Translations under genes and position numbers: made by a program
Shown: one piece after another, positions 1 through 64,000 of the stretch
Layout of the letters: each line of letters begins with the position of its first letter
How positions within the stretch are numbered: position 1 is the first letter of the stretch
The notes under the pieces: generated by a model
Told to the model about the DNA's origin: nothing
What the model saw: the letters and a program-made list of their open reading frames with translations, nothing else
Database searches by the model: none
NCBI GenBank assembly: GCA_965242865.1
Contig: CBDETK010000013.1
Span: 4,512,001-4,576,000, forward strand
Source: Candidatus Latescibacterota bacterium
GTDB taxonomy: Bacteria; Latescibacterota; UBA2968; UBA8231
Reading direction: 5' to 3'
Length of the DNA stretch: 64,000 nucleotides

Positions 1-595
1 GCTCGGCAACCACGGTCTCTGGGCCAAGCGGCTCTACTACGAGCAGGCGGCCAATGTGCCCATGATCTTGCTCGGCGGCCGCCGCGGCCGAGTGCCACAC
101 CATGCTGTCGATGACCGCCTCGTCGGCTGGCAGGACGTCATGCCGACGTTACTCGACCTAGCGGACATCGACATCCCCGGCACCGTCGAGGGCCTGTCGA
201 TGGTCGGCGAGGAACGACGGCCGCACCTCTATGGAGAATGCAGCGAAGGGCCGCAGGCCACCCGCATGATCCGCATGGGGCGACACAAGCTGATTTACTA
301 TCCGGTGGGCAACCGCGTCCAGTTCTTCGATCTTGAAAGCGATCCCCGCGAACTGAACGACCTAGCCGATTCACCCGACCACTCTGCAACGCGGGGCCAG
401 CTCAGCGGGCTCCTCATCGACGAGCTCTACGGTGGCGACGAAGCCTGGGTCCAAGGCGGTCAACTCGTCGGCCTGCCCGACCAGCAATGGACCTCCCAGC
501 CCAACCGCAACCTCTCCGGTCAACGCGGCCTGCACTATCCCGTTCCGCCCTCGACCGGCACCAGTGAAGGCGTCCAACGCAAGCCGCAGCGGTGA
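1..595 (+). CDS. Sulfatase family protein, C-terminal part (5' truncated by window edge)
   Basis: Reads LGNHGLWAKRLYYE..VPMI, DVMPTLLDLA, RMIR.GRHKLIYY, FFDLESDPRELNDL: typical arylsulfatase/choline-sulfatase C-terminal motifs. Confidence 0.85.
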   Translation, partial: LGNHGLWAKRLYYEQAANVPMILLGGRRGRVPHHAVDDRLVGWQDVMPTLLDLADIDIPGTVEGLSMVGEERRPHLYGECSEGPQATRMIRMGRHKLIYYPVGNRVQFFDLESDPRELNDLADSPDHSATRGQLSGLLIDELYGGDEAWVQGGQLVGLPDQQWTSQPNRNLSGQRGLHYPVPPSTGTSEGVQRKPQR

Positions 596-643
596 GTACG
601 CGGGCCAATTTGCCCAGAGGGGCTGTCGGCCTTTTCTTTTTTT

Positions 644-1942
644 ATGCCCGACACCCCAGCCACGGCCCATCCCGACCACAGAATTTCCCCAGCCACTCGT
701 CGCCGCAGCCAGTCGCGGCTGATCGGCAGTGCCGTTAGCGGCTCGATCAACAACGCCCTGCTCACTTCTCTCGTCCCGCTCTTTCTCCTGTCCCTGAACG
801 CTTCGCCTTTTCTCATCGGCTTAGTCGCCACCAGCGAATACCTCCAGAAGATGGGGCGCGTCGTTGGGTTGCAACTAATGCACCGCACCGGGAAGGCCGG
901 GCTTTTCTTTTGGGGCCGACTCTGCTCGGTGCCGGCGGGGCTGGCCTTGGCGTTGTTGGCGTTCTACGGCGCGGACGGGGCTTGGGCCGCTTGGATCGGC
1001 CTAGCCCTGTTTAGCACCCGCGGCCTCATCCAACAAGGGGGCAACACCGCTTGGTGGCCCCTTGTCCAAGACAACACCTCTAGCGGCGGGGTCGGAGCCT
1101 TTCTCACGCGCATGCGCCTTCAGCAGCGTCTCCTCGAACTCGTCTTGCCGATCTCGATCGGCTGGTATCTCGGCTCGCAGCCCAAGGCCGGCGATTTCGG
1201 CCCGCTCTTTGCGCTCGCGGTCTTTTCCACCTGCGGCGGGGCCTTGTTGGTGCGCGGAGTCGCTGAGCGATCCCTGGCGCCGCCGAAAGAGGGCCTATTC
1301 CGCCGCTTGCGCCAAGCGCTGGCCGCGCCCCCGATGCGCGCCTACGCGCTTTTTGTCATGGCCCGCACGGCCGTACTCGCTGCGACCTTTCCGCTGTGGG
1401 TCGTGGCACTGATCGACTGGGGGCTGCCCGTTAGCTATTTCGTCTGGATGACGCCAGTCCAAGCCCTCGGCTATGTGGCCGGCCTGCATGGCTGGGGCCG
1501 GATGGTGGACCGGCACGGCAGCCGCGGGGCGCTGACCATCACCCTGTTGCTGCAAGCGGCCATGGCCCCCGCTTGGCTCTTCCTGCCGGCCGAACTCCCG
1601 TGGATCGCGCTTTGGGCGGGGGGCGTCTATTTGCTCTGGGGAGCACTCGATGGCGGCCACCAGATGGGCCAGTCGCGGGCGATGCTCAACGCCGTTTCCA
1701 AGGAGTACCAAGCAGAGGGATTCTCTCTTGCGATGTACGCCTCGGCACTGGGCGGTTTTGTGGGCGGCATCGCCGGTGGGGCTTGTTTCCAGTGGTCTGC
1801 GGCACTGGCTGGGCCGCGGGGGCCGCTCTTTTATTTGTGTGCGGTCCAGCTCGCGTTTGCTGCGGCTTGGCTGCTCAGTACTCGGCTGGCCGGCTACCAA
1901 AAGCAAACCCCGGTGCGCCGCTTCTGGGCCTTGTCGTCTTAA
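644..1942 (+). CDS. MFS transporter
   Basis: 432 aa, about 12 hydrophobic segments, GWGRMVDRHGSR MFS motif-A-like loop. Confidence 0.8.
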   Translation: MPDTPATAHPDHRISPATRRRSQSRLIGSAVSGSINNALLTSLVPLFLLSLNASPFLIGLVATSEYLQKMGRVVGLQLMHRTGKAGLFFWGRLCSVPAGLALALLAFYGADGAWAAWIGLALFSTRGLIQQGGNTAWWPLVQDNTSSGGVGAFLTRMRLQQRLLELVLPISIGWYLGSQPKAGDFGPLFALAVFSTCGGALLVRGVAERSLAPPKEGLFRRLRQALAAPPMRAYALFVMARTAVLAATFPLWVVALIDWGLPVSYFVWMTPVQALGYVAGLHGWGRMVDRHGSRGALTITLLLQAAMAPAWLFLPAELPWIALWAGGVYLLWGALDGGHQMGQSRAMLNAVSKEYQAEGFSLAMYASALGGFVGGIAGGACFQWSAALAGPRGPLFYLCAVQLAFAAAWLLSTRLAGYQKQTPVRRFWALSS

Positions 1943-2012
1943 TGCCCTCGTCTTATCGTTTTGCGTTGCTAATTTCGCGTTGATTCTCACTTCCCCCAAT
2001 GCCCTCAGACCG

Positions 2013-3122
2013 ATGATCCACACCGCACAGATGCTTGCCGAACTCGTCGAGCGCGCCTTAGACTGCGAGCGCGTTGCCTTAGACACTGAATTCGTCTGGA
2101 ACCGCACCTATTATCCCAAGTTAGGCGTGATCCAATTGGCCCTCGCTGGCGACAGTTGCCACCTGATTGACCCGGTGGCAATTGCGGATCTGTCGCCCCT
2201 CGGTGCCCTGCTAGAACACGCAGAGGTTGAGTTGATTCTCCACGACGCCCAACAAGACTTGGCGATTCTGCGCCGGGTCACGGGCGCTTTTCCGCGCAAC
2301 GTCTTCGACACCCGCTGCGCGGCCGGGCTTGCCAATATGAGTTCCACCACTTCGCTGGCCGAGCTCTTGGAGCAGACCCTCGGCGTGGTGCTCGACAAGA
2401 CCGAGACGCTCACCAACTGGGTCCGCCGCCCGCTCTCTGAGGATCAACTGGCCTACGCCATTGAGGATGTGCGCTACCTGCACGAGGTGCGCGAGGTGTT
2501 GCAGGGGCGTCTCAAGGCCATTGGTCGCAGCGCTTGGCTCGCAGAGGAGCTGGCCGCGTATGACGATCCGCGGCTATACGAGGAGCGAGTTCCGCGCGAG
2601 CAATTCACGCGGATCAAGGGCACAGGCCGAGCTTCCCCGCGCGAGTTGGCCATCCTCCGCGAATTGGCCGCTTGGCGCGAGGAGGAAGCCCGGCGATGCG
2701 ACCGGCCGCGCAATCGCGTCCTGACGGACGAAACCCTCGTGTTACTAGCGCGGCGCAAGCCCCGGTCGCTCAAGGAACTGAGCCGGGTCCACGCGCTCCG
2801 CAGTCGCCGCTACAACCGCTGCATCCTCGAGCAAATTCACCGCGGCTTGGCCGTCCCCGACGAGGAGTGCCCGCGCCGGCCGCGCCCGCCGGACCTCGAT
2901 AAGGAAATCGTCGAGCGCAAACTCGCTCAGTCCATGAAGTACCTGCGCCAGCAGAGCGACGCCGCGCAAATTGACCCGCCCTTTGTCGCGGCCCGCGCTG
3001 AAGTGCGCAACCTAGTCATCGACGCGGTCGCTGCCACGCCCGCGGATCATCGCCTCCTGCGCGGGTGGCGGCGCGACTTCATCGGCGAAGCCCTATACGG
3101 CATCGCCACGTGCCCCGAGTAG
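2013..3122 (+). CDS. rnd: Ribonuclease D (DEDDy exonuclease + HRDC)
   Basis: ALDTEF, HDAQQD, VFDT, WVRRPLSEDQLAYAIEDV, ELAAWREEEARR.DRPRNRVLTD; start placed at ATG 2013 rather than the ORF-track 1650. Confidence 0.9.
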   Translation: MIHTAQMLAELVERALDCERVALDTEFVWNRTYYPKLGVIQLALAGDSCHLIDPVAIADLSPLGALLEHAEVELILHDAQQDLAILRRVTGAFPRNVFDTRCAAGLANMSSTTSLAELLEQTLGVVLDKTETLTNWVRRPLSEDQLAYAIEDVRYLHEVREVLQGRLKAIGRSAWLAEELAAYDDPRLYEERVPREQFTRIKGTGRASPRELAILRELAAWREEEARRCDRPRNRVLTDETLVLLARRKPRSLKELSRVHALRSRRYNRCILEQIHRGLAVPDEECPRRPRPPDLDKEIVERKLAQSMKYLRQQSDAAQIDPPFVAARAEVRNLVIDAVAATPADHRLLRGWRRDFIGEALYGIATCPE

Positions 3123-3161
3123 GCCGCGCCCGATTATACATAGAGGGAGTCGCCTACGCAC

Positions 3162-4475
3162 CTAGTCGTAGTACTCTTGCCCCAAGTGGGTAATCAGCTC
3201 TTCGCCCCGCAGGAAGCGCAGCGTGTTCTTGAGCTTCATTAGCTGAATGAAGAGATCGTGTTCGGGGTAGAGGTCGGGCGCGGTCATCGGGCTTTTGAAG
3301 TAAAACGAGAGCCACTCTTGGATCCCCGCCATCTGCGCCCGCTGCGCCAAATCGGCAAACAGCACCAAGTCCAAGACCAGCGGCGCGGCGAGAACCGAAT
3401 CGCGGCAGAGGAAATCGACCTTGATCTGCATGGGCATGCCCAGCCAGCCGAAGATGTCGATGTTGTCCCAACCCTCTTTCTCGTCGCCGCGCGGAGGATA
3501 GTAGTTGATGCGCACTTTGTGGTAAATATCGCCGTAGAGCTGGGGGTAGAGGTTGGGCTGCAAGATAAATTCCAGCACATCGAGCTTGCTGACTTCCTTG
3601 GTCTTGAATGAGTCGGGGTCGTCGAGCACCTCGCCGTCGCGATTGCCCAAAATGTTAGTCGAAAACCAGCCCTGTACCCCGAGCATCCGCGCCTTGAGAC
3701 CAGGGGCGAGCAAGGTCTTCATCAGGGTTTGGCCGGTCTTGAAGTCCTTGCCGCCAATGGGCACGCCCTTTTGCCGCGCCAATTCGACCATGGCTGGGAC
3801 ATCCACGGTCAAGTTCGGCGCACCGTTTAGAAAGGGCACACCTTCCTGTAGCGCGGCGTAGGCGTAAATCATGCTCGGGGAAATGGCCGGGTGGTTTTCC
3901 TTAATGGCTTTTTCGAGGCTCTCGATCTCGTTGTGTACTTCGTGGTGCTCCATGAAAACCTCAGTGCTGCCACACCAGATCATCACCAGCCGCTCCACGC
4001 GGTTGTCGGCCTTGAAACGCTGGATGTCTTCGCGCACTTCGAGCACGGCGTCCCACTTGCTCTTGGTGCTTTTGACGTTGGAGCCTTCGAGGCGGCGCAC
4101 ATAGCTGCGGTCGAAAATTGCCGACATTGGTTTGACGGCTTTGAGCGGGTCCTTGAGCGGGTCGAGCAGCCTTTGGTCCAAGACGCCGGCGTGGACAGCC
4201 GAGTCATAGGCGTCCTCTGGAAAGACGTCCCAGCCGCCAAAGACTAGACTGTCGAGACCGGCCAGCGGCACAAAGTCCTTGATCAGCGGCGAGCGGCCCG
4301 CAGTGCGCTTGCCTAGGCGGATGGTGCCCATCTGGGTCAGCGAGCCAATGGGCTGGCCGGTGCCGGCTTTGATGGCTTCGACGCCGGCGATAACCGTGGT
4401 GGCCACAGCACCCATGCCGGGAATTAGGACGCCGAGTTTGCCCGTGGCTGGGGCGATGGATTTGGGTTGGTTCAC
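3162..4475 (-). CDS. ino1: myo-inositol-1-phosphate synthase
   Basis: GMGAVATT, GKDFKTGQT, STNILGNRDG, RGDEKEGWD, CRDSVLAAPLVLDL, SFYFKSP. Confidence 0.95.
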   Translation of the reverse strand: MNQPKSIAPATGKLGVLIPGMGAVATTVIAGVEAIKAGTGQPIGSLTQMGTIRLGKRTAGRSPLIKDFVPLAGLDSLVFGGWDVFPEDAYDSAVHAGVLDQRLLDPLKDPLKAVKPMSAIFDRSYVRRLEGSNVKSTKSKWDAVLEVREDIQRFKADNRVERLVMIWCGSTEVFMEHHEVHNEIESLEKAIKENHPAISPSMIYAYAALQEGVPFLNGAPNLTVDVPAMVELARQKGVPIGGKDFKTGQTLMKTLLAPGLKARMLGVQGWFSTNILGNRDGEVLDDPDSFKTKEVSKLDVLEFILQPNLYPQLYGDIYHKVRINYYPPRGDEKEGWDNIDIFGWLGMPMQIKVDFLCRDSVLAAPLVLDLVLFADLAQRAQMAGIQEWLSFYFKSPMTAPDLYPEHDLFIQLMKLKNTLRFLRGEELITHLGQEYYD

Positions 4476-4660
4476 GGGAGTCTCCTTTTGCTTTGCTTTG
4501 AAAGGTTTATGTGGTTCGCTGCTAAGACGAGATAAAAAAGTAGAGTATTCTACTTATTGGGCAAATTGATTATTGCTATGTAACTAATAGAAAAAATCAA
4601 TATATCTTATATAGCGACAGCACAAACGCGGCGGGGTCAGAAACTACAAAAAGACGGGGA

Positions 4661-5656
4661 TTAGGCGGCGAGGCGTTCTGGGTCGGTGTCGCGCAGTTCC
4701 GCGAGGCGATCGAACAAAGGAGTTAGCTCCTTGTAGCTGGCCAGTTCGGCCCTGAGCCGCGCCGCGCCGCGCAAACCGCGAAAGTACCCGGCGTAGTGGC
4801 GGCGCATGCTGACCAGTGCTTCTTGCGGGCCGCCGTGCTCAACGGCCAGTCGCAGGTGCTTGAGGCACAGCTCGGCGCACTCCTGCCAGCTTGGTTCGGG
4901 CAAGAGCGCACCCGTCTCCAGATAGTACCGGGACTCGCGAAAAATCCACGGATGGCGGATGGCGCCGCGGCCGATCATCACTCCGTCGCATCCCGTGCGG
5001 TCGAAGGCGCGTTTGACCAGCTGCGGCGAGGTCACATCGCCGTTGAGAACGATCGGGACCGAGACCGCGGCCTTGACCTTGGGTATCCACTCGTAGGCCA
5101 CCGCGCCCTTGTGCCCTTGCGCCCGAGTGCGGCAGTGAATGGCCAGTGCTTGGACGCCCAGATCCTCGAGCATCTGGGCTACTTCAACGATGCGGATGCT
5201 CTGCTGGTCCCAGCCGAGGCGCGTCTTTACGGTCACCGGCAAGTGCGTCGCGCCAATGACGCGCGAGACGACCTCCTTCATCTGCGGCAAATCGCGCAAC
5301 AGCCCGGCCCCAGCGCCGCGCAACGCCACATTGCTCACCCAGCAGCCGCAGTTGATGTCGATGAAGTCTGGATTCTGCGCGCTGGCAATCTCAGCGGCTT
5401 TCTCCATCGACAGCGAGGCCGCGCCGTAAATCTGGATCGCCAAAGGCCGCTCCGCTGCTGAAAAACGCAACTTGCGAAAAGCGCGGCGCGGCCCATTGGG
5501 ATCTTCGCGCAACAGCCCCTCGGCATTGACGAATTCAGTGTACGCGATGTCGGCACCCAGCTCCCGGCAAATCAGGCGGAAGGGCTGCTGGGAGACCGCC
5601 TCCATGGGCGCAAGCAGGATGCCGGGATCCGCGGTTATTGGGCCGATGCGGAACAT
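4661..5656 (-). CDS. dusB: tRNA-dihydrouridine synthase B
   Basis: LAPME, IDINCGC, GAGAGLL, VTVKTRLGWD, NGDV, DGVMIGRGA; start ATG overlaps the NIPSNAP stop (TAATG). Confidence 0.9.
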   Translation of the reverse strand: MFRIGPITADPGILLAPMEAVSQQPFRLICRELGADIAYTEFVNAEGLLREDPNGPRRAFRKLRFSAAERPLAIQIYGAASLSMEKAAEIASAQNPDFIDINCGCWVSNVALRGAGAGLLRDLPQMKEVVSRVIGATHLPVTVKTRLGWDQQSIRIVEVAQMLEDLGVQALAIHCRTRAQGHKGAVAYEWIPKVKAAVSVPIVLNGDVTSPQLVKRAFDRTGCDGVMIGRGAIRHPWIFRESRYYLETGALLPEPSWQECAELCLKHLRLAVEHGGPQEALVSMRRHYAGYFRGLRGAARLRAELASYKELTPLFDRLAELRDTDPERLAA

Positions 5657-5970
5657 TATTTTAGGGTCGAGTAGGGCAACGCTTTCATCACGCGCACCTC
5701 CCGGCGGCGGATTAGCGGCCGGATCTGATCGACGATTTTGGCCCATTCCGGGCTGGCGTAGTACTCGTCAATGGCCTTGGCGCGGGCCTTGGCGTTGGGG
5801 AAGGCGCGAATCCATATAAACTCGTCGTCGCGGTCGGGGTTTTCCCACGCGGCGACAAACGTCACGCCGTACTGGGCCATAAAGCGGCGCGCCTTGGCAA
5901 AGCCGGCGAGGAACTTCTTCTTGTTGTCGGCTCCCTTGTGGAAGCGGTAGATGCGCAATTCGTAGATCAT
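5656..5970 (-). CDS. NIPSNAP family protein
   Basis: MIYELRIYRF ... YYASPEW ... ALPYSTLK pattern, 104 aa. Confidence 0.85.
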   Translation of the reverse strand: MIYELRIYRFHKGADNKKKFLAGFAKARRFMAQYGVTFVAAWENPDRDDEFIWIRAFPNAKARAKAIDEYYASPEWAKIVDQIRPLIRRREVRVMKALPYSTLK

Positions 5971-6575
5971 GCTCTCTCTTCCTGATAAATGGAGGTTTCG
6001 GCGACGACCATGTCCACGGGCACATCGTGCGGCTCGCCGGGAATGCGGTCTAGGACTAGCGCGTCGTAGCACAGCCCTATTTTGACCGTTTGCACTTGCG
6101 CTAGAAAGCGGTCGTAGTAGCCTCGGCCGCGGCCGAGGCGGTGGCCGCGCCGGTCAAAGGCAAGGCCCGGTACGACGACCAAATCGATCCGGGCTTTTGC
6201 GGGCAGCCAACGGGCCGTGGCCGGGTCGGGCTGCGCCAGCCCCCAAGGGCCAGCGACGAGCTGATCTAGGCCGTCAATTAGCGCGTGGCCCATCGTCTTC
6301 GCGCTCGGCATCACCACCGGCACGGCCACGCGCTTGCCCTGCGCTAGGCAGGTGCGGATCAAGGCACGGGTATTGACCTCGTTTTCCTTGCTGGAGACAT
6401 AGGTGTGGACGAGCTGCGCTCGGCGGTACGCCTCCAGCCCCAAGACCTTCTCTAGTATCGCCTGCCCGCCGACTTCCACTTGGGCGCGATCTAAACAGAG
6501 GTACGCCGCGAGGACGCGCTTCCTGAGCCGTTTTTTGTGGACGCACGTCGCCTCCTTCTTCGCAAGTGGCATCAT
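5967..6575 (-). CDS. 5-formyltetrahydrofolate cyclo-ligase
   Basis: DLVVVPGLAFDRRGHRLGRGRGYYDRFL, EPHDVPVD. Confidence 0.92.
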   Translation of the reverse strand: MMPLAKKEATCVHKKRLRKRVLAAYLCLDRAQVEVGGQAILEKVLGLEAYRRAQLVHTYVSSKENEVNTRALIRTCLAQGKRVAVPVVMPSAKTMGHALIDGLDQLVAGPWGLAQPDPATARWLPAKARIDLVVVPGLAFDRRGHRLGRGRGYYDRFLAQVQTVKIGLCYDALVLDRIPGEPHDVPVDMVVAETSIYQEERA

Positions 6576-6723
6576 ACTGGCCTCTAGGGTTGCTTGACGA
6601 ATATGAGCCTTTCCCCTAAACTAATCAAGTTGAACGCAGCCTTGTTTTTTTAAGGCGAGACGCACCCGAATGGCCGTGGATCGCTGCCGCAGCAACCCAC
6701 CGAATCATCCTTATCATCTTATT

Positions 6724-7530
6724 ATGAGTGCTCAGGATCTGCCGCTAGAAATTTCTCCCCGCGAATACCACCCAGTAAAACCCCTCAATCCCGAAGAGGA
6801 CTTCCGCATCCAGCAGTGCCTCAAGGAGGATGGGAACCTGCCTCAACACATTGCCATCATCATGGACGGCGATCGGCGCTGGGCGGTCGAGCGCAACTTG
6901 CCCAAAACCGAAGGGCATCGCTTTGGCCGCGAGTCTGTGCGCGACATTGTCCGCGCCTGCGGCCAGTTGCAAATCGAGGCTCTGACCCTGTACACCTTCT
7001 CGACCGAGAACTGGTCTCGGCCCGAAGCAGAAGTAGCAGAGCTGATGCAGTGGCTGCACGAGTCGTTGCGCGACGAAGTGTCCGAACTCCACGAAAACAA
7101 CGTATCTCTCAACGCCATAGGTCGCACCGATGCGTTGTCGCCAACCATCCAATTGGCTCTAGAGCACGCCCTCGCTCAGACCAAGGACAACACCGGCCTC
7201 AAGCTCAACTTGGCCCTCAACTACGGGGGCCGCAGCGAGCTGGTAGATGCCTTCCGCAAGCTGGCGGCCGAAGTGGTGGCCGGCCGGCTCGCCCTAGACG
7301 ACATCGACGAGGACCAAATCAGCGGTGCCCTCTATACGGCGAACTTGCCCGACCCGGATTTGTTAATCCGCACCAGCGGCGAAATGCGGCTGAGCAACTT
7401 CCTCCCGTGGCAAATGGTCTATACCGAAATTTGCTTTGTCGGCGATGTGCATTGGCCCGATTTTCGCCGCCAGCACCTCTACCAAGCCATTGCCGCTTAT
7501 CAACAACGCCAGAGGCGCTTTGGCGGCTGA
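6724..7530 (+). CDS. uppS: cis-isoprenyl transferase (undecaprenyl diphosphate synthase)
   Basis: PQHIAIIMDGDRRWA, YTFSTENWSRP, ALNYGGRSE, DPDLLIRTSGEMRLSNF. Confidence 0.93.
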   Translation: MSAQDLPLEISPREYHPVKPLNPEEDFRIQQCLKEDGNLPQHIAIIMDGDRRWAVERNLPKTEGHRFGRESVRDIVRACGQLQIEALTLYTFSTENWSRPEAEVAELMQWLHESLRDEVSELHENNVSLNAIGRTDALSPTIQLALEHALAQTKDNTGLKLNLALNYGGRSELVDAFRKLAAEVVAGRLALDDIDEDQISGALYTANLPDPDLLIRTSGEMRLSNFLPWQMVYTEICFVGDVHWPDFRRQHLYQAIAAYQQRQRRFGG

Positions 7531-8356
7531 CGCAGCAGCAGAGGCTTCCGGCCTGCGAAAGCGCGTCCTCGCAGCGGCCGTATTCGTGCCGGTGATCCTA
7601 CTGCTGGTTGAAGGGGCAAGCTGGGCACTCTTCCTCTTGGTGTTGGCCGTGGCAGCGCGCTGCTCATGGGAATACCACCACATCCTAGAGGCGGCTGGCT
7701 ACCGACCCATCCGCCTGCCCGGCAGCTTGTTGGCCTTGGGTCTGTGCAGCTACTTCTGGCGACAGGGCGCGGGCGACGACCTCGCGGCGTTGCTGATGGC
7801 AGCCATCTTGCTGATTGTGGTGTGGGCCTTGTTCAAGGGCCCGGAGCGTTATGCGGCCAACGCCTTTCTGACGTTGGGTGGGGTGCTCTTCTTCGGGGTC
7901 TTGGGCAGCGTACCGTTGCTGCTTTTTCAAGTGGCTGGGGCCGGCGAGGAAGCTCGCCGCTTGGTGGCCGTGCTCTTTCTCTGCATCTGGCTGACGGACT
8001 CCGGGGCGTACTTCAGCGGTCGGTTTTGGGGCCGAGCCAAGCTGGCACCGGCGATCAGCCCCAAGAAGACGAGGGTCGGGTGCATCGGCGGCGTAGTTGG
8101 CAGCACCCTTCCCATGCCCTTGGGCTTTCTGCTGCCCTCCTTTTCTACGGCGTCGCTGCTGGGGCTTTTGCTCGTCGCGGGCATTGGGGCGCAGGTGGGC
8201 GACTTGGTGGAATCGGCCTTTAAGCGCGACATGGGCGTCAAGGACGCCCCGGTGCTAATCCCAGGCCACGGCGGCCTACTCGACCGCTTTGATTCCTATT
8301 TTTTGGCCTTTCCGCTGGCGTATCTCTACGTAGATGTGCTGGCTGTTTTTTCTTGA
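7520..8356 (+). CDS. cdsA: Phosphatidate cytidylyltransferase
   Basis: DSGAYFSG, ISPKKT, GDLVESAFKRDMGVKD, PGHGGLLDRFDS; TTG start is inferred. Confidence 0.92.
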   Translation: MAADAAAEASGLRKRVLAAAVFVPVILLLVEGASWALFLLVLAVAARCSWEYHHILEAAGYRPIRLPGSLLALGLCSYFWRQGAGDDLAALLMAAILLIVVWALFKGPERYAANAFLTLGGVLFFGVLGSVPLLLFQVAGAGEEARRLVAVLFLCIWLTDSGAYFSGRFWGRAKLAPAISPKKTRVGCIGGVVGSTLPMPLGFLLPSFSTASLLGLLLVAGIGAQVGDLVESAFKRDMGVKDAPVLIPGHGGLLDRFDSYFLAFPLAYLYVDVLAVFS

Positions 8357-8367
8357 GGTGAATTAGA

Positions 8368-9678
8368 ATGCTCGATACCCTCACTACCATTGCCTCGTTT
8401 CTCATTGCCCTAGGCGTCTTGGTTTTCGTCCACGAACTAGGGCACTTCCTAGTCGCCAAGTGGGCGGGCATTCGCGTCGAGCGGTTCTCCTTGGGCTTCC
8501 CTCCCAAAATGATCGGCTTTACCTACGGCGAAACCGAGTACTGCATCTCTTGGGTCCCCTTTGGCGGGTACGTCAAGGTCGCTGGCATGGCCGATGTAGG
8601 CTCCGAGGAAACCACCGGCGCACCTTGGGAATATCCCTCTAAGTCGGTGGGGATCCGCATGGCGGTCATTGCGGCCGGCCCGGCCATGAACTTCCTCTTC
8701 GCCTTCGCGGCCTTAGTTTTCCTCTTCAGCTTTTATGGAATTGACACCTTCGACAGCACCCGCGTCTCCCCCCAAGAGAATTCGCTCGCCGCAGAGGTCG
8801 GTCTGGCGCATGGCGATCGCGTCCGCACTGTAGGGGGTACGCCCGTCGGCAATGCCTACGAGTTGGCCAGTGCCTTGGACGAGAGCGCCAGCCGCGGCGT
8901 CGCCCTTGAAGTCGAGCGCGACGGCGTCCTCTTCGCGTTCAACCTGCCGCCCGCGGGCGACGAAGGCTACGGCGTCCAACTAATGCGCCCCACCACGGTG
9001 GGGCAGGTCGTCCCCGGGATGCCGGCCGACAGCCTCGGCTTGCGCCCCGGGGACATCATCCTCGCCGTCGGCCCAGCTCCGGTGGTGAGCTGGGCGGAGA
9101 TGAGCGAGGAAATCCGTCGCTATCCGGGCGAGGCGATCCCGTTGGTTTGGGAACGCGACAGCCAGCGCATGGAGCAGCTCATCACCCCAGCGGCCCACGC
9201 CGAAGGCGACGCGCTGGTGGGCCGCATCGGCATCAACCCTGAGTCCTCGCGCCACACCGTCGGGCTGGGCCGAGCGGTCGTGCTAGGAGGGCTGGGCGTG
9301 TACAATTCCTCTTGGCTGATCCTCGACTTCTTGGGTGAGCTTTTCCAAGGCGACCGCTCAACCGACGAATTGGGCGGCCCGTTGCGCATTGCCCAGCTCG
9401 CCGGGCAGACCGCCCAGCAGGGCTTGCACTCCTTCGTCCACTTCCTCGCCATACTCAGCGTCAACTTGGCGATTATCAACCTCCTGCCCATCCCCGTGCT
9501 CGACGGCGGCCACCTGACCTTCCTCACGCTAGAGGCCGTCATGCGTCGCCCGCTCTCGTCGCGCCAGCGCGAAGTCTTTCAGCAGATCGGCTTGGCCATC
9601 ATGCTGTTGATCATGGTGCTGGTCACGTTCAACGACCTCAATCAGATGGTCTTCCGCCACATCGCGGAGATGTTCTAG
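8368..9678 (+). CDS. rseP: RIP metalloprotease RseP (two PDZ domains)
   Basis: VHELGHF, GGYVK, AAGPAMN, NLLPIPVLDGGH. Confidence 0.95.
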   Translation: MLDTLTTIASFLIALGVLVFVHELGHFLVAKWAGIRVERFSLGFPPKMIGFTYGETEYCISWVPFGGYVKVAGMADVGSEETTGAPWEYPSKSVGIRMAVIAAGPAMNFLFAFAALVFLFSFYGIDTFDSTRVSPQENSLAAEVGLAHGDRVRTVGGTPVGNAYELASALDESASRGVALEVERDGVLFAFNLPPAGDEGYGVQLMRPTTVGQVVPGMPADSLGLRPGDIILAVGPAPVVSWAEMSEEIRRYPGEAIPLVWERDSQRMEQLITPAAHAEGDALVGRIGINPESSRHTVGLGRAVVLGGLGVYNSSWLILDFLGELFQGDRSTDELGGPLRIAQLAGQTAQQGLHSFVHFLAILSVNLAIINLLPIPVLDGGHLTFLTLEAVMRRPLSSRQREVFQQIGLAIMLLIMVLVTFNDLNQMVFRHIAEMF

Positions 9679-9707
9679 TCGCTTGGTAGCTGCTTGGGCG
9701 GCCCGGC

Positions 9708-10820
9708 ATGTCGCTGACCGAACAAATCCGCCAGAAGGCCCGCGCCCTGGGCTTTACCGCGGTCGGCTTTGCCCCGGCCGACCCGTTAGAAGGGGCCGAG
9801 TTTTACGCCCGCTGGGTGGCCTTGGGCTACGCTGGCCAGATGCACTACCTCAAACGCCACCTCGACAAACGCGCGGATCCGCGCCGCATGGTCCCCGGCG
9901 CCCAGACCGCCATCTGCCTCGGCATGGATTACTACCAGCCCACGCCGGCCGCCTCCGATCCCCTGCGCGGTCAAATCGCTTGTTACGCCCGCGGCGACGA
10001 CTACCACGACCTCGTCAAAAAGCGCTTGGCGGCTCTGTGGGATTTCGTGCTCGCCGAAGCTGGAGCGCAGACGCAAGGCCGCTATTTTGTCGATACGGCC
10101 CCCGTCCTAGAGCGCGAACTCGCCCAGCGGGCGGGCTTGGGTTGGTGGGGTAAAAACACCTGCCTGATCGACAAGCGCCGCGGTTCTTACTTCTTCTTGG
10201 CCGAAATCATCACCGACCTCAAGCTCGACTACGACGAACCCGCCCCAGACCACTGCGGCACCTGCACGCGCTGCTTGGACGCCTGCCCCACCGACGCCTT
10301 TCCCGCGCCCTACGTGCTCGACGCCCAGCGCTGTATCTCCTATCTCAACATCGAGCTCAAGGGGCCGATTCCCCGCGACCTGCGCCCAAGCATGGGTCAA
10401 TGGATTTTTGGCTGCGACGTCTGTCAAGAGGTGTGCCCTTGGAACCGCAAGGCCGAGCCGGCGTCAGAGCCAGCGTACCAGAGCCGAACCGGCCTCAGCA
10501 GCCCGGCGCTCCTCGACCTGATCCAACTCGACCGCGAAGCCTTCAACGCCCTGTTTCGCCGCAGCCCGGTCAAGCGCCCCAAACGCCGCGGCTTTTTACG
10601 CAACGTCGCCGTGGCCTTGGGCAATTCGGGCACACCGGCCGCCGTGCCAGCCTTGATCAGAGCACTCGACGATGAAGAGCCGCTAGTGCGCGGCCACGTG
10701 GCTTGGGCGCTGGGTCAACTCGGGGGCGATGCGGCAAAAGGGGCGTTGGAACGACGCTTGGAAATAGAAGAAGATGCGGAAGTAATAGGGGAGCTAAAAG
10801 ACGCGCTGGCCGCGCAGTAA
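9708..10820 (+). CDS. queG: tRNA epoxyqueuosine reductase (with HEAT C-terminus)
   Basis: YARGDDYH, VDTAPVLER, GKNT, CGTCTRCLDACPT, RCISYLNIE, FGCDVCQEVCPWN. Confidence 0.95.
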   Translation: MSLTEQIRQKARALGFTAVGFAPADPLEGAEFYARWVALGYAGQMHYLKRHLDKRADPRRMVPGAQTAICLGMDYYQPTPAASDPLRGQIACYARGDDYHDLVKKRLAALWDFVLAEAGAQTQGRYFVDTAPVLERELAQRAGLGWWGKNTCLIDKRRGSYFFLAEIITDLKLDYDEPAPDHCGTCTRCLDACPTDAFPAPYVLDAQRCISYLNIELKGPIPRDLRPSMGQWIFGCDVCQEVCPWNRKAEPASEPAYQSRTGLSSPALLDLIQLDREAFNALFRRSPVKRPKRRGFLRNVAVALGNSGTPAAVPALIRALDDEEPLVRGHVAWALGQLGGDAAKGALERRLEIEEDAEVIGELKDALAAQ

Positions 10821-10824
10821 TCCC

Positions 10825-11748
10825 TCACTCGGCGAACAGGGCGCGGGCAAACGCCGCCCCGTCAAACGGCTGCAAATCGTCCACGCCTTCGCCCACTCCA
10901 ATCAGCTTCACCGGCAGGTTCATCTGACGCCGCAGCGCGACGACGATCCCGCCCTTAGCTGTCCCGTCTAGCTTGGTCAGCACGAGCCCGGTCAGTTCGG
11001 TGGCTTGGTTGAATGCGGTCGCCTGCGACAGGGCGTTTTGGCCGCTGGTCCCGTCGAGCACCAGCAAGGTTTCGTGCGGGGCCGCTGGGTCTTGCTTGGC
11101 CAGCGAGCGGCGGATCTTTTTGAGTTCCTCCATCAAGTTGACCTTGTTGTGCAAGCGGCCGGCCGTATCGACCAACAGCACGTCGGCCCCGCGCGACTTG
11201 GCCGCAGCGAGCGCGTCAAAGGCCACAGCGGCCGGGTCGGCCCCGCGCTGCGTCCGTACCAGGTCGGCCCCAGCGCGTTCCGCCCAGATGGCGAGCTGTG
11301 GAATGGCCGCGGCCCGGAACGTGTCGCCAGCCGCGAGCACCACCTTCTTGCCAGCATCGGCATAGCGTTTGGCCAGCTTGCCGGCCGTCGTCGTCTTGCC
11401 GCTGCCATTGACGCCGACGATCAGCACGACAAACGGCTTGCCCGGCAGCTCGCCGGCTAGGGGCAGGGCCGCGCCGTTGCCGAGGGCCATCATCGCGGCT
11501 ACTTGCTCCTCCAACACCTGCATCACCTCGGCTGGCCCGCCTGCCACCTGCCCGCGCCGGAGCCGCTCGCGCAGCGAATCGACGAGTTCGGTGGCCGTCT
11601 CCAGCCCCATATCAGCGCCGATCAGCGCGGCCTCAATATCGTCAATCGCATCGTCGTCCAAGCGAGGGTTGCCCGTGATCGCATCGGTCATTGCCTGCCG
11701 CGTCCGCGCCAACCCCTGCTTTACTTTATCAAAAAATTTGCCCAGCAT
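10825..11748 (-). CDS. ftsY: Signal recognition particle receptor FtsY (NG domain only)
   Basis: [34 protein letters not shown]. Confidence 0.95.
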
Positions 11749-11778
11749 GGCTTTTGTCCTTCGGGTTGAATAAACCCC

Positions 11779-11902
11779 CTGTCTGAAAACCCACCGCGCA
11801 TCATGTTGAACAAACCGTACTGTCTGAAAACCCACCGCGCATCATGTTGAACAAACCGCGACTGTCTGAAAACCCACCGCGCATCATGTTGAACAAACCG
11901 TA
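11779..11902. repeat. Tandem repeat, 3 x 41-42 bp
   Basis: ctgtctgaaaacccaccgcgcatcatgttgaacaaaccg starts at 11779, 11820 and 11862 with only 2-3 nt between copies. Confidence 0.95.
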
Positions 11903-12004
11903 GGGGGCCAGCCCCCGTGCTGGCCCCGTCCTCCGTGCTGGCCCCCGTCCTCCGTGCTGGCCCCCGTCCTCCGTGCTGGCCCCCGTCCTCCGTGCTGGCC
12001 CCCG
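11900..12004 (+). repeat. GTAG-initiated REP-like hairpin followed by ~19 bp tandem expansion
   Basis: gtagggggccagcccccgtgctggcccc, then (ccgtgctggcccccgtcct) repeated about 4-5 times. Confidence 0.8.
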
Positions 12005-12253
12005 CCCCCCATCTCGCCCTCCGTCCCAGCCTCCATCATTCGCAAATAATTTTAAGGCGTAAAGAATATAAATTCATTCCGACTGCGAGATCGTCGCGCC
12101 CCGAATAGTTACATAATTGTAGTATATCATATCGCCAATTCTGAGAATGAATGATTGACCAAAAAGTAATTCATCTATACCTTATATGCTTTCACTGGCG
12201 CAAGGAAGTTAAATAATTATAACCCATTTTTCCCTAAGAAGGAGAAAAATTCC

Positions 12254-14833
12254 ATGAAAAAGCTCCTATCTGCCTTTGGCCTTTCGGCGCTGCTCTCTGT
12301 GATCTGGGCGGCTGAGGCCATGGCCCAAGGTGCAATGGAGGAGGAAGAGACCGCCGCCGAAGAGATGGCCTCGGCCGAAGCGGGAATGCTCGAAGGGGTC
12401 GTAGAGCTCGAAGAGCAGGTGGTGACCGGGGCTCGGCAACCGCGCTCGGTAACGGATTCGGCCGTGCCGGTCGACGTCGTCCGCGGCGAAGATTTCATCA
12501 AGCAAGGCGGCACAGACCTGCCCGACCTGCTGAGAAATATCGCGCCCTCCTTCAACGTCAACACCCAGCCGATCAGCGATGCGGCCACTGTCGTCCGGCC
12601 AGCGAGTCTGCGCAACCTTGCGCCCGACCATACGCTGGTGCTGGTCAATGGCAAGCGTCGCCATCGCTCTGCGGTAATCACTTGGCTCGGCAACGGGATC
12701 GCCGATGGCTCACAGGGGCCGGACATTTCCCCGATCCCGGCTATCGCGCTCAAGCGGGTGGAAGTGCTGCGCGACGGAGCCTCGGCTCAGTACGGGTCCG
12801 ACGCCATTGCCGGGGTGATGAACTTCCAACTGAAAGACAGTTACCGGGGCGGGTCTATCGAGATCAAGCCCGGCATTTTCCAAGAAGGCGATGGGTTCAC
12901 GTACAGTGCCGCCGGCAATCTCGGCTTGGGCACTGAGCAGTACTGGGCCAACCTCAGCTTGGAGTACGGCAACGCCGACGAGACCGTCCGCTCCTACCAG
13001 CGGCAAGACGCCATTGACCTGATCGAAGCGGGCAATACCGATGTGGCCGATCCCGCTCAACGCTGGGGGCAACCCTTCATCAGAAACGATGTCAAGTTCT
13101 TCGCCAACTACGGCGCCGGCCTGACCGACAACATTAAGCTCTACGGCCACGCCAACTACGCCAGCAAGGAAGTGGAAGGCGGGTTCTACTTCCGCAATCC
13201 AAACACGCGGGGTTCCGTGTTCAGTGCGGACGGCGGCCAGACCTTGCTTATTGGCGATCTGGACGGCGTGGGTGTCGGCGAAGAGTGCCCCACGGTGACG
13301 GTCACCGACGCTAAGCCAGACCAAGATGCTTTGGCCGAGGTTTTTAGCGACGACAATTGCTTCACCTTCCAAGAATCCCAAGACGGCCAATGGCCGGGCC
13401 GGCCGGGTGGCTTTACGCCCCGCTTTGGTGCCGACACGGTCGATCGCTCGGTTTTGTTGGGCATTAAGGGAACGATCGCCGACCCGACGATCACTTGGGA
13501 CCTCAGCGCTTCCAACGGTCGCCATCACGCCGACTTCTTCATCTTTAATACGGTGAACGCCTCGTTGGGGCCTGACTCGCCGACTTCGTTCAATCCGGGC
13601 GACTACATCCAGTTGGACACTAATTTGAACCTCGACCTTACCTTCCCGGTCAACGACCAGTTGTTCCTCGCGGCCGGTGCTGAGTATCGCACCGAAGAGT
13701 TTGAAATCGTGGCGGGCGACCAAGCGTCTTGGGAAATCGGCCCGTTGGCCGAGCAGGGGTTTAGCTCGGGGTCCAATGGTTTTTCTGGATTCCCCGACAT
13801 TGCTGCCGGCACTTGGAGCCGCTCCAATTCTGCCTTTTATGTCGAGGCCGAGCTCGATGCACTTGAAAACTGGTTGCTCGTCGGTGCAGTGCGCTACGAA
13901 AACTTCGACGATTTCGGCAGCACCACCAATTACAAGCTGGCGACCAACTACGGCCTCAGCGACGACCTGAAACTGCGCGGCAGTTATAGCACCGGCTTCA
14001 GAGCACCGACGCCTGGGCAGCAGAATGCCTTCAACGTATCGACGCAGTTCGATCTGGTCCTGAACGACTTGGTAAACAACGGCACCATTCCTTCGACCAA
14101 CCCGGTCGCCGAATTGGTGGGCGGCAAGCCGCTCGAAGCTGAAAAATCGACCAACTTTACGGCGGGCATTGTCGCCGACATGTCTGAGGCCAACCTCACA
14201 GTGGACTACTTCGACATCCGGGTCAAAGATCGCCTCACCCTCTCTCAGGACTTCGATCTTACAAGCAACCTGACAGAGGCAGAGATCGCAGAGCTCGAGA
14301 ATGGAGAAGTGCCTTACGTGCGCAACTTGGCGAACTTCCGCTACTTCATCAACGATTTCGAGACGGAAACGAAAGGTCTGGACATCGTCCTTACGGTTCC
14401 GGCGGGCAATGGGGAGCTGATCTTCGCCAACAACTTCACGGAAACCGAGGTTACGGACTACAACCCCGAAACCCTTAGTGAAGGCCGCATCAGGGAATTG
14501 GAGGGAAGCCTGCCCACTTACCGCGCCAGTCTAACTCTGACTCAAGCCGTCTCTCCCGAGTTGAATCTCCTCGGGCGCTGGCATTATTACTCCTCTTGGT
14601 TTGATGACGATGATACGGCAACGTACCGGACCGACGGCCATCTGATCGATCTAGAGGCGAGCTATTCACTCGGCAACGGGTTAATGGTCAGTGTCGGCGG
14701 GCAGAATGTCCTCAATACCTATTCGGATGAAAATCCGAACGCCCCCGGAGGCACGGGCAATAAGTACAGCCAGTTTAGCCCCTTCGGGTACAGCGGCGGG
14801 TTCTTGTACGGGAAACTCGGGTACAGCTTCTAG
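12254..14833 (+). CDS. TonB-dependent receptor
   Basis: Signal peptide, QVVTGAR TonB-box-like segment, LVLVNGKRRH, RVEVLRDGASAQYGSDAIAGVMN, C-terminal GYSF. Confidence 0.95.
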   Translation: MKKLLSAFGLSALLSVIWAAEAMAQGAMEEEETAAEEMASAEAGMLEGVVELEEQVVTGARQPRSVTDSAVPVDVVRGEDFIKQGGTDLPDLLRNIAPSFNVNTQPISDAATVVRPASLRNLAPDHTLVLVNGKRRHRSAVITWLGNGIADGSQGPDISPIPAIALKRVEVLRDGASAQYGSDAIAGVMNFQLKDSYRGGSIEIKPGIFQEGDGFTYSAAGNLGLGTEQYWANLSLEYGNADETVRSYQRQDAIDLIEAGNTDVADPAQRWGQPFIRNDVKFFANYGAGLTDNIKLYGHANYASKEVEGGFYFRNPNTRGSVFSADGGQTLLIGDLDGVGVGEECPTVTVTDAKPDQDALAEVFSDDNCFTFQESQDGQWPGRPGGFTPRFGADTVDRSVLLGIKGTIADPTITWDLSASNGRHHADFFIFNTVNASLGPDSPTSFNPGDYIQLDTNLNLDLTFPVNDQLFLAAGAEYRTEEFEIVAGDQASWEIGPLAEQGFSSGSNGFSGFPDIAAGTWSRSNSAFYVEAELDALENWLLVGAVRYENFDDFGSTTNYKLATNYGLSDDLKLRGSYSTGFRAPTPGQQNAFNVSTQFDLVLNDLVNNGTIPSTNPVAELVGGKPLEAEKSTNFTAGIVADMSEANLTVDYFDIRVKDRLTLSQDFDLTSNLTEAEIAELENGEVPYVRNLANFRYFINDFETETKGLDIVLTVPAGNGELIFANNFTETEVTDYNPETLSEGRIRELEGSLPTYRASLTLTQAVSPELNLLGRWHYYSSWFDDDDTATYRTDGHLIDLEASYSLGNGLMVSVGGQNVLNTYSDENPNAPGGTGNKYSQFSPFGYSGGFLYGKLGYSF

Positions 14834-14866
14834 AAACGCCGAGCAGTCACCCTAGACGTTTTACAC

Positions 14867-14904
14867 AAAAGGTCGAGTGCCTCTCTTTTGGCACTCGGCC
14901 TTTT
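14867..14904. terminator. Intrinsic terminator (possibly bidirectional)
   Basis: aaaa-ggtcgagtgcc-loop-ggcactcggcc-tttt immediately after the TonB receptor gene. Confidence 0.8.
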
Positions 14905-14929
14905 GCATTTTAACCAGAGGTGAGCAGCG

Positions 14930-16567
14930 ATGACCCCATCATACCGCGACGCCCTAGAACACATCCGCCGCGCCTTCCCTCAGCCAGTATCCGACCCCAT
15001 CCACGATTCGTATTTCGTCCATTCCATCATGCGCGCCCTAGACCAAGTCGATGCGCTGAAAACCCACTTGCCCACGCTCGGCCCGGTCGTCTCGGGCGAC
15101 TTTGCTGAAGCGCGAAATGCCGAGCTTCCCGCTGAGATGTCTTCGGTCGAGGCGGTCACCGCAGAGTTGGTGGATTATTTGCGCGGCACAAACATCTCCA
15201 GCCATCCCGAGAACCAACAAAACGTCATCCCGCCCCCGACCATTCCCAGCCTCATCGGCGTCCTCCTCGCCTCGCTGCACAACTCCAACATCGTTTGGGA
15301 CGAATTCAGCCGCCTCGTCGCCTTGGCCGAAGTCGAAGCGGTCAGCATGACCGCCCGGTTGGTTGGCTACGACCCCCACCAAGCCAGCGGCACCTTCACT
15401 TTTGGCGGGACCGGAACCACGCTCTATGGAGTAAAGATCGGCTTGGAAAAAGCCTGTCCGCAGGCCATGCAAACGGGCGTCTCCGACGACGTGGTCGTAT
15501 TCGTATCCGACGCCGGGCACTACTGCGCCCACAACATCGTCGGGTGGCTCGGCATCGGCACCGATCAGCTAATCACCGTTCCGACGATTGCTGAAAACGA
15601 AATGGACCTCGCCCAGCTAGCGGATGCCGCGCGAACGGCCTTAGACCGCGGCAAACAGATCGCCGCCATAATTGCGACCATGGGGACTACGGATGCGTTC
15701 GGATTGGACGACCTGCCGGCGATTGTGGCCTTGCGCGACTCGCTAGTGGACGAGTTCCAACTGTCCTATCGCCCCCACATCCACGCGGACGCGGTCATCG
15801 GCTGGGCGTGGTCGGTCTTCAACGAATACGACTTTGAGGACAACCCCCTAGCGTTTCGACCGCGAACCCTCCGCGCACTCGCCGGCGTGTGCCGACGCAT
15901 TCGCCATCTGGCGTTGGCCGATTCCATGGGCATCGACTTCCACAAGACCGGCTTTGCCCCGTATATCTCCAGCCTCGTCCTCGTCAAAGAGCGGGCGGAT
16001 TTGCAACTCCTAATGCGCGACCCGCGACAGATGCCATACCTCTATCACTTTGGCGACCATCGCCCCGGCATGTACACCCTCGAAACGTCCAGAGCCGGCA
16101 CCGGCCCGCTGGCCGCGCTGGCCAATTTTCGCTTCTTAGGCAAGCAAGGGTTGCGCGTCGCCCTCGGGCACCTCGTCGAGATGACCCAGCTTTTGCGCGA
16201 GCACCTCGAAGGACACGAAGCCATCACCGTGCTCAACCGAGACAACTTTGGCGCGGTAACGCTCTTCCGCGTATATCCTCCCGACGTGGATACTTTTGCG
16301 ATCAAACGCCAAGAATTTGACGACCCGGCCTATCGAGAAACGCTGCTCGCCCACAACGACTACAACCGAAAAATTTTCGACTACGTCCACGCCGAGGCCA
16401 TGGCCGGCCGCGGAGTCGTCATTTCCTCAACCGACTGCTACCGCCACACCCAATACCAAGAACCCATTGTCGCGCTAAAATCCTTTATCGTGTCGCCGTT
16501 CGTAGATGCAGGAGATGTGGAAGTCGTAGTCGCAAAAGTCTTGGAAGCGAGAGAAAAATTCGTCTGA
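14930..16567 (+). CDS. Group II PLP-dependent decarboxylase (DABA/aromatic/glutamate type, substrate unknown)
   Basis: GTFTFGGT, TMGTTDAFGLD, HIHADAV, DSMGIDFHK (PLP lysine), TLETSR. Confidence 0.85.
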   Translation: MTPSYRDALEHIRRAFPQPVSDPIHDSYFVHSIMRALDQVDALKTHLPTLGPVVSGDFAEARNAELPAEMSSVEAVTAELVDYLRGTNISSHPENQQNVIPPPTIPSLIGVLLASLHNSNIVWDEFSRLVALAEVEAVSMTARLVGYDPHQASGTFTFGGTGTTLYGVKIGLEKACPQAMQTGVSDDVVVFVSDAGHYCAHNIVGWLGIGTDQLITVPTIAENEMDLAQLADAARTALDRGKQIAAIIATMGTTDAFGLDDLPAIVALRDSLVDEFQLSYRPHIHADAVIGWAWSVFNEYDFEDNPLAFRPRTLRALAGVCRRIRHLALADSMGIDFHKTGFAPYISSLVLVKERADLQLLMRDPRQMPYLYHFGDHRPGMYTLETSRAGTGPLAALANFRFLGKQGLRVALGHLVEMTQLLREHLEGHEAITVLNRDNFGAVTLFRVYPPDVDTFAIKRQEFDDPAYRETLLAHNDYNRKIFDYVHAEAMAGRGVVISSTDCYRHTQYQEPIVALKSFIVSPFVDAGDVEVVVAKVLEAREKFV

Positions 16568-16680
16568 AGTCGCCGCTACTGCTTCTGTGTCTTTACCGCG
16601 GGGGTGTCGAGAGGATATAGCAGTCCTAAATGACTCGAAAGCATGGAATGTTGATCGGCACGGTCTTTTTGCATAGAGTC

Positions 16681-16711
16681 GTCATTCCCGCGAACGCGGG
16701 AATCCAGTCTT
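16681..16711. repeat. Palindromic REP-like element ATTCCC-N8-GGGAAT, copy 1
   Basis: gtcattcccgcgaacgcgggaatccagtctt; second copy at 22238. Confidence 0.8.
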
Positions 16712-16754
16712 GGCGGTCCGTGAGTTTCTGAATCAATTGGAGATTAAACAATGA
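16710..16754 (+). pseudogene. Probable hicA toxin C-terminal remnant
   Basis: Reads LAVREFLNQLEIKQ* and its stop overlaps the hicB start (ATGA), the usual hicA-hicB coupling. Confidence 0.5.
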
Positions 16755-17083
16755 AGCCTATGCGCTACAAGGGATATTCGGCCCGGATTGAATACAGCGA
16801 CGAAGACGGATGCTTCGTCGGTCGCGTGGCTGGTATCCGCGACATACTTACGTTCCACGGCGAGAGCGTGGCTGAAGTTCGGCAGGCGTTCGAGGAGGCA
16901 TTGGATTTCTACTTGGAAACCTGTGCCAAACGCGGCGAGACGCCGAATAAACCCTACTCGGGCAAACTCCTGTTGCGCGTCGCCCCCGAAGTACACGCTG
17001 CGGTAGCCACCGCGGCAAAAGTCAGCGACCAGAGCATCAATCAATGGGCTGCCGAGCGGTTGTCAGAGGCCGTTGACGACTAA
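16751..17083 (+). CDS. hicB: HicB family antitoxin
   Basis: MRYKGYSARIEYS.ED..FVGRV.GIRD..TFHG.SV.E, KPYSGKLLLRV.PEVH, SINQW. Confidence 0.92.
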   Translation: MKPMRYKGYSARIEYSDEDGCFVGRVAGIRDILTFHGESVAEVRQAFEEALDFYLETCAKRGETPNKPYSGKLLLRVAPEVHAAVATAAKVSDQSINQWAAERLSEAVDD

Positions 17084-18453
17084 CTGGCTCGATTGCTTCT
17101 GTTTAGCGCGTCCCGGATTTCGCCGATGGCCTGTTCCAGCCGGTCTAGACGCCCGTTGATGTCTTGTACGTCCTCTTGAATTTTTGTCACAATCTCGACC
17201 TGCTCTTCAAGCTCCTCGACCTTCAAGGAATCCTCATCGCTGACGAGAATGCTCGTCAGCGTAGCCGTAAAAACACCCACCAAAACCATACCCGTAATCA
17301 CCAGAAACACGGTGAGGATTTTGCCCGACGCCGTCTGGGGATTGTGGATGTCGGCGTACCCGCCGGTGACCAGCGTCGTAAAGCTCCACCAAAGACTCTC
17401 CCAGAATCCCGAACCAGACTCCATGCGCTCCAAGCCCATGAAAATGCAGGCGCCAAACACGAGCGATAACAAGCCGTACAGCAGAGACCGCTTGAGCAGC
17501 CGCACGTCTAATGTGGTGCTCAAGTGATCCATGCCCCGCCAAAAAAAGAGCGCGATGCGGAACAACCTCAGCGCCCTTAAAATTCGCACGGCCCCCAGCA
17601 GACGGCCTAGGCGAACGACCCCCATATCGCCGGACGCGGCAATGACCTGCACTGGGGGAAGCGGAATGGACGTTATGAAGTCTATCCAATTGTTTTTCCA
17701 ATACCACTTTTTGGAATCGGCCAGCCGGTGCTCAAAGAAGAAGTTGGCCATGAAAATGGCACAGCATATCAAGTCTATGATCCAGAATATCCACAACGTG
17801 CCAACGGCAAAGTGGGGCACTATCTCCACAACGGGGTTCGCATAGTGCTCGCCGCCCTCGATAACCTCTACTTGCGGCGACAGTTTGCCACCGACGACCT
17901 GTCCCGAAATGAGCGCACCAGACCCAACCGCATCCGCTACGTGAATGTTCACCCGCTCATACCCTTCGCCCCCGTTCAGAACGACGATTCGATCTATCCG
18001 GCCCTCTACCACTTCGGCCTTTGCAACCGCACCGCGGCCGGTGGCCCCGACGCCGAGCAAGTCAACGACCAGAATTGCGACGAGAAAGAGAATGAGAAAA
18101 AAGATGAACAAGTCTTTGGCTCTCACCCAACCGACGCTCCCCAGTACCCTGGCTTGCTCGTCCATCAGATGTTTCTTTTGCCGCGCCTGCTCAATGACCC
18201 GGACCTTGTCCAACAACTTCTCTTTTTCGGCGTTCAACCTCGCAATCTGCGCTTCCGCTTTATCCAGATTCAGCTCGTATTGGCCGTGCCGTTTGCTCAA
18301 ACGGACCGTTTCCACCTTTTCGATCATTTCGTCGAGTTCTTTTTCTTGCTCGGCTAGCTGGCGGTCAATCCTATCAACCTCCTGCATTACCACCTCCTTC
18401 ATTTTGGTAATGCGTTCAAGCGAGCACGATTCCAGTCGCCTTGATAATGACAT
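17080..18453 (-). CDS. Voltage-gated ion (K+-type) channel-like protein with coiled-coil termini
   Basis: NWIDFITSIP (S3), RLGRLLGAVRILRALRLFR (S4), ESLWWSFTTLVTGGYAD pore; start may be further downstream (e.g. 18387). Confidence 0.8.
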   Translation of the reverse strand: MSLSRRLESCSLERITKMKEVVMQEVDRIDRQLAEQEKELDEMIEKVETVRLSKRHGQYELNLDKAEAQIARLNAEKEKLLDKVRVIEQARQKKHLMDEQARVLGSVGWVRAKDLFIFFLILFLVAILVVDLLGVGATGRGAVAKAEVVEGRIDRIVVLNGGEGYERVNIHVADAVGSGALISGQVVGGKLSPQVEVIEGGEHYANPVVEIVPHFAVGTLWIFWIIDLICCAIFMANFFFEHRLADSKKWYWKNNWIDFITSIPLPPVQVIAASGDMGVVRLGRLLGAVRILRALRLFRIALFFWRGMDHLSTTLDVRLLKRSLLYGLLSLVFGACIFMGLERMESGSGFWESLWWSFTTLVTGGYADIHNPQTASGKILTVFLVITGMVLVGVFTATLTSILVSDEDSLKVEELEEQVEIVTKIQEDVQDINGRLDRLEQAIGEIRDALNRSNRAS

Positions 18454-18492
18454 AGTACGTCGTCCTGTATGGTTGCGGGTTCTCGATCCCTC

Positions 18493-20166
18493 TCAGAACA
18501 ACCCCTTGATCTGTCCTGCGTCGTCGAGGTCAATTGACTCGGCTGAAGGCTTCTTAGGTAAGCCGGGCATCGTCATAATATCGCCGGTCAGCACCACCAC
18601 AAAGCCGGCCCCGGCCGAGACCTTGACGTCGCGGATCGGCACGTCAAAGCCGCGCGGTCGCCCCTTGAGCGCAGGATTGGCCGATAGCGAGTACTGGGTC
18701 TTGGCGATGCAGACGGGCAAGCGGCCGTAGCCTTCGTCCTCCAGCCGCCTGAACTTGCGCCGCAGGACCTTGTCCCCGGTGATGTCGTCGGCTCCGTAGA
18801 TCGCTTGGGCGACGGTGCGGACCTTGTCCCAAAGCCGCATGTCGTCTGGATAGAGCAGCTTGAAGTGGCTCGGCGCGTTTTCGGCTACCTGCACCACGGT
18901 GCGGGCGAGGTCTTCGGCCCCAGCACCGCCGCGGGCGTGGTGATCCGCGGGCACGACCTCAACCCCGAGGGGAGCGCACTTGTCGCGGATGCACTGGACC
19001 TCGGCGTCGGTATCCGCGGCAAAAACGTTGACCGCGACGACGACGGGCAGGCCGAAGAGGCGGATGTTTTCGATGTGCTTCTCGAGGTTTTCGACGCCCC
19101 GGACAACCGCCTCGACATTGGGTTTGGCAATGCTTTTGAGCGGGGTGCCGCCGTGAAATTTGAGGGCGCGCACCGTGGCGACTACCACCACGAGATCGGG
19201 CACTAGGCCGTGCTGGCGGCACTTGATGTTGACGAACTTCTCGGCCCCCAAGTCTGCGCCAAAGCCGGCCTCGGTGACGGTGTATTCGGAGAGCCGCATA
19301 CTCAGGCGGGTGGCGGCAATGGAGTTGCAGCCGTGCGCGATATTGGCAAAAGGGCCGCCGTGGACTAACGCCGGGTTGCCCTCCAAGGTCTGCACCACGT
19401 TGGGTTGACAGGCGTCCTTGAGCAGCACCGCCATGGCACCGTGGACCCCTAGGTCCGCAGCGCGCATGGTCTCGCGGGCGCGAGTTTGGGCAACGACGAT
19501 TCGGCCCAGCCGTTCTCTGAGCTCGGCCCGCGATTCGGACAGGCAGAGAATGGCCATGACCTCCGAGGCGACGGCAATGTCAAACCCCGACTGGCGCGGC
19601 AAGGAGTTGGCCGTCCCCCCTAGTCCAACGACAATGTCGCGCAAGGCCCGGTCGTTTATGTCGAGGACGCGGTTCCAGACGATGCGGCGGGGATCAATGC
19701 GGCGCGCATTGCCGTGGTGCATGTAATTGTCGAGGGCCGCGGCGAGTAGGTTGTGGGCGGCAGAGACCGCGTGGATGTCGCCGGTAAAGTGCAAGTTGAT
19801 GTCCTCCATCGGCGCGACCTGAGCGTACCCACCGCCCGCGCCCCCGCCCTTTAGGCCGAAGCAAGGCCCCAGCGAAGGTTCCCGCAAGCAGACGGTGGTG
19901 CGCTTGCCAATGCGATTGAGCGCGTCGCCCAAGCCGATGGTGGTGGTCGTTTTGCCCTCGCCGGCTGGAGTCGGGTTGATGGCCGAGACGAGGATCAGCT
20001 TGCCGGCAGCAGGTGCGTTTTCGCACGGCTGGCAGAAATCCGGCGCGATCTTGGCCTTGACGCGGCCATAGTGTTCGAGGTGTTCGGCACCGATCCCGAG
20101 CTGGGCGGCCACATCGTCAATGGGGCGGAGCGAGGTTTGACGAGCGATTTCAATATCCGGTAACAA
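18493..20166 (-). CDS. fhs: Formate--tetrahydrofolate ligase
   Basis: [67 protein letters not shown]; TTG start is inferred. Confidence 0.97.
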
Positions 20167-20194
20167 AGTGAACTCCTGATTTGAATGAATTGGT

Positions 20195-21013
20195 TTATAC
20201 GCCGCAAAACGCGGAAAAGCCGCCGTCAATGGGCACGATGGCCCCGGTGACAAACGCGGCGGTGTCCGAAAAGAGCCACAGGGCCGCGCCGACGACTTCA
20301 CGCGGGTCGCCAAAGCGGGCCATGGGGACGTTTTTGAGGATCGTCTGGCCGCGGTCGGTCAGTTCGCCGCTCGTTTCGTCGAGGAGCAGGAAGCGGTTTT
20401 GCGCGGTGATCATAAAGCCGGGGGCCACGGCATTGACGCGGATTTTGGGGGCATAGGTCGCGGCCAGATGCACGGCGAGCCAGCGGGTGAAGCTATCGGC
20501 GGCCGCCTTGCCGTTGGAATACGCCAAAGCCCGCGACAGCGGCAGCCCGCCGCCAATGGAGGTGATGTTGACGACCGCGCCCGCGCCGTTGGCAGCGAAG
20601 ACGCGACCCACGGCCTGCGAGGGCAGGACGGCACTTAGATAGTTGAGGTCCATCACCATCTTGACCGCCTCTGGATCAATGTCGAAGAATTCAAGGTCCG
20701 GGGAGGTGGTGGTATCCTTGTGGCTGCCGCCCGCGCCGTTGAGCAGAAAGTCAACCGTGCCAAAGCACTCAATCGTCTCGGCGAGCGCGGCCTCAACGCT
20801 GTCTTTGTTGACGACGTTGCACTCGACCGGGAGGGCCTTGTTGGGGAAATCGCGGTTGATCGCGTCGGCCTTGGCGCGGGCCGCTTCTGGCGCGATGTCC
20901 CAGATCGCCACTTCTGCGCCCGCTCGGGCAAGGCCACGGGCGATCTCGCCGCCAATGGCCCCGCCGGCCCCGGTCGCTACGGCCTTTTTGCCGCGAAAGT
21001 CAAAGGTAGTCAA
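20195..21013 (-). CDS. SDR family oxidoreductase (D-mannonate/fructuronate reductase-like)
   Basis: [39 protein letters not shown]. Confidence 0.85.
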
Positions 21014-21099
21014 GGGGATGCCTCTCCTTTTGTAAAATCAGAAACTTATTCTATTTAATCGGCCCCCTTTTTGCAATTTCACCTCAGAGGAGACGCAAC

Positions 21100-22182
21100 A
21101 TGGCACAACCGTTGGGCACAGCGTACAAACAGATCGCGGCGACGAGGCCGCGGGGAACGTATCGCGGGGCAGTGGTCGGCTGCGGGCGGATGGGCAGCAC
21201 CATCGACGACGAGCACATTGGGATGCCGCACTATCCTTGGCCGTGGGCACACGCTCCGGCCATGATCGAAGCGCGGGGCATTGAGCTGGTCGGAGCGGCA
21301 GACGTGGACCGGGCCAAGTTGGACGACTTTGCCCGGCGCTGGGGCGTACAAGCCCTGTACGAAGACTACCGCGAGTTGGTCGCTCAAGAGCGGCCCGATG
21401 TGGTCGCGGTGACGACCCGACCCGACGAGCGGGCCGAAGTGGTCATCGGCCTAGCCGAGGCCGGGGTGCGGGCGATTTTTGCCACCAAGCCCATGTGCCG
21501 CACCTTGGCCGAGGCCGATGCCATGATCGCGGCCTGCAAGGCGAGCGGGACTATTCTTTCCATGGCCTGTCATCTCAACTGGTATAGCTGGTACACTCAG
21601 GCGCGTCAGGCCATGGCCGAAGGGGCGATTGGCCGGTTGCGCTCCATGGTCTGCCACAGCCCGCACAGCCTGTCGAATCTGCAAAGCCATACGCTGGCCC
21701 TGTTTCGGCTGTTTGCCGGCGCACCGGCTGAATGGGTGGTGGGCGAGATGGACGACGACGCGCAGGCCGCGGCCGACCGGGATTTGTCCGGCTCGGGCTA
21801 CATTGCCTACGCCAATGGGGTGCGCGGCTTGCTGAACTCCCGCGCCGACCGCTCGGGGCATGGGTGGCGTCTGGAGTTTATCGGCGAGCGCGGGATGATC
21901 GTCTCGCGCAACGCCCACGCGCAATTCGAGCTGTGGGGAGCGCATCCAGCGACCGGCGAGCCGATCCAGCGGCCATTCCCCAACCCGTGGCACCCGCGCT
22001 CGTCCATGGTCGACGCGATTGAAGGCGTCTGTCGGGCGATTGAGGAGGGGGAAGAGCGGATTTGCCCGGGGGAATTTGGGCGCGAAGCCTTGGAGATCGC
22101 CATTGGCTTGCGCGAGTCGCATCGGCAGGGCAACGGGCGAGTGGAACTGCCGCTGGCGAATCGGGCGTTGCGGATGGGCTAA
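21100..22182 (+). CDS. Gfo/Idh/MocA family oxidoreductase
   Basis: VVGCGRMG, PDVVAVTT, AIFATKPM, EALEIAIGLRESH. Confidence 0.85.
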   Translation: MAQPLGTAYKQIAATRPRGTYRGAVVGCGRMGSTIDDEHIGMPHYPWPWAHAPAMIEARGIELVGAADVDRAKLDDFARRWGVQALYEDYRELVAQERPDVVAVTTRPDERAEVVIGLAEAGVRAIFATKPMCRTLAEADAMIAACKASGTILSMACHLNWYSWYTQARQAMAEGAIGRLRSMVCHSPHSLSNLQSHTLALFRLFAGAPAEWVVGEMDDDAQAAADRDLSGSGYIAYANGVRGLLNSRADRSGHGWRLEFIGERGMIVSRNAHAQFELWGAHPATGEPIQRPFPNPWHPRSSMVDAIEGVCRAIEEGEERICPGEFGREALEIAIGLRESHRQGNGRVELPLANRALRMG

Positions 22183-22237
22183 GAAGCGTTCTTAACACTC
22201 GTGTTGCTTTTGGTGCCTCTTGCCTGACGCTCTAGGC

Positions 22238-22268
22238 GTCATTCCCGTGAAAACGGGAATCCAGTCTT
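22238..22268. repeat. Palindromic REP-like element ATTCCC-N8-GGGAAT, copy 2
   Basis: gtcattcccgtgaaaacgggaatccagtctt between convergent genes. Confidence 0.8.
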
Positions 22269-22355
22269 GAAGAATGTAGGATTGGTGATAACCGCCAAGG
22301 CCCCCTGAAGGTCGGTGCTGCCAAGAGGGCTGGAAGTGGCCGGCACTATGTTCGT

Positions 22356-22994
22356 CTAAATGGGGCCTTCTTCGCGTCGCCCGGTGTGCCCGTTGGAGGA
22401 TGCCAAGCGATGGAGCTGACGCCCTGCCTTTAGCTGGGCAAAGTACTCGCAGAGCGCGTGTAGGCGGCCATTTTCGGTCGTCATTTCGAGCAGTTGCTGC
22501 CTAATTCCCAAGTCGAGGCCCTGGGCGATTTGAAAGGCGGTTTGCAGATCTCCCGCTTCGGCCCGGGTCCGGGTCCCTTCCTCGAGCTGCTTCACCAAGT
22601 CTTCTAAGGCCGCAACGGCCTCGGCCAAAAGCACGGGGTCCGTCGGCTCCTCAGCGTCATCTACGTACTCGACCCACGCCTCTAAGTAGGGCTTGTGCTC
22701 GTCAATGCGTGCGATGCGAAAGCGCCGCCCGCCGCGGACGATGATGTTGAGCCGGCCATCGTCGAACTCGTCGAGCACTCGGGCCAACAGCATGGCGCAG
22801 CCCACCTCGCCCTGCACCTCGCAGTCCTGCCCCAGAATCATGCCAATGGGCAAGATCTCGCCGCGCTCGTCAGCCGCCCGCACATCGGCGAGCATGCGCT
22901 GGTAGCGCGGCTCAAATATGTGCAGGGGCACGAGTTGGCCGGGAAAGACGACCACCGGCAGGGGAAAGAGCGGAATCGGATTGCGATCTAACAT
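22356..22994 (-). CDS. LON peptidase substrate-binding (N-terminal) domain protein
   Basis: IPLFPLPVVVFPG..VPLHIFEPRY..ML, DDGRLNI..RG.RRFRI. Confidence 0.88.
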   Translation of the reverse strand: MLDRNPIPLFPLPVVVFPGQLVPLHIFEPRYQRMLADVRAADERGEILPIGMILGQDCEVQGEVGCAMLLARVLDEFDDGRLNIIVRGGRRFRIARIDEHKPYLEAWVEYVDDAEEPTDPVLLAEAVAALEDLVKQLEEGTRTRAEAGDLQTAFQIAQGLDLGIRQQLLEMTTENGRLHALCEYFAQLKAGRQLHRLASSNGHTGRREEGPI

Positions 22995-23061
22995 GGCATT
23001 GCCCAGAGCAAATTAAACCGCCGATACCAGCGAGGGCAAGCGACGCCCCGGCTTTTCGCCC

Positions 23062-23967
23062 TTACTGCAACGCTTCCTGCAATCGCGCAAACAGGCGGTC
23101 TAGTTCGGTGCGCGTTTCCGCATCGAGGACGTAGCTCAGGGGGCCGCGGTGAACTTGGTTGGGAAAGAGGCCGCGCTTGTGCATTAGGTAGCGCTCGATC
23201 ACGATGAAGCCGTCCAAGCCCCCTTGGATTTGCACCGTACACAAGGCGCATATCGGGAAGTAAATCCGGTACGCACGCGCTTCGTCGCCGGCGGCGAGGG
23301 CGCGCCACAACGCGACCGTGCCGTCGAGCAGCTCGACGCCGGGAATGGTCCCGCGAATGCCGCGGCGGAAGGAGTCGATCAGCAGCAAGCCGCCGCTGCC
23401 TTCAAAGATGCCGGCCCGCCCCTCGGTGTGGTCGCGCAGGGCCGAGATGCAAGGCCCCAACGGCGTGGCCTCGGGTTTGAAGAGGACGCGGTCGCCGTAG
23501 TCGCGAAAGAGCGACGCTTGAAATTCAATGCTCATCGGGTTGCCGACGTACGAGCTGGCATCTTGGATCATGACCGGGATGGCCACCTCGGCGAGCAGGG
23601 CGGCAAAGTACGCGCGCAACTCGCTTTCGCTCAAGGAGCGAGAAATCGGCGGAATGGCCATGACCGCGGCCGCGCCGCCGTCTTCGGCCGCCCGGGCGTA
23701 GAGCCGGGCTTGGGCCGTGCCCTCGGCCCCGACGCCGATGATGACCGGGCCGCGCCCGCCGGCAAACTCCACCAACCGGGCCGGCAGCGCGAGCCGCTCG
23801 GCCGCGGTCAGGCGCAACAGGTCGGACACCAAGGCGAGGCAAAATCCGTGGGCCCCGGTTGCAAAAAGATAATCGACCTCGGCGCGTAATACGGCGTAGT
23901 CAATGGCGTGGTCGTCGGTGTACGGCATGTGGACGACCGGCAGAACGTCTTTGATTTGATAGGTCAT
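23062..23967 (-). CDS. Dihydrodipicolinate synthase / N-acetylneuraminate lyase family protein
   Basis: PY.DD.AID, GRGPVIIGVG, AAAVMAIPP, IPVMIQD, FKPE Schiff-base lysine region. Confidence 0.8.
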   Translation of the reverse strand: MTYQIKDVLPVVHMPYTDDHAIDYAVLRAEVDYLFATGAHGFCLALVSDLLRLTAAERLALPARLVEFAGGRGPVIIGVGAEGTAQARLYARAAEDGGAAAVMAIPPISRSLSESELRAYFAALLAEVAIPVMIQDASSYVGNPMSIEFQASLFRDYGDRVLFKPEATPLGPCISALRDHTEGRAGIFEGSGGLLLIDSFRRGIRGTIPGVELLDGTVALWRALAAGDEARAYRIYFPICALCTVQIQGGLDGFIVIERYLMHKRGLFPNQVHRGPLSYVLDAETRTELDRLFARLQEALQ

Positions 23968-24818
23968 CGTGGTTGTCCTCGGCGCCCGCGGCGCAGGATG
24001 GCAAAGAGGTGCTCGGCCGTCTCGTCGTTGGCCGCGGCCAAGAAGTGCCCGAATTTGCGGCGCTGGGTATAGGCCGGGCGGCCGCGGTCCCCGGTGTAGC
24101 AACGCGCCCCGGCCTCTTCGGCAATGAGCGACGGCGGGCCGACGTCATAGACTTCGACTTGGCGCGTCAGATAAGCGCACAGCACCCCCTCGGCGATCTC
24201 GGTGAGGACCAAGGCCGCCCCAATCGGGCTTTCGCGCGGGGCCAACGCCGGGCGGGCGAGGGCCTGATAGGAGCGGGCCTTGGAGGAAATGAAGGCTTGG
24301 TTGGTGCGCGGCTTAGCGGGCAACTGCAGGCGGCGCGGGCGGCCATGGCCCACGCGCACGAACGCACCTTGCCCTTGGAGGGCGGTGAACATTTTGTCCT
24401 CGGAGGGCCGTGCGACCATCGCGGCGAGCATCAGGCCGTCGTGCGCTAAACCCAAAGAGATGTGATACGGAGCGTCGCCTCGCTTGAAGTGCAAGGTGCC
24501 GTCGATGGGATCGAGAATGACTGCGTAGGGCGAGGTATGGCCGGCAAAGCGCTTTTTGAGCGGGGTGCGCTCCTCGGCGATGCAGCGCACAAACGGGAAG
24601 TGCTGGAGCACAGCCGCGAGGAGGATGTCCTGCACGGCCGCGTCGAGGACCGTGAAGGCCGTGGAAGCGGCCTGCGCCTTGCGGCCGGTGAGACCCTGGT
24701 CCGCGGCCTTGCCAATGTCGGCGACTTGGCCGTAGAAAATCAGGGAGGCGCGGGCACACTGGTCGACGACCGGGAGCAGCGCGTCGATAAAGTCGTCGGG
24801 GGCGATGTGTTCGGCCAT
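23964..24818 (-). CDS. Inositol monophosphatase family protein
   Basis: CIAEE, ILDPIDGT.HF, YDVGPPSLIAEEAG. Confidence 0.85.
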   Translation of the reverse strand: MAEHIAPDDFIDALLPVVDQCARASLIFYGQVADIGKAADQGLTGRKAQAASTAFTVLDAAVQDILLAAVLQHFPFVRCIAEERTPLKKRFAGHTSPYAVILDPIDGTLHFKRGDAPYHISLGLAHDGLMLAAMVARPSEDKMFTALQGQGAFVRVGHGRPRRLQLPAKPRTNQAFISSKARSYQALARPALAPRESPIGAALVLTEIAEGVLCAYLTRQVEVYDVGPPSLIAEEAGARCYTGDRGRPAYTQRRKFGHFLAAANDETAEHLFAILRRGRRGQPR

Positions 24819-24830
24819 AGGATTAAAAGG

Positions 24831-24873
24831 AAATAATAAAGCGCCCGGTTCCTCTCGCGAGGAAGCCGGGCGC
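24831..24873 (-). terminator. Probable intrinsic terminator downstream of the xdh-like gene
   Basis: gcgcccggttcctc-tcgc-gaggaagccgggcgc hairpin with an A-rich 5' flank (U-rich on the minus strand). Confidence 0.55.
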
Positions 24874-24899
24874 GAGCGAGCGGGCGGCCCAACGGCTTT

Positions 24900-27209
24900 T
24901 CAGCCGGCCGCCTCCACGAGTTGGTTTTCCTGCAAGGCGGCGACGACCCGGTCGGGACTCATGGGCAACTCGCCCAAGCGGCACCCCAAGGCGTCGTACA
25001 GGGCGTTGGCAATGGCGGCCATCGGCGGCACCAAGGGCACTTCGCCGACGCCGCGGATTCCGTGCGGGCTGGCCGGATTGGGCACTTCGACCAAAATCGT
25101 CTCGATCAAGGGAATGTCAAAGGTGGTCGGCATCCGATAATCGAGGAAGGTCGGGTTGGCCAACTGCCCATCGGCCGTGTAGAAGTAGCCCTCCGACAGC
25201 GCCCAGCCAATCCCCTGCACGGCCCCGCCTTGAATCTGGCCCTCGACATAGGACGGATGAACGGCCTTGCCCACGTCTTGGACCGCGGTGTAGCGCAAAA
25301 TTTTGACCTTGCCGGTGTCTGGATCGACCTCCACATCGACGATGTGAACGGCGAATGCGTTGCCCGGGCCGCTGGCGTTGATCGCTCCCTTGCCGGTGAT
25401 CGGGCCGCCGGTGCTGCCTTGGCTGGCGGCGACCTCCGCAAAGGTGAGCCGCTGCGTGGGATCGGATTTGCAGACAAAGCTACCCTCCTGAAACTCAATG
25501 TCGTCGTCGTCAACCTCTAGCTGCTGCGCCGCGCGCCGGCTCATCTCGGCCTTGACGTCCTCGGCCGCGTTGTAGCAGGCGTGGCCGGTGGCATAGCACA
25601 CGCGGCTGCCGCCGGTGCCGCCGGTAAAGCCAATTGAGCTGGTGTCCGGGATGGAGGGGTTGATGTCTTCGGCCCGCAGCCCCAAGGTCTCGGCGACGAT
25701 CATAGCCATGGCGGCGCGGCTGCCGCCGATGTCAACCGAGCCTTCCGTGAGGTTGATCGTGCCGTTGTCGTTGACGGCAATGGCGGCCGAAGACATGCCG
25801 CCGCCGTTGAACCAAAAGCCCCCGGCCACGCCGCGCCCCCGATAGGGGCCTTTGAGCGGGCTGTGATAGTGCTCCGAGTCCTTGGCGGCCTGCACGGTCT
25901 CTTCGCAGCCGATCTGCCGGTACACCGTGCCGTCGGCGCGGCGCGTCCCCTCTTTGGCCGCGTTCTTGAGCCGCATCTCCAGCGGGTCCATGTCGATCTT
26001 TTCGGCGAGCTCGTCGATGACGCTCTCCGAGGCAAAAGCCGCGTTGGGCGCTCCGGGTGCGCGGTAAGCCGAGGACTTGGGCTTGTTGACGACCACGTCG
26101 TACGCGTCAATGGTGACGTTGGCGATGTTATACGGCGCGAGGATGCACTGCGCTCCGGCCCCCACGGCCGAGCCGGGATAAGCCCCGGCCTCGTAGGCCA
26201 TGTAGCAGTGGGCGGCCGTGATGGTGCCGTCGCTTTTGGCCCCCATCTTGACCTTGATGTACGAGCCGGGGGCCGGGCCAGTCCCCTGAAAGACTTCGGT
26301 GCGGCTCATGATCATTTTGACCGGCTGCCCGGTTTTGTGCGACATAATGGCCGCGGCCGGCTCCATGTAAATGGGGAATTTGCCGCCAAAGCCGCCGCCG
26401 ATTTCGCAGGGAATAACCTTGACCTTGGAGACCGGCACGTTGAGGACTTCCGCCACCTGCGAGCGGATCTCAAACGGCCCCTGCGTGCTCACCCACACGG
26501 TGACGCTGCCGTCTTTTTTCCACCAGACGGTCGTGTTGTGCGGCTCGATGTAGCCTTGGTGAATGGTGGCCGTGTGAAATTCGCGCTCGACGATCGCGTC
26601 GGCTTCGGCCCAGCCCGCTGCGAGGTCGCCCATGGCGTGCTGATTGTGGGAGGCGATATTGCTCTGCTGGCCCGTATCCTCGCCGAGGGCGCGCGTGGTG
26701 CGCTCTTCGTCGAGCAGCGGGGCGTCGGCGCGCATGGCTTCGCGGACATCGACGACCGGCTCCAAGACCTTGTATTCGACCTCGATGAGGTCGAGGGCCT
26801 CTTCGGCGATGTGGGGGCTGACCGCGCAGACCGCTGCGACCGCGTGGCCCGCATAGAGCACCTTGCCCGAGGCCAGCGAGTTTTTGGCGATCTCGCGCAC
26901 GTTGACCATGGTTTCGCCAATGTGCGACAGGTTATCTACGGTCTCGACCAAGTCGTCGGCCGTGGCCACGGCCCGCACTCCGTCGAGCGCGAGGGCCTTG
27001 GCGGTGTCGATCGAGAGAATTTCGGCGTGGGGATGCGGGCTGCGGAGGACTTTGCCGTAGAGCAGGCCCGGCAGGCGCACATCGGCCCCGTACACGGCTG
27101 CGCCCGTGACCTTATCGACGCCGTCGTGGCGGATGGGACGGGTGCCGATGACCTTGTATTTGCCGTCGGCGGTGTAATTGGGATAATCTTTGCTGGAAAA
27201 GGCAGCCAT
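24900..27209 (-). CDS. Xanthine dehydrogenase/CoxL family molybdopterin-binding subunit
   Basis: DKVTG.A.Y..D, LRSPHPHA, HQGYIEPH, GGGFGGK, AYRAPG, VEGQIQGGAVQGIG, GIRGVGE. Confidence 0.92.
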   Translation of the reverse strand: MAAFSSKDYPNYTADGKYKVIGTRPIRHDGVDKVTGAAVYGADVRLPGLLYGKVLRSPHPHAEILSIDTAKALALDGVRAVATADDLVETVDNLSHIGETMVNVREIAKNSLASGKVLYAGHAVAAVCAVSPHIAEEALDLIEVEYKVLEPVVDVREAMRADAPLLDEERTTRALGEDTGQQSNIASHNQHAMGDLAAGWAEADAIVEREFHTATIHQGYIEPHNTTVWWKKDGSVTVWVSTQGPFEIRSQVAEVLNVPVSKVKVIPCEIGGGFGGKFPIYMEPAAAIMSHKTGQPVKMIMSRTEVFQGTGPAPGSYIKVKMGAKSDGTITAAHCYMAYEAGAYPGSAVGAGAQCILAPYNIANVTIDAYDVVVNKPKSSAYRAPGAPNAAFASESVIDELAEKIDMDPLEMRLKNAAKEGTRRADGTVYRQIGCEETVQAAKDSEHYHSPLKGPYRGRGVAGGFWFNGGGMSSAAIAVNDNGTINLTEGSVDIGGSRAAMAMIVAETLGLRAEDINPSIPDTSSIGFTGGTGGSRVCYATGHACYNAAEDVKAEMSRRAAQQLEVDDDDIEFQEGSFVCKSDPTQRLTFAEVAASQGSTGGPITGKGAINASGPGNAFAVHIVDVEVDPDTGKVKILRYTAVQDVGKAVHPSYVEGQIQGGAVQGIGWALSEGYFYTADGQLANPTFLDYRMPTTFDIPLIETILVEVPNPASPHGIRGVGEVPLVPPMAAIANALYDALGCRLGELPMSPDRVVAALQENQLVEAAG

Positions 27210-27298
27210 GAGGCCCTCCTTACATGGATTGAATGTTTTGGGACTTCTAATTCGCCTTAATCTGAGGGCGATACCCTGCGGCGTCAAGTGAACGTTCT

Positions 27299-28003
27299 AT
27301 GACCATTGCTTGGGAAACCCCGTCGAGCTGGCCTCGGCTGAGGGACGATGAAATCCACGTCTGGTGCGTCGAATTGGACGAGGCCGTGGATGCGGCCGCG
27401 CTCGCGGCTTGTCTCAGCGCGGACGAGCGCGCCCGAGCGAGCGGGTTGCCCTCCAGTGCCCATCAGCGGCGCTTTGTGGCAACGCGGGCCACGCTGCGCC
27501 AACTCTTGGGGCACTACCTCGGCCAAGCACCCGGCGCGCTCGTTTTTGCGCACGGCGCACACGGCAAGCCCTTTCTGTTAGAAGGGGGGCTGCATTTCAA
27601 CGTGTCCCATACGCACGGGTTGGCTCTGTACGCGGTGGCATCTGCCTGCGAGGTCGGCGTGGACGTGGAGTGGATGCGGCCCCAAGTCGCGCACGAGCAA
27701 ATTGCGGCGCGCTTCTTTTCGCGAGAAGAGCAAGAGGCACTGGCGCGGGTGCCGGCCGAGGAGCGGCGGGTGGCTTTTTACCATATCTGGACGTGCAAGG
27801 AAGCCTATCTCAAGGCGCGCGGCGACGGTATAGCCGCGGGGCTCGGCTCCTTTGCGGTATCGCTGAAAGCGGAGACACTTTTGCGCTCGGACGAGGGGGC
27901 GTACTGGAAGTTGATCGCTTGGGAACCGGCGGCCGGATACGCGGCGGCGTTGTGCGGGGCTGGCGTGGATTGGCAAATGCGGGGCTGGCACTGGCGGCCT
28001 TAA
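27299..28003 (+). CDS. Sfp-type 4'-phosphopantetheinyl transferase
   Basis: HGKP, FNVSHT, VGVDVE, WTCKEAYLKARG. Confidence 0.92.
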   Translation: MTIAWETPSSWPRLRDDEIHVWCVELDEAVDAAALAACLSADERARASGLPSSAHQRRFVATRATLRQLLGHYLGQAPGALVFAHGAHGKPFLLEGGLHFNVSHTHGLALYAVASACEVGVDVEWMRPQVAHEQIAARFFSREEQEALARVPAEERRVAFYHIWTCKEAYLKARGDGIAAGLGSFAVSLKAETLLRSDEGAYWKLIAWEPAAGYAAALCGAGVDWQMRGWHWRP

Positions 28004-28094
28004 AGCGGCTCGCCTTCGTGAGCGATCTCGTATCCTAGGCGTTAATGCGAAAAGATCGGCAACCTAAGCGGGTGGTTCGTGTACCCTCACCTTC

Positions 28095-29060
28095 TCAATC
28101 CCCTCGCCCGGCCCGGCGTCGCCCGGCTAGGCGGCGGATCAATTCGTCGGCGATGACCCCGGCCAAAATCACCGCCCCGATAATGGCAAATTCGAGTTGG
28201 GTGGGGATGCCGGAGACATTGATGGCATTGTAGAGCAACCGCATGACGGCCGCGCCAATGACGACTCCCAAAATCGATCCCTCGCCGCCGCGCAGGGAAC
28301 AGCCCCCCAACACGGCCGCGGCAATCGCGTACAGCTCGTAGAAATTGCCGTGGGCGGCTGGCTGCACCGAGTTGACGTCGAGGGCAAAGAGGATGCCCCC
28401 CAAGCCAGCCGTGCCCGAGCACAAGACGTAAGCCAAAACCTTCATCCGCTCAATTTGGATGCCGCTGTACCGCGCCGCTGTCTCGTTGCGGCCCAGCGCC
28501 AACAGGTAGCGGCCCCATATCGTGCGGTTGAGGAACAGGGCGGCGAGCGCCCCGGCAAGCACCAAGAGGAAAAACGGAATCGGCAGCGCAAAGCCGCCCA
28601 GGGCGACCTTGCCAATCGCCAGTTGGCGCAGCCCCTCGTAGGACGAGCCAAACCCTTGGACTTGGTCGTGGGTGAGCCAGCGGGCAAAGCCGCGGTAGAA
28701 CAGCAAGCCACACAGCGTGACCACAAACGGCTGCAACCCCAAGCGCGTGATCAGCAAGCCGTGCAGCAAGCCAACGGCCAGCGACAAAACCACCACGGCC
28801 ACCAGCGCTAGGGCCGGCGCGTACCCAGCGGCCAAGAGCATGGGCAACAAACACCCCACCAAGCCGATCAACGAGCCAATCGACAAGTCGATGCCGCCGG
28901 TGATGATGACAAAGGCCACGCCAATGGAAATGATGCCAAACAGCGCGGTCCAGCGGATGATGTTTTGCAGGTTATAGGCGCTGGCAAACTTGGGTTCGAC
29001 GATCCAAGTGACCACAAAAATCGCCACCAACAAGCCGAGAATACCCAGTATCTTCTTCAC
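28095..29060 (-). CDS. Sugar ABC transporter permease (RbsC-like)
   Basis: IITGGIDLSIGS, GRYLLALGRNE.AARYSGI, YELYAIAAAVLGG.SL.GG.G. Confidence 0.92.
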   Translation of the reverse strand: MKKILGILGLLVAIFVVTWIVEPKFASAYNLQNIIRWTALFGIISIGVAFVIITGGIDLSIGSLIGLVGCLLPMLLAAGYAPALALVAVVVLSLAVGLLHGLLITRLGLQPFVVTLCGLLFYRGFARWLTHDQVQGFGSSYEGLRQLAIGKVALGGFALPIPFFLLVLAGALAALFLNRTIWGRYLLALGRNETAARYSGIQIERMKVLAYVLCSGTAGLGGILFALDVNSVQPAAHGNFYELYAIAAAVLGGCSLRGGEGSILGVVIGAAVMRLLYNAINVSGIPTQLEFAIIGAVILAGVIADELIRRLAGRRRAGRGD

Positions 29061-29063
29061 CGG

Positions 29064-30554
29064 TTAAGCCGCCTTCCCGGTCGCCAAGTGCATAATCGCC
29101 TCCTCGCTGAGCGCGTCTCGCTGGAGTTGGCCGGTGATGCGGCCCTCGTGCATGACCAAGACCGCATCGGCCATCCCCAGAATTTCCTCCAACTCGCTCG
29201 ACGCAAACAGCACGGCCACGCCGCTGGCGGCCAACTCTTCCATCAGGCGGTAAATCGCTTGTTTGGCGCCCACGTCAATGCCCCGGGTGGGTTCGTCGAG
29301 CAGCAACACCCGGGGCGCGAGGGCCAGCCACTTGCCCAGCACCACCTTTTGCTGGTTGCCCCCGGATAGGTACTGGACGATTTGGCCCGGGCCGGGGGTG
29401 CGGATGGCGAGGCGCTCTATCATAAGATCCGCGTCCTCAGCTTGGCGGCCAAAGTTGGCCCACCCGGCCAAGCCCCGGTAGCGCCCCAAGCCGGGCAAGC
29501 CAATGTTGTCGCGCAGAGCCATTTCGAGGATTAGGCCCTGTTGTTTGCGGTCTTCGGGCACGAGGGCCAAACCGGCGCGAATGGCGTCGGCGGGCGAGCG
29601 AATCGCGTGCGGGGTGCCGTCGAGGAGCACGCGCCCTCCGAGCGCGGGAACCAAGCCGAAGAGCACCTGCAATAGCTCGGTGCGCCCCGCGCCGACGAGC
29701 CCGGCGAGGCCGACGAGCTGACCGCGCCGCACCGCAAAATTGAGCCGGTGCTCGGGCCACGCCGGCAGGACCAAGTCCTCGGCTTGGAGGGCGATGGCAC
29801 CGGCCGGCTGGGCTTGGTGCGCGTAGTACTGGGCGATGTCGCGGCCCACCATCTTGGTCACCATGGCGTCGTGGCTGATTTCCGCGCGGGCGAGCTCGCC
29901 GGCGTTTTGCCCGTCGCACAGGACCAAGACGCGGTCCGCCAAGGCTTGGACCTCGCCGAGGCGGTGGGAGATATAGACGATGGCCACGCCGCGCTCGCGC
30001 AGTTCGCCGATGACCGCGAACAGGGCTTCGGCCTCTTGGCTGGTGAGGCTGGAGGTCGGCTCGTCCATGATCAGCACCCGCGCTTCGGTCGAAAGGGCCT
30101 TGGCGATTTCGACGAGTTGCTGGTGGCCGATGGGCAAGTCGCCCATCCGAGCGGACGGTGCCACCGCGAGCCCGAGTTGCGCGAGGGCTTGCACGGCCCC
30201 GCGGTGGATGGCGGCGCGGTCGATCAGCCCCCACTGCTGAGGCTCGCGCCCGAGGTAGAGGTTGGCGGCCACCGAGAGGTTGGCGCAAAAGTTGAGTTCT
30301 TGGTGGATCAGGGCAATGCCGAGTGCCGCAGCGCGGCGCGGCGAGTCCATGATCACAGGCTCGCCATCGCGCAAAATCTGGCCGCTATCGGGCGTCTCAA
30401 TGCCGGCGAGAATTTTCATCAGGGTGGATTTGCCGGCCCCGTTTTCCCCGATGACGGCGAGGACTTCGCCGGCCTCCACCGCCATATCCACCGCGTCGAG
30501 CGCGCGGACCCCGGGGAACCGCTTGCTAATGCCGCGTGCGGCCAACAGCGCCAT
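29064..30554 (-). CDS. Sugar ABC transporter ATP-binding protein (RbsA-like, two ABC domains)
   Basis: GENGAGKST, MDEPT, LSGGNQQK, LLDEPTRGIDVGAK. Confidence 0.95.
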   Translation of the reverse strand: MALLAARGISKRFPGVRALDAVDMAVEAGEVLAVIGENGAGKSTLMKILAGIETPDSGQILRDGEPVIMDSPRRAAALGIALIHQELNFCANLSVAANLYLGREPQQWGLIDRAAIHRGAVQALAQLGLAVAPSARMGDLPIGHQQLVEIAKALSTEARVLIMDEPTSSLTSQEAEALFAVIGELRERGVAIVYISHRLGEVQALADRVLVLCDGQNAGELARAEISHDAMVTKMVGRDIAQYYAHQAQPAGAIALQAEDLVLPAWPEHRLNFAVRRGQLVGLAGLVGAGRTELLQVLFGLVPALGGRVLLDGTPHAIRSPADAIRAGLALVPEDRKQQGLILEMALRDNIGLPGLGRYRGLAGWANFGRQAEDADLMIERLAIRTPGPGQIVQYLSGGNQQKVVLGKWLALAPRVLLLDEPTRGIDVGAKQAIYRLMEELAASGVAVLFASSELEEILGMADAVLVMHEGRITGQLQRDALSEEAIMHLATGKAA

Positions 30555-31546
30555 TAGCGAGCACCGGTCAGGGTTTTTAGCTCGGCCCAAAAGGCTTCGA
30601 CATTGTCGCGGCGAATGGCCCGCGCCGGCACGTCAAGCACCCCCCCAGCGGGCAAAACCGAGCGGTCGCCGCGGGCTAAGGCCGCGAGGATGCGCACGGA
30701 CTCGTACCCGTAGCGGTAGGGGTTTTGCACCACCGTGCCGTAGATGTGGCCATCGACGATGCCTTGGAGGGTGGGGGCTTCCTCGTCAAAGGCAATGATT
30801 TGGATCTGCCCGGTCTTGCCGGCTTCTTTGATGGCTTCGAGGCACATCGGCGGATTGTACGCAAACAGGCCGACGACGCCGTGCAGGTCCGGGTATTTGG
30901 CAATGGCATCCTCGACTTGGGCCTTGGCTTTGGCGTAGTCAAACTGGTCGGTGCGGGTGTCGAGAATGGTGTATTGGTCGCCGGCGATCGGGCCGCTGTT
31001 GGGGTCGTGGCGCGTTGGGTCCAAGGAGCGATTGAGCAACTCGTCGATCAGACCTTGGCGGCGCTGGCGGGCGTTGAGTTGTTCGAGGCGGCCGACGAAG
31101 ATCATGATGTTGCCGCCGTTGGGCAGGGCTTCTTTGACCAGCGCCCCGCAGGCGCGACCGGCCGAGTAGTTGTCAATGCCAATAAAGCAAAGGCGGTTGC
31201 TTTTGGGGGCGTCCGAGTCGTGGGTGAGCAGGTGGGTGTGGGCTGCGGCCTCGTTGAGCAGGTCGGTCTGATTGTCCGGGTCGATGGGGCTTATGGCCAT
31301 GCCGTCGATGCCGCGGGCCAGCAGGGCTTGGACGATGCGCTTCTGATCGGCCACCCCTTCGCCGGGCATCTGCACCTCGGCGTCGGCGGCAAATTCGGCG
31401 GCCGCGGCCTCAACGCCCTTGGTGGCAATGGTCCAAAACGGGCCAACGCCGTTGGTGACAAAGGCGAGTTGGGGCTTGGCCGCGGGTTGCGGTGCGTCGC
31501 TGCAGGCGGCCACGATCAAGGCGAGGAACAAAAGGGGCGTTTTCAT
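30554..31546 (-). CDS. Sugar ABC transporter substrate-binding lipoprotein
   Basis: Lipobox [30 protein letters not shown]. Confidence 0.9.
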
Positions 31547-31657
31547 AGCGGTCTCGCTCGGAGGTTTGGGGAGGGACGCGGTTGCCCCCGCGAATGCGGA
31601 ATGCCTATGTTACGTCCGGCAACAGGGAAGCGCAAGCGCAACAACGGAGGAGGGGCC

Positions 31658-32764
31658 ATGTACAAGCCCAGCGCCGTACTACTGGCGGTCGCCTTGGCCG
31701 CAACCGCTGGAGAGGCAGGAGAAGCCCACGTGAGCAAAGACCGCTTTGGAACGACCGCGACCGGCCAACCCGTCGATCGCTACACCCTCACCAACGACCG
31801 CGGTGCGCTGGCCCGCGTCATTACTTACGGGGGGATCATCACCGAGCTCCTCGTGCGCGACCGCGCTGGAATGCTGGGCGATGTCGTGCTAGGCTTTGAC
31901 CGGTTGGCGCAGTACGAGCGGGAAAATCCGTACTTCGGCTGCATCACCGGGCGCGTCGCCAACCGCATTGCCGGCGGCACATTCTCCCTAGACGGCCGAG
32001 AGTACCAGCTCGCCATCAACAACGGGCCGAATCACCTGCACGGCGGGTTGGTGGGCTTTGACAAGGTCGTCTGGGAGGCCGAGGTCGTAGAAGATCGCCG
32101 CGGGCCGGCCGTGCGCCTGCATTACGTGAGCCAAGACGGCGAGGAGGGCTATCCGGGCACCGTGCGGGTGAGCGTGACGTACACCTTGACCCACGACGAC
32201 GAACTGATCATCGGATACGAGGCGACTACGGACCAACCCACGCCGATCAACCTGACCAACCACTCCTATTTCAACTTGGCCGGGCGCGGCTCCGTGCTCG
32301 GGCACATCCTCACGCTCCACGCCCGCTACTACACTGAGCCGGACGCCAACCAAGTCCCCACGGGGCGCGTTTTGCCGGTGGCTGGCACCCCTCTCGACTT
32401 TGGCAAACCAGCCGCCATTGGCGGGCGAATCGGCCAGCTCGGGCCGATCGGCGGCTACGACCACAACTACGTGCTCGACAATGGGGGCCGGGCCGAGCCG
32501 GGGCTGGCCGCCGAGGTGTACGAGCCGACGAGCGGGCGGGTGATGACGCTGTACACCACCGAGCCGGGCGTCCAGTTTTATTCGGCCATCCACCTCAATG
32601 GCGTGCTGGGCAAGGGCGGGACGCTCTACCATCAGTCCCACGGCCTATGCCTAGAGACCCAACACTATCCAGACTCGATCAACCAGCCGGGCTTTCCGTC
32701 GGTGGTGTTGCGCCCGGGCGAGACCTACCGGACGGTTACGATCCACAAGTTTTCGACGCGGTAA
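31658..32764 (+). CDS. galM: Aldose 1-epimerase (mutarotase) with N-terminal signal-like segment
   Basis: DVVLGFD, GRVANRI, NHLHGG, GYPG, NLTNHSYFNL, GYDHNY, TTEPGVQFY, CLETQHYPD. Confidence 0.95.
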   Translation: MYKPSAVLLAVALAATAGEAGEAHVSKDRFGTTATGQPVDRYTLTNDRGALARVITYGGIITELLVRDRAGMLGDVVLGFDRLAQYERENPYFGCITGRVANRIAGGTFSLDGREYQLAINNGPNHLHGGLVGFDKVVWEAEVVEDRRGPAVRLHYVSQDGEEGYPGTVRVSVTYTLTHDDELIIGYEATTDQPTPINLTNHSYFNLAGRGSVLGHILTLHARYYTEPDANQVPTGRVLPVAGTPLDFGKPAAIGGRIGQLGPIGGYDHNYVLDNGGRAEPGLAAEVYEPTSGRVMTLYTTEPGVQFYSAIHLNGVLGKGGTLYHQSHGLCLETQHYPDSINQPGFPSVVLRPGETYRTVTIHKFSTR

Positions 32765-33260
32765 GGAGGGCCTTTAGCCCGTCCAAGGCTCGGACAAACA
32801 ACTCGGCACGGTCGGACGCCCAGCCACCCCCAACCGCGTTATTTTCGACGCCCTGATCATTAGTGTTGTGCAGTGGCTGCCCGTGGCAAGCCCTTCCGCG
32901 CCATGCCTATGCCCTCGGCTCGACAGTACAGTATCTTCAAAGCATTGAAGCGGCGCGGTCGCCGACAATACCCCCATAAGCAGCATAGGGATTTTCAATG
33001 TTAAGACATGGAAACCCTAAGACGCGCCACAGCCGCTTCAAGCCCACGTCGGTCAATTACGACGCCCGTATCTTCAAGATAGCGCAGGGCACCAGTTTCA
33101 GGGACAAGCCCTTGCCGACTACCGCTTGCACCGCGCCGCTATTCGGATTGCTCGCTGGGGCCTCGCTGTAATCCGAGGCGAATACTCCCTGCTCTCGTGT
33201 TCGCTCCCAAGCGGCGGAAGAGTGGGAGGGTAAAGCGGATGGCATTAGCTGTCAGTACGA

Positions 33261-34345
33261 TTACCTGTTTTCCTCGTTTCTGTTATGGAGGTCGCGTTCT
33301 CGCACTGGCTTGAGGGCATCAATCGCGTCCAAAATTTCCTCGCAATATCCCTCGGCAATTTTTAACTGGTACTCGTTTCCTGTCTGACATCAATAACCGG
33401 ACCAAAGAGAATTTGGAGTAATCCATCTAAACTCCCATCTTCTTTTAACAAATCGACGATGTGATGGTAATGACCGAATAAGGTGTGAGCGATTTGAGCA
33501 ACGGCTTTCTCTACGTTGACTTCCTGTTCTTTTCGGCGCATTTCGATAATCTCACAACCGAGCATATCCAGCAAATAAGGATAGCCGCCGCAATAGGACA
33601 GTATATCGTTCTTCAATGCCTCACAGACGGTTACGCCTGTCGATGAAATCCGATCAAAAAATACTTCTAGGTCTTGATCGTCAAACATCGCTAAATAGTG
33701 CCGCCGAAAAGTCTCACTCAGTGTAGAAATATCGCCTGCTTGTAATTCAATCGTCTTAATGTTCCGCCGAGAGGTTGTAATCAGGGTAACGCCGAGTTCT
33801 GGAGCATAAGAGAGTTCCCGCAATTTCTGAAAGTCAGCAACGTTGTCCTTAAAGAGATACCGAGCACTATCAAACTCGTCTAATACGAGAAGTATTCGGT
33901 ATCCGGTTCTCAGAACTTTTTTGAAAAAGCGTTGAATCCTGCGATACTCCTCATTCCATGGTAACTGACTGTCGTATGCTCGATCTGCTGCACACTGAAT
34001 TTACGCGTTGAGCAGCTCTAAGTCCTCGAGTTCCTCCAGACATACCGAGACCAAAGATTGAAAGAAGGATCTCGGCTCATCATAGGTTGAAAGGTTGATC
34101 CATATTGGAATGAAATTCTCCTTTATGATCTGATCTTTCCGCTCAATGAGAGCTTGATAGACAAGGCTGCTTTTCCCGCTGCGCGGCTGGCCGATAATTG
34201 CCAAATTGGCTGGCTCTCTCGGTTGGATGATCCGACTGTCAATAATATCCAAGATCTCTTGCCGCCCGATAAAACGGTCGCCGTGGACAATTCCGCCGTA
34301 ATCTGCAAATGGGTTTTCGCGCATCATTGGATTTTCCTCATTCAT
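33261..34345 (-). pseudogene. Disrupted P-loop (STAND/AAA-like) ATPase
   Basis: NPF..YGGIV..FIGR and Walker A GQPRSGKSS; in-frame TAA at 34001-34003; same frame resumes with Walker B LLVLDEFD and joins ORF 33823-33362; out-of-frame tail NEYQLKIAEGYCEEIL..* ends at 33261. Confidence 0.8.
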
Positions 34346-35819
34346 TAGCGATTAGCCATTCCTTGAAAAGGCTGACCTTGATGGTGTAGTAATGTTTCTG
34401 TTCCCGATTAATGACATCTCGGTCAACCAACTCATCGAGAAGATCATCGCTTGGCAATTCCGTCTCGCAATCAATGTGGCTTCTATGGCACAGACCTGTT
34501 TTGCTCGCTATTGTCTTCAGAATTTTTAACACATCCTCATCTTTGCGCTCATTATTCTCTCCCGAATTATATAGATTCTCGAAGTTGCTAAGTGCCAACG
34601 CATTTCGCCCTCTCATCAGTTCGTTCCTCACATGCTCAACATAAGAATACGTGACGTAAATCGCCCGTTTTTGATTCAGATGTTCAACCAGACGATTGCA
34701 AAACATCTGAATGTAAAATGGACTGCCGGCGGTGAGTTCGAGAATGCGTTCGATGGCACGCGGTTCGCGGTAGCGGCTTTCGCCCTCTACGCCACCAATC
34801 ATGATGGGTTCGACAATGAGCTTCTTTGCGTCTGCCTCATCGAGGTATGTGACTCTTTCCCGTTGAGCGATTCCGAACTCATTTTGAAAAGCCTCTATAA
34901 ATCGCTCCATGACATCTTGACCGACGAGTACCGCATTGAAATAGTTCGCCTGCATCAAAGCCTTCCAATTCTTCATGAACGATTCGGAGAGGTGTCCCGC
35001 GAGAATCTGTCCGTAAATATAAGAAAATTCGTCTATAAAAAGCACCAATTGGACATCTCGCCAATCTGCTTGCTTGGCTGCACGGCGTTGATAGGTGTTG
35101 AAGATCTCTTTGAACAAAATCATCGGCGTTGGATGCCCATAGAATTCTCTTCCGCTCGGAAAAGAAATATCCAACTCACTAAAGCCATCATCTACTCTAT
35201 CTTCGATTGCATTCTCAAGTGAAACCAAAATCTGCCTGAGAATTTGATGCGAAAACGGCACCTTGGAATGCTCGTCCAAGTATCCTCCGATATTTCCCAA
35301 ATTCAAAATCATTAGGTTTTGGGCTTCAAGTGACTTTTCCAAATGGTACAAAATTGAAGATTTACCAGATCGCTTCTGTCCATAAATCACGACACATTTG
35401 TTCTGAGACTGAGCTTCTCGAATGGAATTTACGATGTTTTCAATCATCCGGTCACGGCCATAAAACATCTCTGGGTCGCTAACAACAGGCCCTTCATTGT
35501 ATGGGTTGATAATTTCCTGAAACTCATCTGCCGAATAAAGCCGTATCGTACAATTTTCAGACAGATCGGTACTGGGAATTTGAACGCCGGCGTCGGCATC
35601 ATTCTGCCCATTGTCCGAGGTATCTGTCAGCGGCTGCCAATAGCTAACCCGATCCATGGGAATCGTGACCGGCGGCTGGTCTTCGCCGACCTCAATTTTG
35701 AGATGCTCTCGCCCAATTTCGACCAGCTTGCCCAAGACATCGCCGCCCCCTTGCAGTACAAACTTGACCTGACTCTCAAGGGGAACCTGCTCCTGAATCA
35801 ATCGCGCATTCGCATTCAC
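34338..35819 (-). CDS. STAND/AAA-like P-loop ATPase with short N-terminal beta domain
   Basis: GTG start with GGAGG RBS; NPY..GPVV.DPEMFYGR, YGQKRSGKSS, LFIDEF, LTAGSPFYIQMFC, winged-helix-like tail; AT-richer than flanks. Confidence 0.8.
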   Translation of the reverse strand: MNANARLIQEQVPLESQVKFVLQGGGDVLGKLVEIGREHLKIEVGEDQPPVTIPMDRVSYWQPLTDTSDNGQNDADAGVQIPSTDLSENCTIRLYSADEFQEIINPYNEGPVVSDPEMFYGRDRMIENIVNSIREAQSQNKCVVIYGQKRSGKSSILYHLEKSLEAQNLMILNLGNIGGYLDEHSKVPFSHQILRQILVSLENAIEDRVDDGFSELDISFPSGREFYGHPTPMILFKEIFNTYQRRAAKQADWRDVQLVLFIDEFSYIYGQILAGHLSESFMKNWKALMQANYFNAVLVGQDVMERFIEAFQNEFGIAQRERVTYLDEADAKKLIVEPIMIGGVEGESRYREPRAIERILELTAGSPFYIQMFCNRLVEHLNQKRAIYVTYSYVEHVRNELMRGRNALALSNFENLYNSGENNERKDEDVLKILKTIASKTGLCHRSHIDCETELPSDDLLDELVDRDVINREQKHYYTIKVSLFKEWLIANE

Positions 35820-35839
35820 GTTGTACCTCCGCGTCTTTC

Positions 35840-37075
35840 CTAAATCACATCGTCGCCGCAGTGCGACAAATAGTGCTCCAACGCCGCCATGCCCGCGCTG
35901 GTATCCACCTCGGCCCCCTCGTGCGCTAGCGCCCCGCCCAAAGCGTGCAATACGCGGAACAAGTGCGGTGCTCGGCACTGCTCGCCCATCTGGCCGATGC
36001 GCACGACGTCGAGGCCAAAGGCCCCGGAGATTTCGACCTGAAAGCGGCTCGACATATCGGCGCGCACCCGGGCGTTATCCACCCCAGCCGGTACTTGGAT
36101 CGCCACCACCGAATTGAGGCGAATGGGCCGCGGCGCGGCCAGCACTAGCCCCATCTGCTCAATGCCCGCTTGCAGGGCCAACGACGAGTGCCGATGCCGC
36201 GCAAAGCGCCGCTCCAGCGTCTCCTCGCAGACCAACCGCAACGCCTCGTGCAGGGCCAACAGCCCCGACACCGGCGCGGTGTAGTGGTACTGGTGGTGCT
36301 GCCAAAAGCTCTGCGCCCGCAGGGCGTCTAAGCACCAGTGCGGCCGAGGGCCGGGATGTTGCTGCACCTGCTGCCAAGCCGCGTCGGAAAAGGCGATCAG
36401 CGCGACGCCCGGCAGCGACGACAGGCCCTTCTGGCTGCCGGTCAAAACCACGTCAATGCCCCAAGCGTCCTTTGCCAACGGCATGGTGCTCAACGTGCAA
36501 ACCGCATCGACGACTACCAACGCCCCGTGGTCGCGGCACAAGCGGGCAATCGACGGCAAATCCACCGTGCAAACGCCACTAGAAGTCTCGCCCTGCACCA
36601 TGGTCACCACGTCGTACCGCTGCCCCTTGAGACGCTCGGCAACGCGCTCGGCGCAAATGGCGCGCCCTTCCGGCACGGCCAGCACTTCGACCGCGGCTCC
36701 CACGCCAGCCGCCATCTCGGCAAAGCGCCCGCTAAACCAGCCGTTTTGCAGGACCAAGGCCCGGCGGCCAGGCCAGAGCAGGTTGCCCATCGCCATCTCC
36801 ATGGCGGCCGACGCCGGCCCTCCAATCCCCAAGATGTGCTCGTCGGCCGTCTGAAAGGCATAGCCAGCCAACTGCTTGATCTGTTCGACCAGCCGATCCA
36901 TCGTCGGGCCCAAGTGATTGATGACCATGCCGCCGGCCCGAGCGACCTCGGCCGCCACCGGCACCGGCCCAGCCCCCATCAGCAGCAGCGGCTCGGCCGG
37001 CAGGAGTTGATCCAGCGGTGAAAACGCCGGGGCCTCTAAGCCGCCAACGCCGCGCTGGGACGCTGCATTCTCCAT
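35840..37075 (-). CDS. Alanine--glyoxylate / class V aminotransferase
   Basis: LLMGAGP, QGETSSGV, VDAVCTL, TGSQKGL, YHYTAPV, RIGQMG. Confidence 0.9.
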   Translation of the reverse strand: MENAASQRGVGGLEAPAFSPLDQLLPAEPLLLMGAGPVPVAAEVARAGGMVINHLGPTMDRLVEQIKQLAGYAFQTADEHILGIGGPASAAMEMAMGNLLWPGRRALVLQNGWFSGRFAEMAAGVGAAVEVLAVPEGRAICAERVAERLKGQRYDVVTMVQGETSSGVCTVDLPSIARLCRDHGALVVVDAVCTLSTMPLAKDAWGIDVVLTGSQKGLSSLPGVALIAFSDAAWQQVQQHPGPRPHWCLDALRAQSFWQHHQYHYTAPVSGLLALHEALRLVCEETLERRFARHRHSSLALQAGIEQMGLVLAAPRPIRLNSVVAIQVPAGVDNARVRADMSSRFQVEISGAFGLDVVRIGQMGEQCRAPHLFRVLHALGGALAHEGAEVDTSAGMAALEHYLSHCGDDVI

Positions 37076-37084
37076 GCCCAATTC

Positions 37085-38467
37085 CTAATAGTTAATGGCC
37101 TCGCCAAACGCCTGCCCGGCCGCTTCCATGATCGCCTCAGACAGGGTCGGATGCGCGTGGGTGGTGAGCAAAAGCTCCTCGTAGGTGGCTTCCAAGCGGA
37201 GGGCCAACGTCAACTCGGCGATCAGTTCCGTGGCTTCGGCCCCCAGAATGGCCCCGCCCAACAGCTCGCCGTAGCGCGCGTCAAACACTAGCTTGACCAG
37301 CCCTTCGGTCTCTCCGGCGGCTTGCCCCTTGCCGCTGGCTGCAAACGGAAAGCGCCCGACCTTGACGTCGTACCCGGCTTGGCGCGCTTGGCTTTCGCTC
37401 AGGCCGACGCTGGCCACTTGCGGCTGGCAATAGATGCAGTTGGACACTTGGCGTGGGTCTAAAGCGGGCCGGTCGCGGCCAGCTATCCACTCGACGACCG
37501 CGATTCCTTCCTGCGCGGCCGCGTGCGCCAACAGCGGCGGGCCGGCCACATCGCCAATCGCGTAGATGCCCTTCGCGCTGGTCTGCATCCGCTCATCGAC
37601 CACAATCGCGCCGTCGCGGGTGCGGATGCCCAGTGCTTCCAGCCCCAGCCCTTCGATATTGCCCTGAACCCCGGTGGCGACGAGCACGCGCTCGACGCGC
37701 CGCGTCTGCTCCTTTTCGCCGACCCGGTAGCGCAATGCGACCCCGCGCTTTTGCCGTTTGACCTCCTCGACCCGGGCTTGGGGCACCACGTCGATCCCCT
37801 GCTGCGTCAAGCTCTCGGCCAACCCCGCGGCGATCTCTTCGTCCTCGCGCGGCAAAATCTGGGGCAAGGCTTCCAAGAGCAGCACCTTGCTGCCAAAGGC
37901 GCGGTAGAAATAGGCGAACTCTACGCCGATGGCCCCGGCCCCGATGATGGCGAGGGACGCCGGCTGCGCGGCCACGACCATGGCTTCGCGGCTGGCGATG
38001 ATCCGCTCGCCATCGAACTCCACGCCCGGGATGGATTTGGGGCGGCTGCCGGTGGCCAGCACCACGTGGGCGGCCTCCAACTCGGCCCCGCCGCCCTCGA
38101 CCGCGACGCAACGACGGGGCGTCAACCGGCCCCGGCCGGCAAATACCTCGACTTGGTTTTTCTCCATCAGGTAGGCCACGCCTTTGGACAACTGGGCGGC
38201 CACGCGGCGGCTGCGGCCAACGACCGCCTCCCAATCCACGGTCGGCTTATTGGCTCGCAAGCCGAACTCCTCGGCGCGCAAAAAAAGCTGGTACACTTCG
38301 GCTTGCTTGAGCAACGCCTTGGTGGGAATGCAGCCCCAATTTAGACAGGTCCCGCCCAACTCGGCGTCTTCGACCAGCGCGGTTTTTAACCCCAACTGCC
38401 GCGCCCGAATGGCGGCTGAATAACCCCCGGGGCCGCCGCCGATAATTGCCACATCATACACTGCCAT
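37085..38467 (-). CDS. lpdA: Dihydrolipoyl dehydrogenase
   Basis: [41 protein letters not shown]. Confidence 0.96.
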
Positions 38468-38582
38468 TGCATTTCTTTCTACGGTTCGGAGCGAGGAAGT
38501 TCCCATCGCCTCAATTGCCCTCGCTCGCGCCATGGTTTATTGTTGCCAAACTAGCACCGCACCGCAAATAAAGGCAAATCCC

Positions 38583-39068
38583 GTGCTGCAACCGCAAGCC
38601 AATCCCGCGCAAACCCTGACCATTTTCACCGACGGCGCCTGTTCGTCCAACCCAGGCCCCGGGGGCTGGGCCGCACGGCTGATGTACGGCGATGGTCGCA
38701 TCGTCGAGCTGGGCGGGGGCGTCCCGGCGACGACCAACAACCGCATGGAGCTGCAAGCGGCCATTGAGGGGCTGCGCGCGGCCCCGCCCGGCCTCGCCAT
38801 CACGCTCGTCACAGACAGCGAGTACCTGCGCCAAGGCATTACCAAGTGGATTCGCGGTTGGAAGCGGCGCGGCTGGCGCACGACCGCGCAAAAGCCCGTG
38901 CTCAACCAAGACCTGTGGCGCGTCCTCGACCAGCTCAACGCGCCCGCCGTCCAATGGCAATACACCCGAGGCCACGCCGGCCACCCCGACAACGAACGCT
39001 GCGACCAAATCGCCCAAGCATTTGCCCGCGGAGAAACGCCCTTCCTGCACAACCACCCTAGACCCTAG
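38583..39068 (+). CDS. rnhA: Ribonuclease HI
   Basis: [45 protein letters not shown]. Confidence 0.96.
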
Positions 39069-39083
39069 TCGAAAGGATTGACC

Positions 39084-39854
39084 ATGCTTTACGGCTTGAT
39101 CTTCATCCTCGCCCTCGCTGGCTCGGCCAGCGCCCAAGAAGCCACCCGCTTCCAAGCTCCACCAGCCGAGCTACCCACCTACCAAGTCCTCCGCACGGAC
39201 CAAGGGATCCAAGTCGATGGCCGCCTCGACGAGGCCGACTGGCAGCGCACCGCGCCCATCGCCTTTGTGATGCCTTGGACCGACCTCACCCAAGAGGCAC
39301 CGCAATCCACGACCGCCCGCTTGCTCTGGGACGACGACAACCTCTACATCATCTACGAGTGCGTCGATCCGCATCTAGACTCCGAGGTGACCGAGCACGA
39401 TGGGAAGGTGTACCAAGAGGACGCGGTCGAGATTTTCGCCGCGCCCAATGCGGCTGTCCCCGGCAACTACTACGGCTATGAGATGAACATCCACGGCACC
39501 TTGCTCGACTACATCGCCTTCGGCGGCGGCGTGGAGCGCACCAAGGCCATTCACAATTCTTGGCAGAGCGAAGGCGTGGTCATGGCCACTACGTATGACG
39601 GCACCCTCAACGACCACTCAGACACGGACGCAGGCTGGATCCTCGAAATCGCCATCCCCCACGACAACTTCCGCCACTTGGGAGGGCAGATCCCGCCCCA
39701 AGATGGCGACCAATGGCGCGTCGGGCTAAACCGCACTAAGGGCTACCAAGGCCAATATGGGATGTGGTCCGACACTGGAACGCCCGTGGCCGACTTCCAC
39801 CGCGCCCACCGCTTCGGCGTCCTCACCTTCTCGGGCGCGGTCGTCGGCCCCTGA
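39084..39854 (+). CDS. Secreted carbohydrate-binding family 9-like (DOMON-like) protein
   Basis: Signal peptide ASA|Q, I.VDGRLDEADW, RLLWDDDNLY, DAVEIF, W..EIAIP, DFH....FG. Confidence 0.8.
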   Translation: MLYGLIFILALAGSASAQEATRFQAPPAELPTYQVLRTDQGIQVDGRLDEADWQRTAPIAFVMPWTDLTQEAPQSTTARLLWDDDNLYIIYECVDPHLDSEVTEHDGKVYQEDAVEIFAAPNAAVPGNYYGYEMNIHGTLLDYIAFGGGVERTKAIHNSWQSEGVVMATTYDGTLNDHSDTDAGWILEIAIPHDNFRHLGGQIPPQDGDQWRVGLNRTKGYQGQYGMWSDTGTPVADFHRAHRFGVLTFSGAVVGP

Positions 39855-39869
39855 AGCACTGCGGCTTTC

Positions 39870-41996
39870 ATGGTTGGGCGGCCCCTAGGACGGATGCTCT
39901 CGATCCTGAAGCGTCTCAAAGGCCGGCGCGGCCAACGGCAACGGCTGTGGCTGCGCCTGCTGGGCTATTACCTCGCCTTGGGGCTGGTGCCGGTGTTGCT
40001 GGTCGATCTGTTCGTGTTGAACACGGCTCGGGCGGCCATTGAAGAGGCCGTGCTAGACAGCCGCCGCGAAATGGCCCACCGCACGGCCGAGGAGATCACC
40101 CACATCTTTTCTACCATCTCCTCCAACTTGCAACGCCTCGCCCAGTACGTGGCAACGGCAACCGAGCCGCAGGATGTGCCCGCGTTGCTCGAAAAGGCCG
40201 CGCTCGCAGACAGCGACGTGGAGGCCCTGTACCTAGTGGACAGCCAAAACCAAATACAGGCGGCGAGCGCGGCGATTGCGTGGCCCGCTTCCTACGACCC
40301 GGACGCGGCTTGGGCCAAGGTCGCGGCCGGCAGCCTGTACGTCGCCCTGCTCGAAGAATTTAAGGAGACGCCCAAGCTCTTTGTCGCGCTCCCGGTGGAA
40401 CGGGACGGTCAGCCGACTCAACAAGCCCTCCTCGCTCGCCTCGACTTTCACCGAGTCTGGCAAAAGATCGATCTCATCCACCTCGGCCGCACCGGGTACG
40501 CGACCTTGCTCCACGCCGACGATGGGCACTATCTGGCGCGGCCCATGCGCCAGGCCTTCTACTCGTGGCAACATCACCCGCACGTACAGGCCATGCGCGG
40601 GCCAGCCGGCATTCTCGCGTGGCGCGACACCGGGGGCACGGACTGGGTCACGGGGTTTGCGCCCGTGCGCGACTGGGGCTGGATCGTCGCCATTGAACAG
40701 CACGAGGACGAGGCGTATGCCCCGTACACCTTTGTGCTGTACGCGCTCTATGCGGTCATCGTGCTTTCGGCGCTCGGGTCCCTGATTTTGGGCGGCTTGA
40801 CGCGCAACTCGGTCGTCGCGCCCCTCGTCTTGCTCACCCACGCGGTGCGCCGCCGGCGAGACGGCTATCCCCTCCTCGGCGCTCCCACGGCGCGGCGCGA
40901 CGAAATCGGCGAACTAGCCGACGCTTTTGTCGAGCTGGACCAAACGCTGGCCAAACGCCAGCGCGACTTGCAGAGCACCTTGGACTTGCAGCACCATCTG
41001 ATCGAGGACAATCCCCTCGCGGTGGCCGTGCTCGACGCCGAGTACCGCATCGTACAGAGCAACAAGGCGTGGGCCGGCTTGCTGCTGCCGGCCCCGGCCG
41101 CCGCCTTGAGCGCGACCCCGGCCGGGGCCCAAGTGTGCGCGTGGCTAAAGGCCCATCCGACCGCGCAAGAGGTCGATAACCTCGCCATTGAGGATGGCAC
41201 GGTACACTATTGGAACCTGCGCACGGCCGCGCTGCGCCCCGGCCATCGCGGCACGCTCTTGCTCATGGTGGAAGACCAGACCCAGCAACACCTGCTGGAG
41301 CTGCACTACATGCAGGCCGAAAAGCTCTCGGCGCTCGGGGCGGTGGCCGCTGGCGTGGCCCACGAAATCAAAAACCCCCTCGCCATTGTGCAAAACACCT
41401 GCGACCTGCTGCCGCGGCTGGCCCCGGAAGAAAAGGAGGAGCGCGACGAGACCTTGCAGATGATGCGCGCGGCCATCCGCCGCATTGACGAGCGCGTCAG
41501 CAGCCTGCTCGACTTTGCCCGGCCGGCTCAGCACCGCGAGGAGCCGATCGACGCGGTCGCGGTGCTAGAGCAGCTCCTCGACTTGGAGACCAAACACGCC
41601 GAGCACCTCGGCATCTCGATTGAGCGCTGCTTTGAGCCGGTGCCCCCGGTGCTCATAAACCGCGACATGCTCAAAGACATCTACCTCAACATCATCCGCA
41701 ACGCCTTCCAAGCCATGCCCCAAGGCGGCCGCCTGCCCGTGAGCGGCCGCCCCACGCCCGCGGGCGTTGCCATAAAAATCTGCGACACTGGCACCGGCAT
41801 TGAGCCAACCCAGATCGCCCGCATCTTTGAGCCGTTCTTTTCGACCAAAGCCCCGGGCGAGGGCACGGGCTTGGGGCTGGCCATTGCCCAGCGTCAACTG
41901 CGAGAAATCGGCGGCCACATAGAGGTTGCGAGCCGCATTGGCAAAGGCACTTGCTTCGCGCTCTTGCTGCCGTACAATAGAGAGGAAAAGGCATAG
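39870..41996 (+). CDS. Sensor histidine kinase (Cache-like periplasmic, HAMP, PAS-like, HisKA, HATPase)
   Basis: Two TM segments, GRTGYA..L Cache-like motif, RDEIGELA HAMP, AGVAHEIKNPL, NIIRNA, DTGTGI, FEPFFSTK, GTGLGL. Confidence 0.93.
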   Translation: MVGRPLGRMLSILKRLKGRRGQRQRLWLRLLGYYLALGLVPVLLVDLFVLNTARAAIEEAVLDSRREMAHRTAEEITHIFSTISSNLQRLAQYVATATEPQDVPALLEKAALADSDVEALYLVDSQNQIQAASAAIAWPASYDPDAAWAKVAAGSLYVALLEEFKETPKLFVALPVERDGQPTQQALLARLDFHRVWQKIDLIHLGRTGYATLLHADDGHYLARPMRQAFYSWQHHPHVQAMRGPAGILAWRDTGGTDWVTGFAPVRDWGWIVAIEQHEDEAYAPYTFVLYALYAVIVLSALGSLILGGLTRNSVVAPLVLLTHAVRRRRDGYPLLGAPTARRDEIGELADAFVELDQTLAKRQRDLQSTLDLQHHLIEDNPLAVAVLDAEYRIVQSNKAWAGLLLPAPAAALSATPAGAQVCAWLKAHPTAQEVDNLAIEDGTVHYWNLRTAALRPGHRGTLLLMVEDQTQQHLLELHYMQAEKLSALGAVAAGVAHEIKNPLAIVQNTCDLLPRLAPEEKEERDETLQMMRAAIRRIDERVSSLLDFARPAQHREEPIDAVAVLEQLLDLETKHAEHLGISIERCFEPVPPVLINRDMLKDIYLNIIRNAFQAMPQGGRLPVSGRPTPAGVAIKICDTGTGIEPTQIARIFEPFFSTKAPGEGTGLGLAIAQRQLREIGGHIEVASRIGKGTCFALLLPYNREEKA

Positions 41997-41998
41997 CC

Positions 41999-43381
<1,383 letters not shown>

Positions 43382-43408
43382 CCTTGAACCGAACCTTAGG
43401 AGAAGGCC

Positions 43409-43618
43409 ATGTTGGAAATTCACAAGTACTATGTCCTCGACGAAAACCAAACTCCAATCGCCGTGCAGATTCCGCTGGCGGAATTTGAGCGTCTCGAAGA
43501 AGCCATAGAAAATTATGGCCTCGCGCAGCTAATGAACGAAGTACAAGACGAGGAACGTCTTACCGGCGAAGACGCCTATAATCACTATATGTCGATGTCG
43601 GCAGCCTCCCGCCTGTGA
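43409..43618 (+). CDS. Small antitoxin-like protein (orphan)
   Basis: 69 aa with AGGAG RBS; YVLDEN..PIAVQIP..EFERLEE..ENYGL resembles small type II antitoxins that normally precede RelE/ParE genes. Confidence 0.55.
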   Translation: MLEIHKYYVLDENQTPIAVQIPLAEFERLEEAIENYGLAQLMNEVQDEERLTGEDAYNHYMSMSAASRL

Positions 43619-43729
43619 CGCAGACCATTCTCGTCTGCGATTTACCGCCCTCCACTCCACATCAACACACCCCAACTGTCCGCTGGCGAACACCTGTTGT
43701 TCGCTGACGGACAGGGATGGTCCGCTAAA

Positions 43730-43894
43730 CGCGATGATTCGACGCACTTGTGCGATGTATCAAGGGCCTGCAAGACGAGCGAGAAAATTATCTTATTTTT
43801 TATAACGCATTGTTTAACAGTTATTTATGCTTTATGCCGCCAAAAAACAGGCGCGATTGGCGGCCATTGGGCCCCTCATTGGCACGATTGTTGC
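43730..43894 (+). promoter_or_regulatory. Sigma54 promoter + enhancer, copy A (second enhancer site truncated)
   Basis: TGGCACG-attg-TTGC at 43880-43894; upstream gcgatgattcgacgcacttgtgcgatgtatc; AT-rich IHF-like tract between. Confidence 0.88.
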
Positions 43895-43945
43895 AAATAA
43901 TGCTTGCAGAAGCAACAACCGCACTCTTCCACCAAGGAGGGCATC

Positions 43946-44743
43946 ATGCAACCCATAGCCATTCGCATCCTGTGCGTCGCCCTGCTCGCTGTCTCCAGCG
44001 CAGCGGCCGTTGAGACCAAGTACCCGCACGGCGGCTTCGCGCCCCGCCTCGACAAACTCCAGAGCTTGCTGGCTTACATCCACACCGCCGAGAAGATCGA
44101 GGTCAAAGCTGGCCCGGCGTTGTGGCAGGCGGTCGAAGCCATCCCCATCGCCACCGGCGTCCCGATCACGCCCGAGCAAGAAGCCGACCTGCGCAACTGG
44201 CTCTACGACTTTCTGGTCGCCTTTTCCGCCTCTGGCAACGACAGCCTCGCCGCCCAGTTCTACCTCCGCGAGGGCATCAACAACCCTACGGCCCTGAAGC
44301 ACATAAAGGAGACCTTAGCATCTTGGGGCATTCCCCAAGACGACACGCCCTTTGACCTCTTGCAGGCCATGCACCGCGCCGTACTCGACGCCCAAGGCTA
44401 CGAATACCGCTTTGGCCACGCCTTCTTCCGCCACAGCACCTTCAAGGTGTTTGAGATGCAGGGCCGCTATGAACCTTATCGGGCGTATCTGCGGAATGTC
44501 GTCAAGGCTAGGTTCAAATTGCAGCAAGAGGTGGAAGCGGCACTGCGCGCCGGCGAGAAGCGGGTTTTCGCGGACATCGCGTTTGTCGCCGAAGAGCCGG
44601 CCGAGGGCGCCGGGTCGGAAGGGCCGGTTTGCACTCCCTTCTTCTGTCGGCTGGTCTGGGATTCAGAGCGGGCGATGTGGCGCTTTGTAGAGGTCTTCTA
44701 CACCTCCAAGCGGCCAAATCCCTTTCTCTTTTCGGCCATGTAA
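43946..44743 (+). CDS. Secreted protein of unknown family, paralog 1
   Basis: Signal peptide AAA|VE; family motifs HGGF, LRNWLYDFLVAFSASG.DSLAAQFYLREG, RLVWD...MWR.VEVF. Confidence 0.85.
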   Translation: MQPIAIRILCVALLAVSSAAAVETKYPHGGFAPRLDKLQSLLAYIHTAEKIEVKAGPALWQAVEAIPIATGVPITPEQEADLRNWLYDFLVAFSASGNDSLAAQFYLREGINNPTALKHIKETLASWGIPQDDTPFDLLQAMHRAVLDAQGYEYRFGHAFFRHSTFKVFEMQGRYEPYRAYLRNVVKARFKLQQEVEAALRAGEKRVFADIAFVAEEPAEGAGSEGPVCTPFFCRLVWDSERAMWRFVEVFYTSKRPNPFLFSAM

Positions 44744-44815
44744 TCGAAATGCAAAACCTATCCTGCCCCGGAGTGATGGCTTAATCGCCGCCATTCCGGG
44801 GCCGCTTAACGGAAC

Positions 44816-44875
44816 TTGGTAGAGGCCTTCGCGCCGAATGACGCGCCGGTTCTCTTTTTGTTTAAGTCCACGTAA
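44816..44875 (+). pseudogene. C-terminal relic of an additional paralog
   Basis: LVEAFAPNDAPVLFLFKST* matches the paralog 5 end LVEIFASNDAPVLFVFKAL*. Confidence 0.75.
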
Positions 44876-44978
44876 GCTTGGAGGCCGCTTCAATTGCCCT
44901 AGGAGCCACACCAGCGGGGCGTCGTCTCGTTAGCAGGCGACGCCCCGTCGCAATCAACCAGCCCAAGCCGAAACCTCC

Positions 44979-45125
44979 ATCCCTATCGCCGCCACTGGGG
45001 GCGGCGACTGCGGGGGGGGCGCCGCCGCCCATTCCGCATCAACCACCGCGTCAGACGATACGCAAAAAATAGCAACGATCCCCCTCCCCTAGTGGTCGCC
45101 GCCCCTAGTGGCGGCGATGGGGACA
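44979..45125. repeat. Inverted pair of GC-rich REP-like palindromes
   Basis: tcgccgccactgggggcggcga (44986-45007) and inverted tcgccgcccctagtggcggcga (45096-45117); third copy at 54700. Confidence 0.75.
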
Positions 45126-45322
45126 TGCGATGTTTCGACGCACTTGTGCGATATATCCGCGCACTTTTAGGCCATCGAGAGCGCATTCAAAGGGCTTGAA
45201 AGACGGGAGAGAAAATTAGCGCATTTTTTTATAACATATTGTATAACAGGTAGTTATGAACATTATACCAAAGAAATCGACGCGATTATCACCCGCTGGT
45301 CGCCTATTGGCACGATAATTGC
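45126..45322 (+). promoter_or_regulatory. Sigma54 promoter + paired enhancer, copy B
   Basis: tgcgatgtttcgacgca (45126) and tgcgatatatccgcgca (45147); TGGCACG-ataa-TTGC at 45308-45322. Confidence 0.92.
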
Positions 45323-45381
45323 AATAATACTCACTGAAACGACAACCGGCACTCTCCACAGCAACAAAAAGGAGGTAATTT

Positions 45382-45458
45382 ATGAAGCACATCGTCCTAC
45401 TGGCTTGGGGCTTGCGGCCCTAGCGGCCAGTGCTTCCTCTCGGAGATCGCCTCCGAGA
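45382..45458 (+). promoter_or_regulatory. Leader element 1: uORF MKHIVLLAWGLRP* (45382-45423) + hairpin
   Basis: GGAGGT RBS; hairpin tctcggag-atcgc-ctccgaga at 45438-45458; homologs at 50332 and 51880. Confidence 0.6.
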
Positions 45459-45488
45459 CAACGCAGCAATTCTGAAAAGGAGTTCATC

Positions 45489-45698
45489 ATGAAACTGCAC
45501 ATCATCCGGCTGGCCATTGGCTTCACGGCCTTGGTCGCCGGCTTCCTGCCGCAGAAGGCGCAGGCACTGAATGAGTGCGATGCCAAATGCGGGGGATTTT
45601 TGGGCTTTGGTGCTAACAGGTGCAGCATATCGAGCCATGATAAGGATGTTAGGTGCTACTGCAACTCTGACAACAAGCCGGTATGCGAAATCGCCTAA
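45489..45698 (+). CDS. Secreted six-cysteine peptide 1 (69 aa; predicted 43 aa mature)
   Basis: AAGGAG RBS; MKLHIIRLAIGFTALVAGFLPQKAQA|LNECDAKCGGFLGFGANRCSISSHDKDVRCYCNSDNKPVCEIA; paralog at 51989. Confidence 0.88.
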   Translation: MKLHIIRLAIGFTALVAGFLPQKAQALNECDAKCGGFLGFGANRCSISSHDKDVRCYCNSDNKPVCEIA

Positions 45699-45825
45699 CG
45701 CATGAGTGTGCATTCCAACGCCTTGGGTAGTGGTTACTCGCCTATACCCAAGGGCAACCCAACAGGCGGCGGGTGGTTCTGACCGCTCGCCGCCCTAATA
45801 CCATACCAAGAACAAGGAGAATACC

Positions 45826-46656
45826 ATGAAACCCTTAGCCATTCGTATCTTGTCCGTCGCCCTGATCGCCGTCGCCAGCACAGCCATGGCCGAGCCTACA
45901 TCCCAATACGGCGGCTTTTCGTCCGACGTCGACAGCCTCCAGTTCTTCTACGACTATATCCACGGTCAAGAGATGATGAAGGTCGAGGCCGGTGATGAAT
46001 TGCGGCGTGCGATAGAGGCCATCCCCGTTGACTTGGGTACTGCCATCGATCTGGAGCAAGAAGCCGGGCTGCGCGATTGGCTCTACGATTTTCTCGTCGC
46101 CTTTTCGGCTTCGGGCAGCGATAGTCTCGCCGTTGCATTTTACATGCGAGAGGGGGCAACCAACTCCGACCTGATAGAGCAGGTGAGCAAGGAGGCCAAG
46201 AGTCAGGGAATCCTAACAGGCGATACCGACACGCCCCTTGCTTTCTTCCACAGCTTTCACAAGGTCGTGCTCAACATGGCAGAGCGCGATTATTTCTTCG
46301 CCAATGTGTCTTTCTTCGACAGCGTGTTCAAGGTGTTTGATATGCAGGAAGAATACGATAGCTATGAGTCCTACCTTGATACTCATGGCATGCTTCCCAA
46401 AGGCAGAGTGTTCTTCGAGCATATCAAACTACGGGAAGACGTCGAAAAACGCTTGCAGGGCGGTCCCCCCTTGGTCTTTGCCGACGTCATGTTCATCGTC
46501 GAGGAGCCCGAAGAGTTTACCACGTTTGAGACCCCGGGACGCACCCCGACCTTTTTTCGGCTACTCTGGGACGAAGAGCAGGCGATGTGGCGCCATGTAG
46601 AGGTCTATTTCAGCCATGGTGTGCCGCATGCGTTTCTTCTGTTCAACTTCATGTAA
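45826..46656 (+). CDS. Secreted protein of unknown family, paralog 2
   Basis: Signal peptide AMA|EP; YGGFSS, LRDWLYDFLVAFSASGSDSLA, RLLWD...MWRHVEVYF. Confidence 0.88.
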   Translation: MKPLAIRILSVALIAVASTAMAEPTSQYGGFSSDVDSLQFFYDYIHGQEMMKVEAGDELRRAIEAIPVDLGTAIDLEQEAGLRDWLYDFLVAFSASGSDSLAVAFYMREGATNSDLIEQVSKEAKSQGILTGDTDTPLAFFHSFHKVVLNMAERDYFFANVSFFDSVFKVFDMQEEYDSYESYLDTHGMLPKGRVFFEHIKLREDVEKRLQGGPPLVFADVMFIVEEPEEFTTFETPGRTPTFFRLLWDEEQAMWRHVEVYFSHGVPHAFLLFNFM

Positions 46657-46689
46657 TCCATCCTTACCACTAACGCGGGAGGAAAGATC

Positions 46690-47631
46690 ATGAACAAGCT
46701 AACGCTAAAAGCAGCGGTCGTAGCCGCCGTGCTCGGCACGAGCTGGACTCATGCCGACGAACTGCCGCAGACCGCCGAGTACGGCACCACCTACGACAGC
46801 GAGGGCACAGCCGGCCAAGTACGCTTTGTCGCACCCTACGACATGGAGATCGTCGCGGCTGAACCCGGCTGCGGCTGCACCGGCGTCGAGTTCCCCCAAG
46901 GGCTGTTGAAGGCCGGCGAATCTTACGCCATTTCCTATCAGATCGATACTCGGGGTCGCGCCGGGGCCTTTGCCTCCAGCATTGACTTCCGAGTGGCAGA
47001 CCAAGCCGACAAATGGCAGTTGCGATTGGAAGGCCAAGTTGTGCCCATGCTGCCCGGCAAGTTGCACTTAGGGACGATTCGAGGCGACGACCTAGCCTCC
47101 ATTATCCAACGCATTCCCCTTGTGCAGATCGACGGGCAGCCGCGCCAAATTCGCCAAGTCCAAGTCGCGGGAAAAGGCATCGAGGCAGCGGTGGTAGAAG
47201 GCGGCACCGCCCTAGCAATCGCCCCGGCAGCGGACCTGACGTGGGGAGATCGGATCATCGCCACCATTGAAGCGACGATTGCTGGCGAGAGCGAAGAGTA
47301 CGCCCGTTCCATCCAAGTGCGCGGACGGGTCAGCCCCCGCTTTAGTCTAGCACCACAGAGCGCGTCCTTCGGAGTGGGTGCCGCGCAACGGCGCGAGACG
47401 CTCCAAGTGCGCGTGGGCTTGCCTGCCGAGTTCGCCGACGCGCCCGTACAGACATCGCCTGTGTGCGACGAGGTGCAACTCGACATCGCATACCAACGGG
47501 AAGCCGACCATACCTTAGTCGTCCAGATCGGCAATGCGAGCGATTTCCCCGCTGGTACGCTCCACTGTGGGGTAGAAGTGCAAATCGGCGCGGAGCAGGT
47601 GCTGATACCCGTGCTGGCCCTGACGCGATAA
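46690..47631 (+). CDS. Secreted DUF1573-like (CGC motif) Ig-fold protein
   Basis: Signal peptide THA|D; EIVAAEPGCGCT..FPQGLLKAGES..I...DT.G..G pattern characteristic of DUF1573, followed by beta-rich repeats. Confidence 0.7.
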   Translation: MNKLTLKAAVVAAVLGTSWTHADELPQTAEYGTTYDSEGTAGQVRFVAPYDMEIVAAEPGCGCTGVEFPQGLLKAGESYAISYQIDTRGRAGAFASSIDFRVADQADKWQLRLEGQVVPMLPGKLHLGTIRGDDLASIIQRIPLVQIDGQPRQIRQVQVAGKGIEAAVVEGGTALAIAPAADLTWGDRIIATIEATIAGESEEYARSIQVRGRVSPRFSLAPQSASFGVGAAQRRETLQVRVGLPAEFADAPVQTSPVCDEVQLDIAYQREADHTLVVQIGNASDFPAGTLHCGVEVQIGAEQVLIPVLALTR

Positions 47632-47641
47632 GGAGGCCACC

Positions 47642-48643
47642 ATGACGACCAAAACAACCAAGGCGTGGACCCAGCTCAAATGGGGCCATACCTGCCGCAA
47701 AAAGGGACAACGCGAGCAAGCGACCGCCCACTACCGAACAGCGCGGCGGCTCTTTCGCGCCGGGCCGTGCCAAAAGGGGCTTTTTGCCGCTTGCACCCAA
47801 CTCGGCCACTACTGGGAGATCGCCGGCGACCTCAACCAATCGCTGCGGTATTTCCAAGAGGCATTGGCCGCCTGCTCGCCGAGCCGCGTCCCGTGCGATA
47901 CAGCCGAGGCCGAAGGCAACGTCGGCTTCATCAAGCAAGGCCAAGCCCGCTTTGCCGAAGCGGCAACGCACTACCGCAAGGCCATGCAGTACGCCCAAGC
48001 AGGCGGCGATGCCGCTCTCGCGGCCAAGATGGCTAACAATATGGGCAACCTCTACATACAGCAGAACGACTTAGAGGCAGCCCAACAGTGGCTCCAGCAC
48101 AGCCGCGCCCTCTACGGCAACGACGTGCCGGGCAACCTACTCAACGGCTTGGGGCAACTGGCCCTGCGCCGCGGCGACCCGGAGCAGGCCCTGCACCATT
48201 TCACGGCCGGACTCGCGGCGGCCCGACAGCAAGGGACGCCCCTTGAAGTGGCCCTGCAACTTAGCTGTATCGCCTCGGTCTGCCGCGACTTAGGCCATAC
48301 AGACCGCGCCCTGAGCAGCGGCAATGAAGCCTTGAGTATCTACGTGACACAAGGGCATGCACACGGTCGCTGTAACATGGCGTCGCTGCTGGCCGATCTC
48401 TACATGACCGCCGGCGACTTAAAAATGGCGCAACAGCATATACAGGGGTCTATGGACCTGTGCCATCAGTTGGGGAACGCGCAGATGCAGGCTTTTAATC
48501 ACGTGTCCTTGGGCAATCTGTACGCACGACAAGATGGCGACAAGCGGCGGGCGATGGCCGAATGGATAGCGGCGTTGCGCCTGTTTAAGCAGCTCGGCAT
48601 GGAGATGCAGAGCCAAGCGGTCATTAGGGCCATGGCCGCGTAG
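47642..48643 (+). CDS. Tetratricopeptide repeat protein (no obvious signal peptide)
   Basis: Repeated LG/NMGNLY..QG..A...Y/F..AL helical units over 333 aa. Confidence 0.88.
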   Translation: MTTKTTKAWTQLKWGHTCRKKGQREQATAHYRTARRLFRAGPCQKGLFAACTQLGHYWEIAGDLNQSLRYFQEALAACSPSRVPCDTAEAEGNVGFIKQGQARFAEAATHYRKAMQYAQAGGDAALAAKMANNMGNLYIQQNDLEAAQQWLQHSRALYGNDVPGNLLNGLGQLALRRGDPEQALHHFTAGLAAARQQGTPLEVALQLSCIASVCRDLGHTDRALSSGNEALSIYVTQGHAHGRCNMASLLADLYMTAGDLKMAQQHIQGSMDLCHQLGNAQMQAFNHVSLGNLYARQDGDKRRAMAEWIAALRLFKQLGMEMQSQAVIRAMAA

Positions 48644-48685
48644 CAAAGGCAATAATCCACTCCTCAAACCTACAGGAGCCGCACC

Positions 48686-50257
48686 ATGATCGGCATTGTG
48701 TTCCAAAAAGAGATGCTCAGCCACCTGATCAGCCAGCGTTTTGCCGCTTGCACCGCCCTCGCTGTGGTGCTCATCATCGCCAACGGTATACTCACCAGCC
48801 AGATTTATGTCCAGAAAAGGGGCAGCTATTTCACTCAACGTGCTGTTGAGGAGACCAAACTGCCCGAAATCACGTATTATTCGGTTCTAGGCTCAGACTT
48901 CAACAGTTCCGACAGGGTTCCACTCTTCGACGAGGCGGCGCCGCGCGCCTTACGGCCCCCGCGCCCCTTAGAGGTGTTTGCCCAAGGCGTCGAACAAGAG
49001 GTGGGACAGGCCGTCAAGGTCCTGCTCTTTGAGGTGCCCTACCAAACCGAGGCTATCGCGTCCTCCGAGTCGATCAATCCCTACCTCGCCATCTTTGCCT
49101 CCTTTGACGTGGTGTACATCTTCCAGCTCGTGCTCAGCCTGCTGGCCATTCTCATCGCCAGTGAGACCATCTCCGGCGAGAAGGAGGACGGCACGTTGCG
49201 GCTGATGCTAACGACCAACGTCAGCCGCGCCCAAGTCCTCGCTGGCAAAATCCTCGCCGGCCTGACCACGCTGGCCATTCCAACCGCTCTCGGCTTTATC
49301 CTGCTGACGATCTTGCTGTTGGGCACGGAGTATATCGAAGTCGGGACCGGCGAGTGGGCGCGGTTGGGGCTGCTGTTCGCGCTGTCGCTTTTGTATCTGC
49401 TGGTGTTCTATCTGATTGGGTTGGTGATCTCGTGCGCCACGCACCGCTCGGCCACCAGCTTGATCGTCGCGCTGTTTGCGTGGGCCTTGCTGGCGATTGT
49501 GCTGCCCGACAGTATCACGGCCTTGCTCAACGAGCAGGCCAACATGGGCGAAAAACACAAGCAAGCTCATCACAAGGCCGCGCAGGTGTGGAATAAGTTC
49601 GACCAAGAGGTCGCCGATCTCGCTCGGGCGCACAGCCAGATCCAGTACCCTCCTGTACAGATGGTTGAGCAGTTCACGCACCCGGTTCGCGGAGCGGAAA
49701 TCACCTTTTCGTTCCCTGGCGAATACTCTTACAGTAACGAGCAGGCACCCGCTCTCTATCTCTCTAGTGTGGTCGATTCGCCCTCGCTCGCCGAGTTCCA
49801 AGACATCATCCGCACCGGCGAGCGGTTGCGCCTGAAGTACGCCCAGCGCGCTTGGAACGCCAAAGCCCCCTTGCTCGAAAACTTCCCCCGCCGCATCCAA
49901 CGCTGGAACGGCTGGCTCCAACGCCTCTTGCCCGCCGGTGCGTACGCCCAAGCCGCCAGTGCTTTCGCCGGCACCAGCCGACGCGAATACTACGACTTTA
50001 TCGACCAAGCCCGCACCTATCGCGGGCAAGTCATCGCCTTTCTCGAAGAGCGCGATGCGTTTGGCTCTCGCGAGTGGTTCAACGACGATCCCGGCTGGCG
50101 AGCCGACCTGCGCGACCTGCCGCGGTTTAACGAGCGCGGCTGGACCGTCGCCCAGAGCCTGAGCCATGCCTTGCCTGATCTAACGGCCCTGCTGCTGTAT
50201 GCGACCGTGCTCTTTGGCCTCGCCAACCGACTCTTTGGGCGCTACGACGCCAAATGA
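48686..50257 (+). CDS. ABC-2 type transporter permease, paralog A1
   Basis: IVFQKE start, ETISGEKEDGTLRLML.TNVSR..VLAGK, about 6 TM segments with large extracytoplasmic loops. Confidence 0.85.
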   Translation: MIGIVFQKEMLSHLISQRFAACTALAVVLIIANGILTSQIYVQKRGSYFTQRAVEETKLPEITYYSVLGSDFNSSDRVPLFDEAAPRALRPPRPLEVFAQGVEQEVGQAVKVLLFEVPYQTEAIASSESINPYLAIFASFDVVYIFQLVLSLLAILIASETISGEKEDGTLRLMLTTNVSRAQVLAGKILAGLTTLAIPTALGFILLTILLLGTEYIEVGTGEWARLGLLFALSLLYLLVFYLIGLVISCATHRSATSLIVALFAWALLAIVLPDSITALLNEQANMGEKHKQAHHKAAQVWNKFDQEVADLARAHSQIQYPPVQMVEQFTHPVRGAEITFSFPGEYSYSNEQAPALYLSSVVDSPSLAEFQDIIRTGERLRLKYAQRAWNAKAPLLENFPRRIQRWNGWLQRLLPAGAYAQAASAFAGTSRREYYDFIDQARTYRGQVIAFLEERDAFGSREWFNDDPGWRADLRDLPRFNERGWTVAQSLSHALPDLTALLLYATVLFGLANRLFGRYDAK

Positions 50258-50331
50258 GGGGCCTGAAATTTTCTAACCTTTTTTTACGGCAACGTCATTA
50301 CTTACTTACAGACAGAACGGAGGTAACGCTT

Positions 50332-50407
50332 ATGAAGCACATCGTCTCAACGGGCTTGGGCTCGCAGCCCTAATAGCCCGTGCTTCCCCTCGGAGATCGC
50401 CTCCGAG
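50332..50407 (+). promoter_or_regulatory. Leader element 2: uORF MKHIVSTGLGSQP* (50332-50373) + hairpin
   Basis: GGAGGT RBS; ctcggag-atcgc-ctccgag at 50389-50407; no peptide gene follows. Confidence 0.6.
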
Positions 50408-50448
50408 ACAACGCAGTAAACCCGAAAAGCAACTCAGAAGAGGTCCAG

Positions 50449-51273
50449 ATGAAAACTTTGTATTTCGCCCTAATCGCCGCTTGGTTCGCTGTCGCCAGCG
50501 TCCCTGCCGAGCCGAAAACCCAGTACGGCGGTTACTCCATGCACCCCGACAGCATCCAAGCCTCTCTCCAAGCCTTTCACGATTATGCCAACAGCTTAGA
50601 GATGATAAACGTCGAGGCCGGGGACGAGTTGCAGCAGGCCATCGCCGGCATCCCCGTCAAGGGGGACACTCCCATCACTCCCGCGCAAGAAGCCGACCTG
50701 CACACCTATCTCTACGATTTCTTAGTCGCCTTTTCGGTTTCGAGTAGCGACAGCCTCGCCGCCGCGTTTTACCTCCGCGAGGGCGTCAATAACCCCGAAG
50801 GGATAGAGAAGTTAAAAAACGAGCTTGCAAGCGAGGGCCTTCTAAAAGGCGATACGCCTTTTGACATCCTCAAAGCGGGACACCGGCAACTCCTCGATAG
50901 GCATGACTGCGATTACTACTTGGGAAAGGTATCCTTTTTCGACAGCGCGTTTGAGGTGTCCGAGAGGCAGGCCGAGTATAGCTCTTATTTCAGGTCTCTC
51001 ATGGGCCGCGGCATGTTTCCACCTGGGGCCGGTTCGGGTACCTTTGCTAAAATGAAGAGCGAGGTCCAAGAGCACCTGCAAGCGGGCAAACCGCAGACCT
51101 TTGTGGAGGTCATGTTCATCGTCGAAGAGCCCGAAGAGTTCGCCGCCTTTGAGGGAGCAGCGCACTTCCCGTTCTTCCTCCGCATCGCTTGGGATCCAGA
51201 CAAGACTATGTGGCGTCATGTCGAGATCATTTACGGCCTCGGGAGGCCGTATTTTCTGTTCAGTTACATCTAG
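50449..51273 (+). CDS. Secreted protein of unknown family, paralog 3
   Basis: MKTLYFALIAAWFAVASVPA|EP; YLYDFLVAFSVSSSDSLAAAFYLREG; RIAWDP..MWRHVE. Confidence 0.88.
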   Translation: MKTLYFALIAAWFAVASVPAEPKTQYGGYSMHPDSIQASLQAFHDYANSLEMINVEAGDELQQAIAGIPVKGDTPITPAQEADLHTYLYDFLVAFSVSSSDSLAAAFYLREGVNNPEGIEKLKNELASEGLLKGDTPFDILKAGHRQLLDRHDCDYYLGKVSFFDSAFEVSERQAEYSSYFRSLMGRGMFPPGAGSGTFAKMKSEVQEHLQAGKPQTFVEVMFIVEEPEEFAAFEGAAHFPFFLRIAWDPDKTMWRHVEIIYGLGRPYFLFSYI

Positions 51274-51342
51274 GCATAGGTATGCGCTGGGCCGCGTCTT
51301 CCCACGTGAAGGCGGCGGCCCGGTATTTTCTGTTTTCCCTCA

Positions 51343-51468
51343 ATGCTAGCAGCCATTGTAAAACGGGAACTGATCGATCTCCTCATCAGCCTGCGCCTTG
51401 GCTTAGCCCTCGTGCTGACCGTAGGGCTGAGCTGGCCTACCGAGCGTGGCTGCACACCAGCATCGTAA
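51343..51468 (+). pseudogene. Internally deleted remnant of a type-B ABC-2 permease
   Basis: First ~88 nt match the start of 53166 (atgctagc.gccattgtaaaacg.gaactgatcgat..gtagggctga), fused directly to its last ~36 nt (gctggcctaccgagc.tggct.c.c.ccagcatcgt). Confidence 0.88.
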
Positions 51469-51622
51469 CCAGCCCAAGACCGAAATCTCCGCCCGTCAGC
51501 CCACCTCCACCGCATCTTTGCCGCCCGTTCCGCATCAACCACCGCGTCAGACGATAAGCAGAATATAGCAGCGATCCCCTTCAACGCAGCCGAACCTGCG
51601 CCGCAACCAACCGCCATGCCTG

Positions 51623-51818
51623 TGCGATGTTTCGACGCACTTGTGCGATGTATCCGCGCACTTTTAGGCCATCAATAGCACATTCAAAGGGCCTGAAAGA
51701 CGGACGAGAAATTAATTTATTTTTTTATAACATATTGTATAACAAGTATTTATGAAAATTATAAGAAAGAAATCGACATGATTATCACCTGCTGGCCGCC
51801 TATTGGCACGATAATTGC
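51623..51818 (+). promoter_or_regulatory. Sigma54 promoter + paired enhancer, copy C
   Basis: tgcgatgtttcgacgca (51623), tgcgatgtatccgcgca (51644); TGGCACG-ataa-TTGC at 51804-51818. Confidence 0.92.
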
Positions 51819-51879
51819 GATAATACTTACTGAAACGACAACCGGCATTCTCCACAGCAACAGAACGGAGGTAACGCTT

Positions 51880-51972
51880 ATGAAGCACATCGTCTCAACT
51901 GGTTCGGGGCTTGTCCCTAGCGGCCAGTGCTTCTCCTCGGAGATCGCCTCCGAGAGTACGCAACCAACTTAA
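51880..51972 (+). promoter_or_regulatory. Leader element 3: uORF MKHIVSTGSGLVP.. (30 aa) + hairpin
   Basis: GGAGGT RBS; hairpin ctcggag-atcgc-ctccgag at 51936-51954; here the uORF reads through the hairpin. Confidence 0.55.
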
Positions 51973-51988
51973 AGTAAAGGAGCGCATC

Positions 51989-52165
51989 ATGAAGACGCGC
52001 ATCATCCGGCTGGCCATTGGCTTCACGGCCTTGGTCGCCAGCTTCCTGCCGCAGAAGGCCGAGGCTATTGGGTGCTTCATCAAGTGCGGTTCCGATTTCT
52101 GCTTCGCAATTGGTGAGCACGCCAAGTGCGAGTGCAAAAACGGTAACGCGGTATGCAGTGCCTAA
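51989..52165 (+). CDS. Secreted six-cysteine peptide 2 (58 aa; predicted 32 aa mature)
   Basis: AAGGAG RBS; MKTRIIRLAIGFTALVASFLPQKAEA|IGCFIKCGSDFCFAIGEHAKCECKNGNAVCSA. Confidence 0.88.
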   Translation: MKTRIIRLAIGFTALVASFLPQKAEAIGCFIKCGSDFCFAIGEHAKCECKNGNAVCSA

Positions 52166-52277
52166 TCAGCCTTCAGGGGCGGCTGGTCTAGGCCGCTCCA
52201 CCCAACGCGCCCCGGAATGGCACCTTAATCACCGCTATTCCGGGGCAACCTAACCCAAACCCAGAAGAGGTATAAAG

Positions 52278-53120
52278 ATGAAAACGCTGTATTTCACCCT
52301 AATCGCCGCTTGGTTCGCCCAGTATGCGTGCGTAGAACGGGAAGCCGACTCCAGCCTTACCGTCATGCCTCCTAAGTCCCAGTATGGGGGCTTTTCATCC
52401 CACCCCGACAGTCTGCAAATTTTCTATGACTACATCCATGGTCAGAAGATGATGAAGATCGAAGCCGGGGCCGAATTGCGGCAGGCTGTCGAGGCGATCC
52501 CCGTTGATCTGGGTGCTCCCATTGACCTAGCGCAAGAAGCCGCATTGCGCGATTGGCTCTACGACTTCTTAGTAGTCTTTTCGGCTTCGGGTAGCGACAG
52601 CCTCGCCGCCGCGTTTTACCTCCGCGAGGGCACGAATAACCCCGACGGGTTAGAATTCCTGAAAGAGTATCTCGCTAGCAGAGACGTCCCGACAGGCGAT
52701 ACGCCCTTTGCCATGTTTGCAGCCGGGCATAGAACAATACTCGGCATAGCGAAACGCGATTACTTTTTCGAGAGCGTGTCCTTTTTCGACAGCGCGTTTA
52801 AGGTATTTGAAATGCAAGAGGCGTACGATAGCTATGCGTTATACCTCCAGACGCATGGCATGGTCCCCAAAGGCACCTTGAATTTTCACCCCAAACTATA
52901 CGACGAGGTTGAGGAAGCTCTACAGGCCGGCGAGTCGTTGATTTTCGCCGACATCATGTTCATCGTCGAAGAGCCGGCAGGGGTCTCCGATTGGCCGTGG
53001 CAGGGGCGCACCCCGTCCTTCTGTCGGCTAGTCTGGGATCCAGAACGGGCTATGTGGTGCCATGTAGAGGTCTATTTCAGCGTCGGTGTGCCGCAAAACT
53101 TTCTGTTCAACCTCATATAA
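52278..53120 (+). CDS. Secreted protein of unknown family, paralog 4 (possible lipoprotein)
   Basis: MKTLYFTLIAAWFAQYAC; YGGFSSHPDSLQ, LRDWLYDFLV, RLVWDPE.AMW.HVEVYF. Confidence 0.88.
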   Translation: MKTLYFTLIAAWFAQYACVEREADSSLTVMPPKSQYGGFSSHPDSLQIFYDYIHGQKMMKIEAGAELRQAVEAIPVDLGAPIDLAQEAALRDWLYDFLVVFSASGSDSLAAAFYLREGTNNPDGLEFLKEYLASRDVPTGDTPFAMFAAGHRTILGIAKRDYFFESVSFFDSAFKVFEMQEAYDSYALYLQTHGMVPKGTLNFHPKLYDEVEEALQAGESLIFADIMFIVEEPAGVSDWPWQGRTPSFCRLVWDPERAMWCHVEVYFSVGVPQNFLFNLI

Positions 53121-53165
53121 TCTACCTTTGCCGATGCCGATGACTCTAAAGAAGGAGACCCCTCA

Positions 53166-54611
53166 ATGCTAGCTGCCATTGTAAAACGCGAACTGATCGA
53201 TCACCTCCTCAGCCTGCGCTTTAGCTTAGCCCTCGTGCTGACCGTAGGGCTGATGGTGCTCAATGCCCTCGGCTTTGTCGGCGGGTCCTACGAGTCCCGG
53301 CGCGACCTCTATCTCGAACAGGTCCAAGCCCAGCAAGAGATCGGCCGCAGCCACGCCCAACAGGGCTTGTGGAAGCTGATCGTCCATGGAGGGCAAGACT
53401 ATATCTATAAAAAACCCAGCCCCCTCATGTTCTGCGCCGTGGGTGCCAACGACGCCCTGCCCGAGCGGCTCTGGACGCCGAGTTGGCAATTCGGGTACAA
53501 CGACGACATCATGTTCTACGATCCCTTTGTACTCATCTATTGGGACATCAAAACCCACTGGGCACCAAAGGCCAGCCAACTCATGAAGGCCCGAGCCATC
53601 GACTGGGTCTTCATCATCGGCGGCCTGCTCAGCCTCATGGCCTTGTTGTTCACCTTCGACGCCTTCATCGGCGAAAAAGAGCGCGGCACCCTCAAGCTGG
53701 TCATGGCGCAGAGCCTGCCGCGGCACACCCTGCTGTTGGGCAAGTTCCTCGGCGCGATGCTCGCCCTCGCCCTCGTGTTGAGCCTCGCCGTTGTCGTCAA
53801 CCTGCTCATCGTCCTCGCGCTGCCGCAGGTGAACTTGGGTCTGGTTGAGGCCGGGCGCATCGTCGGCATGGGCGGCTTATCGCTGCTGTATCTAGCTTGC
53901 TTTGTCGGATTGGGGCTGTGGGTGTCGATACGGAGCAGCACTACGCGCTCCAGTTTGGTGAACGTGTTGTTGCTGTGGACCTGCGGGGTGTTGCTCTGGC
54001 CGGCGGCCGGCGGTGCGTTGGCCTCCCGCGTGGTGGTCCGCGACTTCGGAGAAGCGGTTGTAATGGAGTGGGAGTTCAACGCTCCAGAAAAAGAGAAAAT
54101 TAATCTTCTTAGGTCTGCTGCGCGGAAGCGCGATATGAGAAACCCCAAAAAGCTACGCGAGTTTGCCGAGGCCGAACGCGCCAAGCGTCAGGTTATTCAA
54201 GACCGGGAAGACCAATTTTTGGCCTTCAGCCTCAGCGAGGTTGAAAGAGCGCGCCACATCGTGCGTCTGTCGCCAATGGGCTGCTTCCAGTACGGCATGG
54301 AGGCCCTCGCCGGCACCGGACTAGCGCGTCACAAGAGCTTTGTCGAGCAAGCCCGCACCTTTGTCCAGCAGTTCGAGCAGACCATGCTCAACCTCGACCG
54401 CGACGATCCCAAAAGCATGCACATCCACCCCGTCGCCCAAGGGCTGTCGCGGCAGAAAATCAACCCCGACACCTTACCTGTCTTTACCGAGAGCCTGTCG
54501 GCGGCGACCTTGCTGCGGCATGCGGTCGTCGATGTCATCGGCCTATTCTTCTTCGCCGTTCTCACGTACATGCTGGCCTACCGAGCATGGCTACGCGCCA
54601 GCATCGTCTAA
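53166..54611 (+). CDS. ABC-2 type transporter permease, type B
   Basis: IVKRELID start, FTFDAFIGEKERGTLKLVMAQSLPR..LLLGK, RLSP motif, multiple TM segments. Confidence 0.85.
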   Translation: MLAAIVKRELIDHLLSLRFSLALVLTVGLMVLNALGFVGGSYESRRDLYLEQVQAQQEIGRSHAQQGLWKLIVHGGQDYIYKKPSPLMFCAVGANDALPERLWTPSWQFGYNDDIMFYDPFVLIYWDIKTHWAPKASQLMKARAIDWVFIIGGLLSLMALLFTFDAFIGEKERGTLKLVMAQSLPRHTLLLGKFLGAMLALALVLSLAVVVNLLIVLALPQVNLGLVEAGRIVGMGGLSLLYLACFVGLGLWVSIRSSTTRSSLVNVLLLWTCGVLLWPAAGGALASRVVVRDFGEAVVMEWEFNAPEKEKINLLRSAARKRDMRNPKKLREFAEAERAKRQVIQDREDQFLAFSLSEVERARHIVRLSPMGCFQYGMEALAGTGLARHKSFVEQARTFVQQFEQTMLNLDRDDPKSMHIHPVAQGLSRQKINPDTLPVFTESLSAATLLRHAVVDVIGLFFFAVLTYMLAYRAWLRASIV

Positions 54612-54699
54612 AGACAGCCTTCGTCGCCCCACATTTCCAGATCAAAGTGGGTCGTTCCTAGACCGGCTACCTCCATATCCCTCGAGAGGCATCGGGGGA

Positions 54700-54852
54700 T
54701 AGTCGCCGCCACTGGGGGCGGCGACTACGGTGGGGGCGGCGACGGCGGCGACGGCAACGATGGCGATGGCGATGGCGACGACGACCGCGACAGCGATGGC
54801 GACGACCGCGACGACTGCAACGACAACAGCGACAGCAACGATGGCGGCGACC
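54700..54852. repeat. REP-like palindrome followed by degenerate GGCGAC/GGCGAT-type microsatellite
   Basis: tagtcgccgccactgggggcggcgacta, then about 115 bp of ggcgac/ggcaac/ggcgat/gcgac units. Confidence 0.8.
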
Positions 54853-54853
54853 A

Positions 54854-55049
54854 TGCGATGTTTCGACGCACTTGTGCGATATATCCGCGCACTTTTAGGC
54901 CGTCAAAAGGGCTTTGCAAAGGATTTGAAAGCGGGGCAATAAATCAGCTCATTTTTTACAACATATTGTATAACAGACAGTTACGAACACTCTATCAAAG
55001 AAATCGGCGCGATTATCACCCGCTGGTCGCCTACTGGCACGATAATTGC
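54854..55049 (+). promoter_or_regulatory. Sigma54 promoter + paired enhancer, copy D
   Basis: tgcgatgtttcgacgca (54854), tgcgatatatccgcgca (54875); TGGCACG-ataa-TTGC at 55035-55049. Confidence 0.92.
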
Positions 55050-55086
55050 AATAATACTTACTGAAACTCAAACCAAGGAGGACACC

Positions 55087-55968
55087 ATGCAACCCGTAGC
55101 CATTTTCGCCCTGCTCGCCATCGCCAGCACCGCTATGGCCGAGCCTAAGCATCCGCACGGTGGCTTTTCATCTCACCCCGACAGCCTCCAAGTCTATCTC
55201 GACTACCTCAACAGCTTGGATATGATCAAGGCCGAGGCCGGTGATGAATTGCGGGAGGCCGTCGAGGCCATCCCCGTCAAGCCGAGCATTCCCATCACTC
55301 CTGTACAAGCAGCCGACCTGCGCGACTGGCTCTACGACTTCCTCGTCGCCTTTTCCGTCTCCGGCAGCGACAGCCTCGCCGCGACTTTCTACTTGCGCGA
55401 AGGCGTTGAGGACTCAGAGGCGATACAGCAGATGAAAAAGGACTTGGAAAGCGGGCCCAGTCTCAAAGATAAAGCCATGATAAAAATGCTAAAGGCAGCG
55501 GGGATCACTATTTCCCTCCCCGAGCCGGTCTCTGATGCGGGCGATACGCCCCTTGCCATCTTAGCAACCCAGCACCGACAAATCCTCGCCACAAAGGGGC
55601 GCGATTATTTCTTCGGCAACCTTTCCTTTCTTGGCAGTGCGTTCGAGGTGTTAGAGATGCAAGGCGAGTATGATAGCTATGGGGATTACGTCCAAACCCA
55701 CGGTTTGCTCCCCCAAGGGCCTATGTGGTGGCCGCCCAAGCTGAAAAAAGAAATTGAGAAAAAGCTACAGGCGGGTGAGCAGCGCATCTTTGCCCAATTC
55801 ACGTTCATCGCCGAAGAGCCCGAAGAGTGCGCCGACTTTGAAACGGGGCCGATGCGCTTCCCGTTTTTCGTCCAACTCGTCTGGAGTCCCCAGAAGAATA
55901 TGTGGCGGCTCGTAGAAATTTTCGCGTCTAATGACGCGCCGGTTCTGTTTGTATTCAAGGCCCTATAA
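55087..55968 (+). CDS. Secreted protein of unknown family, paralog 5
   Basis: AAGGAGG RBS; signal AMA|EP; HGGFSSHPDSLQ, LRDWLYDFLVAFS, QLVWSP..MWRLVE. Confidence 0.88.
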   Translation: MQPVAIFALLAIASTAMAEPKHPHGGFSSHPDSLQVYLDYLNSLDMIKAEAGDELREAVEAIPVKPSIPITPVQAADLRDWLYDFLVAFSVSGSDSLAATFYLREGVEDSEAIQQMKKDLESGPSLKDKAMIKMLKAAGITISLPEPVSDAGDTPLAILATQHRQILATKGRDYFFGNLSFLGSAFEVLEMQGEYDSYGDYVQTHGLLPQGPMWWPPKLKKEIEKKLQAGEQRIFAQFTFIAEEPEECADFETGPMRFPFFVQLVWSPQKNMWRLVEIFASNDAPVLFVFKAL

Positions 55969-56024
55969 TCCGCCCATGCTCATGCGGAAGCCTAAAAAGA
56001 CGAACTCAAACCAAGGAGGACACC

Positions 56025-56915
56025 ATGCAATCCGTAGCCATTTTCGCCCTACTCGCCATCGCCAGCACCGCTATGGCCGAGCCTGAGCACCACTACGGCG
56101 GCTTTTCGCCCGACGCCGCTGGCCAGCAAGTCTATCTCGACTACCTCAACCGCTTGGAGATGTTCCAAGTCGAGGCCGGGGCCGAGTTGCAGCAGGCCGT
56201 CGAGGCCATCCCCGTCGAGCCAGACATCCCCATCACTGCCGAGCAAGAGGCCGACTTGCGCGACTGGCTCTACGACTTCCTCGTCGCCTTTTCCGCTTCC
56301 GGCAGCGACAGCCTCGCCGCCGAGTTCTACTTGCGCGCAGGGGTGGATGACCCGGACCAGATCCAAGAGATAAAAGAGCGCTTGGAACGCGGCCCTAGCC
56401 CCGAAGAAATCGCTGCAATACAGCAGTTTCAAGAGCAGGCAAAGGCGGCGGGCCTCGCGGTGAGCATCCCCATCCCCGAGCCGATCCCCAATGCCGGCGA
56501 TACGCCCCTTGCCATCGTAACGACCCAGCACCGACAAATCCTCAACGCGAAGGGATGCGATTCCTTCTTCGACAACGCCTCCTTGTTCGCCAGCGCGTAT
56601 CGCGTGTTCGAGTTGCAAGGAGCCTACGAGCGCTATTGGGACTATATCGAGGTCCACGACCTGCTCCCTGTGAACCCTAAGAGTTCGTTGCGCATGGACG
56701 ACGAGATGAAGGCGGCTCTACAGGCCGGCGAAAAATGGGTGGCCGCTCAGTTCATGGTCATCGTCGAGGGGCCGGACGAGTGTGCCGACTTTGAAACCGG
56801 GCCGATGCGCTTCCCGTTTTTCGTGCGCCTCGTCTGGAGTCCAGAAAAGGCTATGTGGCGGCTCTTAGAAATCGTCATGCCGAACAGCGCGCCGGTTCAG
56901 TTTTCATTCTTGTAG
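56025..56915 (+). CDS. Secreted protein of unknown family, paralog 6
   Basis: Tandem duplicate of paralog 5 with near-identical RBS and signal region; same family motifs. Confidence 0.88.
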   Translation: MQSVAIFALLAIASTAMAEPEHHYGGFSPDAAGQQVYLDYLNRLEMFQVEAGAELQQAVEAIPVEPDIPITAEQEADLRDWLYDFLVAFSASGSDSLAAEFYLRAGVDDPDQIQEIKERLERGPSPEEIAAIQQFQEQAKAAGLAVSIPIPEPIPNAGDTPLAIVTTQHRQILNAKGCDSFFDNASLFASAYRVFELQGAYERYWDYIEVHDLLPVNPKSSLRMDDEMKAALQAGEKWVAAQFMVIVEGPDECADFETGPMRFPFFVRLVWSPEKAMWRLLEIVMPNSAPVQFSFL

Positions 56916-56963
56916 CCCGCAGATCGCCCCTGAGACTGCGCTCGAACCCACAGGAGCCGCATC

Positions 56964-58547
56964 ATGATCGGCATTGTGTTCCAAAAAGAGATGCTCAGCC
57001 ATCTGCTCAGCCAGCGCTTCGCCGCTTGCACCATCCTCGCTGTCGTACTGATCCTCGCCAACGGCGTCCTCACGACTCAGACCTACGTCCACAAAAAGGC
57101 CAGCTACTTCACCCAGCGGGCCACTGAGGACAGCAAACTGCACGAAATCACCTATTATTCGGCCCTAGGCTGGGACTGGTTAGTCTCGACTACCTTTGGT
57201 CTCACAGCAAAGGTCAAGGCGGCTCCGCGTGCGCTACGGGCTCCGCGTCCCTTAGCGGCGTTCGCCCGAGGAGCCGAACGACAGGCCGGGCAAGCCGTCA
57301 AGGTGCTGCTCTTCGAGGTGCCCTACCAAGCCGAGGAAGTCTCGCCCTTCCAGTCGAGCAACCCTTATCTCGCCATCTTTGCCTTCTTCGACATGGTGTA
57401 CATCTTCCAACTCGTGCTCGGCTTGCTGGCCATCCTCATCGCCAGCGAGACCATTTCCGGCGAGAAGGAGGACGGCACCCTGCGGCTGATGTTGGCGACC
57501 AACGTCAGCCGCGCCCAAGTCCTCGCCGGCAAAATCCTCGCGGGTTTGACCACGCTGGCCATTCCCACGGCTCTCGGCTTCATCCTGCTGACGATCTTGC
57601 TGTTGGGCACGGAGCAGATCGACGTCGGGGCGGGCGAGTGGGCGCGGGTAGGCTTGCTGTTGGTGCTATCGCTGCTGTATCTGCTGGTGTTCTATTTGAT
57701 TGGACTGGCGATCTCGTGCGCGACGCACCGCTCGGCGACCAGCTTGATCGTCGCGCTGTTTGCGTGGGCATTGCTGGCGATAGTGCTGCCCAACAGCATC
57801 TCGGCGTTGCTCAACGAGCAGGCCAACATGGGGGAAAAGCATGCCCAAGCTCATCACAAGGCCGCGCAGGTGTGGCAGGAGTTCGATCAGGAGGTCACCG
57901 ACCTCGCCCGGGCGCACGGTCAGACGAAGTACTTTCCCACAGATATGGTCGAGCGGAACTATATAAAGGGACGCGGGGCTGTAACCTACGACGACGGCAC
58001 TGGAACCTATTCCAACTGGGGAAGAAACGAGCAAAAGCCCCATGTCTATCTATCGAGTGTCGCCGATACACCCGCGCTGACAAAATTCCAAGACATCGTC
58101 CGCACTGGCGAGCGGCTGCGCCTGAAATACGCCCAGCGCGCTTGGAACGAGAAGGCTCCCCTCCTCGAAGGATTCCCCCGCCGAATCCAACGCCTCAACG
58201 ACCAACTCCAACGCCTGCTGCCCGCCGGTGCGTACGCTCAAGCCGCCAGCCTGCTCGCTGGCACCAGCCGCCGTGAATACGACGATTTCATCGACCAAAC
58301 CCGCACCTATCGCGGGCAGATCATCGCCTTCCTCGAAGAGCGCGATGCGTTTGGCTCCCGCGAGTGGTTCAACGACGATCCCGGCTGGCGCGCCGACCTG
58401 CGCGACCTGCCGCGATTTGCCGAGCGCGGCTGGACCGTCGCCGAGAGCGTGCGCCATGCCTTACCGGCACTGACCTCCCTGCTGCTGTATGCGACCGTGC
58501 TCTTTGTCCTCGCCAACCGCCTCTTCGCCCGCTACGACGTGATGTGA
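56964..58547 (+). CDS. ABC-2 type transporter permease, paralog A2
   Basis: Closely similar to 48686-50257, with divergence concentrated in two extracytoplasmic segments. Confidence 0.85.
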   Translation: MIGIVFQKEMLSHLLSQRFAACTILAVVLILANGVLTTQTYVHKKASYFTQRATEDSKLHEITYYSALGWDWLVSTTFGLTAKVKAAPRALRAPRPLAAFARGAERQAGQAVKVLLFEVPYQAEEVSPFQSSNPYLAIFAFFDMVYIFQLVLGLLAILIASETISGEKEDGTLRLMLATNVSRAQVLAGKILAGLTTLAIPTALGFILLTILLLGTEQIDVGAGEWARVGLLLVLSLLYLLVFYLIGLAISCATHRSATSLIVALFAWALLAIVLPNSISALLNEQANMGEKHAQAHHKAAQVWQEFDQEVTDLARAHGQTKYFPTDMVERNYIKGRGAVTYDDGTGTYSNWGRNEQKPHVYLSSVADTPALTKFQDIVRTGERLRLKYAQRAWNEKAPLLEGFPRRIQRLNDQLQRLLPAGAYAQAASLLAGTSRREYDDFIDQTRTYRGQIIAFLEERDAFGSREWFNDDPGWRADLRDLPRFAERGWTVAESVRHALPALTSLLLYATVLFVLANRLFARYDVM

Positions 58548-58695
58548 TCCAGCTCATCGCCATGCCACAAAGCCGCTTGCTCGGCGGTGCGTGTTGGGCT
58601 TACTTAATGGAGCTACGATCTGTGGGTGACCTCGTCATAATGCTTTTGCTATTGGCCTCTCCAACTTGTTTGTTGCAGCGAATGGAATGCCGAAC

Positions 58696-59556
58696 ATGAC
58701 TGCTACTTGGCGCGACTATTGGGAACTGACCAAGCCGAGAATTGCCTTTTTGGTACTGGTTACGGCCGCCTTGGGCTTTTTCTTGGGGGGGCAGGGGATC
58801 CACGCGCCGCTGCTTTTTTGCTGCCTGCTCGTCGGCACGGGTTTGACGACGTGCGGGTCGTCGGTGCTCAACCAGTATCTGGAGCGCGATGTCGATGGTT
58901 TGATGGAGCGCACGCGCCACCGGCCCTTGCCGGCCGGGCGCGTCCAGCCGGGGACGGCTCTGTTGATGGGGTTTGTGCTCGTGCTAAGCGGGGTGTTTTT
59001 CCTGCTTTTTACCACGGGGTTGTTGACGGCGTTTTTGGCACTCCTCTCCGCATTTCTCTACGTGGTGGTGTACACCCCGATCAAGCGGCAAAATTGGCTC
59101 AACACCTCGCTGGGGGCCGTGCCCGGTGCCCTGCCGCCGGTAGGGGGCTGGACGGCGGCGACCGACGCGATTGATCCGGGGGCCGTGGTCCTGTTTCTCA
59201 TTCTCTTTGCTTGGCAGCACCCGCACTTCTACGCCATTGCTTGGATCTTCCGCGACGACTATCGGCGCGGCGGTTTCAAGATGTTGCCCGTCGTCGAGCC
59301 GGATGGGAACAGCACGTGCTGGCAGGTGGTGGGCTACTTGGTGCTGCTGCTGATTTTTTCGGTGCTGCCTTCGTTTATGGGCCTTACCGGGCCGCTCTAT
59401 CTCGTCGGGGCACTGGTGTTGGGTGCGCTGTTTTTCGTCGCCGGGCTCGCGCTTAGCTTCTCGCGTTCTGTGGCCAGTGCGCGGCGGCTGCTCAAGGCTT
59501 CGGTCCTCTACCTGCCGCTCTTGTTGGCGTTGAGCGTGGTAGATGCCGGGTTTTAG
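58696..59556 (+). CDS. cyoE: Protoheme IX farnesyltransferase (heme o synthase)
   Basis: YWELTKPRI, NQYLERDVD..MERT.HRPLP.GR, YTPIKR, GA.PGALPP..GW, WQHPHF, DDY..GG.KMLP. Confidence 0.95.
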   Translation: MTATWRDYWELTKPRIAFLVLVTAALGFFLGGQGIHAPLLFCCLLVGTGLTTCGSSVLNQYLERDVDGLMERTRHRPLPAGRVQPGTALLMGFVLVLSGVFFLLFTTGLLTAFLALLSAFLYVVVYTPIKRQNWLNTSLGAVPGALPPVGGWTAATDAIDPGAVVLFLILFAWQHPHFYAIAWIFRDDYRRGGFKMLPVVEPDGNSTCWQVVGYLVLLLIFSVLPSFMGLTGPLYLVGALVLGALFFVAGLALSFSRSVASARRLLKASVLYLPLLLALSVVDAGF

Positions 59557-59675
59557 AAAACGTGCAAAAATTTCCGTCCGTGGTACGTAGAATGTAGGGC
59601 CACCTTTCCACCGCCGCTCGCGCTGGTAGATCGTCTATCGGCATAGGCGGCGCACTTAACCGAGAGGAATGTAAA

Positions 59676-59954
59676 ATGACAGAGCAACCCCTAACTCAAG
59701 CGCAAGACCACGACCGCCGCATTGGACGGCTAGAAGGCATTGTCGAGCAGTTAAACCACCGCTTGGACTCCATTGAAAAGCGTATCGACGCCCTTGAACG
59801 GGCGATTGCCGAGTTGCGCGTCGAAGTGCGGAACGAGATTGCCGCTATCCATCGCCGCCTCGATACGCAATTTCGCTGGCTAGTCGGTATTCAGCTAACA
59901 ACCCTGATCGCTATTGGCAGCCTGCTGTTTGGTATCCTCAGCAAACTACCTTAA
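59676..59954 (+). CDS. Small coiled-coil protein with C-terminal TM helix (DUF1640-like)
   Basis: Heptad-rich RIGRLEG..RLDSIEKRIDALE followed by FRWLVGIQLTTLIAIGSLLF; GAGG RBS. Confidence 0.7.
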   Translation: MTEQPLTQAQDHDRRIGRLEGIVEQLNHRLDSIEKRIDALERAIAELRVEVRNEIAAIHRRLDTQFRWLVGIQLTTLIAIGSLLFGILSKLP

Positions 59955-60017
59955 TGCCTACAACCCGCGCCATCTGAAATCACCGCAAAATCGCCTGATA
60001 ACACCGACGCTTCGTTT

Positions 60018-60605
60018 TTACTCAACAGCTTCTAGGAGTGCGGCTTGCGCCCGCTGGTATTCTGCCGGCGCGTTGAGGTTGGCAAAAAGCAGGCCGCGCT
60101 CGTCGTAGGGCCGCCAGTCCTTTTCCCGCACCAAATCCAAACTCAGATTGCTCAACAGACGGCGCATGCCGAGTTGATCGGCCTGCATGGCCGCTTGGAC
60201 CGCCGCCATGCAGGATGGCTCGTAGAGCGCGCAAAGCGGCTGCAGCCCGGCGGCCGTGTGGGGCACGACTGCTTGATGCGGCCCGCGCCGGTCGACGAGA
60301 TAGCGGAGGAAGGCCGGGGTGAGGAAGGGCAAGTCGCAGGCGAGGAGGAGCACGGGCGCGGCGGTTGTGCCGAGCGCGGTGTACAGGCCGCCCAGCGGCC
60401 CGCGCCCGGGGCGGCAGTCGGGAAGGACAGGCCACCCGAGGTGGCCGTAAGCGGCCGGGTCGCCGACGATGAGGCCGGGATAGGCGAGGGGGCGAGCCGC
60501 GGCGAGAACGCGCTCAATCAGGGGCTGGCCGCCTAGGGGCAGGAGGGCTTTGTCGCGGCCCATGCGCCGGCTCTGGCCGCCGGCCAGCACGGCCACGTGG
60601 ATCAT
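60018..60605 (-). CDS. mobA: Molybdenum cofactor guanylyltransferase
   Basis: VLAGGQSRRMGRDKALL, GPLGGL, LLACDLPF, QPLCALY, FANLN.P.EY. Confidence 0.9.
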   Translation of the reverse strand: MIHVAVLAGGQSRRMGRDKALLPLGGQPLIERVLAAARPLAYPGLIVGDPAAYGHLGWPVLPDCRPGRGPLGGLYTALGTTAAPVLLLACDLPFLTPAFLRYLVDRRGPHQAVVPHTAAGLQPLCALYEPSCMAAVQAAMQADQLGMRRLLSNLSLDLVREKDWRPYDERGLLFANLNAPAEYQRAQAALLEAVE

Positions 60606-61366
60606 TCGGGGGACTGACGGGGGCGGCGGTTGATCTGGGCGGCCGCGTACCCCGCGCCAAAGCCGTTGTCGATATTGACGACGACCACGCCGGCGGCACA
60701 GGAATTGAGCATGGTCAAGACCGCGGCGAGGCCGTGAAAACTCGCGCCGTACCCCACGCTCGTCGGCACGGCCACGACCGGAACATCCACCAACCCGCCG
60801 ACGACGCTGGCGAGTGCGCCCTCCATCCCGGCCGCGACGACGATGGCCCGCGCCCGCTGCAAGAGCGCGCGGTAGGCCAAGAGCCGGTGCAGGCCGGCGA
60901 CGCCGACATCGCACACCTCCTCGACCCGCGCTCCCATAGCGCGGGCCGTGACGATGGCTTCGCGGGCTACGGGCAAGTCCGAGGTGCCGGCCGCGACGAC
61001 AGCCACTAGGCCCTCGGGCGCGGCCCGTTTGGCCCCCGGTACTAGGACCGTGCGGGCGAGGGGGTCGTGCTCGGCGCGGTCGAAGCGCTCGACGAGTGCT
61101 TGGGCCGTGGCCGCTTCGACGCGGGTGACCAGCACCTGGGCGCCGTGGGCGGTGATGCGCTCGGCAATGGCCAGCACCTGCTCGCAGGTCTTGCCTTGGC
61201 CGAAAATGACTTCTGGGAACCCGGTGCGCAGGGCGCGGTGATGATCGACGTGGGCAAACCCGAGGTTTTCAAAAGGCAGGTTCCTAAGCCGCTCTAAGGC
61301 TTGGCTCGGATCGAGGACGCCGGTGGCGACTTGGTCTAGCAGGTGGCGGAGTTGGTCTTGGTCCAT
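60602..61366 (-). CDS. larB: Nickel pincer cofactor biosynthesis protein LarB (PurE-like)
   Basis: DHHRALRTGFPEVIFG.GKT, AGTSDLPVA.EA, DVGVAGLHRL, AGMEGAL.S, VPTSVGYG, VNIDNGFGA. Confidence 0.93.
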   Translation of the reverse strand: MDQDQLRHLLDQVATGVLDPSQALERLRNLPFENLGFAHVDHHRALRTGFPEVIFGQGKTCEQVLAIAERITAHGAQVLVTRVEAATAQALVERFDRAEHDPLARTVLVPGAKRAAPEGLVAVVAAGTSDLPVAREAIVTARAMGARVEEVCDVGVAGLHRLLAYRALLQRARAIVVAAGMEGALASVVGGLVDVPVVAVPTSVGYGASFHGLAAVLTMLNSCAAGVVVVNIDNGFGAGYAAAQINRRPRQSPE

Positions 61367-61382
61367 GGCGGGGGAATGCGGG

Positions 61383-62762
61383 TCAACGGCAGCAGCGGAA
61401 GCCGAGGAGGGGCTGCTCGTAGGTTTGCCAAGGCGAGCCATCGACGACTTCCGCTAAGGCTTCTATATCGTATGGGTCGCGGCCCTCTAGGGACAAGGTG
61501 CCCGCCAAGGTCGCGCTGTCGCAAGCACCGCTTAGAGATACGTTGCTTGCTGCGATGTACACCGCTAGATCGCCGCCGGCGTCGACCGCGGCGAGCCACT
61601 CGTCCATGTTGCCCGTCAGGTCAAAGATGCCGGTTGAGCCGCCGCAGTTGGGAAACGAGCCAGAGGGCGCGAGCTGATCGGCTGGGTCGCTGCTGAGGCG
61701 AGAAAAGGCCGACCCCGGCACATTGCAGAAGCGCACGCCAAAGTGGTCGCGGCCGTCGTAGGCCGCCCCATCGTCGGTCGAAGAAAAACGCCGCAGTTGG
61801 CCGGCTTGACACGCTGCGCGCCACTCGCTCGGCTCGCACAGGCGTTTGCCGACGGCCGCGCACTGGCGCGCCGCGTGGAAAAACGAAGCGGACTGCGGCC
61901 GCTCGCCCTGGGCGTTGGGGTACTCGTACGCGTCGATTTCGTAGGCTTGGCCGGTGGTTGGCCGGCTCAGGCGCACCATGCCGCCGGCCGGTAGCGGCGG
62001 CTCGGTCACTTGGAGGGTGATTTCGCGCTCCGCGCTGGCCGCGCCGTCGCTGGCGGAAACGCGCAGTTGGTGGCGGCCGGGAAAAAAGGCGACCACTGCG
62101 GCGCGCGAGCCAATGGGCCGGCCGGTTTCCTCGTCGCGGAGGGCCGTGGGCCAAATGCCGAGGCTGTCCTCGTTGACCGGCGTCCAGTGGTATTCGAGCG
62201 GATCGCCGTCGGGGTCGGTACCATAAGCGTCGATAAATAGGTGCGGTGCGCTAAACGCGCCGGTCGCGTCGGCCCGGACTTCCAGCAGCGGGGCGCGCTG
62301 CACGACCTCCACGATAAAGTTTTCCACCAGCACCCGGGCGTCTTCGGCGCAGCGCTGGCGGTCGGCCAGATCGGGGACGACCTGACAGTTGCGGTCGGTT
62401 ATGAGGACCTGCACGACAAATTGCTCGCTGGAGCCGTCGATGGTTTGGGGGGCGAACCAAGAATTGGTCTCTTGGGCCTGCGAATCGCGGAAGCGGCCTC
62501 CGGCCGGGGCCTTCCACTCGTAGAACACGGGATCGTCGTCTTCGTCGGCTGCGCGGATTTCAACGCGAATCTCGCCGCCGCGCGAGACCCGGCAGACCGC
62601 GCCCGCGCTGTTGATCAGGGTGTCTGAGGACGTGTGGCCCGGCGGCTGGCAGGTCATGCGCGCCAGATGTACGGTCGGGGGATCGTTGGGGAGCTCGTCG
62701 TGGAGCACGCTGCAGGCGCCGAGGGCGAGCAGTGGGGCCGAGCGGCACCAGCCGAGGTTCAT
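61383..62762 (-). CDS. Lipoprotein with Ig/PKD-like repeats and C-terminal FGE-sulfatase-like domain
   Basis: Lipobox LGAC; D.D.DP..Y.W repeats; EIDAYEYPN, C...GKRLC...EW..AC, G.FDLTGNMDEW, GFRCC. Confidence 0.75.
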   Translation of the reverse strand: MNLGWCRSAPLLALGACSVLHDELPNDPPTVHLARMTCQPPGHTSSDTLINSAGAVCRVSRGGEIRVEIRAADEDDDPVFYEWKAPAGGRFRDSQAQETNSWFAPQTIDGSSEQFVVQVLITDRNCQVVPDLADRQRCAEDARVLVENFIVEVVQRAPLLEVRADATGAFSAPHLFIDAYGTDPDGDPLEYHWTPVNEDSLGIWPTALRDEETGRPIGSRAAVVAFFPGRHQLRVSASDGAASAEREITLQVTEPPLPAGGMVRLSRPTTGQAYEIDAYEYPNAQGERPQSASFFHAARQCAAVGKRLCEPSEWRAACQAGQLRRFSSTDDGAAYDGRDHFGVRFCNVPGSAFSRLSSDPADQLAPSGSFPNCGGSTGIFDLTGNMDEWLAAVDAGGDLAVYIAASNVSLSGACDSATLAGTLSLEGRDPYDIEALAEVVDGSPWQTYEQPLLGFRCCR

Positions 62763-63628
62763 TCGCTGTCGAGCAGGTCGAGTAAGCGCTCTAGATCGCC
62801 GTCGTTGTAAAATTCGACCTGAATCCACCCCTTGTTTGCCTTGCGGTGGATGTTGACTGCCGTGCCGAAGCGGTGCTGCAACCGCTCCTCATAGTCGCGG
62901 AGGTGGGGATCGCTGGGGATTTCTTGGGGCGACTTCTTTTTTTTGCGCCCTACGCGCTGATGGGCGACCGCCTTTTCGACCTCGCGGACCGCCATTTTCT
63001 CCTCGACCGCTTGGCGGGCCAGCGCGAGCCGGTCTTCGTCTTCTTCGAGGCCGAGCAGGGCGCGGGCGTGCCCCATCTGCAATTGGCCACGGCGCAAGAA
63101 GTCTTGGACTTCGTGCGGCAGTTGCAACAGCCTGAGAAGATTGGTGACGGTCGAGCGATTTTTGCCCACTTTGCGAGCGACTTCCTCTTGGGTGAGAAAG
63201 CACTTGTCGGTCAGGGAGCGGTAGCCTTCGGCCTCTTCGATGGGGGTTAGGTTTTCGCGCTGGATGTTCTCGATCAGCGACAGCTCCATCAAATCTTGCT
63301 GGGACTCGATTTCGTGGACGATCGCCGGTATTTGTTGAATCCCCGCCTTTTTGACGGCCCGCCAGCGGCGCTCGCCAGCGATGATTTGGTAGGTCTGGCC
63401 GATGCGGTTGACGGCGATGGGCTGGATGACGCCTTTTTCTTGGATGGAGGATATCAGCTCGTTGAGGCGCTCCTCGTCGAACTCGGTGCGGGCTTGATGG
63501 GGATTGGGTTCAATCTCATCGACGTTGAGATAAACGACTTGGCGCGTAGCGTCGCCTTGGCCGCTAGGTTCGGCGTATTCCGGGATGAGGGCACTGATGC
63601 CCTTGCCGAGAACCGGCTTCTTACCCAT
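62759..63628 (-). CDS. parB: ParB/Spo0J partition protein
   Basis: [48 protein letters not shown]. Confidence 0.96.
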
Positions 63629-64000
63629 GGTCGATTACTTCTCCTGCAAGGCTCATATAATCCTGAGATCCCTGCGACAAAATGTCGTAGAGTACGATGG
63701 GTTGACCGTGGCTAGGGGCCTCGGCCAACCGCACGTTGCGGCTGATGGAGGTCTTGTAAACCTTGTTGCCGAAATAGGACTTGACCTCTGAAGACACTTG
63801 GCGCGATAGGTTCAAGCGCCCGTCGAACATGGTGAGCAGGACGCCGGCGATCTGGAGCTTGGGGTTGAGGTGGCGTTGGATCTGGCGCACGGTGTTGAGC
63901 AGCCGGCCGAGGCCCTCTAGCGCATAGTACTCGCACTGAATGGGGATCATCACGGAGTCGGCGGCCGTCAGGGCGTTGATGGTCAGCAGGCCCAAAGAGG
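63621..64000 (-). CDS. parA: ParA/Soj ATPase, C-terminal part (truncated by window edge)
   Basis: [46 protein letters not shown]. Confidence 0.96.

Follow-up and report, generated by a model that had tools for sequence, protein, structure and literature searches.

A locus at positions 39870-58547 (+) of the window, the whole 64,000-nucleotide stretch of DNA analysed here from a Candidatus Latescibacterota bacterium belonging to a group associated with sponges, consists of a kinase and a sigma-54 activator gene followed by four near-identical promoter modules, downstream of which shuffled cassettes carry two peptide genes, six genes for a secreted protein called P, three permease genes, a DUF1573 gene, a TPR gene and relics (Table 1). 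This locus is half of a larger genus-specific regulon, the parts of which are split over two loci here and form one conserved cluster in relatives. As judged from sequence, the regulon would be an inducible system producing, exporting and protecting against fast-diversifying disulfide-rich peptides according to a bacteriocin-type logic, a reading to which we give about an even chance. Only one genus of Candidatus Latescibacterota has P and the peptides, and the system is built largely from protein families confined to its own genus. A literature search found no paper describing it.

An earlier note on this DNA had listed the parts of the locus, and every item was present where it had been placed; its pairing of one kinase and activator with four promoter copies and its description of the same parts in shuffled combinations were borne out by four exact TGGCAC-N5-TTGC elements and by the cassette layout, respectively. 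The kinase has transmembrane segments at 35-53 and 289-307 (hydropathy), on either side of the periplasmic dCache domain, and its orthologs adjoin the system in L013, L025, L048 and L049. The AAA+ domain of the activator carries a GAFTSA loop, and rpoN was found in the genome. The RelB-like antitoxin gene, for which no toxin partner was seen and which is present at 1 of 50 related loci, is probably a passenger. The position of the DUF1573 gene before the TPR gene is kept in L041, L044, L051 and L054. Topology prediction gives hydrophobic N-terminal signals for P, the DUF1573 protein and the NEW3-domain protein of the second locus, and zero transmembrane segments for the glycosyltransferases of that locus and for the TPR protein, which is predicted to be cytoplasmic.

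Table 1. Features of the locus, with positions in the window (all on the + strand)
Feature	Position	Description
Sensor histidine kinase	39870..41996	dCache/HAMP/PAS/HisKA/HATPase (Pfam)
NtrC-family sigma-54 activator	41999..43381	Receiver, AAA+, HTH_8; PF00158 4.8e-68, PF00072, PF02954
RelB-like antitoxin	43409..43618	PF18506 2.7e-27
Promoter module 1	43731..43895	Upstream site GCGATGaTTCGACGCACTTGTGCGAT, AT-rich middle, TGGCACGATTGTTGC
P1	43946..44743	'P1-type' clade
P-gene 3'-end relic	44819..44869	51 nt, repeat family D18; 78% / 63% to P5 / P6 ends
Promoter module 2	45127..45323	Upstream site, AT-rich middle, TGGCACGATAATTGC
5' leader	45382..45457	Strong Shine-Dalgarno, MKHIV mini-ORF (13 codons), hairpins H1 and invariant
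Peptide A precursor	45489..45698	26-aa signal peptide, 43-aa core, C-3-C-10-C-10-C-1-C-7-C
P2	45826..46656	After peptide A; paralog used for structure model
DUF1573 (Ig-like) secreted protein	46690..47631	PF07610 5.8e-08
TPR protein	47642..48643	No signal peptide or transmembrane segment
ABC-2 permease type 1	48686..50257	PF12679 1e-23, PF12040
Leader copy	50332..50407	MKHIV mini-ORF and hairpin, joined straight to P3
P3	50449..51273	Clade whose members elsewhere follow class-I peptides
Type-2 permease relic	51337..51470	5' and 3' ends kept, middle deleted; repeat family D15
Promoter module 3	51624..51819	
Leader	51880..51972	MKHIV mini-ORF open for 30 codons; hairpin 51936-51954
Peptide B precursor	51989..52165	26-aa signal peptide, 32-aa core, C-3-C-4-C-8-C-1-C-6-C
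P4	52278..53120	Clade of the 'second P' of relatives' pep-P-P cassettes
ABC-2 permease type 2	53166..54611	PF12679 5.7e-27; six transmembrane segments, DUF3526 loop
Promoter module 4	54855..55050	Directly before P5, no leader
P5	55087..55968	20-30 aa insertion
P6	56025..56915	62% identity to P5
ABC-2 permease type 1, second copy	56964..58547	79% identity to first

In each promoter module, an AT-rich middle separates an upstream activator site from the exact TGGCAC-N5-TTGC element, the four copies of which (43880, 45308, 51804 and 55035) are the only ones in the window and all lie on the + strand within the locus. When one mismatch is allowed, 8 matches are observed against 6.33 expected by chance, which is not significant alone, this chance figure applying to the ≤1-mismatch matches only; the promoter signal rests on the exact -24/-12 copies and on flanks that are conserved over ~250 nt with a mean column identity of 77%. 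Across the 6.0-Mb genome, the stricter TGGCACG-N4-TTGC[AT] occurs 22 times, 5 of them in the system's two loci, and the 19-nt upstream site (≤3 substitutions) six times, all within these two loci. Full modules were found only ahead of the system's cassettes, at the first and the second locus. A search among RNA runs turned up none with the locus.

The MKHIV mini-ORF is present three times, and only the copy at 50332 is without a promoter; a peptide gene is lacking there as well. Of the two leader hairpins H1 is variable and the second is invariant (CTCGGAG-ATCGC-CTCCGAG). Both peptide precursors have the Sec-type leader and the six cysteines that had been ascribed to them. They belong to a family of 136 clusters (E≤0.01) in which a conserved Sec-type signal peptide precedes hypervariable cores: exactly six core cysteines are found in 111 of the 120 clusters listed, all six are invariant in 20/20 aligned precursors, and three precursors of L054 are identical in 26/26 leader residues. 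Over 12 pairs, the leader has a median dN/dS of 0.27 and the core one of 0.86. An AlphaFold2 model of the peptide consists of the signal helix and four beta strands (mean pLDDT 81).

This fixed cysteine framework behind a conserved signal, with a core evolving faster than its leader, is the pattern of conotoxin superfamilies, and it favours a host-directed role, in which the secreted, stable disulfide-rich mini-proteins would act on sponge cells or grazers in the way of animal venom peptides and P would serve as a folding or holding chaperone. Only one genus has the family, its public relatives being MAGs, and SB06xx and PNGco_C, bins of the relatives' naming series, are listed among sponge-symbiotic bacteria (PMC7883664). 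The part of a 2025 review that deals with sponge cysteine-bridged peptides names a host origin only for barrettides (PMC12426817). We nevertheless consider such a role quite unlikely: searched against solved peptide structures by sequence, the peptide profile has its best match at E 4.6 and no match was found for peptide A, fold comparison gave no match to solved structures either, the locus is without a host-interaction domain, and a pump combined with periplasmic binders is typical of self-protection from membrane-active peptides.

The putative binder, P, is a secreted protein of 265-296 aa, the paralogs of which share 44-49% identity with P1 and a mean column identity of 60%. They match no family in Pfam or NCBIfam, which agrees with their earlier description as an unknown secreted family; the binding, immunity or maturation role that the earlier note gave to them is putative. 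The model of P2 (pLDDT 78.8, pTM 0.80) finds NTF2-like structures in nearly all of its top 50 matches, with a best Z of 6.4. P is predicted to be NTF2-like on the strength of Z values of 5-6.4, middling by the search tool's own scale. A full-length P gene lies 68-202 nt after the peptide gene in 25 of 31 cases (3 of these 31 being duplicates from overlapping loci). Of the 12 rows of the P tree that follow class-I peptides, 10 fall into a single clade (SH-aLRT 100), and the label 'follows a peptide' requires 15 changes compared to 22.1 in shuffles, none of the 500 shuffles being as low. That P clades and peptide classes go together could be a mere result of inherited synteny. The largest clade, P1-type, counts 31 rows, none of which follows a peptide gene, and one P1-type copy in the genome stands after a PreP peptidase gene without a sigma-54 site. 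Moreover, many polar residues are invariant among the paralogs, which is easier to reconcile with one shared ligand or a catalytic site than with binding of hypervariable peptides.

All three permeases are of the ABC-2/DUF3526 kind and have six transmembrane segments with large outward loops; in type 1 there are two such loops, and DUF3526 is the second. Against the MutG and SagH permease models, the permeases give weak sub-threshold matches (E 0.035 and 5e-5). Over its first 94 nt, the permease relic shares 94% identity with the 5' end of the gene at 53166, with 86% over 29 aa by tblastn. The permeases do not stand alone: they form part of a pump whose other components, an ABC ATPase, a NEW3-domain membrane protein (N-terminal coiled region, C-terminal transmembrane segment) and a TolC-like channel (PF02321 1.3e-34), are encoded at the second locus, which carries the system's upstream site and -24/-12 element in the same genome. 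The ATPase gene, the system's only close one in the genome, shows two frame changes compared to its ortholog and is either a pseudogene or affected by assembly errors; real breaks would mean that this strain has a dead pump. The second locus also encodes three more peptides, a GT2 and a GT1-transglutaminase fusion. A modifying enzyme, said to be missing, is indeed missing from the window, but these two glycosyltransferase genes cluster with peptides in relatives. The GT2 has generic matches only. For the GT1 domain, the nearest models are of macrolide-type glycosyltransferases, among them OleI-type ones for self-immunity, each scoring far below cut-off; the domain resembles small-molecule or natural-product glycosyltransferases.

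Co-occurrence of the parts in other genomes, named beforehand as a check, was found within the genus. P is present in 24 of its 30 other genomes and the peptides are present in 12, all of which have P and 11 of which have a close NEW3 ortholog; outside the genus, P had no match in 137 genomes searched and the peptides had none in 45. The canonical cluster of the relatives reads HK-RR-GT1TG-GT2-perm1-(promoter)-leader-pep-P-P-perm2-DUF1573-TPR-(promoter)-NEW3-TolC-ATPase, and a peptide gene is present in 13 of the 14 GT2-bearing loci. In L012, L030 and L048, related species have a minimal form, HK-RR-P-perm1-perm2-NEW3-TolC-ATPase-P1, from which peptide and GT genes are absent. Hence the core is pump-plus-P, with the peptides as an add-on, contrary to the peptide-centred system that had been put forward. 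Six genomes have P and NEW3 orthologs without a detected peptide. In view of these peptide-free cases, the role of P and the pump must be independent of home-made peptides.

Such a role could be sensing and detoxification, with the kinase detecting a foreign toxic compound or peptide in the periplasm and inducing the TolC-linked ABC-2 pump and the periplasmic NTF2-like binders, and with home-made peptides and glycosyltransferases recruited later under the same promoters. Bce-type and LanFEG/LanI-type resistance modules are its analogue. Besides the peptide-free clusters and genomes, the self-immunity models near the GT1 domain speak for it, as does the finding that 78 of the 168 genomes of the phylum have a distant NEW3 homolog (27-40% identity), from which it follows that this type of pump predates P and the peptides. 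Still, we regard detoxification as unlikely, since P directly follows the peptide gene in most cases with both under the same promoter type, P clades track the peptide classes, and amplified cassettes always combine peptides, P and permeases; one conserved signal peptide on hypervariable peptides would be left unexplained.

The pump and P could also handle another cargo. Glycans and lipids are common cargo of ABC-2 transporters, and P might be a MlaC-like periplasmic carrier of a small molecule, hydrophobic or glycosylated, that is made by the glycosyltransferases and moved by the ABC-2/TolC pump, the peptides being only autoinducers of the kinase. One structural match of P is indeed a periplasmic toluene-tolerance (MlaC-type) carrier (8dte), the invariant polar residues of P suggest one common ligand, and the GT1 domain has its resemblance to natural-product enzymes. 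However, the 8dte match is weak (Z 4.5), the minimal form keeps P and the pump without glycosyltransferases, these enzymes co-occur with peptide genes, and lipid or sugar-precursor synthesis genes are absent from the examined clusters, which makes this export role improbable.

Under the preferred reading of a peptide production, export and protection system, a periplasmic signal, possibly the system's own peptides, would switch the kinase on, and the phosphorylated activator would open the sigma-54 promoters from the upstream sites. Precursors would be exported by Sec, their 26-aa signal peptide would be cleaved after A-x-A and three disulfides would form in the periplasm; the cytoplasmic GT2 and GT1-transglutaminase may glycosylate the peptides ahead of export. 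Permeases 1 and 2, together with the ATPase, the NEW3 protein and the TolC-like channel, would then act as the pump that expels the peptides from the periplasm or the outer membrane leaflet, with periplasmic NTF2-like P binding them either as a carrier to the pump or for self-protection. Rival bacteria, the sponge host and the cells' own kinase are candidate targets of the peptides. Cassette duplication and recombination, of which the relics are traces, would give rise to new combinations of peptide, P and permease.

Several known systems share part of this organisation. Lantibiotic-type producer loci combine LanRK regulation with a LanFEG ABC-2 immunity pump and a LanI binding protein. Here as well, a two-component system governs the genes of the precursor, the pump and the binding protein, an ABC-2 permease pair with one ATPase makes up the membrane part, and the gene of an extracytoplasmic binding protein adjoins the precursor gene. 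Unlike in lantibiotic loci, the leader is a Sec signal peptide and not a dedicated one, the regulator is a sigma-54 activator and not OmpR-type, the pump has NEW3 and TolC-like partners that suit an outer membrane, P is without a sequence relative outside the genus, and LanB, LanC, LanM and C39 peptidase were not found among the window's genes. Prochlorosin-type RiPP families likewise join one leader to many cores, comparable to the many precursor genes with a near-identical N-terminal region and diverging cores described here, although our leader is a typical signal peptide and a lanthionine synthetase is lacking. Glycocins (sublancin, glycocin F) are disulfide-stapled, GT2-glycosylated peptides and resemble the present small disulfide-rich peptides with their co-occurring GT2 gene, but have two nested C-x6-C pairs instead of six cysteines (e.g. 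C-3-C-4-C-8-C-1-C-7-C); moreover, the present peptides carry a Sec signal and lack a C39-ABC exporter, and their glycosylation by a GT2 with generic matches is putative. MacAB-TolC exports the Sec-delivered, DsbA-folded heat-stable enterotoxin, a route similar to the one proposed here from Sec over periplasmic disulfides to an ABC pump with a TolC-family channel, except that our permeases are ABC-2/DUF3526 and not MacB-type and that a NEW3-domain protein takes the place of the HlyD-type adaptor, which was not found here. Finally, while the peptides described here are encoded in bacterial operons together with a pump, lack a propeptide region and match no solved toxin in sequence or fold, they share with conotoxin superfamilies a conserved signal, a hypervariable mature peptide, few fixed cysteine frameworks and multigene expansion.

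Gene calls and domain matches bear out the arrangement described in the earlier note, in which a kinase and a sigma-54 activator are followed on one strand by shuffled cassettes (window 39870-58547). Downstream of a RelB-like antitoxin gene, 14 further genes run in the same direction. Six of them are paralogs of one secreted family, here called P, of 265-296 aa with an N-terminal signal peptide, and two encode precursors of 58 and 69 aa that share a near-identical 26-aa signal peptide and carry six cysteines in the remainder. Also present are three ABC-2 permeases with a DUF3526 loop, belonging to two types with a mutual identity of only about 25%, one DUF1573 gene and one TPR gene. On its two sides the locus is bordered by apparently ordinary housekeeping genes, one for a CBM9-like protein and one for a UbiA-family prenyltransferase. 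The RelB-like gene, present in only one of 50 related loci, has no toxin gene in view beside it. Elsewhere in the window, the G+C content of positions 32001-36000 is 0.48-0.56, versus about 0.60-0.65 in the rest. Contigs from four DNA runs, compared with 39800-58700, break at the repeated parts, and their joints (e.g. 46657 to 56952) match a paralogous second locus of the same genome, so that strain variation is unreadable from them. A search for RNA runs containing 45100-48700 found none.

The exact sequence TGGCAC-N5-TTGC occurs four times in the 64-kb window, always on the plus strand and within the locus. Allowing up to one mismatch, eight occurrences were found against 6.33 expected, a count that is not significant by itself; the proposal of four copies of one sigma-54 promoter type draws its support from the four exact copies, which sit within conserved modules of roughly 250 nt (77% mean column identity). 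The modules share a conserved upstream site, 132-164 nt upstream, which contains a CGCAC-TT-GTGCG dyad and is separated from the -24/-12 element by AT-rich DNA. The 19-nt upstream site (at most three substitutions) is found six times in the genome, every time before a cassette of the system. Together, the -24 GG/-12 GC spacing, the upstream sites, an AAA+ activator and an rpoN gene in the same genome make up what is expected of a sigma-54-dependent promoter with an enhancer-binding protein, and the neighbouring activator, judged from its adjacency and the exclusivity of the sites, would be the protein that binds them.

Runs of GGCGAC/GGCGAT-type triplets lie directly upstream of the activator site in promoter modules 2 and 4 and in one second-locus module; these could be recombination scars or spacer DNA. 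A different sigma-54 module occurs in five near-identical copies, spaced about 5-10 kb, on the main contig of the genome (C13). Each copy combines three direct CACGGAAAATCGTGTA repeats with an AT-rich stretch and TGGCACGCAATTTGCT, and precedes a gene starting MQKLREFF, so the genome has copied enhancer-promoter modules for a second gene family too. C13 also carries a second kinase/activator pair, 44% and 60% identical to the pair in the window, and, about 30 kb from it, a lone gene 85% identical to P1 that lacks a sigma-54 site and comes after a gene for a PreP/M16 peptidase.

Features of the window locus, the second locus and related sites in the genome (L009 and L010 are the two ends of contig C13)
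Feature	Position	Strand	Remarks
Histidine kinase	window, from 39870	+	two TM segments around a dCache domain
NtrC-family sigma-54 activator	window	+	PF00158 4.8e-68; GAFTSA loop
RelB-like antitoxin gene	window 43409-43618	+	PF18506 2.7e-27; between activator and promoter 1
Exact -24/-12 matches, promoters 1-4	window 43880, 45308, 51804, 55035	+	
P1-P6, starts	window 43946, 45826, 50449, 52278, 55087, 56025	+	
Conserved P tail, example	window 44714-44740		
Peptide A precursor	window 45489-45698	+	
Peptide B precursor	window 51989-52165	+	
Peptide-to-P spacers	window 45696-45826, 52163-52278		
Type-1 permeases	window 48686, 56964	+	
Type-2 permease	window 53166	+	
Permease relic	window 51337-51470		
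GGCGAC/GGCGAT-type runs	window 44986-45027, 54700-54850; L009 about 9900-9950		
NEW3-domain protein, 503 aa	second locus		N-terminal signal, C-terminal TM segment; absent from window
TolC-family channel	second locus		PF02321 1.3e-34; absent from window
ABC ATPase	second locus, C13:5611186-5611922 (L009 13186-13922)		PF00005; absent from window
ECF sigma factor	second locus		absent from window
Second DUF1573 protein	second locus		
GT2 glycosyltransferase	second locus		PF00535 1e-26; absent from window
GT1 (macrolide-GT-like)-transglutaminase-like fusion, 839 aa	second locus		absent from window
CC-pair peptide region	L009 14063-14566, 14706-14900, 14994-15377; L010 311-502		
P fragments at contig ends	L009 15396-15566; L010 2-220		
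rpoN	C13:441926		
Five-copy sigma-54 module	C13:379643, 390078, 397899, 405583, 411017	-	
Lone P1-type gene	C13:3559067-3559843	-	
Second kinase/activator pair	C13:3588131-3591638	-	

After promoters 2 and 3 come, in order, a strong Shine-Dalgarno sequence, a mini-ORF starting MKHIV, two hairpins, of which the first is variable and the second (CTCGGAG-ATCGC-CTCCGAG) almost invariant, and the peptide gene; P3 is preceded by a third copy of this leader, which lacks a promoter. In an alignment of 15 leaders from the genome and its relatives, eight have a TAA stop immediately after MKHIV and the remainder a longer mini-ORF; four carry a U-A to G-C double change in the first hairpin, and the second hairpin hardly varies. 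The leader is thus real and conserved; that it acts in translational control is a guess. An Rfam search of 43300-59000 returned nothing near gathering score and the overall leader folding energy is unremarkable (z -1.9 and +0.3). Both peptide-to-P spacers fold unusually well (z -4.0 and -4.3, a level reached by 0 of 200 shuffles), each into a pair of strong stem-loops that lack U-tails and may set the proportion of peptide to downstream transcripts.

That the locus encodes two presumably secreted six-cysteine peptides was upheld, both precursors having a Sec-type signal peptide and six cysteines. Iterated HMM searches of the related loci and the main contig collected 31 precursor genes, three of them duplicates from overlapping loci, and all six cysteines are invariant in 20 aligned precursors. 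In a large protein collection, 136 peptide clusters were recovered at E<=0.01, with 'hypothetical protein' as their sole name and no Pfam family among them. Exactly six cysteines follow the signal peptide in 111 of the best 120 of these 136 clusters, and within the same 120 the frameworks include C-3-C-4-C-8-C-1-C-7-C (37 clusters), C-3-C-4-C-8-C-1-C-6-C (12), C-3-C-17-C-6-C-3-C-6-C (12), C-3-C-10-C-10-C-1-C-7-C, the type of peptide A (9), and C-3-C-4-C-4-C-1-C-6-C (8). The peptide leader is nearly constant and the cores diverge; over 12 gene pairs the leader has a median dN/dS of 0.27 and the core, with its invariant cysteine codons counted in, one of 0.86.

AlphaFold2, run on the whole precursor with its signal and an alignment of 49 sequences, predicted a helix for the signal and an all-beta core of four strands (mean pLDDT 81.2; core strands 83-89). 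Against solved structures, Foldseek returned nothing for this model at E<=0.001 and VIA-align gave only two rows, of Z about 2 and both on the signal helix; by sequence, the best match of the peptide profile was a plant defensin-like protein at E 4.6, and peptide A had no match. A cysteine-stabilised alpha-beta defensin was considered on account of the CxxxC and CxC motifs and then rejected, since the predicted core is all-beta without a helix. Neither Foldseek nor VIA-align gave the model a fold match to an inhibitor cystine knot, and a third loop of 8 residues exceeds the usual knottin range. As far as sequence and model can tell, the peptides may be unexplored scaffolds, small, probably very stable and with no match among solved structures.

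The P family comprises at least 494 clusters at 90% identity. A search of 1.84 billion representative proteins with it gave only 62 hits, of which many are short fragments. The family has no Pfam or NCBIfam match; one distant match (P0299, E 5.7e-4) is itself without a Pfam family. The model of P2 (pLDDT 78.8, pTM 0.80) shows N-terminal helices packed on a curved sheet. Foldseek found nothing for it at E<=0.001; the top 50 VIA-align matches consist almost wholly of NTF2-like proteins (Z 4.5-6.4, covering residues about 70-268), the best being 4xzz_A (Z 6.4, rmsd 3.9, 127 residues aligned), and in the ESM Atlas the best score was 0.89, with named NTF2-clan DUF families at 0.83-0.85 that serve as leads only. 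An NTF2-like fold is likely for P on these models, though not secure. The C-termini of all P paralogs share a conserved hydrophobic tail, P-x-x-F-x-F-x-x-(I/L/M), whose residues P267, F270 and F273 do not vary across 50 sequences; model confidence is low in the tail, which could act as a signal for docking or sorting.

A P gene follows the peptide gene within 68-202 nt in 25 of the 31 cases (the three duplicates included). When 104 P sequences were placed in a quick maximum-likelihood tree, a clade with support 100 contained 12 members, 10 of which, from different genomes, follow class-I peptides; the P genes after the peptide-A type and those after the 3-4-7-1-7 type form small clades of their own. 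The P1-type clade, with 31 members, never follows a peptide. Window P3, which has a leader and no peptide gene, falls in the class-I-associated clade, and P4 groups with the 'second P' of pep-P-P cassettes; these placements and the permease relic suggest that a canonical unit gave rise to the window cassettes through duplications and deletions. For P2 (residues 23-276, alignment supplied) paired with the mature form of peptide A, complex prediction scored 0.01, which is uninformative either way.

A pattern scan with one genome per species yielded 50 related loci, all in MAGs, labelled Candidatus Latescibacterota except for five records labelled 'Gemmatimonadetes/ota'. P is present in 49 of them, permeases in 22-23, peptides in 15 (tblastn), GT2 in 14 and the upstream site in 24; about half consist of a lone P1-type gene only. 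In its full form (loci L049 and L051) the cluster reads HK-RR-GT1TG-GT2-perm1-(site, -24/-12)-leader-pep-P-P-perm2-DUF1573-TPR-(site, -24/-12)-NEW3-TolC-ATPase. A minimal form (L030, L048 and L012), without a peptide, GT, DUF1573 or TPR gene, reads HK-RR-(site)-P-perm1-perm2-NEW3-TolC-ATPase-(-24/-12)-P1. By whole-genome search, P occurs in 24 of 30 other genomes of the genus and in none of the 45 from the family's other genera or the 92 from elsewhere in the phylum; matches to the peptide profile were found in 12 of the 30 and, in other genera, in 0 of 45. P is present in all 12 peptide-bearing genomes. The co-occurrence of the parts proposed in the earlier note is borne out across these genomes, with counts that are not independent because the genomes are close kin. 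A close NEW3 ortholog (>=71% identity) is found in 11 of the 12, the exception being a 340-contig assembly; six genomes have P and the NEW3 ortholog with no peptide detected, and more distant homologs of NEW3, at 27-40% identity, were detected in 78 of 168 genomes. The GT1-transglutaminase fusion, of which genomes carry several paralogs, was found in the genus (21 of 30 genomes) and in the family's other genera (11 of 45) and not elsewhere (0 of 92); selenocysteine in these paralogs was rejected, their recurrent '1 TGA' being an ordinary stop codon. The peptides and P represent two new protein families, both confined to one genus of an uncultured phylum and lying in a conserved, visibly recombining gene cluster with a clear regulatory design.

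The window locus makes up one half of a larger system. Near the end of contig C13 its upstream site and -24/-12 element recur twice, and this end region and the contig's start hold additional P genes, paired type-1/type-2 permeases and three more peptide genes. The claim that the system lacks a modifying enzyme accordingly stands for the window and fails for the genome, since the second locus encodes two candidates, a GT2 glycosyltransferase and the GT1-transglutaminase fusion. Each end of the 5.6-Mb contig lies inside a P-family gene, one preserving the N-terminal 57 aa and the other the C-terminal 72 aa, so that a single joined second locus is presumed; the assembly probably broke in the repeated cassettes. 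Another peptide class in this region carries a CC pair (framework 0-9-2-5-13) and is flanked by the ECF sigma gene and a decayed duplicate of that gene; the signal peptide of this class is related to, yet distinct from, that of the six-cysteine peptides. Compared with its L051 ortholog, the ATPase gene has two frame changes (frame 1, 29 aa in frame 2, then frame 3) and is either a pseudogene or affected by assembly errors; the next-best ATPase in the genome is only 37% identical to it.

For the whole, we give about even chances to an inducible system that would produce disulfide-rich peptides for secretion, export them and protect the cell against them. The main evidence against it is the peptide-free minimal form, the peptide-independent P1 clade, invariant polar residues in P and the possibly broken ATPase, and the same four features sustain an explanation that we consider unlikely, namely a detoxification module in which the pump came first. 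If the peptide-producing system is the right reading, one enhancer-dependent module copied before shuffled cassettes would offer a compact model for diversifying a secreted-peptide repertoire under a single switch. The target of the peptides may be bacteria, the host or the cell's own kinase.

Bins of the same naming series appear among sponge-symbiotic bacteria in PMC7883664, and beyond this match of names we infer a sponge habitat for the source genome. A bolder, rather improbable reading would make the locus a bacterial counterpart of animal venom-peptide arsenals: a recombining library of signal-tagged three-disulfide mini-proteins of a new all-beta fold in a sponge symbiont, each with its own NTF2-like periplasmic partner and permease, with one sigma-54 enhancer module as the switch. 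The peptides, possibly glycosylated, would act on the host or its enemies. Were it true, symbionts would be a genuine source of the cysteine-bridged peptides isolated from sponges; among these, the parts consulted of a 2025 review (PMC12426817) name host origin only for barrettides. Symbiont production of disulfide-rich peptides in sponges is now testable, as the predicted cores give exact masses and short synthesis targets.

We found no description of the system in full-text searches of the literature, nor in the parts consulted of that sponge-peptide review and of a Latescibacterota genome paper (PMC12993501), the latter giving there antiSMASH classes and generic 'bioactive peptides' only. 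Pfam/NCBIfam searches of ten window proteins and the second-locus proteins found none of LanB/LanC, LanM, LanKC, LanL, a leader protease or a C39-ABC exporter, and a radical SAM match, as in SCIFF/ranthipeptide systems, was absent among the scanned proteins of either locus. As to glycocins, which have a SunS/GccA-type GT2, the second-locus GT2 has EpsD and MftF as its best named models, both below cut-off; the six cysteines lie in frameworks other than paired C-x6-C, and a C39 domain was not found. Permeases, an ATPase (PF00005) and an OEP channel (PF02321), as a tripartite TolC-dependent ABC pump would need, are encoded at the second locus; an HlyD-type adaptor was not found there, a role that the NEW3 protein might fill, and the ATPase gene bears its two frame changes. 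The permeases match ABC-2 PF12679 at 1e-23 and 5.7e-27, and in a LanFEG-type check they matched the MutG model at E 0.035 and the SagH model at 5e-5, both far below cut-offs. Lantibiotic-type producer loci follow a similar logic, but their parts and regulatory design differ from those of the system described here.

Follow-up and report, generated by a model that had tools for sequence, protein, structure and literature searches.

The window, that is, the whole 64,000-nt stretch of Candidatus Latescibacterota DNA analysed here, contains a small gene (pep1) at positions 45489-45698, which lies downstream of genes for a sensor kinase and an activator and upstream of genes for a secreted protein of the P280 family and an ABC-2 permease. 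Judged from its sequence, pep1 is very probably a genuine gene that has been overlooked and that encodes a small exported mini-protein with six cysteines. The features of the locus are the following.

39870-41996, plus strand: sensor histidine kinase with dCache_1, HAMP, HisKA and HATPase_c domains (Pfam), candidate sensor of the regulon
41999-43381, plus strand: NtrC-type sigma-54 activator with Response_reg, Sigma54_activat (E 4.8e-68) and HTH_8 domains (Pfam), candidate activator of the cassettes
43739-43894, plus strand: box and sigma-54 promoter (motif scans) before a P280 gene without a peptide gene (43904-44743)
45135-45152, plus strand: upstream box TCGACGCACTTGTGCGAT with the dyad CGCAC-TT-GTGCG, candidate site for enhancer binding, 173 nt upstream of the promoter
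45224-45249, plus strand: AT-rich stretch between box and promoter, conserved in the alignment of the cassettes
45308-45323, plus strand: sigma-54 promoter TGGCACGATAATTGCA with -24 GG and -12 GC (consensus TGGCAC-N5-TTGC)
45382-45423, plus strand: short upstream reading frame (uORF) MKHIV... of 13 codons in the 5'UTR (sequence)
45439-45457, plus strand: 5'UTR hairpin CTCGGAG-ATCGC-CTCCGAG (sequence and folding)
45475-45482, plus strand: ribosome-binding site AAAAGGAG, 6-nt spacer to the ATG at 45489
45489-45698, plus strand: six-cysteine peptide gene pep1, ATG at 45489 and TAA at 45696-45698, precursor of 69 aa (26-aa signal and 43-aa core)
45489-45566, plus strand: signal peptide of 26 aa ending in LPQKAQA, cleavage after AQA predicted by rule
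45567-45695, plus strand: mature core of 43 aa with Cys at residues 4, 8, 19, 30, 32 and 40 (alignment, model, Cys count)
45721-45794, plus strand: strong stem-loops at 45721-45753 and 45765-45794, in the gap between pep1 and the P280 gene
45826-46656, plus strand: secreted P280 family protein of 276 aa (P276), no Pfam family, predicted NTF2-like fold
46690-47631, plus strand: DUF1573 protein with N-terminal signal (Pfam)
47642-48643, plus strand: TPR protein (Pfam)
48686-50257, plus strand: ABC-2 permease with DUF3526, type a (Pfam)
51632-51818, plus strand: box at 51632-51649 and sigma-54 promoter at 51804-51818, second cassette (motif scans)
51989-52165, plus strand: second six-cysteine family member (pep2), 58 aa (reading frame, signal, Cys pattern)
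52278-53120, plus strand: P280 protein of the second cassette (sequence comparison)
53166-54611, plus strand: ABC-2 permease, type b (Pfam)
54863-55049, plus strand: box and sigma-54 promoter (motif scans) before a P280 pair and an ABC-2 permease
55087-58547, plus strand: P280 pair (55087-55968 and 56025-56915) and ABC-2 permease (56964-58547) (Pfam, motif scans)

A preliminary description of this DNA had proposed pep1 as a real small reading frame with a Sec-type signal, and this is borne out by the ribosome-binding site, by the succession of n-, h- and c-regions, by the A-x-A motif at positions -3 and -1 and by a gene for signal peptidase I in the genome. The signal starts with the n-region MKLHIIR, followed by 13 hydrophobic residues and PQKAQA; by rule, the basic n-region, an h-region within 10-15 residues and small residues at -3 and -1 are all present. 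Among 31 precursors, residues P21 and A26 never change and A24 hardly does, and the pooled pN/pS of the signal (0.31 and 0.42 in two analyses) points to purifying selection. The signals of pep1 and of the peptide at 51989 differ at exactly four positions (3, 4, 18 and 25), as had been stated before, and the DNA at 45476-45565 is 90% identical to that at 51976-52065 (family D11). Sequence comparison revealed AAAGGAG-like sites in front of homologous peptide genes as well. The expectation that standard annotation could easily miss such genes was also justified, because the peptide belongs to no Pfam or NCBIfam family and only 43 proteins of this kind were found in a collection of 5.8 billion proteins. 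None of them reaches 90% identity with the 51989 peptide, and this sister peptide, at the least, seems to have escaped the gene callers.

The two peptide cassettes share a block of about 440 nt, consisting of the box, the AT-rich stretch, the sigma-54 promoter, a 5'UTR of about 155 nt and the signal-coding part, with 85-97% identity. The preliminary description had overlooked that the conserved block extends beyond the signal to the box, the sigma-54 promoter and the 5'UTR. Identity between the cassettes collapses to background exactly at the cleavage site and remains low in an island at 45570-45850. The 18-nt box occurs in four exact copies in the window (0.01 expected; none of 100 shuffles reached four) and in six copies genome-wide, each located 141-174 nt before the sigma-54 motif of one of these cassettes; a search of the whole genome with up to 2 mismatches found no copy outside the six cassette promoters. 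The motif TGGCACN5TTGC is present four times in the window, compared to 0.17 expected, always on the plus strand and before a cassette, and again none of 100 shuffles reached four. A strict sigma-54 motif precedes 12 of 22 peptides of the pep1/pep2 type at a distance of 144-188 nt. The sixth box and promoter, as read from the coordinates, precede an operon encoding a TolC-like outer-membrane efflux protein (OEP), an ABC ATPase and another member of the peptide family. All elements of an enhancer-activated sigma-54 promoter are thus found: the consensus, rpoN in the genome, an adjacent NtrC-type regulator and an upstream dyad box as candidate activator site. Control of the peptide cassette by sigma-54 and this activator is therefore likely. 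Scans for sigma-70 promoters and terminators yielded nothing that exceeded shuffled sequences.

Further elements of this region can be assigned with varying confidence. The AT-rich stretch might serve as a DNA-bending site. The CTCGGAG hairpin motif precedes 10 of the 22 pep1/pep2-type peptides in the window and relatives. The two stem-loops behind pep1 fold far better than expected (z = -4.79; none of 200 shuffles folded equally well), and z-values below -2 were obtained for 20 of 21 intergenic regions following peptide genes; these structures may function as a transcript stabiliser or as a partial stop. Two candidates were rejected. The uORF MKHIV was considered as a conserved leader peptide; relatives carry anything from 5 to at least 20 codons of it or lack it altogether, and it is probably not a conserved coding unit. 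An Rfam match to MIR1858 at 44978-45124 (41.8 bits compared to a gathering threshold of 137) is a chance match on a G-rich repeat.

The part behind the cleavage site has evolved differently. The core of pep1 has the spacing C-x3-C-x10-C-x10-C-x-C-x7-C, exactly as first described, and shares little with the core of the 51989 peptide beyond the six cysteines, KCG and VC; a BLASTP comparison of the two cores gave no local alignment even at E <= 100. An alignment of 21 pep1/pep2-type cores shows the Cys pattern in every one of them; the six cysteines are the only invariant columns, and no His or Asp is conserved. All six cysteines are also retained in the close orthologs P0124-P0127. The pooled pN/pS of the core amounts to 0.82 and 0.88 in the two analyses, with the invariant Cys codons included. 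Taken pair by pair, pN/pS exceeded 1 in 11 of 26 ungapped pairs on the same scaffold; these come from 38 precursors that are cut at residue 26, paired where Cys positions and length are identical. These pairs are not independent of each other, and the first analysis (0.31 for the signal and 0.82 for the core) included some gapped alignments. For pep1 and two orthologs with available DNA, the core values are below 1 (0.46 and 0.51). In tandem paralogs, the signal shows no difference over 75 nt while the cores show 11 and 28 differences. A strain variant on a contig of sequencing run X4, which corresponds to protein P0124, has eight non-synonymous and one synonymous codon differences in the core and one listed difference in the signal, which is synonymous as read by hand; the contigs of the four sequencing runs inform on presence and strain variants only. 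Alignment, identity profile and pN/pS agree with the earlier proposal of a conserved leader followed by a diversified Cys-scaffold core. By inspection, the core of pep1 contains six acidic and five basic residues, and a strongly acidic character is common among relatives; being non-cationic, the core is unlike classical membrane-active antimicrobial peptides.

The source genome encodes five copies of the family on three or four different scaffolds. Elsewhere in the genus, 14 of 30 genomes contain homologs (11 of 24 in a smaller set), compared to none of 137 other genomes of the phylum. According to these sequence searches, this is a multi-scaffold peptide family that so far occurs in one genus of the uncultured Candidatus Latescibacterota. 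In total, 48 distinct precursors were collected, 43 of which have 4 or 6 cysteines by a script count in which one of the nine rows with 4 cysteines is a six-cysteine peptide that the script had mis-cut. The other five are truncated or frameshifted and have 0-3 cysteines. One form with 8 cysteines was also seen, which fell under the threshold of this set. The five copies per genome, the recurrence in the genus, the invariant cysteines and the counts of 4 or 6 cysteines place this type of reading frame beyond chance. A real exported peptide with paired cysteines is, in all likelihood, the product of pep1.

Leaving out the five degenerate forms, a P280 gene directly adjoins 35 of the 43 intact peptides, and a gene for P280, an ABC-2 permease or DUF1573 adjoins all 43. 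The P280 family has 347 database members, and no family for it exists in Pfam, NCBIfam or PADLOC. A Foldseek search with the P280 model returned nothing at E <= 0.001, and the best ESM Atlas score of 0.89 is below the lead level of 0.9. VIA-align matched the model with many NTF2-like chains at Z 5.0-6.3, which is a lead on the fold class only. A peptide gene was present within the flank of 26 of 69 P280 loci and absent from that of the other 43, and no peptide gene accompanies the closest paralog of P276 (92% identical). As P280 is commoner than the peptides and the paralog closest to P276 lacks one, a strict one-to-one partnership is doubtful. The predicted complex of the pep1 core with P276 scored 0.02 compared to a mark of 0.32, which speaks neither for nor against binding. 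The ABC-2 permeases show weak similarity in NCBIfam to SagH and CPBP-type permeases, far under the cut-offs, and the window's own locus encodes neither an ABC ATPase nor an outer-membrane component.

From these observations a course of events can be proposed. An external cue would be sensed by the kinase, whereupon the activator would switch on the six promoters. The precursor would be exported via the Sec pathway and cut after AQA, and the 43-aa core would form a four-stranded all-beta module held by three Cys pairs. The peptide would then leave the periplasm, possibly through the co-regulated set of ABC-2 permease, ABC ATPase and TolC-like protein, and act outside the producer on competing microbes or a host, with the target driving the core to diversify. 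P280 and the ABC-2 pumps could contribute to export or to self-protection. Taken as a whole, this account of an exported, regulated and outward-acting mini-protein with a diversifying core is about as probable as its opposite. With regard to function, an antagonistic or host-directed effector is the most likely role of the new family, and for the peptide itself an antagonistic or effector-like activity is plausible, if somewhat short of probable.

A signalling function was considered as an alternative. The peptide would then be a secreted autoinducer or pherotype signal which, once sensed by the neighbouring dCache kinase, feeds back positively on the six sigma-54 promoters. A dedicated kinase/activator pair, whose apparent targets are the peptide genes, is encoded directly upstream of them, and variable cores could define strain-specific signals. 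However, five peptides on three or four scaffolds are met by only two kinase/activator pairs of this kind in the source genome, and the usual ligands of dCache domains are small molecules. Furthermore, half of the genomes of the genus are free of the peptide, and P280 loci without a peptide are common. A signalling role is thus considered unlikely.

A function of the cysteines as metal ligands, in a periplasmic mini-protein that would bind or buffer metals and cooperate with the ABC-2 transporters, is judged to be similarly improbable. In its favour, DsbA (PF01323), Thioredoxin_4 (PF13462), VKOR (PF07884) and DsbB (PF02600) were not found in the 93.6%-complete genome, whereas control genomes gave matches; only matches of the Thioredoxin_2 type are present, three of them above cut-off. 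Moreover, among 1105 reading frames with a signal, even numbers of cysteines (385) are not preferred over odd ones (482), so routine formation of periplasmic disulfides is not evident; this set was compiled with a crude signal heuristic on raw reading frames, including membrane proteins and false reading frames, and is weak. The peptide also has a sub-threshold Pfam match to the zf-B_box zinc finger (E 0.0069; 17 bits compared to a cut-off of 24.1). On the other side, the number of cysteines in intact family members is never odd (4 or 6 in 43 members, and 8 in one form), which favours pairing, while metal sites frequently include His, Asp or cysteines in odd number, and neither His nor Asp is conserved among the cores. 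The fast turnover of all other positions across several scaffolds would also be odd for a housekeeping metal binder. Paired cysteines are therefore the preferred reading; because DsbA, DsbB and VKOR were not found, the three disulfides of the core are presumed rather than asserted.

The preliminary description had also pointed out a resemblance to CS-alpha-beta defensins, based on the CxxxC and CxC motifs, and had proposed a comparison of the predicted structure with defensin and knottin folds. This resemblance was not confirmed. The AlphaFold2 model of the core (pLDDT 86.9), a single model calculated from 21 sequences, consists of four beta-strands and has no helix, and both cysteines of the CxxxC motif (C4 and C8) lie within the strand formed by residues 2-8. 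The core fold is thus predicted to be all-beta and not that of a CS-alpha-beta defensin. A Foldseek search of the PDB gave no match at E <= 0.001 and no defensin or knottin among its rows, and a VIA-align comparison with 48,161 chains gave one chain with Z >= 2 (best value 2.1); small folds score poorly in such comparisons, and these results do not make the fold new. A profile search against PDB sequences found nothing below E 0.77 (a cyclotide), the best ESM Atlas score for the peptide was 0.82, below the lead level of 0.9, and Pfam, NCBIfam and PADLOC contain no family for it.

A bacterial cis-defensin with shuffled Cys order, related to xanthusin or actifensin, is accordingly a highly improbable reading. 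According to PMC11561630, bacterial cis-defensins form five classes, including xanthusin-1 and the actifensins, and are defined by the Cys order C...CxxxC...C...CxC; like pep1, they are small bacterial peptides with six cysteines, and forms with a signal peptide exist. The pep1 core, by contrast, reads C-xxx-C...C...C-x-C...C, with CxxxC in first place and a lone cysteine after CxC. The two also differ in phylum and in the all-beta model on the one hand and the cysteine-stabilised helix on the other, and no similarity to defensins was detected with Pfam, NCBIfam, PDB-sequence profiles or Foldseek. Finally, although the conserved block reaches far 5' of the reading frame and gene callers apparently skipped at least the 51989 sister, the idea that pep1 is no gene but arises incidentally from a conserved non-coding leader in GC-rich DNA is hardly credible, because the frame is open in 43 of 48 collected homologs, Cys codons are kept while others change, synonymous changes are in excess within the signal part, the ribosome-binding site is conserved, and DNA identity stops within the reading frame, yet the frame runs on with its conserved cysteines.

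If the interpretation of the peptides as exported mini-proteins is correct, an uncultured phylum harbours a peptide family together with a testable candidate circuit in which one kinase and one activator would act on six matching promoters. With about 40 natural mini-protein scaffolds, the family would offer material for expression and testing, and a case for studying how a module of promoter and signal stays uniform while its payload changes. It raises the question of how Cys-rich peptides fold in a cell apparently without DsbA and DsbB, and it is a concrete example of genes that are missed by gene callers and family databases.

Among known systems, the operons of bacteriocins and microcins are similar in having a small structural gene that is followed by a strong hairpin and by accessory genes and ABC-2 permeases. 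They differ in that the peptides described here have a Sec signal and no double-glycine leader and are anionic. The C39 peptidase-ABC exporter of class II bacteriocins was not found, the neighbouring ABC-2 permeases have no peptidase domain, and there are no modification enzymes. Heat-stable enterotoxins follow a route of Sec export, periplasmic oxidation and expulsion by ABC transporters and TolC. Here, too, a Cys-rich peptide with a Sec signal shares its predicted regulon with ABC components and a TolC-like protein, and a comparable route can be suggested by analogy; the permeases are of the ABC-2 and not of the MacB type, however, DsbA and DsbB were not found, and there is no sequence similarity.

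Knottins are inhibitor cystine knots with the connectivity 1-4, 2-5, 3-6 on a small beta-sheet. Short-loop relatives of pep1 with the spacing C-x3-C-x4-C-x8-C-x-C-x7-C approach the knottin spacing rule, although the third loop of pep1 is longer than this rule permits and no knottin appeared in the fold searches. The sponge knottins and cysteine-bridged peptides asteropsins, recifin A and barrettides resemble pep1 in having about 30-45 aa, six cysteines, a beta-rich structure, which for pep1 is a prediction, and often an acidic character. They are reviewed in PMC12426817, where barrettides are reported as products of the sponge's own genes.

Families of small disulfide-type peptides in which the signal is conserved and the core hypervariable are a hallmark of animal venoms, of the control of symbionts by plants and of innate immunity, and they are barely described in bacteria. 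A search of literature listings, together with text passages of PMC11561630 and PMC12426817, found no paper on such peptides of Latescibacterota or on a bacterial family of the same design; a similar Cys pattern may occur in the sequence tables S2-S6 of PMC11561630.

The closest parallels in design are the conotoxins and the nodule NCR peptides, which form superfamilies with a conserved signal and a hypervariable Cys core. A bacterial counterpart, with a launch module homogenised by recombination, exchangeable Cys scaffolds, folding without canonical DsbA and DsbB, and expulsion by an ABC-2/TolC-like system towards competitors or an animal host, is conceivable but rather unlikely. If true, genes of symbionts could be an unrecognised source of some cysteine-bridged peptides of marine invertebrates. 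In the conotoxin, NCR and mussel MgCRP-I superfamilies, paralogs have near-identical signals, the mature part keeps only its Cys frame, and several Cys frameworks occur under one signal family, as is the case here. In contrast to these superfamilies, the family described here is bacterial, is organised in operons and has no pro-region. Its conserved block includes the promoter and the 5'UTR, with transcription predicted to depend on sigma-54, and its genes are linked to those of ABC-2 permeases and an NTF2-like protein.

The gene of peptide 1 is preceded by AAAAGGAG, located 6 nt ahead of its ATG:

45489-45698, forward strand: peptide 1, 69 codons followed by a TAA stop

Residues 1-26 open with a basic stretch, followed by 13 hydrophobic residues and then PQKAQA, and the N-terminus is predicted by the -3/-1 rule to be a substrate of signal peptidase I, which is encoded in the genome of the window (6.0 Mb, 60.6% G+C). 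The core, the mature part after the signal, has 43 aa with Cys at positions 4, 8, 19, 30, 32 and 40, matching the spacing C-x3-C-x10-C-x10-C-x-C-x7-C given in the preliminary description. Also as claimed there, the signal differs at four positions from that of the 58-aa relative peptide 2 (51989-52165, forward strand), and the DNA at 45476-45565 is 90% identical to 51976-52065. The two cores do not align in BLASTP even at E <= 100, in line with the claim that they share mainly the six Cys, KCG and the terminal VC. Judging from the ORF, the signal, the Cys spacing and the unalignable cores, this first observation was correct throughout. By inspection, the core of peptide 1 contains 6 acidic against 5 basic residues; this slight acidity makes a classical cationic, membrane-active peptide less likely.

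Conservation between the two cassettes, consisting of promoter, peptide gene and/or a gene of the secreted P280 family, and permease genes, is not restricted to the signal. Identity is 83-97% over 45126-45393 and mostly >73% on to 45569, a stretch that takes in the upstream box, the promoter, the 5'UTR and the signal. Identity is only 27-53% from 45570 to about 45850, a segment spanning the mature core, the intergenic DNA and the opening codons of the gene that follows, and returns to about 70-87% inside that gene. On this alignment, conservation extends beyond the signal to a whole 'launch module'. Its 5'UTR contains a hairpin (45439-45457), which recurs upstream of 10 of 22 peptides of the peptide 1/peptide 2 type, and a short uORF whose length is not conserved. 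G-rich repeats of the type GGGGGCGGCGAC are located just upstream of two launch modules (44978-45124 and 54703-54762); their Rfam match to MIR1858 was rejected as chance (41.8 bits, gathering score 137).

The window contains four copies of the sigma-54 motif TGGCACN5TTGC (43880, 45308, 51804 and 55035), always on the forward strand and just ahead of a cassette, compared to 0.17 expected occurrences and none of 100 shuffles reaching four. Exactly four copies of an 18-nt box with the dyad CGCAC-TT-GTGCG (0.01 expected) are found in the window, 141-173 nt upstream of the sigma-54 sites. Genome-wide, six boxes were detected with up to two mismatches, all within the two cassette loci and each with a sigma-54 motif 141-174 nt downstream, among 63 sigma-54-like motifs in total. 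A strict sigma-54 motif is found 144-188 nt before the start codon of 12 of the 22 peptide 1/peptide 2-type peptides from the window and its relatives, and upstream of none of the nine peptides of other types. The first cassette is directly preceded by two regulatory genes:

39870-41996: dCache/HAMP histidine kinase
41999-43381: NtrC-type sigma-54 activator

The genome also encodes rpoN. The cassette promoters represent, by their motifs, a textbook enhancer-dependent arrangement, in which the activator would bind the 18-nt box. A secreted CBM9-like protein (39078-39854, forward strand) and a STAND-type NTPase (AAA_16/nSTAND1; 34338-35978, reverse strand) are encoded just upstream of the two-component genes. 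Paralogs of kinase and activator (43% and 60% identical) are encoded elsewhere on the chromosome (3588131-3591557 of the same contig, C13), about 30 kb from a lone P280 gene (3559067-3559879) sharing 84% identity with the window's copy at 43904.

Peptide 1 is followed by genes for a 276-aa secreted P280 protein, a DUF1573 protein, a TPR protein and an ABC-2 permease with DUF3526. P280, ABC-2 permease or DUF1573 genes adjoin all 43 intact peptides, with a P280 gene directly after 23, directly before 15 and on at least one side of 35. P280 proteins (about 280 aa, 347 database relatives) are commoner than the peptides, which occur in the flank of only 26 of 69 P280 loci. No Pfam domain was found in them; a structural model (pLDDT 80.4, pTM 0.81) gave nothing significant in Foldseek and resembled NTF2-like proteins in VIA-align (Z 5.0-6.3). 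In the window, P280 genes are located at 45826-46656, 43904, 50380, 52278, 55087 and 56025. An FSASGSDSL-like motif is strictly conserved across the family, and many positions hold an invariant Tyr, Trp, Glu or Asp; in the modelled fold, these features hint at a pocket or active site.

A strong stem-loop lies between peptide and P280 genes in the window (z -4.79 and -3.90, equalled by 0 of 200 dinucleotide shuffles). With mononucleotide shuffles, z is below -2 in 20 of 21 such gaps (median -5.2), and the structure is kept though the sequences differ. These hairpins would suit a short structural gene that is strongly expressed and separated from the other genes of its operon. The cassette at 50380-51273 has neither peptide gene, box nor sigma-54 promoter; its leader (50312-50436), with the same uORF and hairpin 5'UTR as in peptide cassettes, leads straight into the P280 gene. 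After this cassette, a 41-codon ABC-2 permease remnant (51343-51468) matches the permease start at 53160-53253 with its first 94 nt (94% identity) and the permease end at 54572-54607 with its last 36 nt, which looks like an internal deletion.

A larger second locus with the same gene families extends across both ends of the contig (fetched loci L039, 5759-16567, and L040, 1-12579). It encodes P280 proteins, ABC-2 permease pairs, DUF1573 and three peptides, and additionally a TolC-like OEP, an ABC ATPase, an ECF sigma factor, glycosyltransferases and a transglutaminase-like protein. The ATPase is apparently split into two overlapping frames (L039 14202-14765 and 14578-15567). One of the six box/promoter pairs lies ahead of the OEP/ATPase operon, which also carries a peptide (coordinates read by hand).

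The genome encodes five peptide ORFs, two in the window and three at the contig ends, with three or four different Cys frames. In six-frame searches of whole genomes, a first precursor profile matched 11 of 24 genomes from the rest of the genus and none of 16 from three other families. A broader profile matched 14 of 30 in the genus, none of 45 from other genera of the family and none of 92 from thirteen other families of the phylum. The family is sparse in public data, where 43 proteins were found among 5.8 billion and, in a set of 1.84 billion representatives, 34 clusters. The loci analysed yielded 48 distinct precursors. Six Cys are present in 34 of them and four, by script count, in nine (one being a wrongly cut six-Cys peptide), while the remaining five, shortened or frameshifted, retain 0-3. 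One further form, outside this set, has eight Cys. Odd numbers do not occur in intact members. In several members from relatives (L019, L030 (4884), L008, L044 (2958) and L072 (4897)), frameshift or truncation right after an intact signal leaves 0-3 Cys or an aberrant tail, which suggests that cores are often lost or replaced while the front end ahead of them persists.

Homologs keep the Cys pattern, as the preliminary description requires: the six Cys are the sole invariant columns among 21 aligned peptide 1/peptide 2-type cores (mean column identity 35%), and four metagenome proteins (P0124-P0127; 79-93% identical to peptide 1) retain all of them. Tandem paralogs in relatives differ at none of 75 nt in the signal, and at 11 and 28 positions in the core. 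Signals have a pooled pN/pS of 0.31 and cores one of 0.82; 26 ungapped same-scaffold pairs, which are not independent of one another, gave 0.42 and 0.88, with the core above 1 in 11 pairs, the six fixed Cys codons included. A strain variant on a contig of sequencing run X4 differs from peptide 1 by eight non-synonymous and one synonymous core codons (read by hand) and a single listed, synonymous signal difference, reproducing the core differences between peptide 1 and P0124. By these codon comparisons, positive selection on cores is likely at short range, although the core ratios of peptide 1 with two orthologs compared at DNA level (0.46 and 0.51) speak against it. Because of these ratios and the non-independent pairs, the pattern is taken to reflect a constrained Cys frame whose loops change fast.

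In the most likely mechanism, the dCache kinase would sense a cue and activate the NtrC-type regulator, which would bind the six boxes and open the sigma-54 promoters. The peptide message, stabilized by the 3' hairpins or in part ending there, would be translated, and the precursor would pass the inner membrane via Sec and be cut after AQA. The 43-aa core would fold into a compact beta structure held together by three Cys pairs, its release perhaps aided by the co-regulated ABC-2, ATPase and TolC-like components. Outside the producer it would meet a target selecting for loop change, while P280 and the pumps would serve export or self-protection. The steps up to promoter and signal are supported by sequence statistics; those after export we infer.

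Alternatively, the product may be a metal-binding periplasmic peptide. The strictly even Cys count suggests disulfides in the cores. DsbA, Thioredoxin_4, VKOR and DsbB gave no match in the genome (93.6% complete), the only thioredoxin-class matches of this search being of the Thioredoxin_2 type, and among 1105 signal-bearing ORFs selected by crude criteria, even Cys numbers are not favoured (even in 385, odd in 482). These observations are odd for an organism encoding many secreted Cys-frame peptides. Either the peptides oxidize outside the cell or via some other oxidase, or their Cys act as metal ligands. The product could also be a signal for the kinase, given a kinase gene beside the cassettes and cores with fast-changing loops. 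A shuffled defensin would account for the CxxxC and CxC motifs, from which a CS-alpha-beta likeness had been drawn. This likeness is not supported: the AlphaFold2 model of the core (21-sequence alignment, pLDDT 86.9, pTM 0.55) has four strands (2-8, 17-23, 28-32 and 38-42) and no helix, and as CxxxC lies inside a strand, the cysteine-stabilized helix of cis-defensins is not predicted. In the available text of PMC11561630 this helix is their defining feature, and their Cys order differs from that of peptide 1. The core gave no sequence match, and the fold search proposed earlier returned no structural match for its model, which may contain a knottin-like knot. The weakest alternative, a non-coding artefact, is at odds with the evidence that the peptides are a gene family and not chance ORFs. 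That annotation can miss such peptides is suggested by peptide 2, which was apparently never called as a gene since no listed protein is at least 90% identical; peptide 1 could be concealed within the P0126 cluster.

Conotoxin and NCR gene families combine a conserved signal with a hypervariable Cys core. The peptides resemble these and, as far as the available account describes it, mussel MgCRP-I in this design, but belong to none of them, nor, by the partial descriptions of MgCRP-I and cis-defensins, to these two. Sponge cysteine-bridged peptides (asteropsins, recifin A, barrettides) are similar in size to the cores; barrettides are encoded by the sponge itself according to the accessible part of PMC12426817, and a link of sponge peptides to symbiont genes of this kind is speculation. 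No published description of the family was found in the literature searched. The family belongs among the small secreted Cys-frame peptide families, where it is unusual in its apparent lack of a Dsb system, its NTF2-like/ABC-2 neighbourhood and its sigma-54 launch module.
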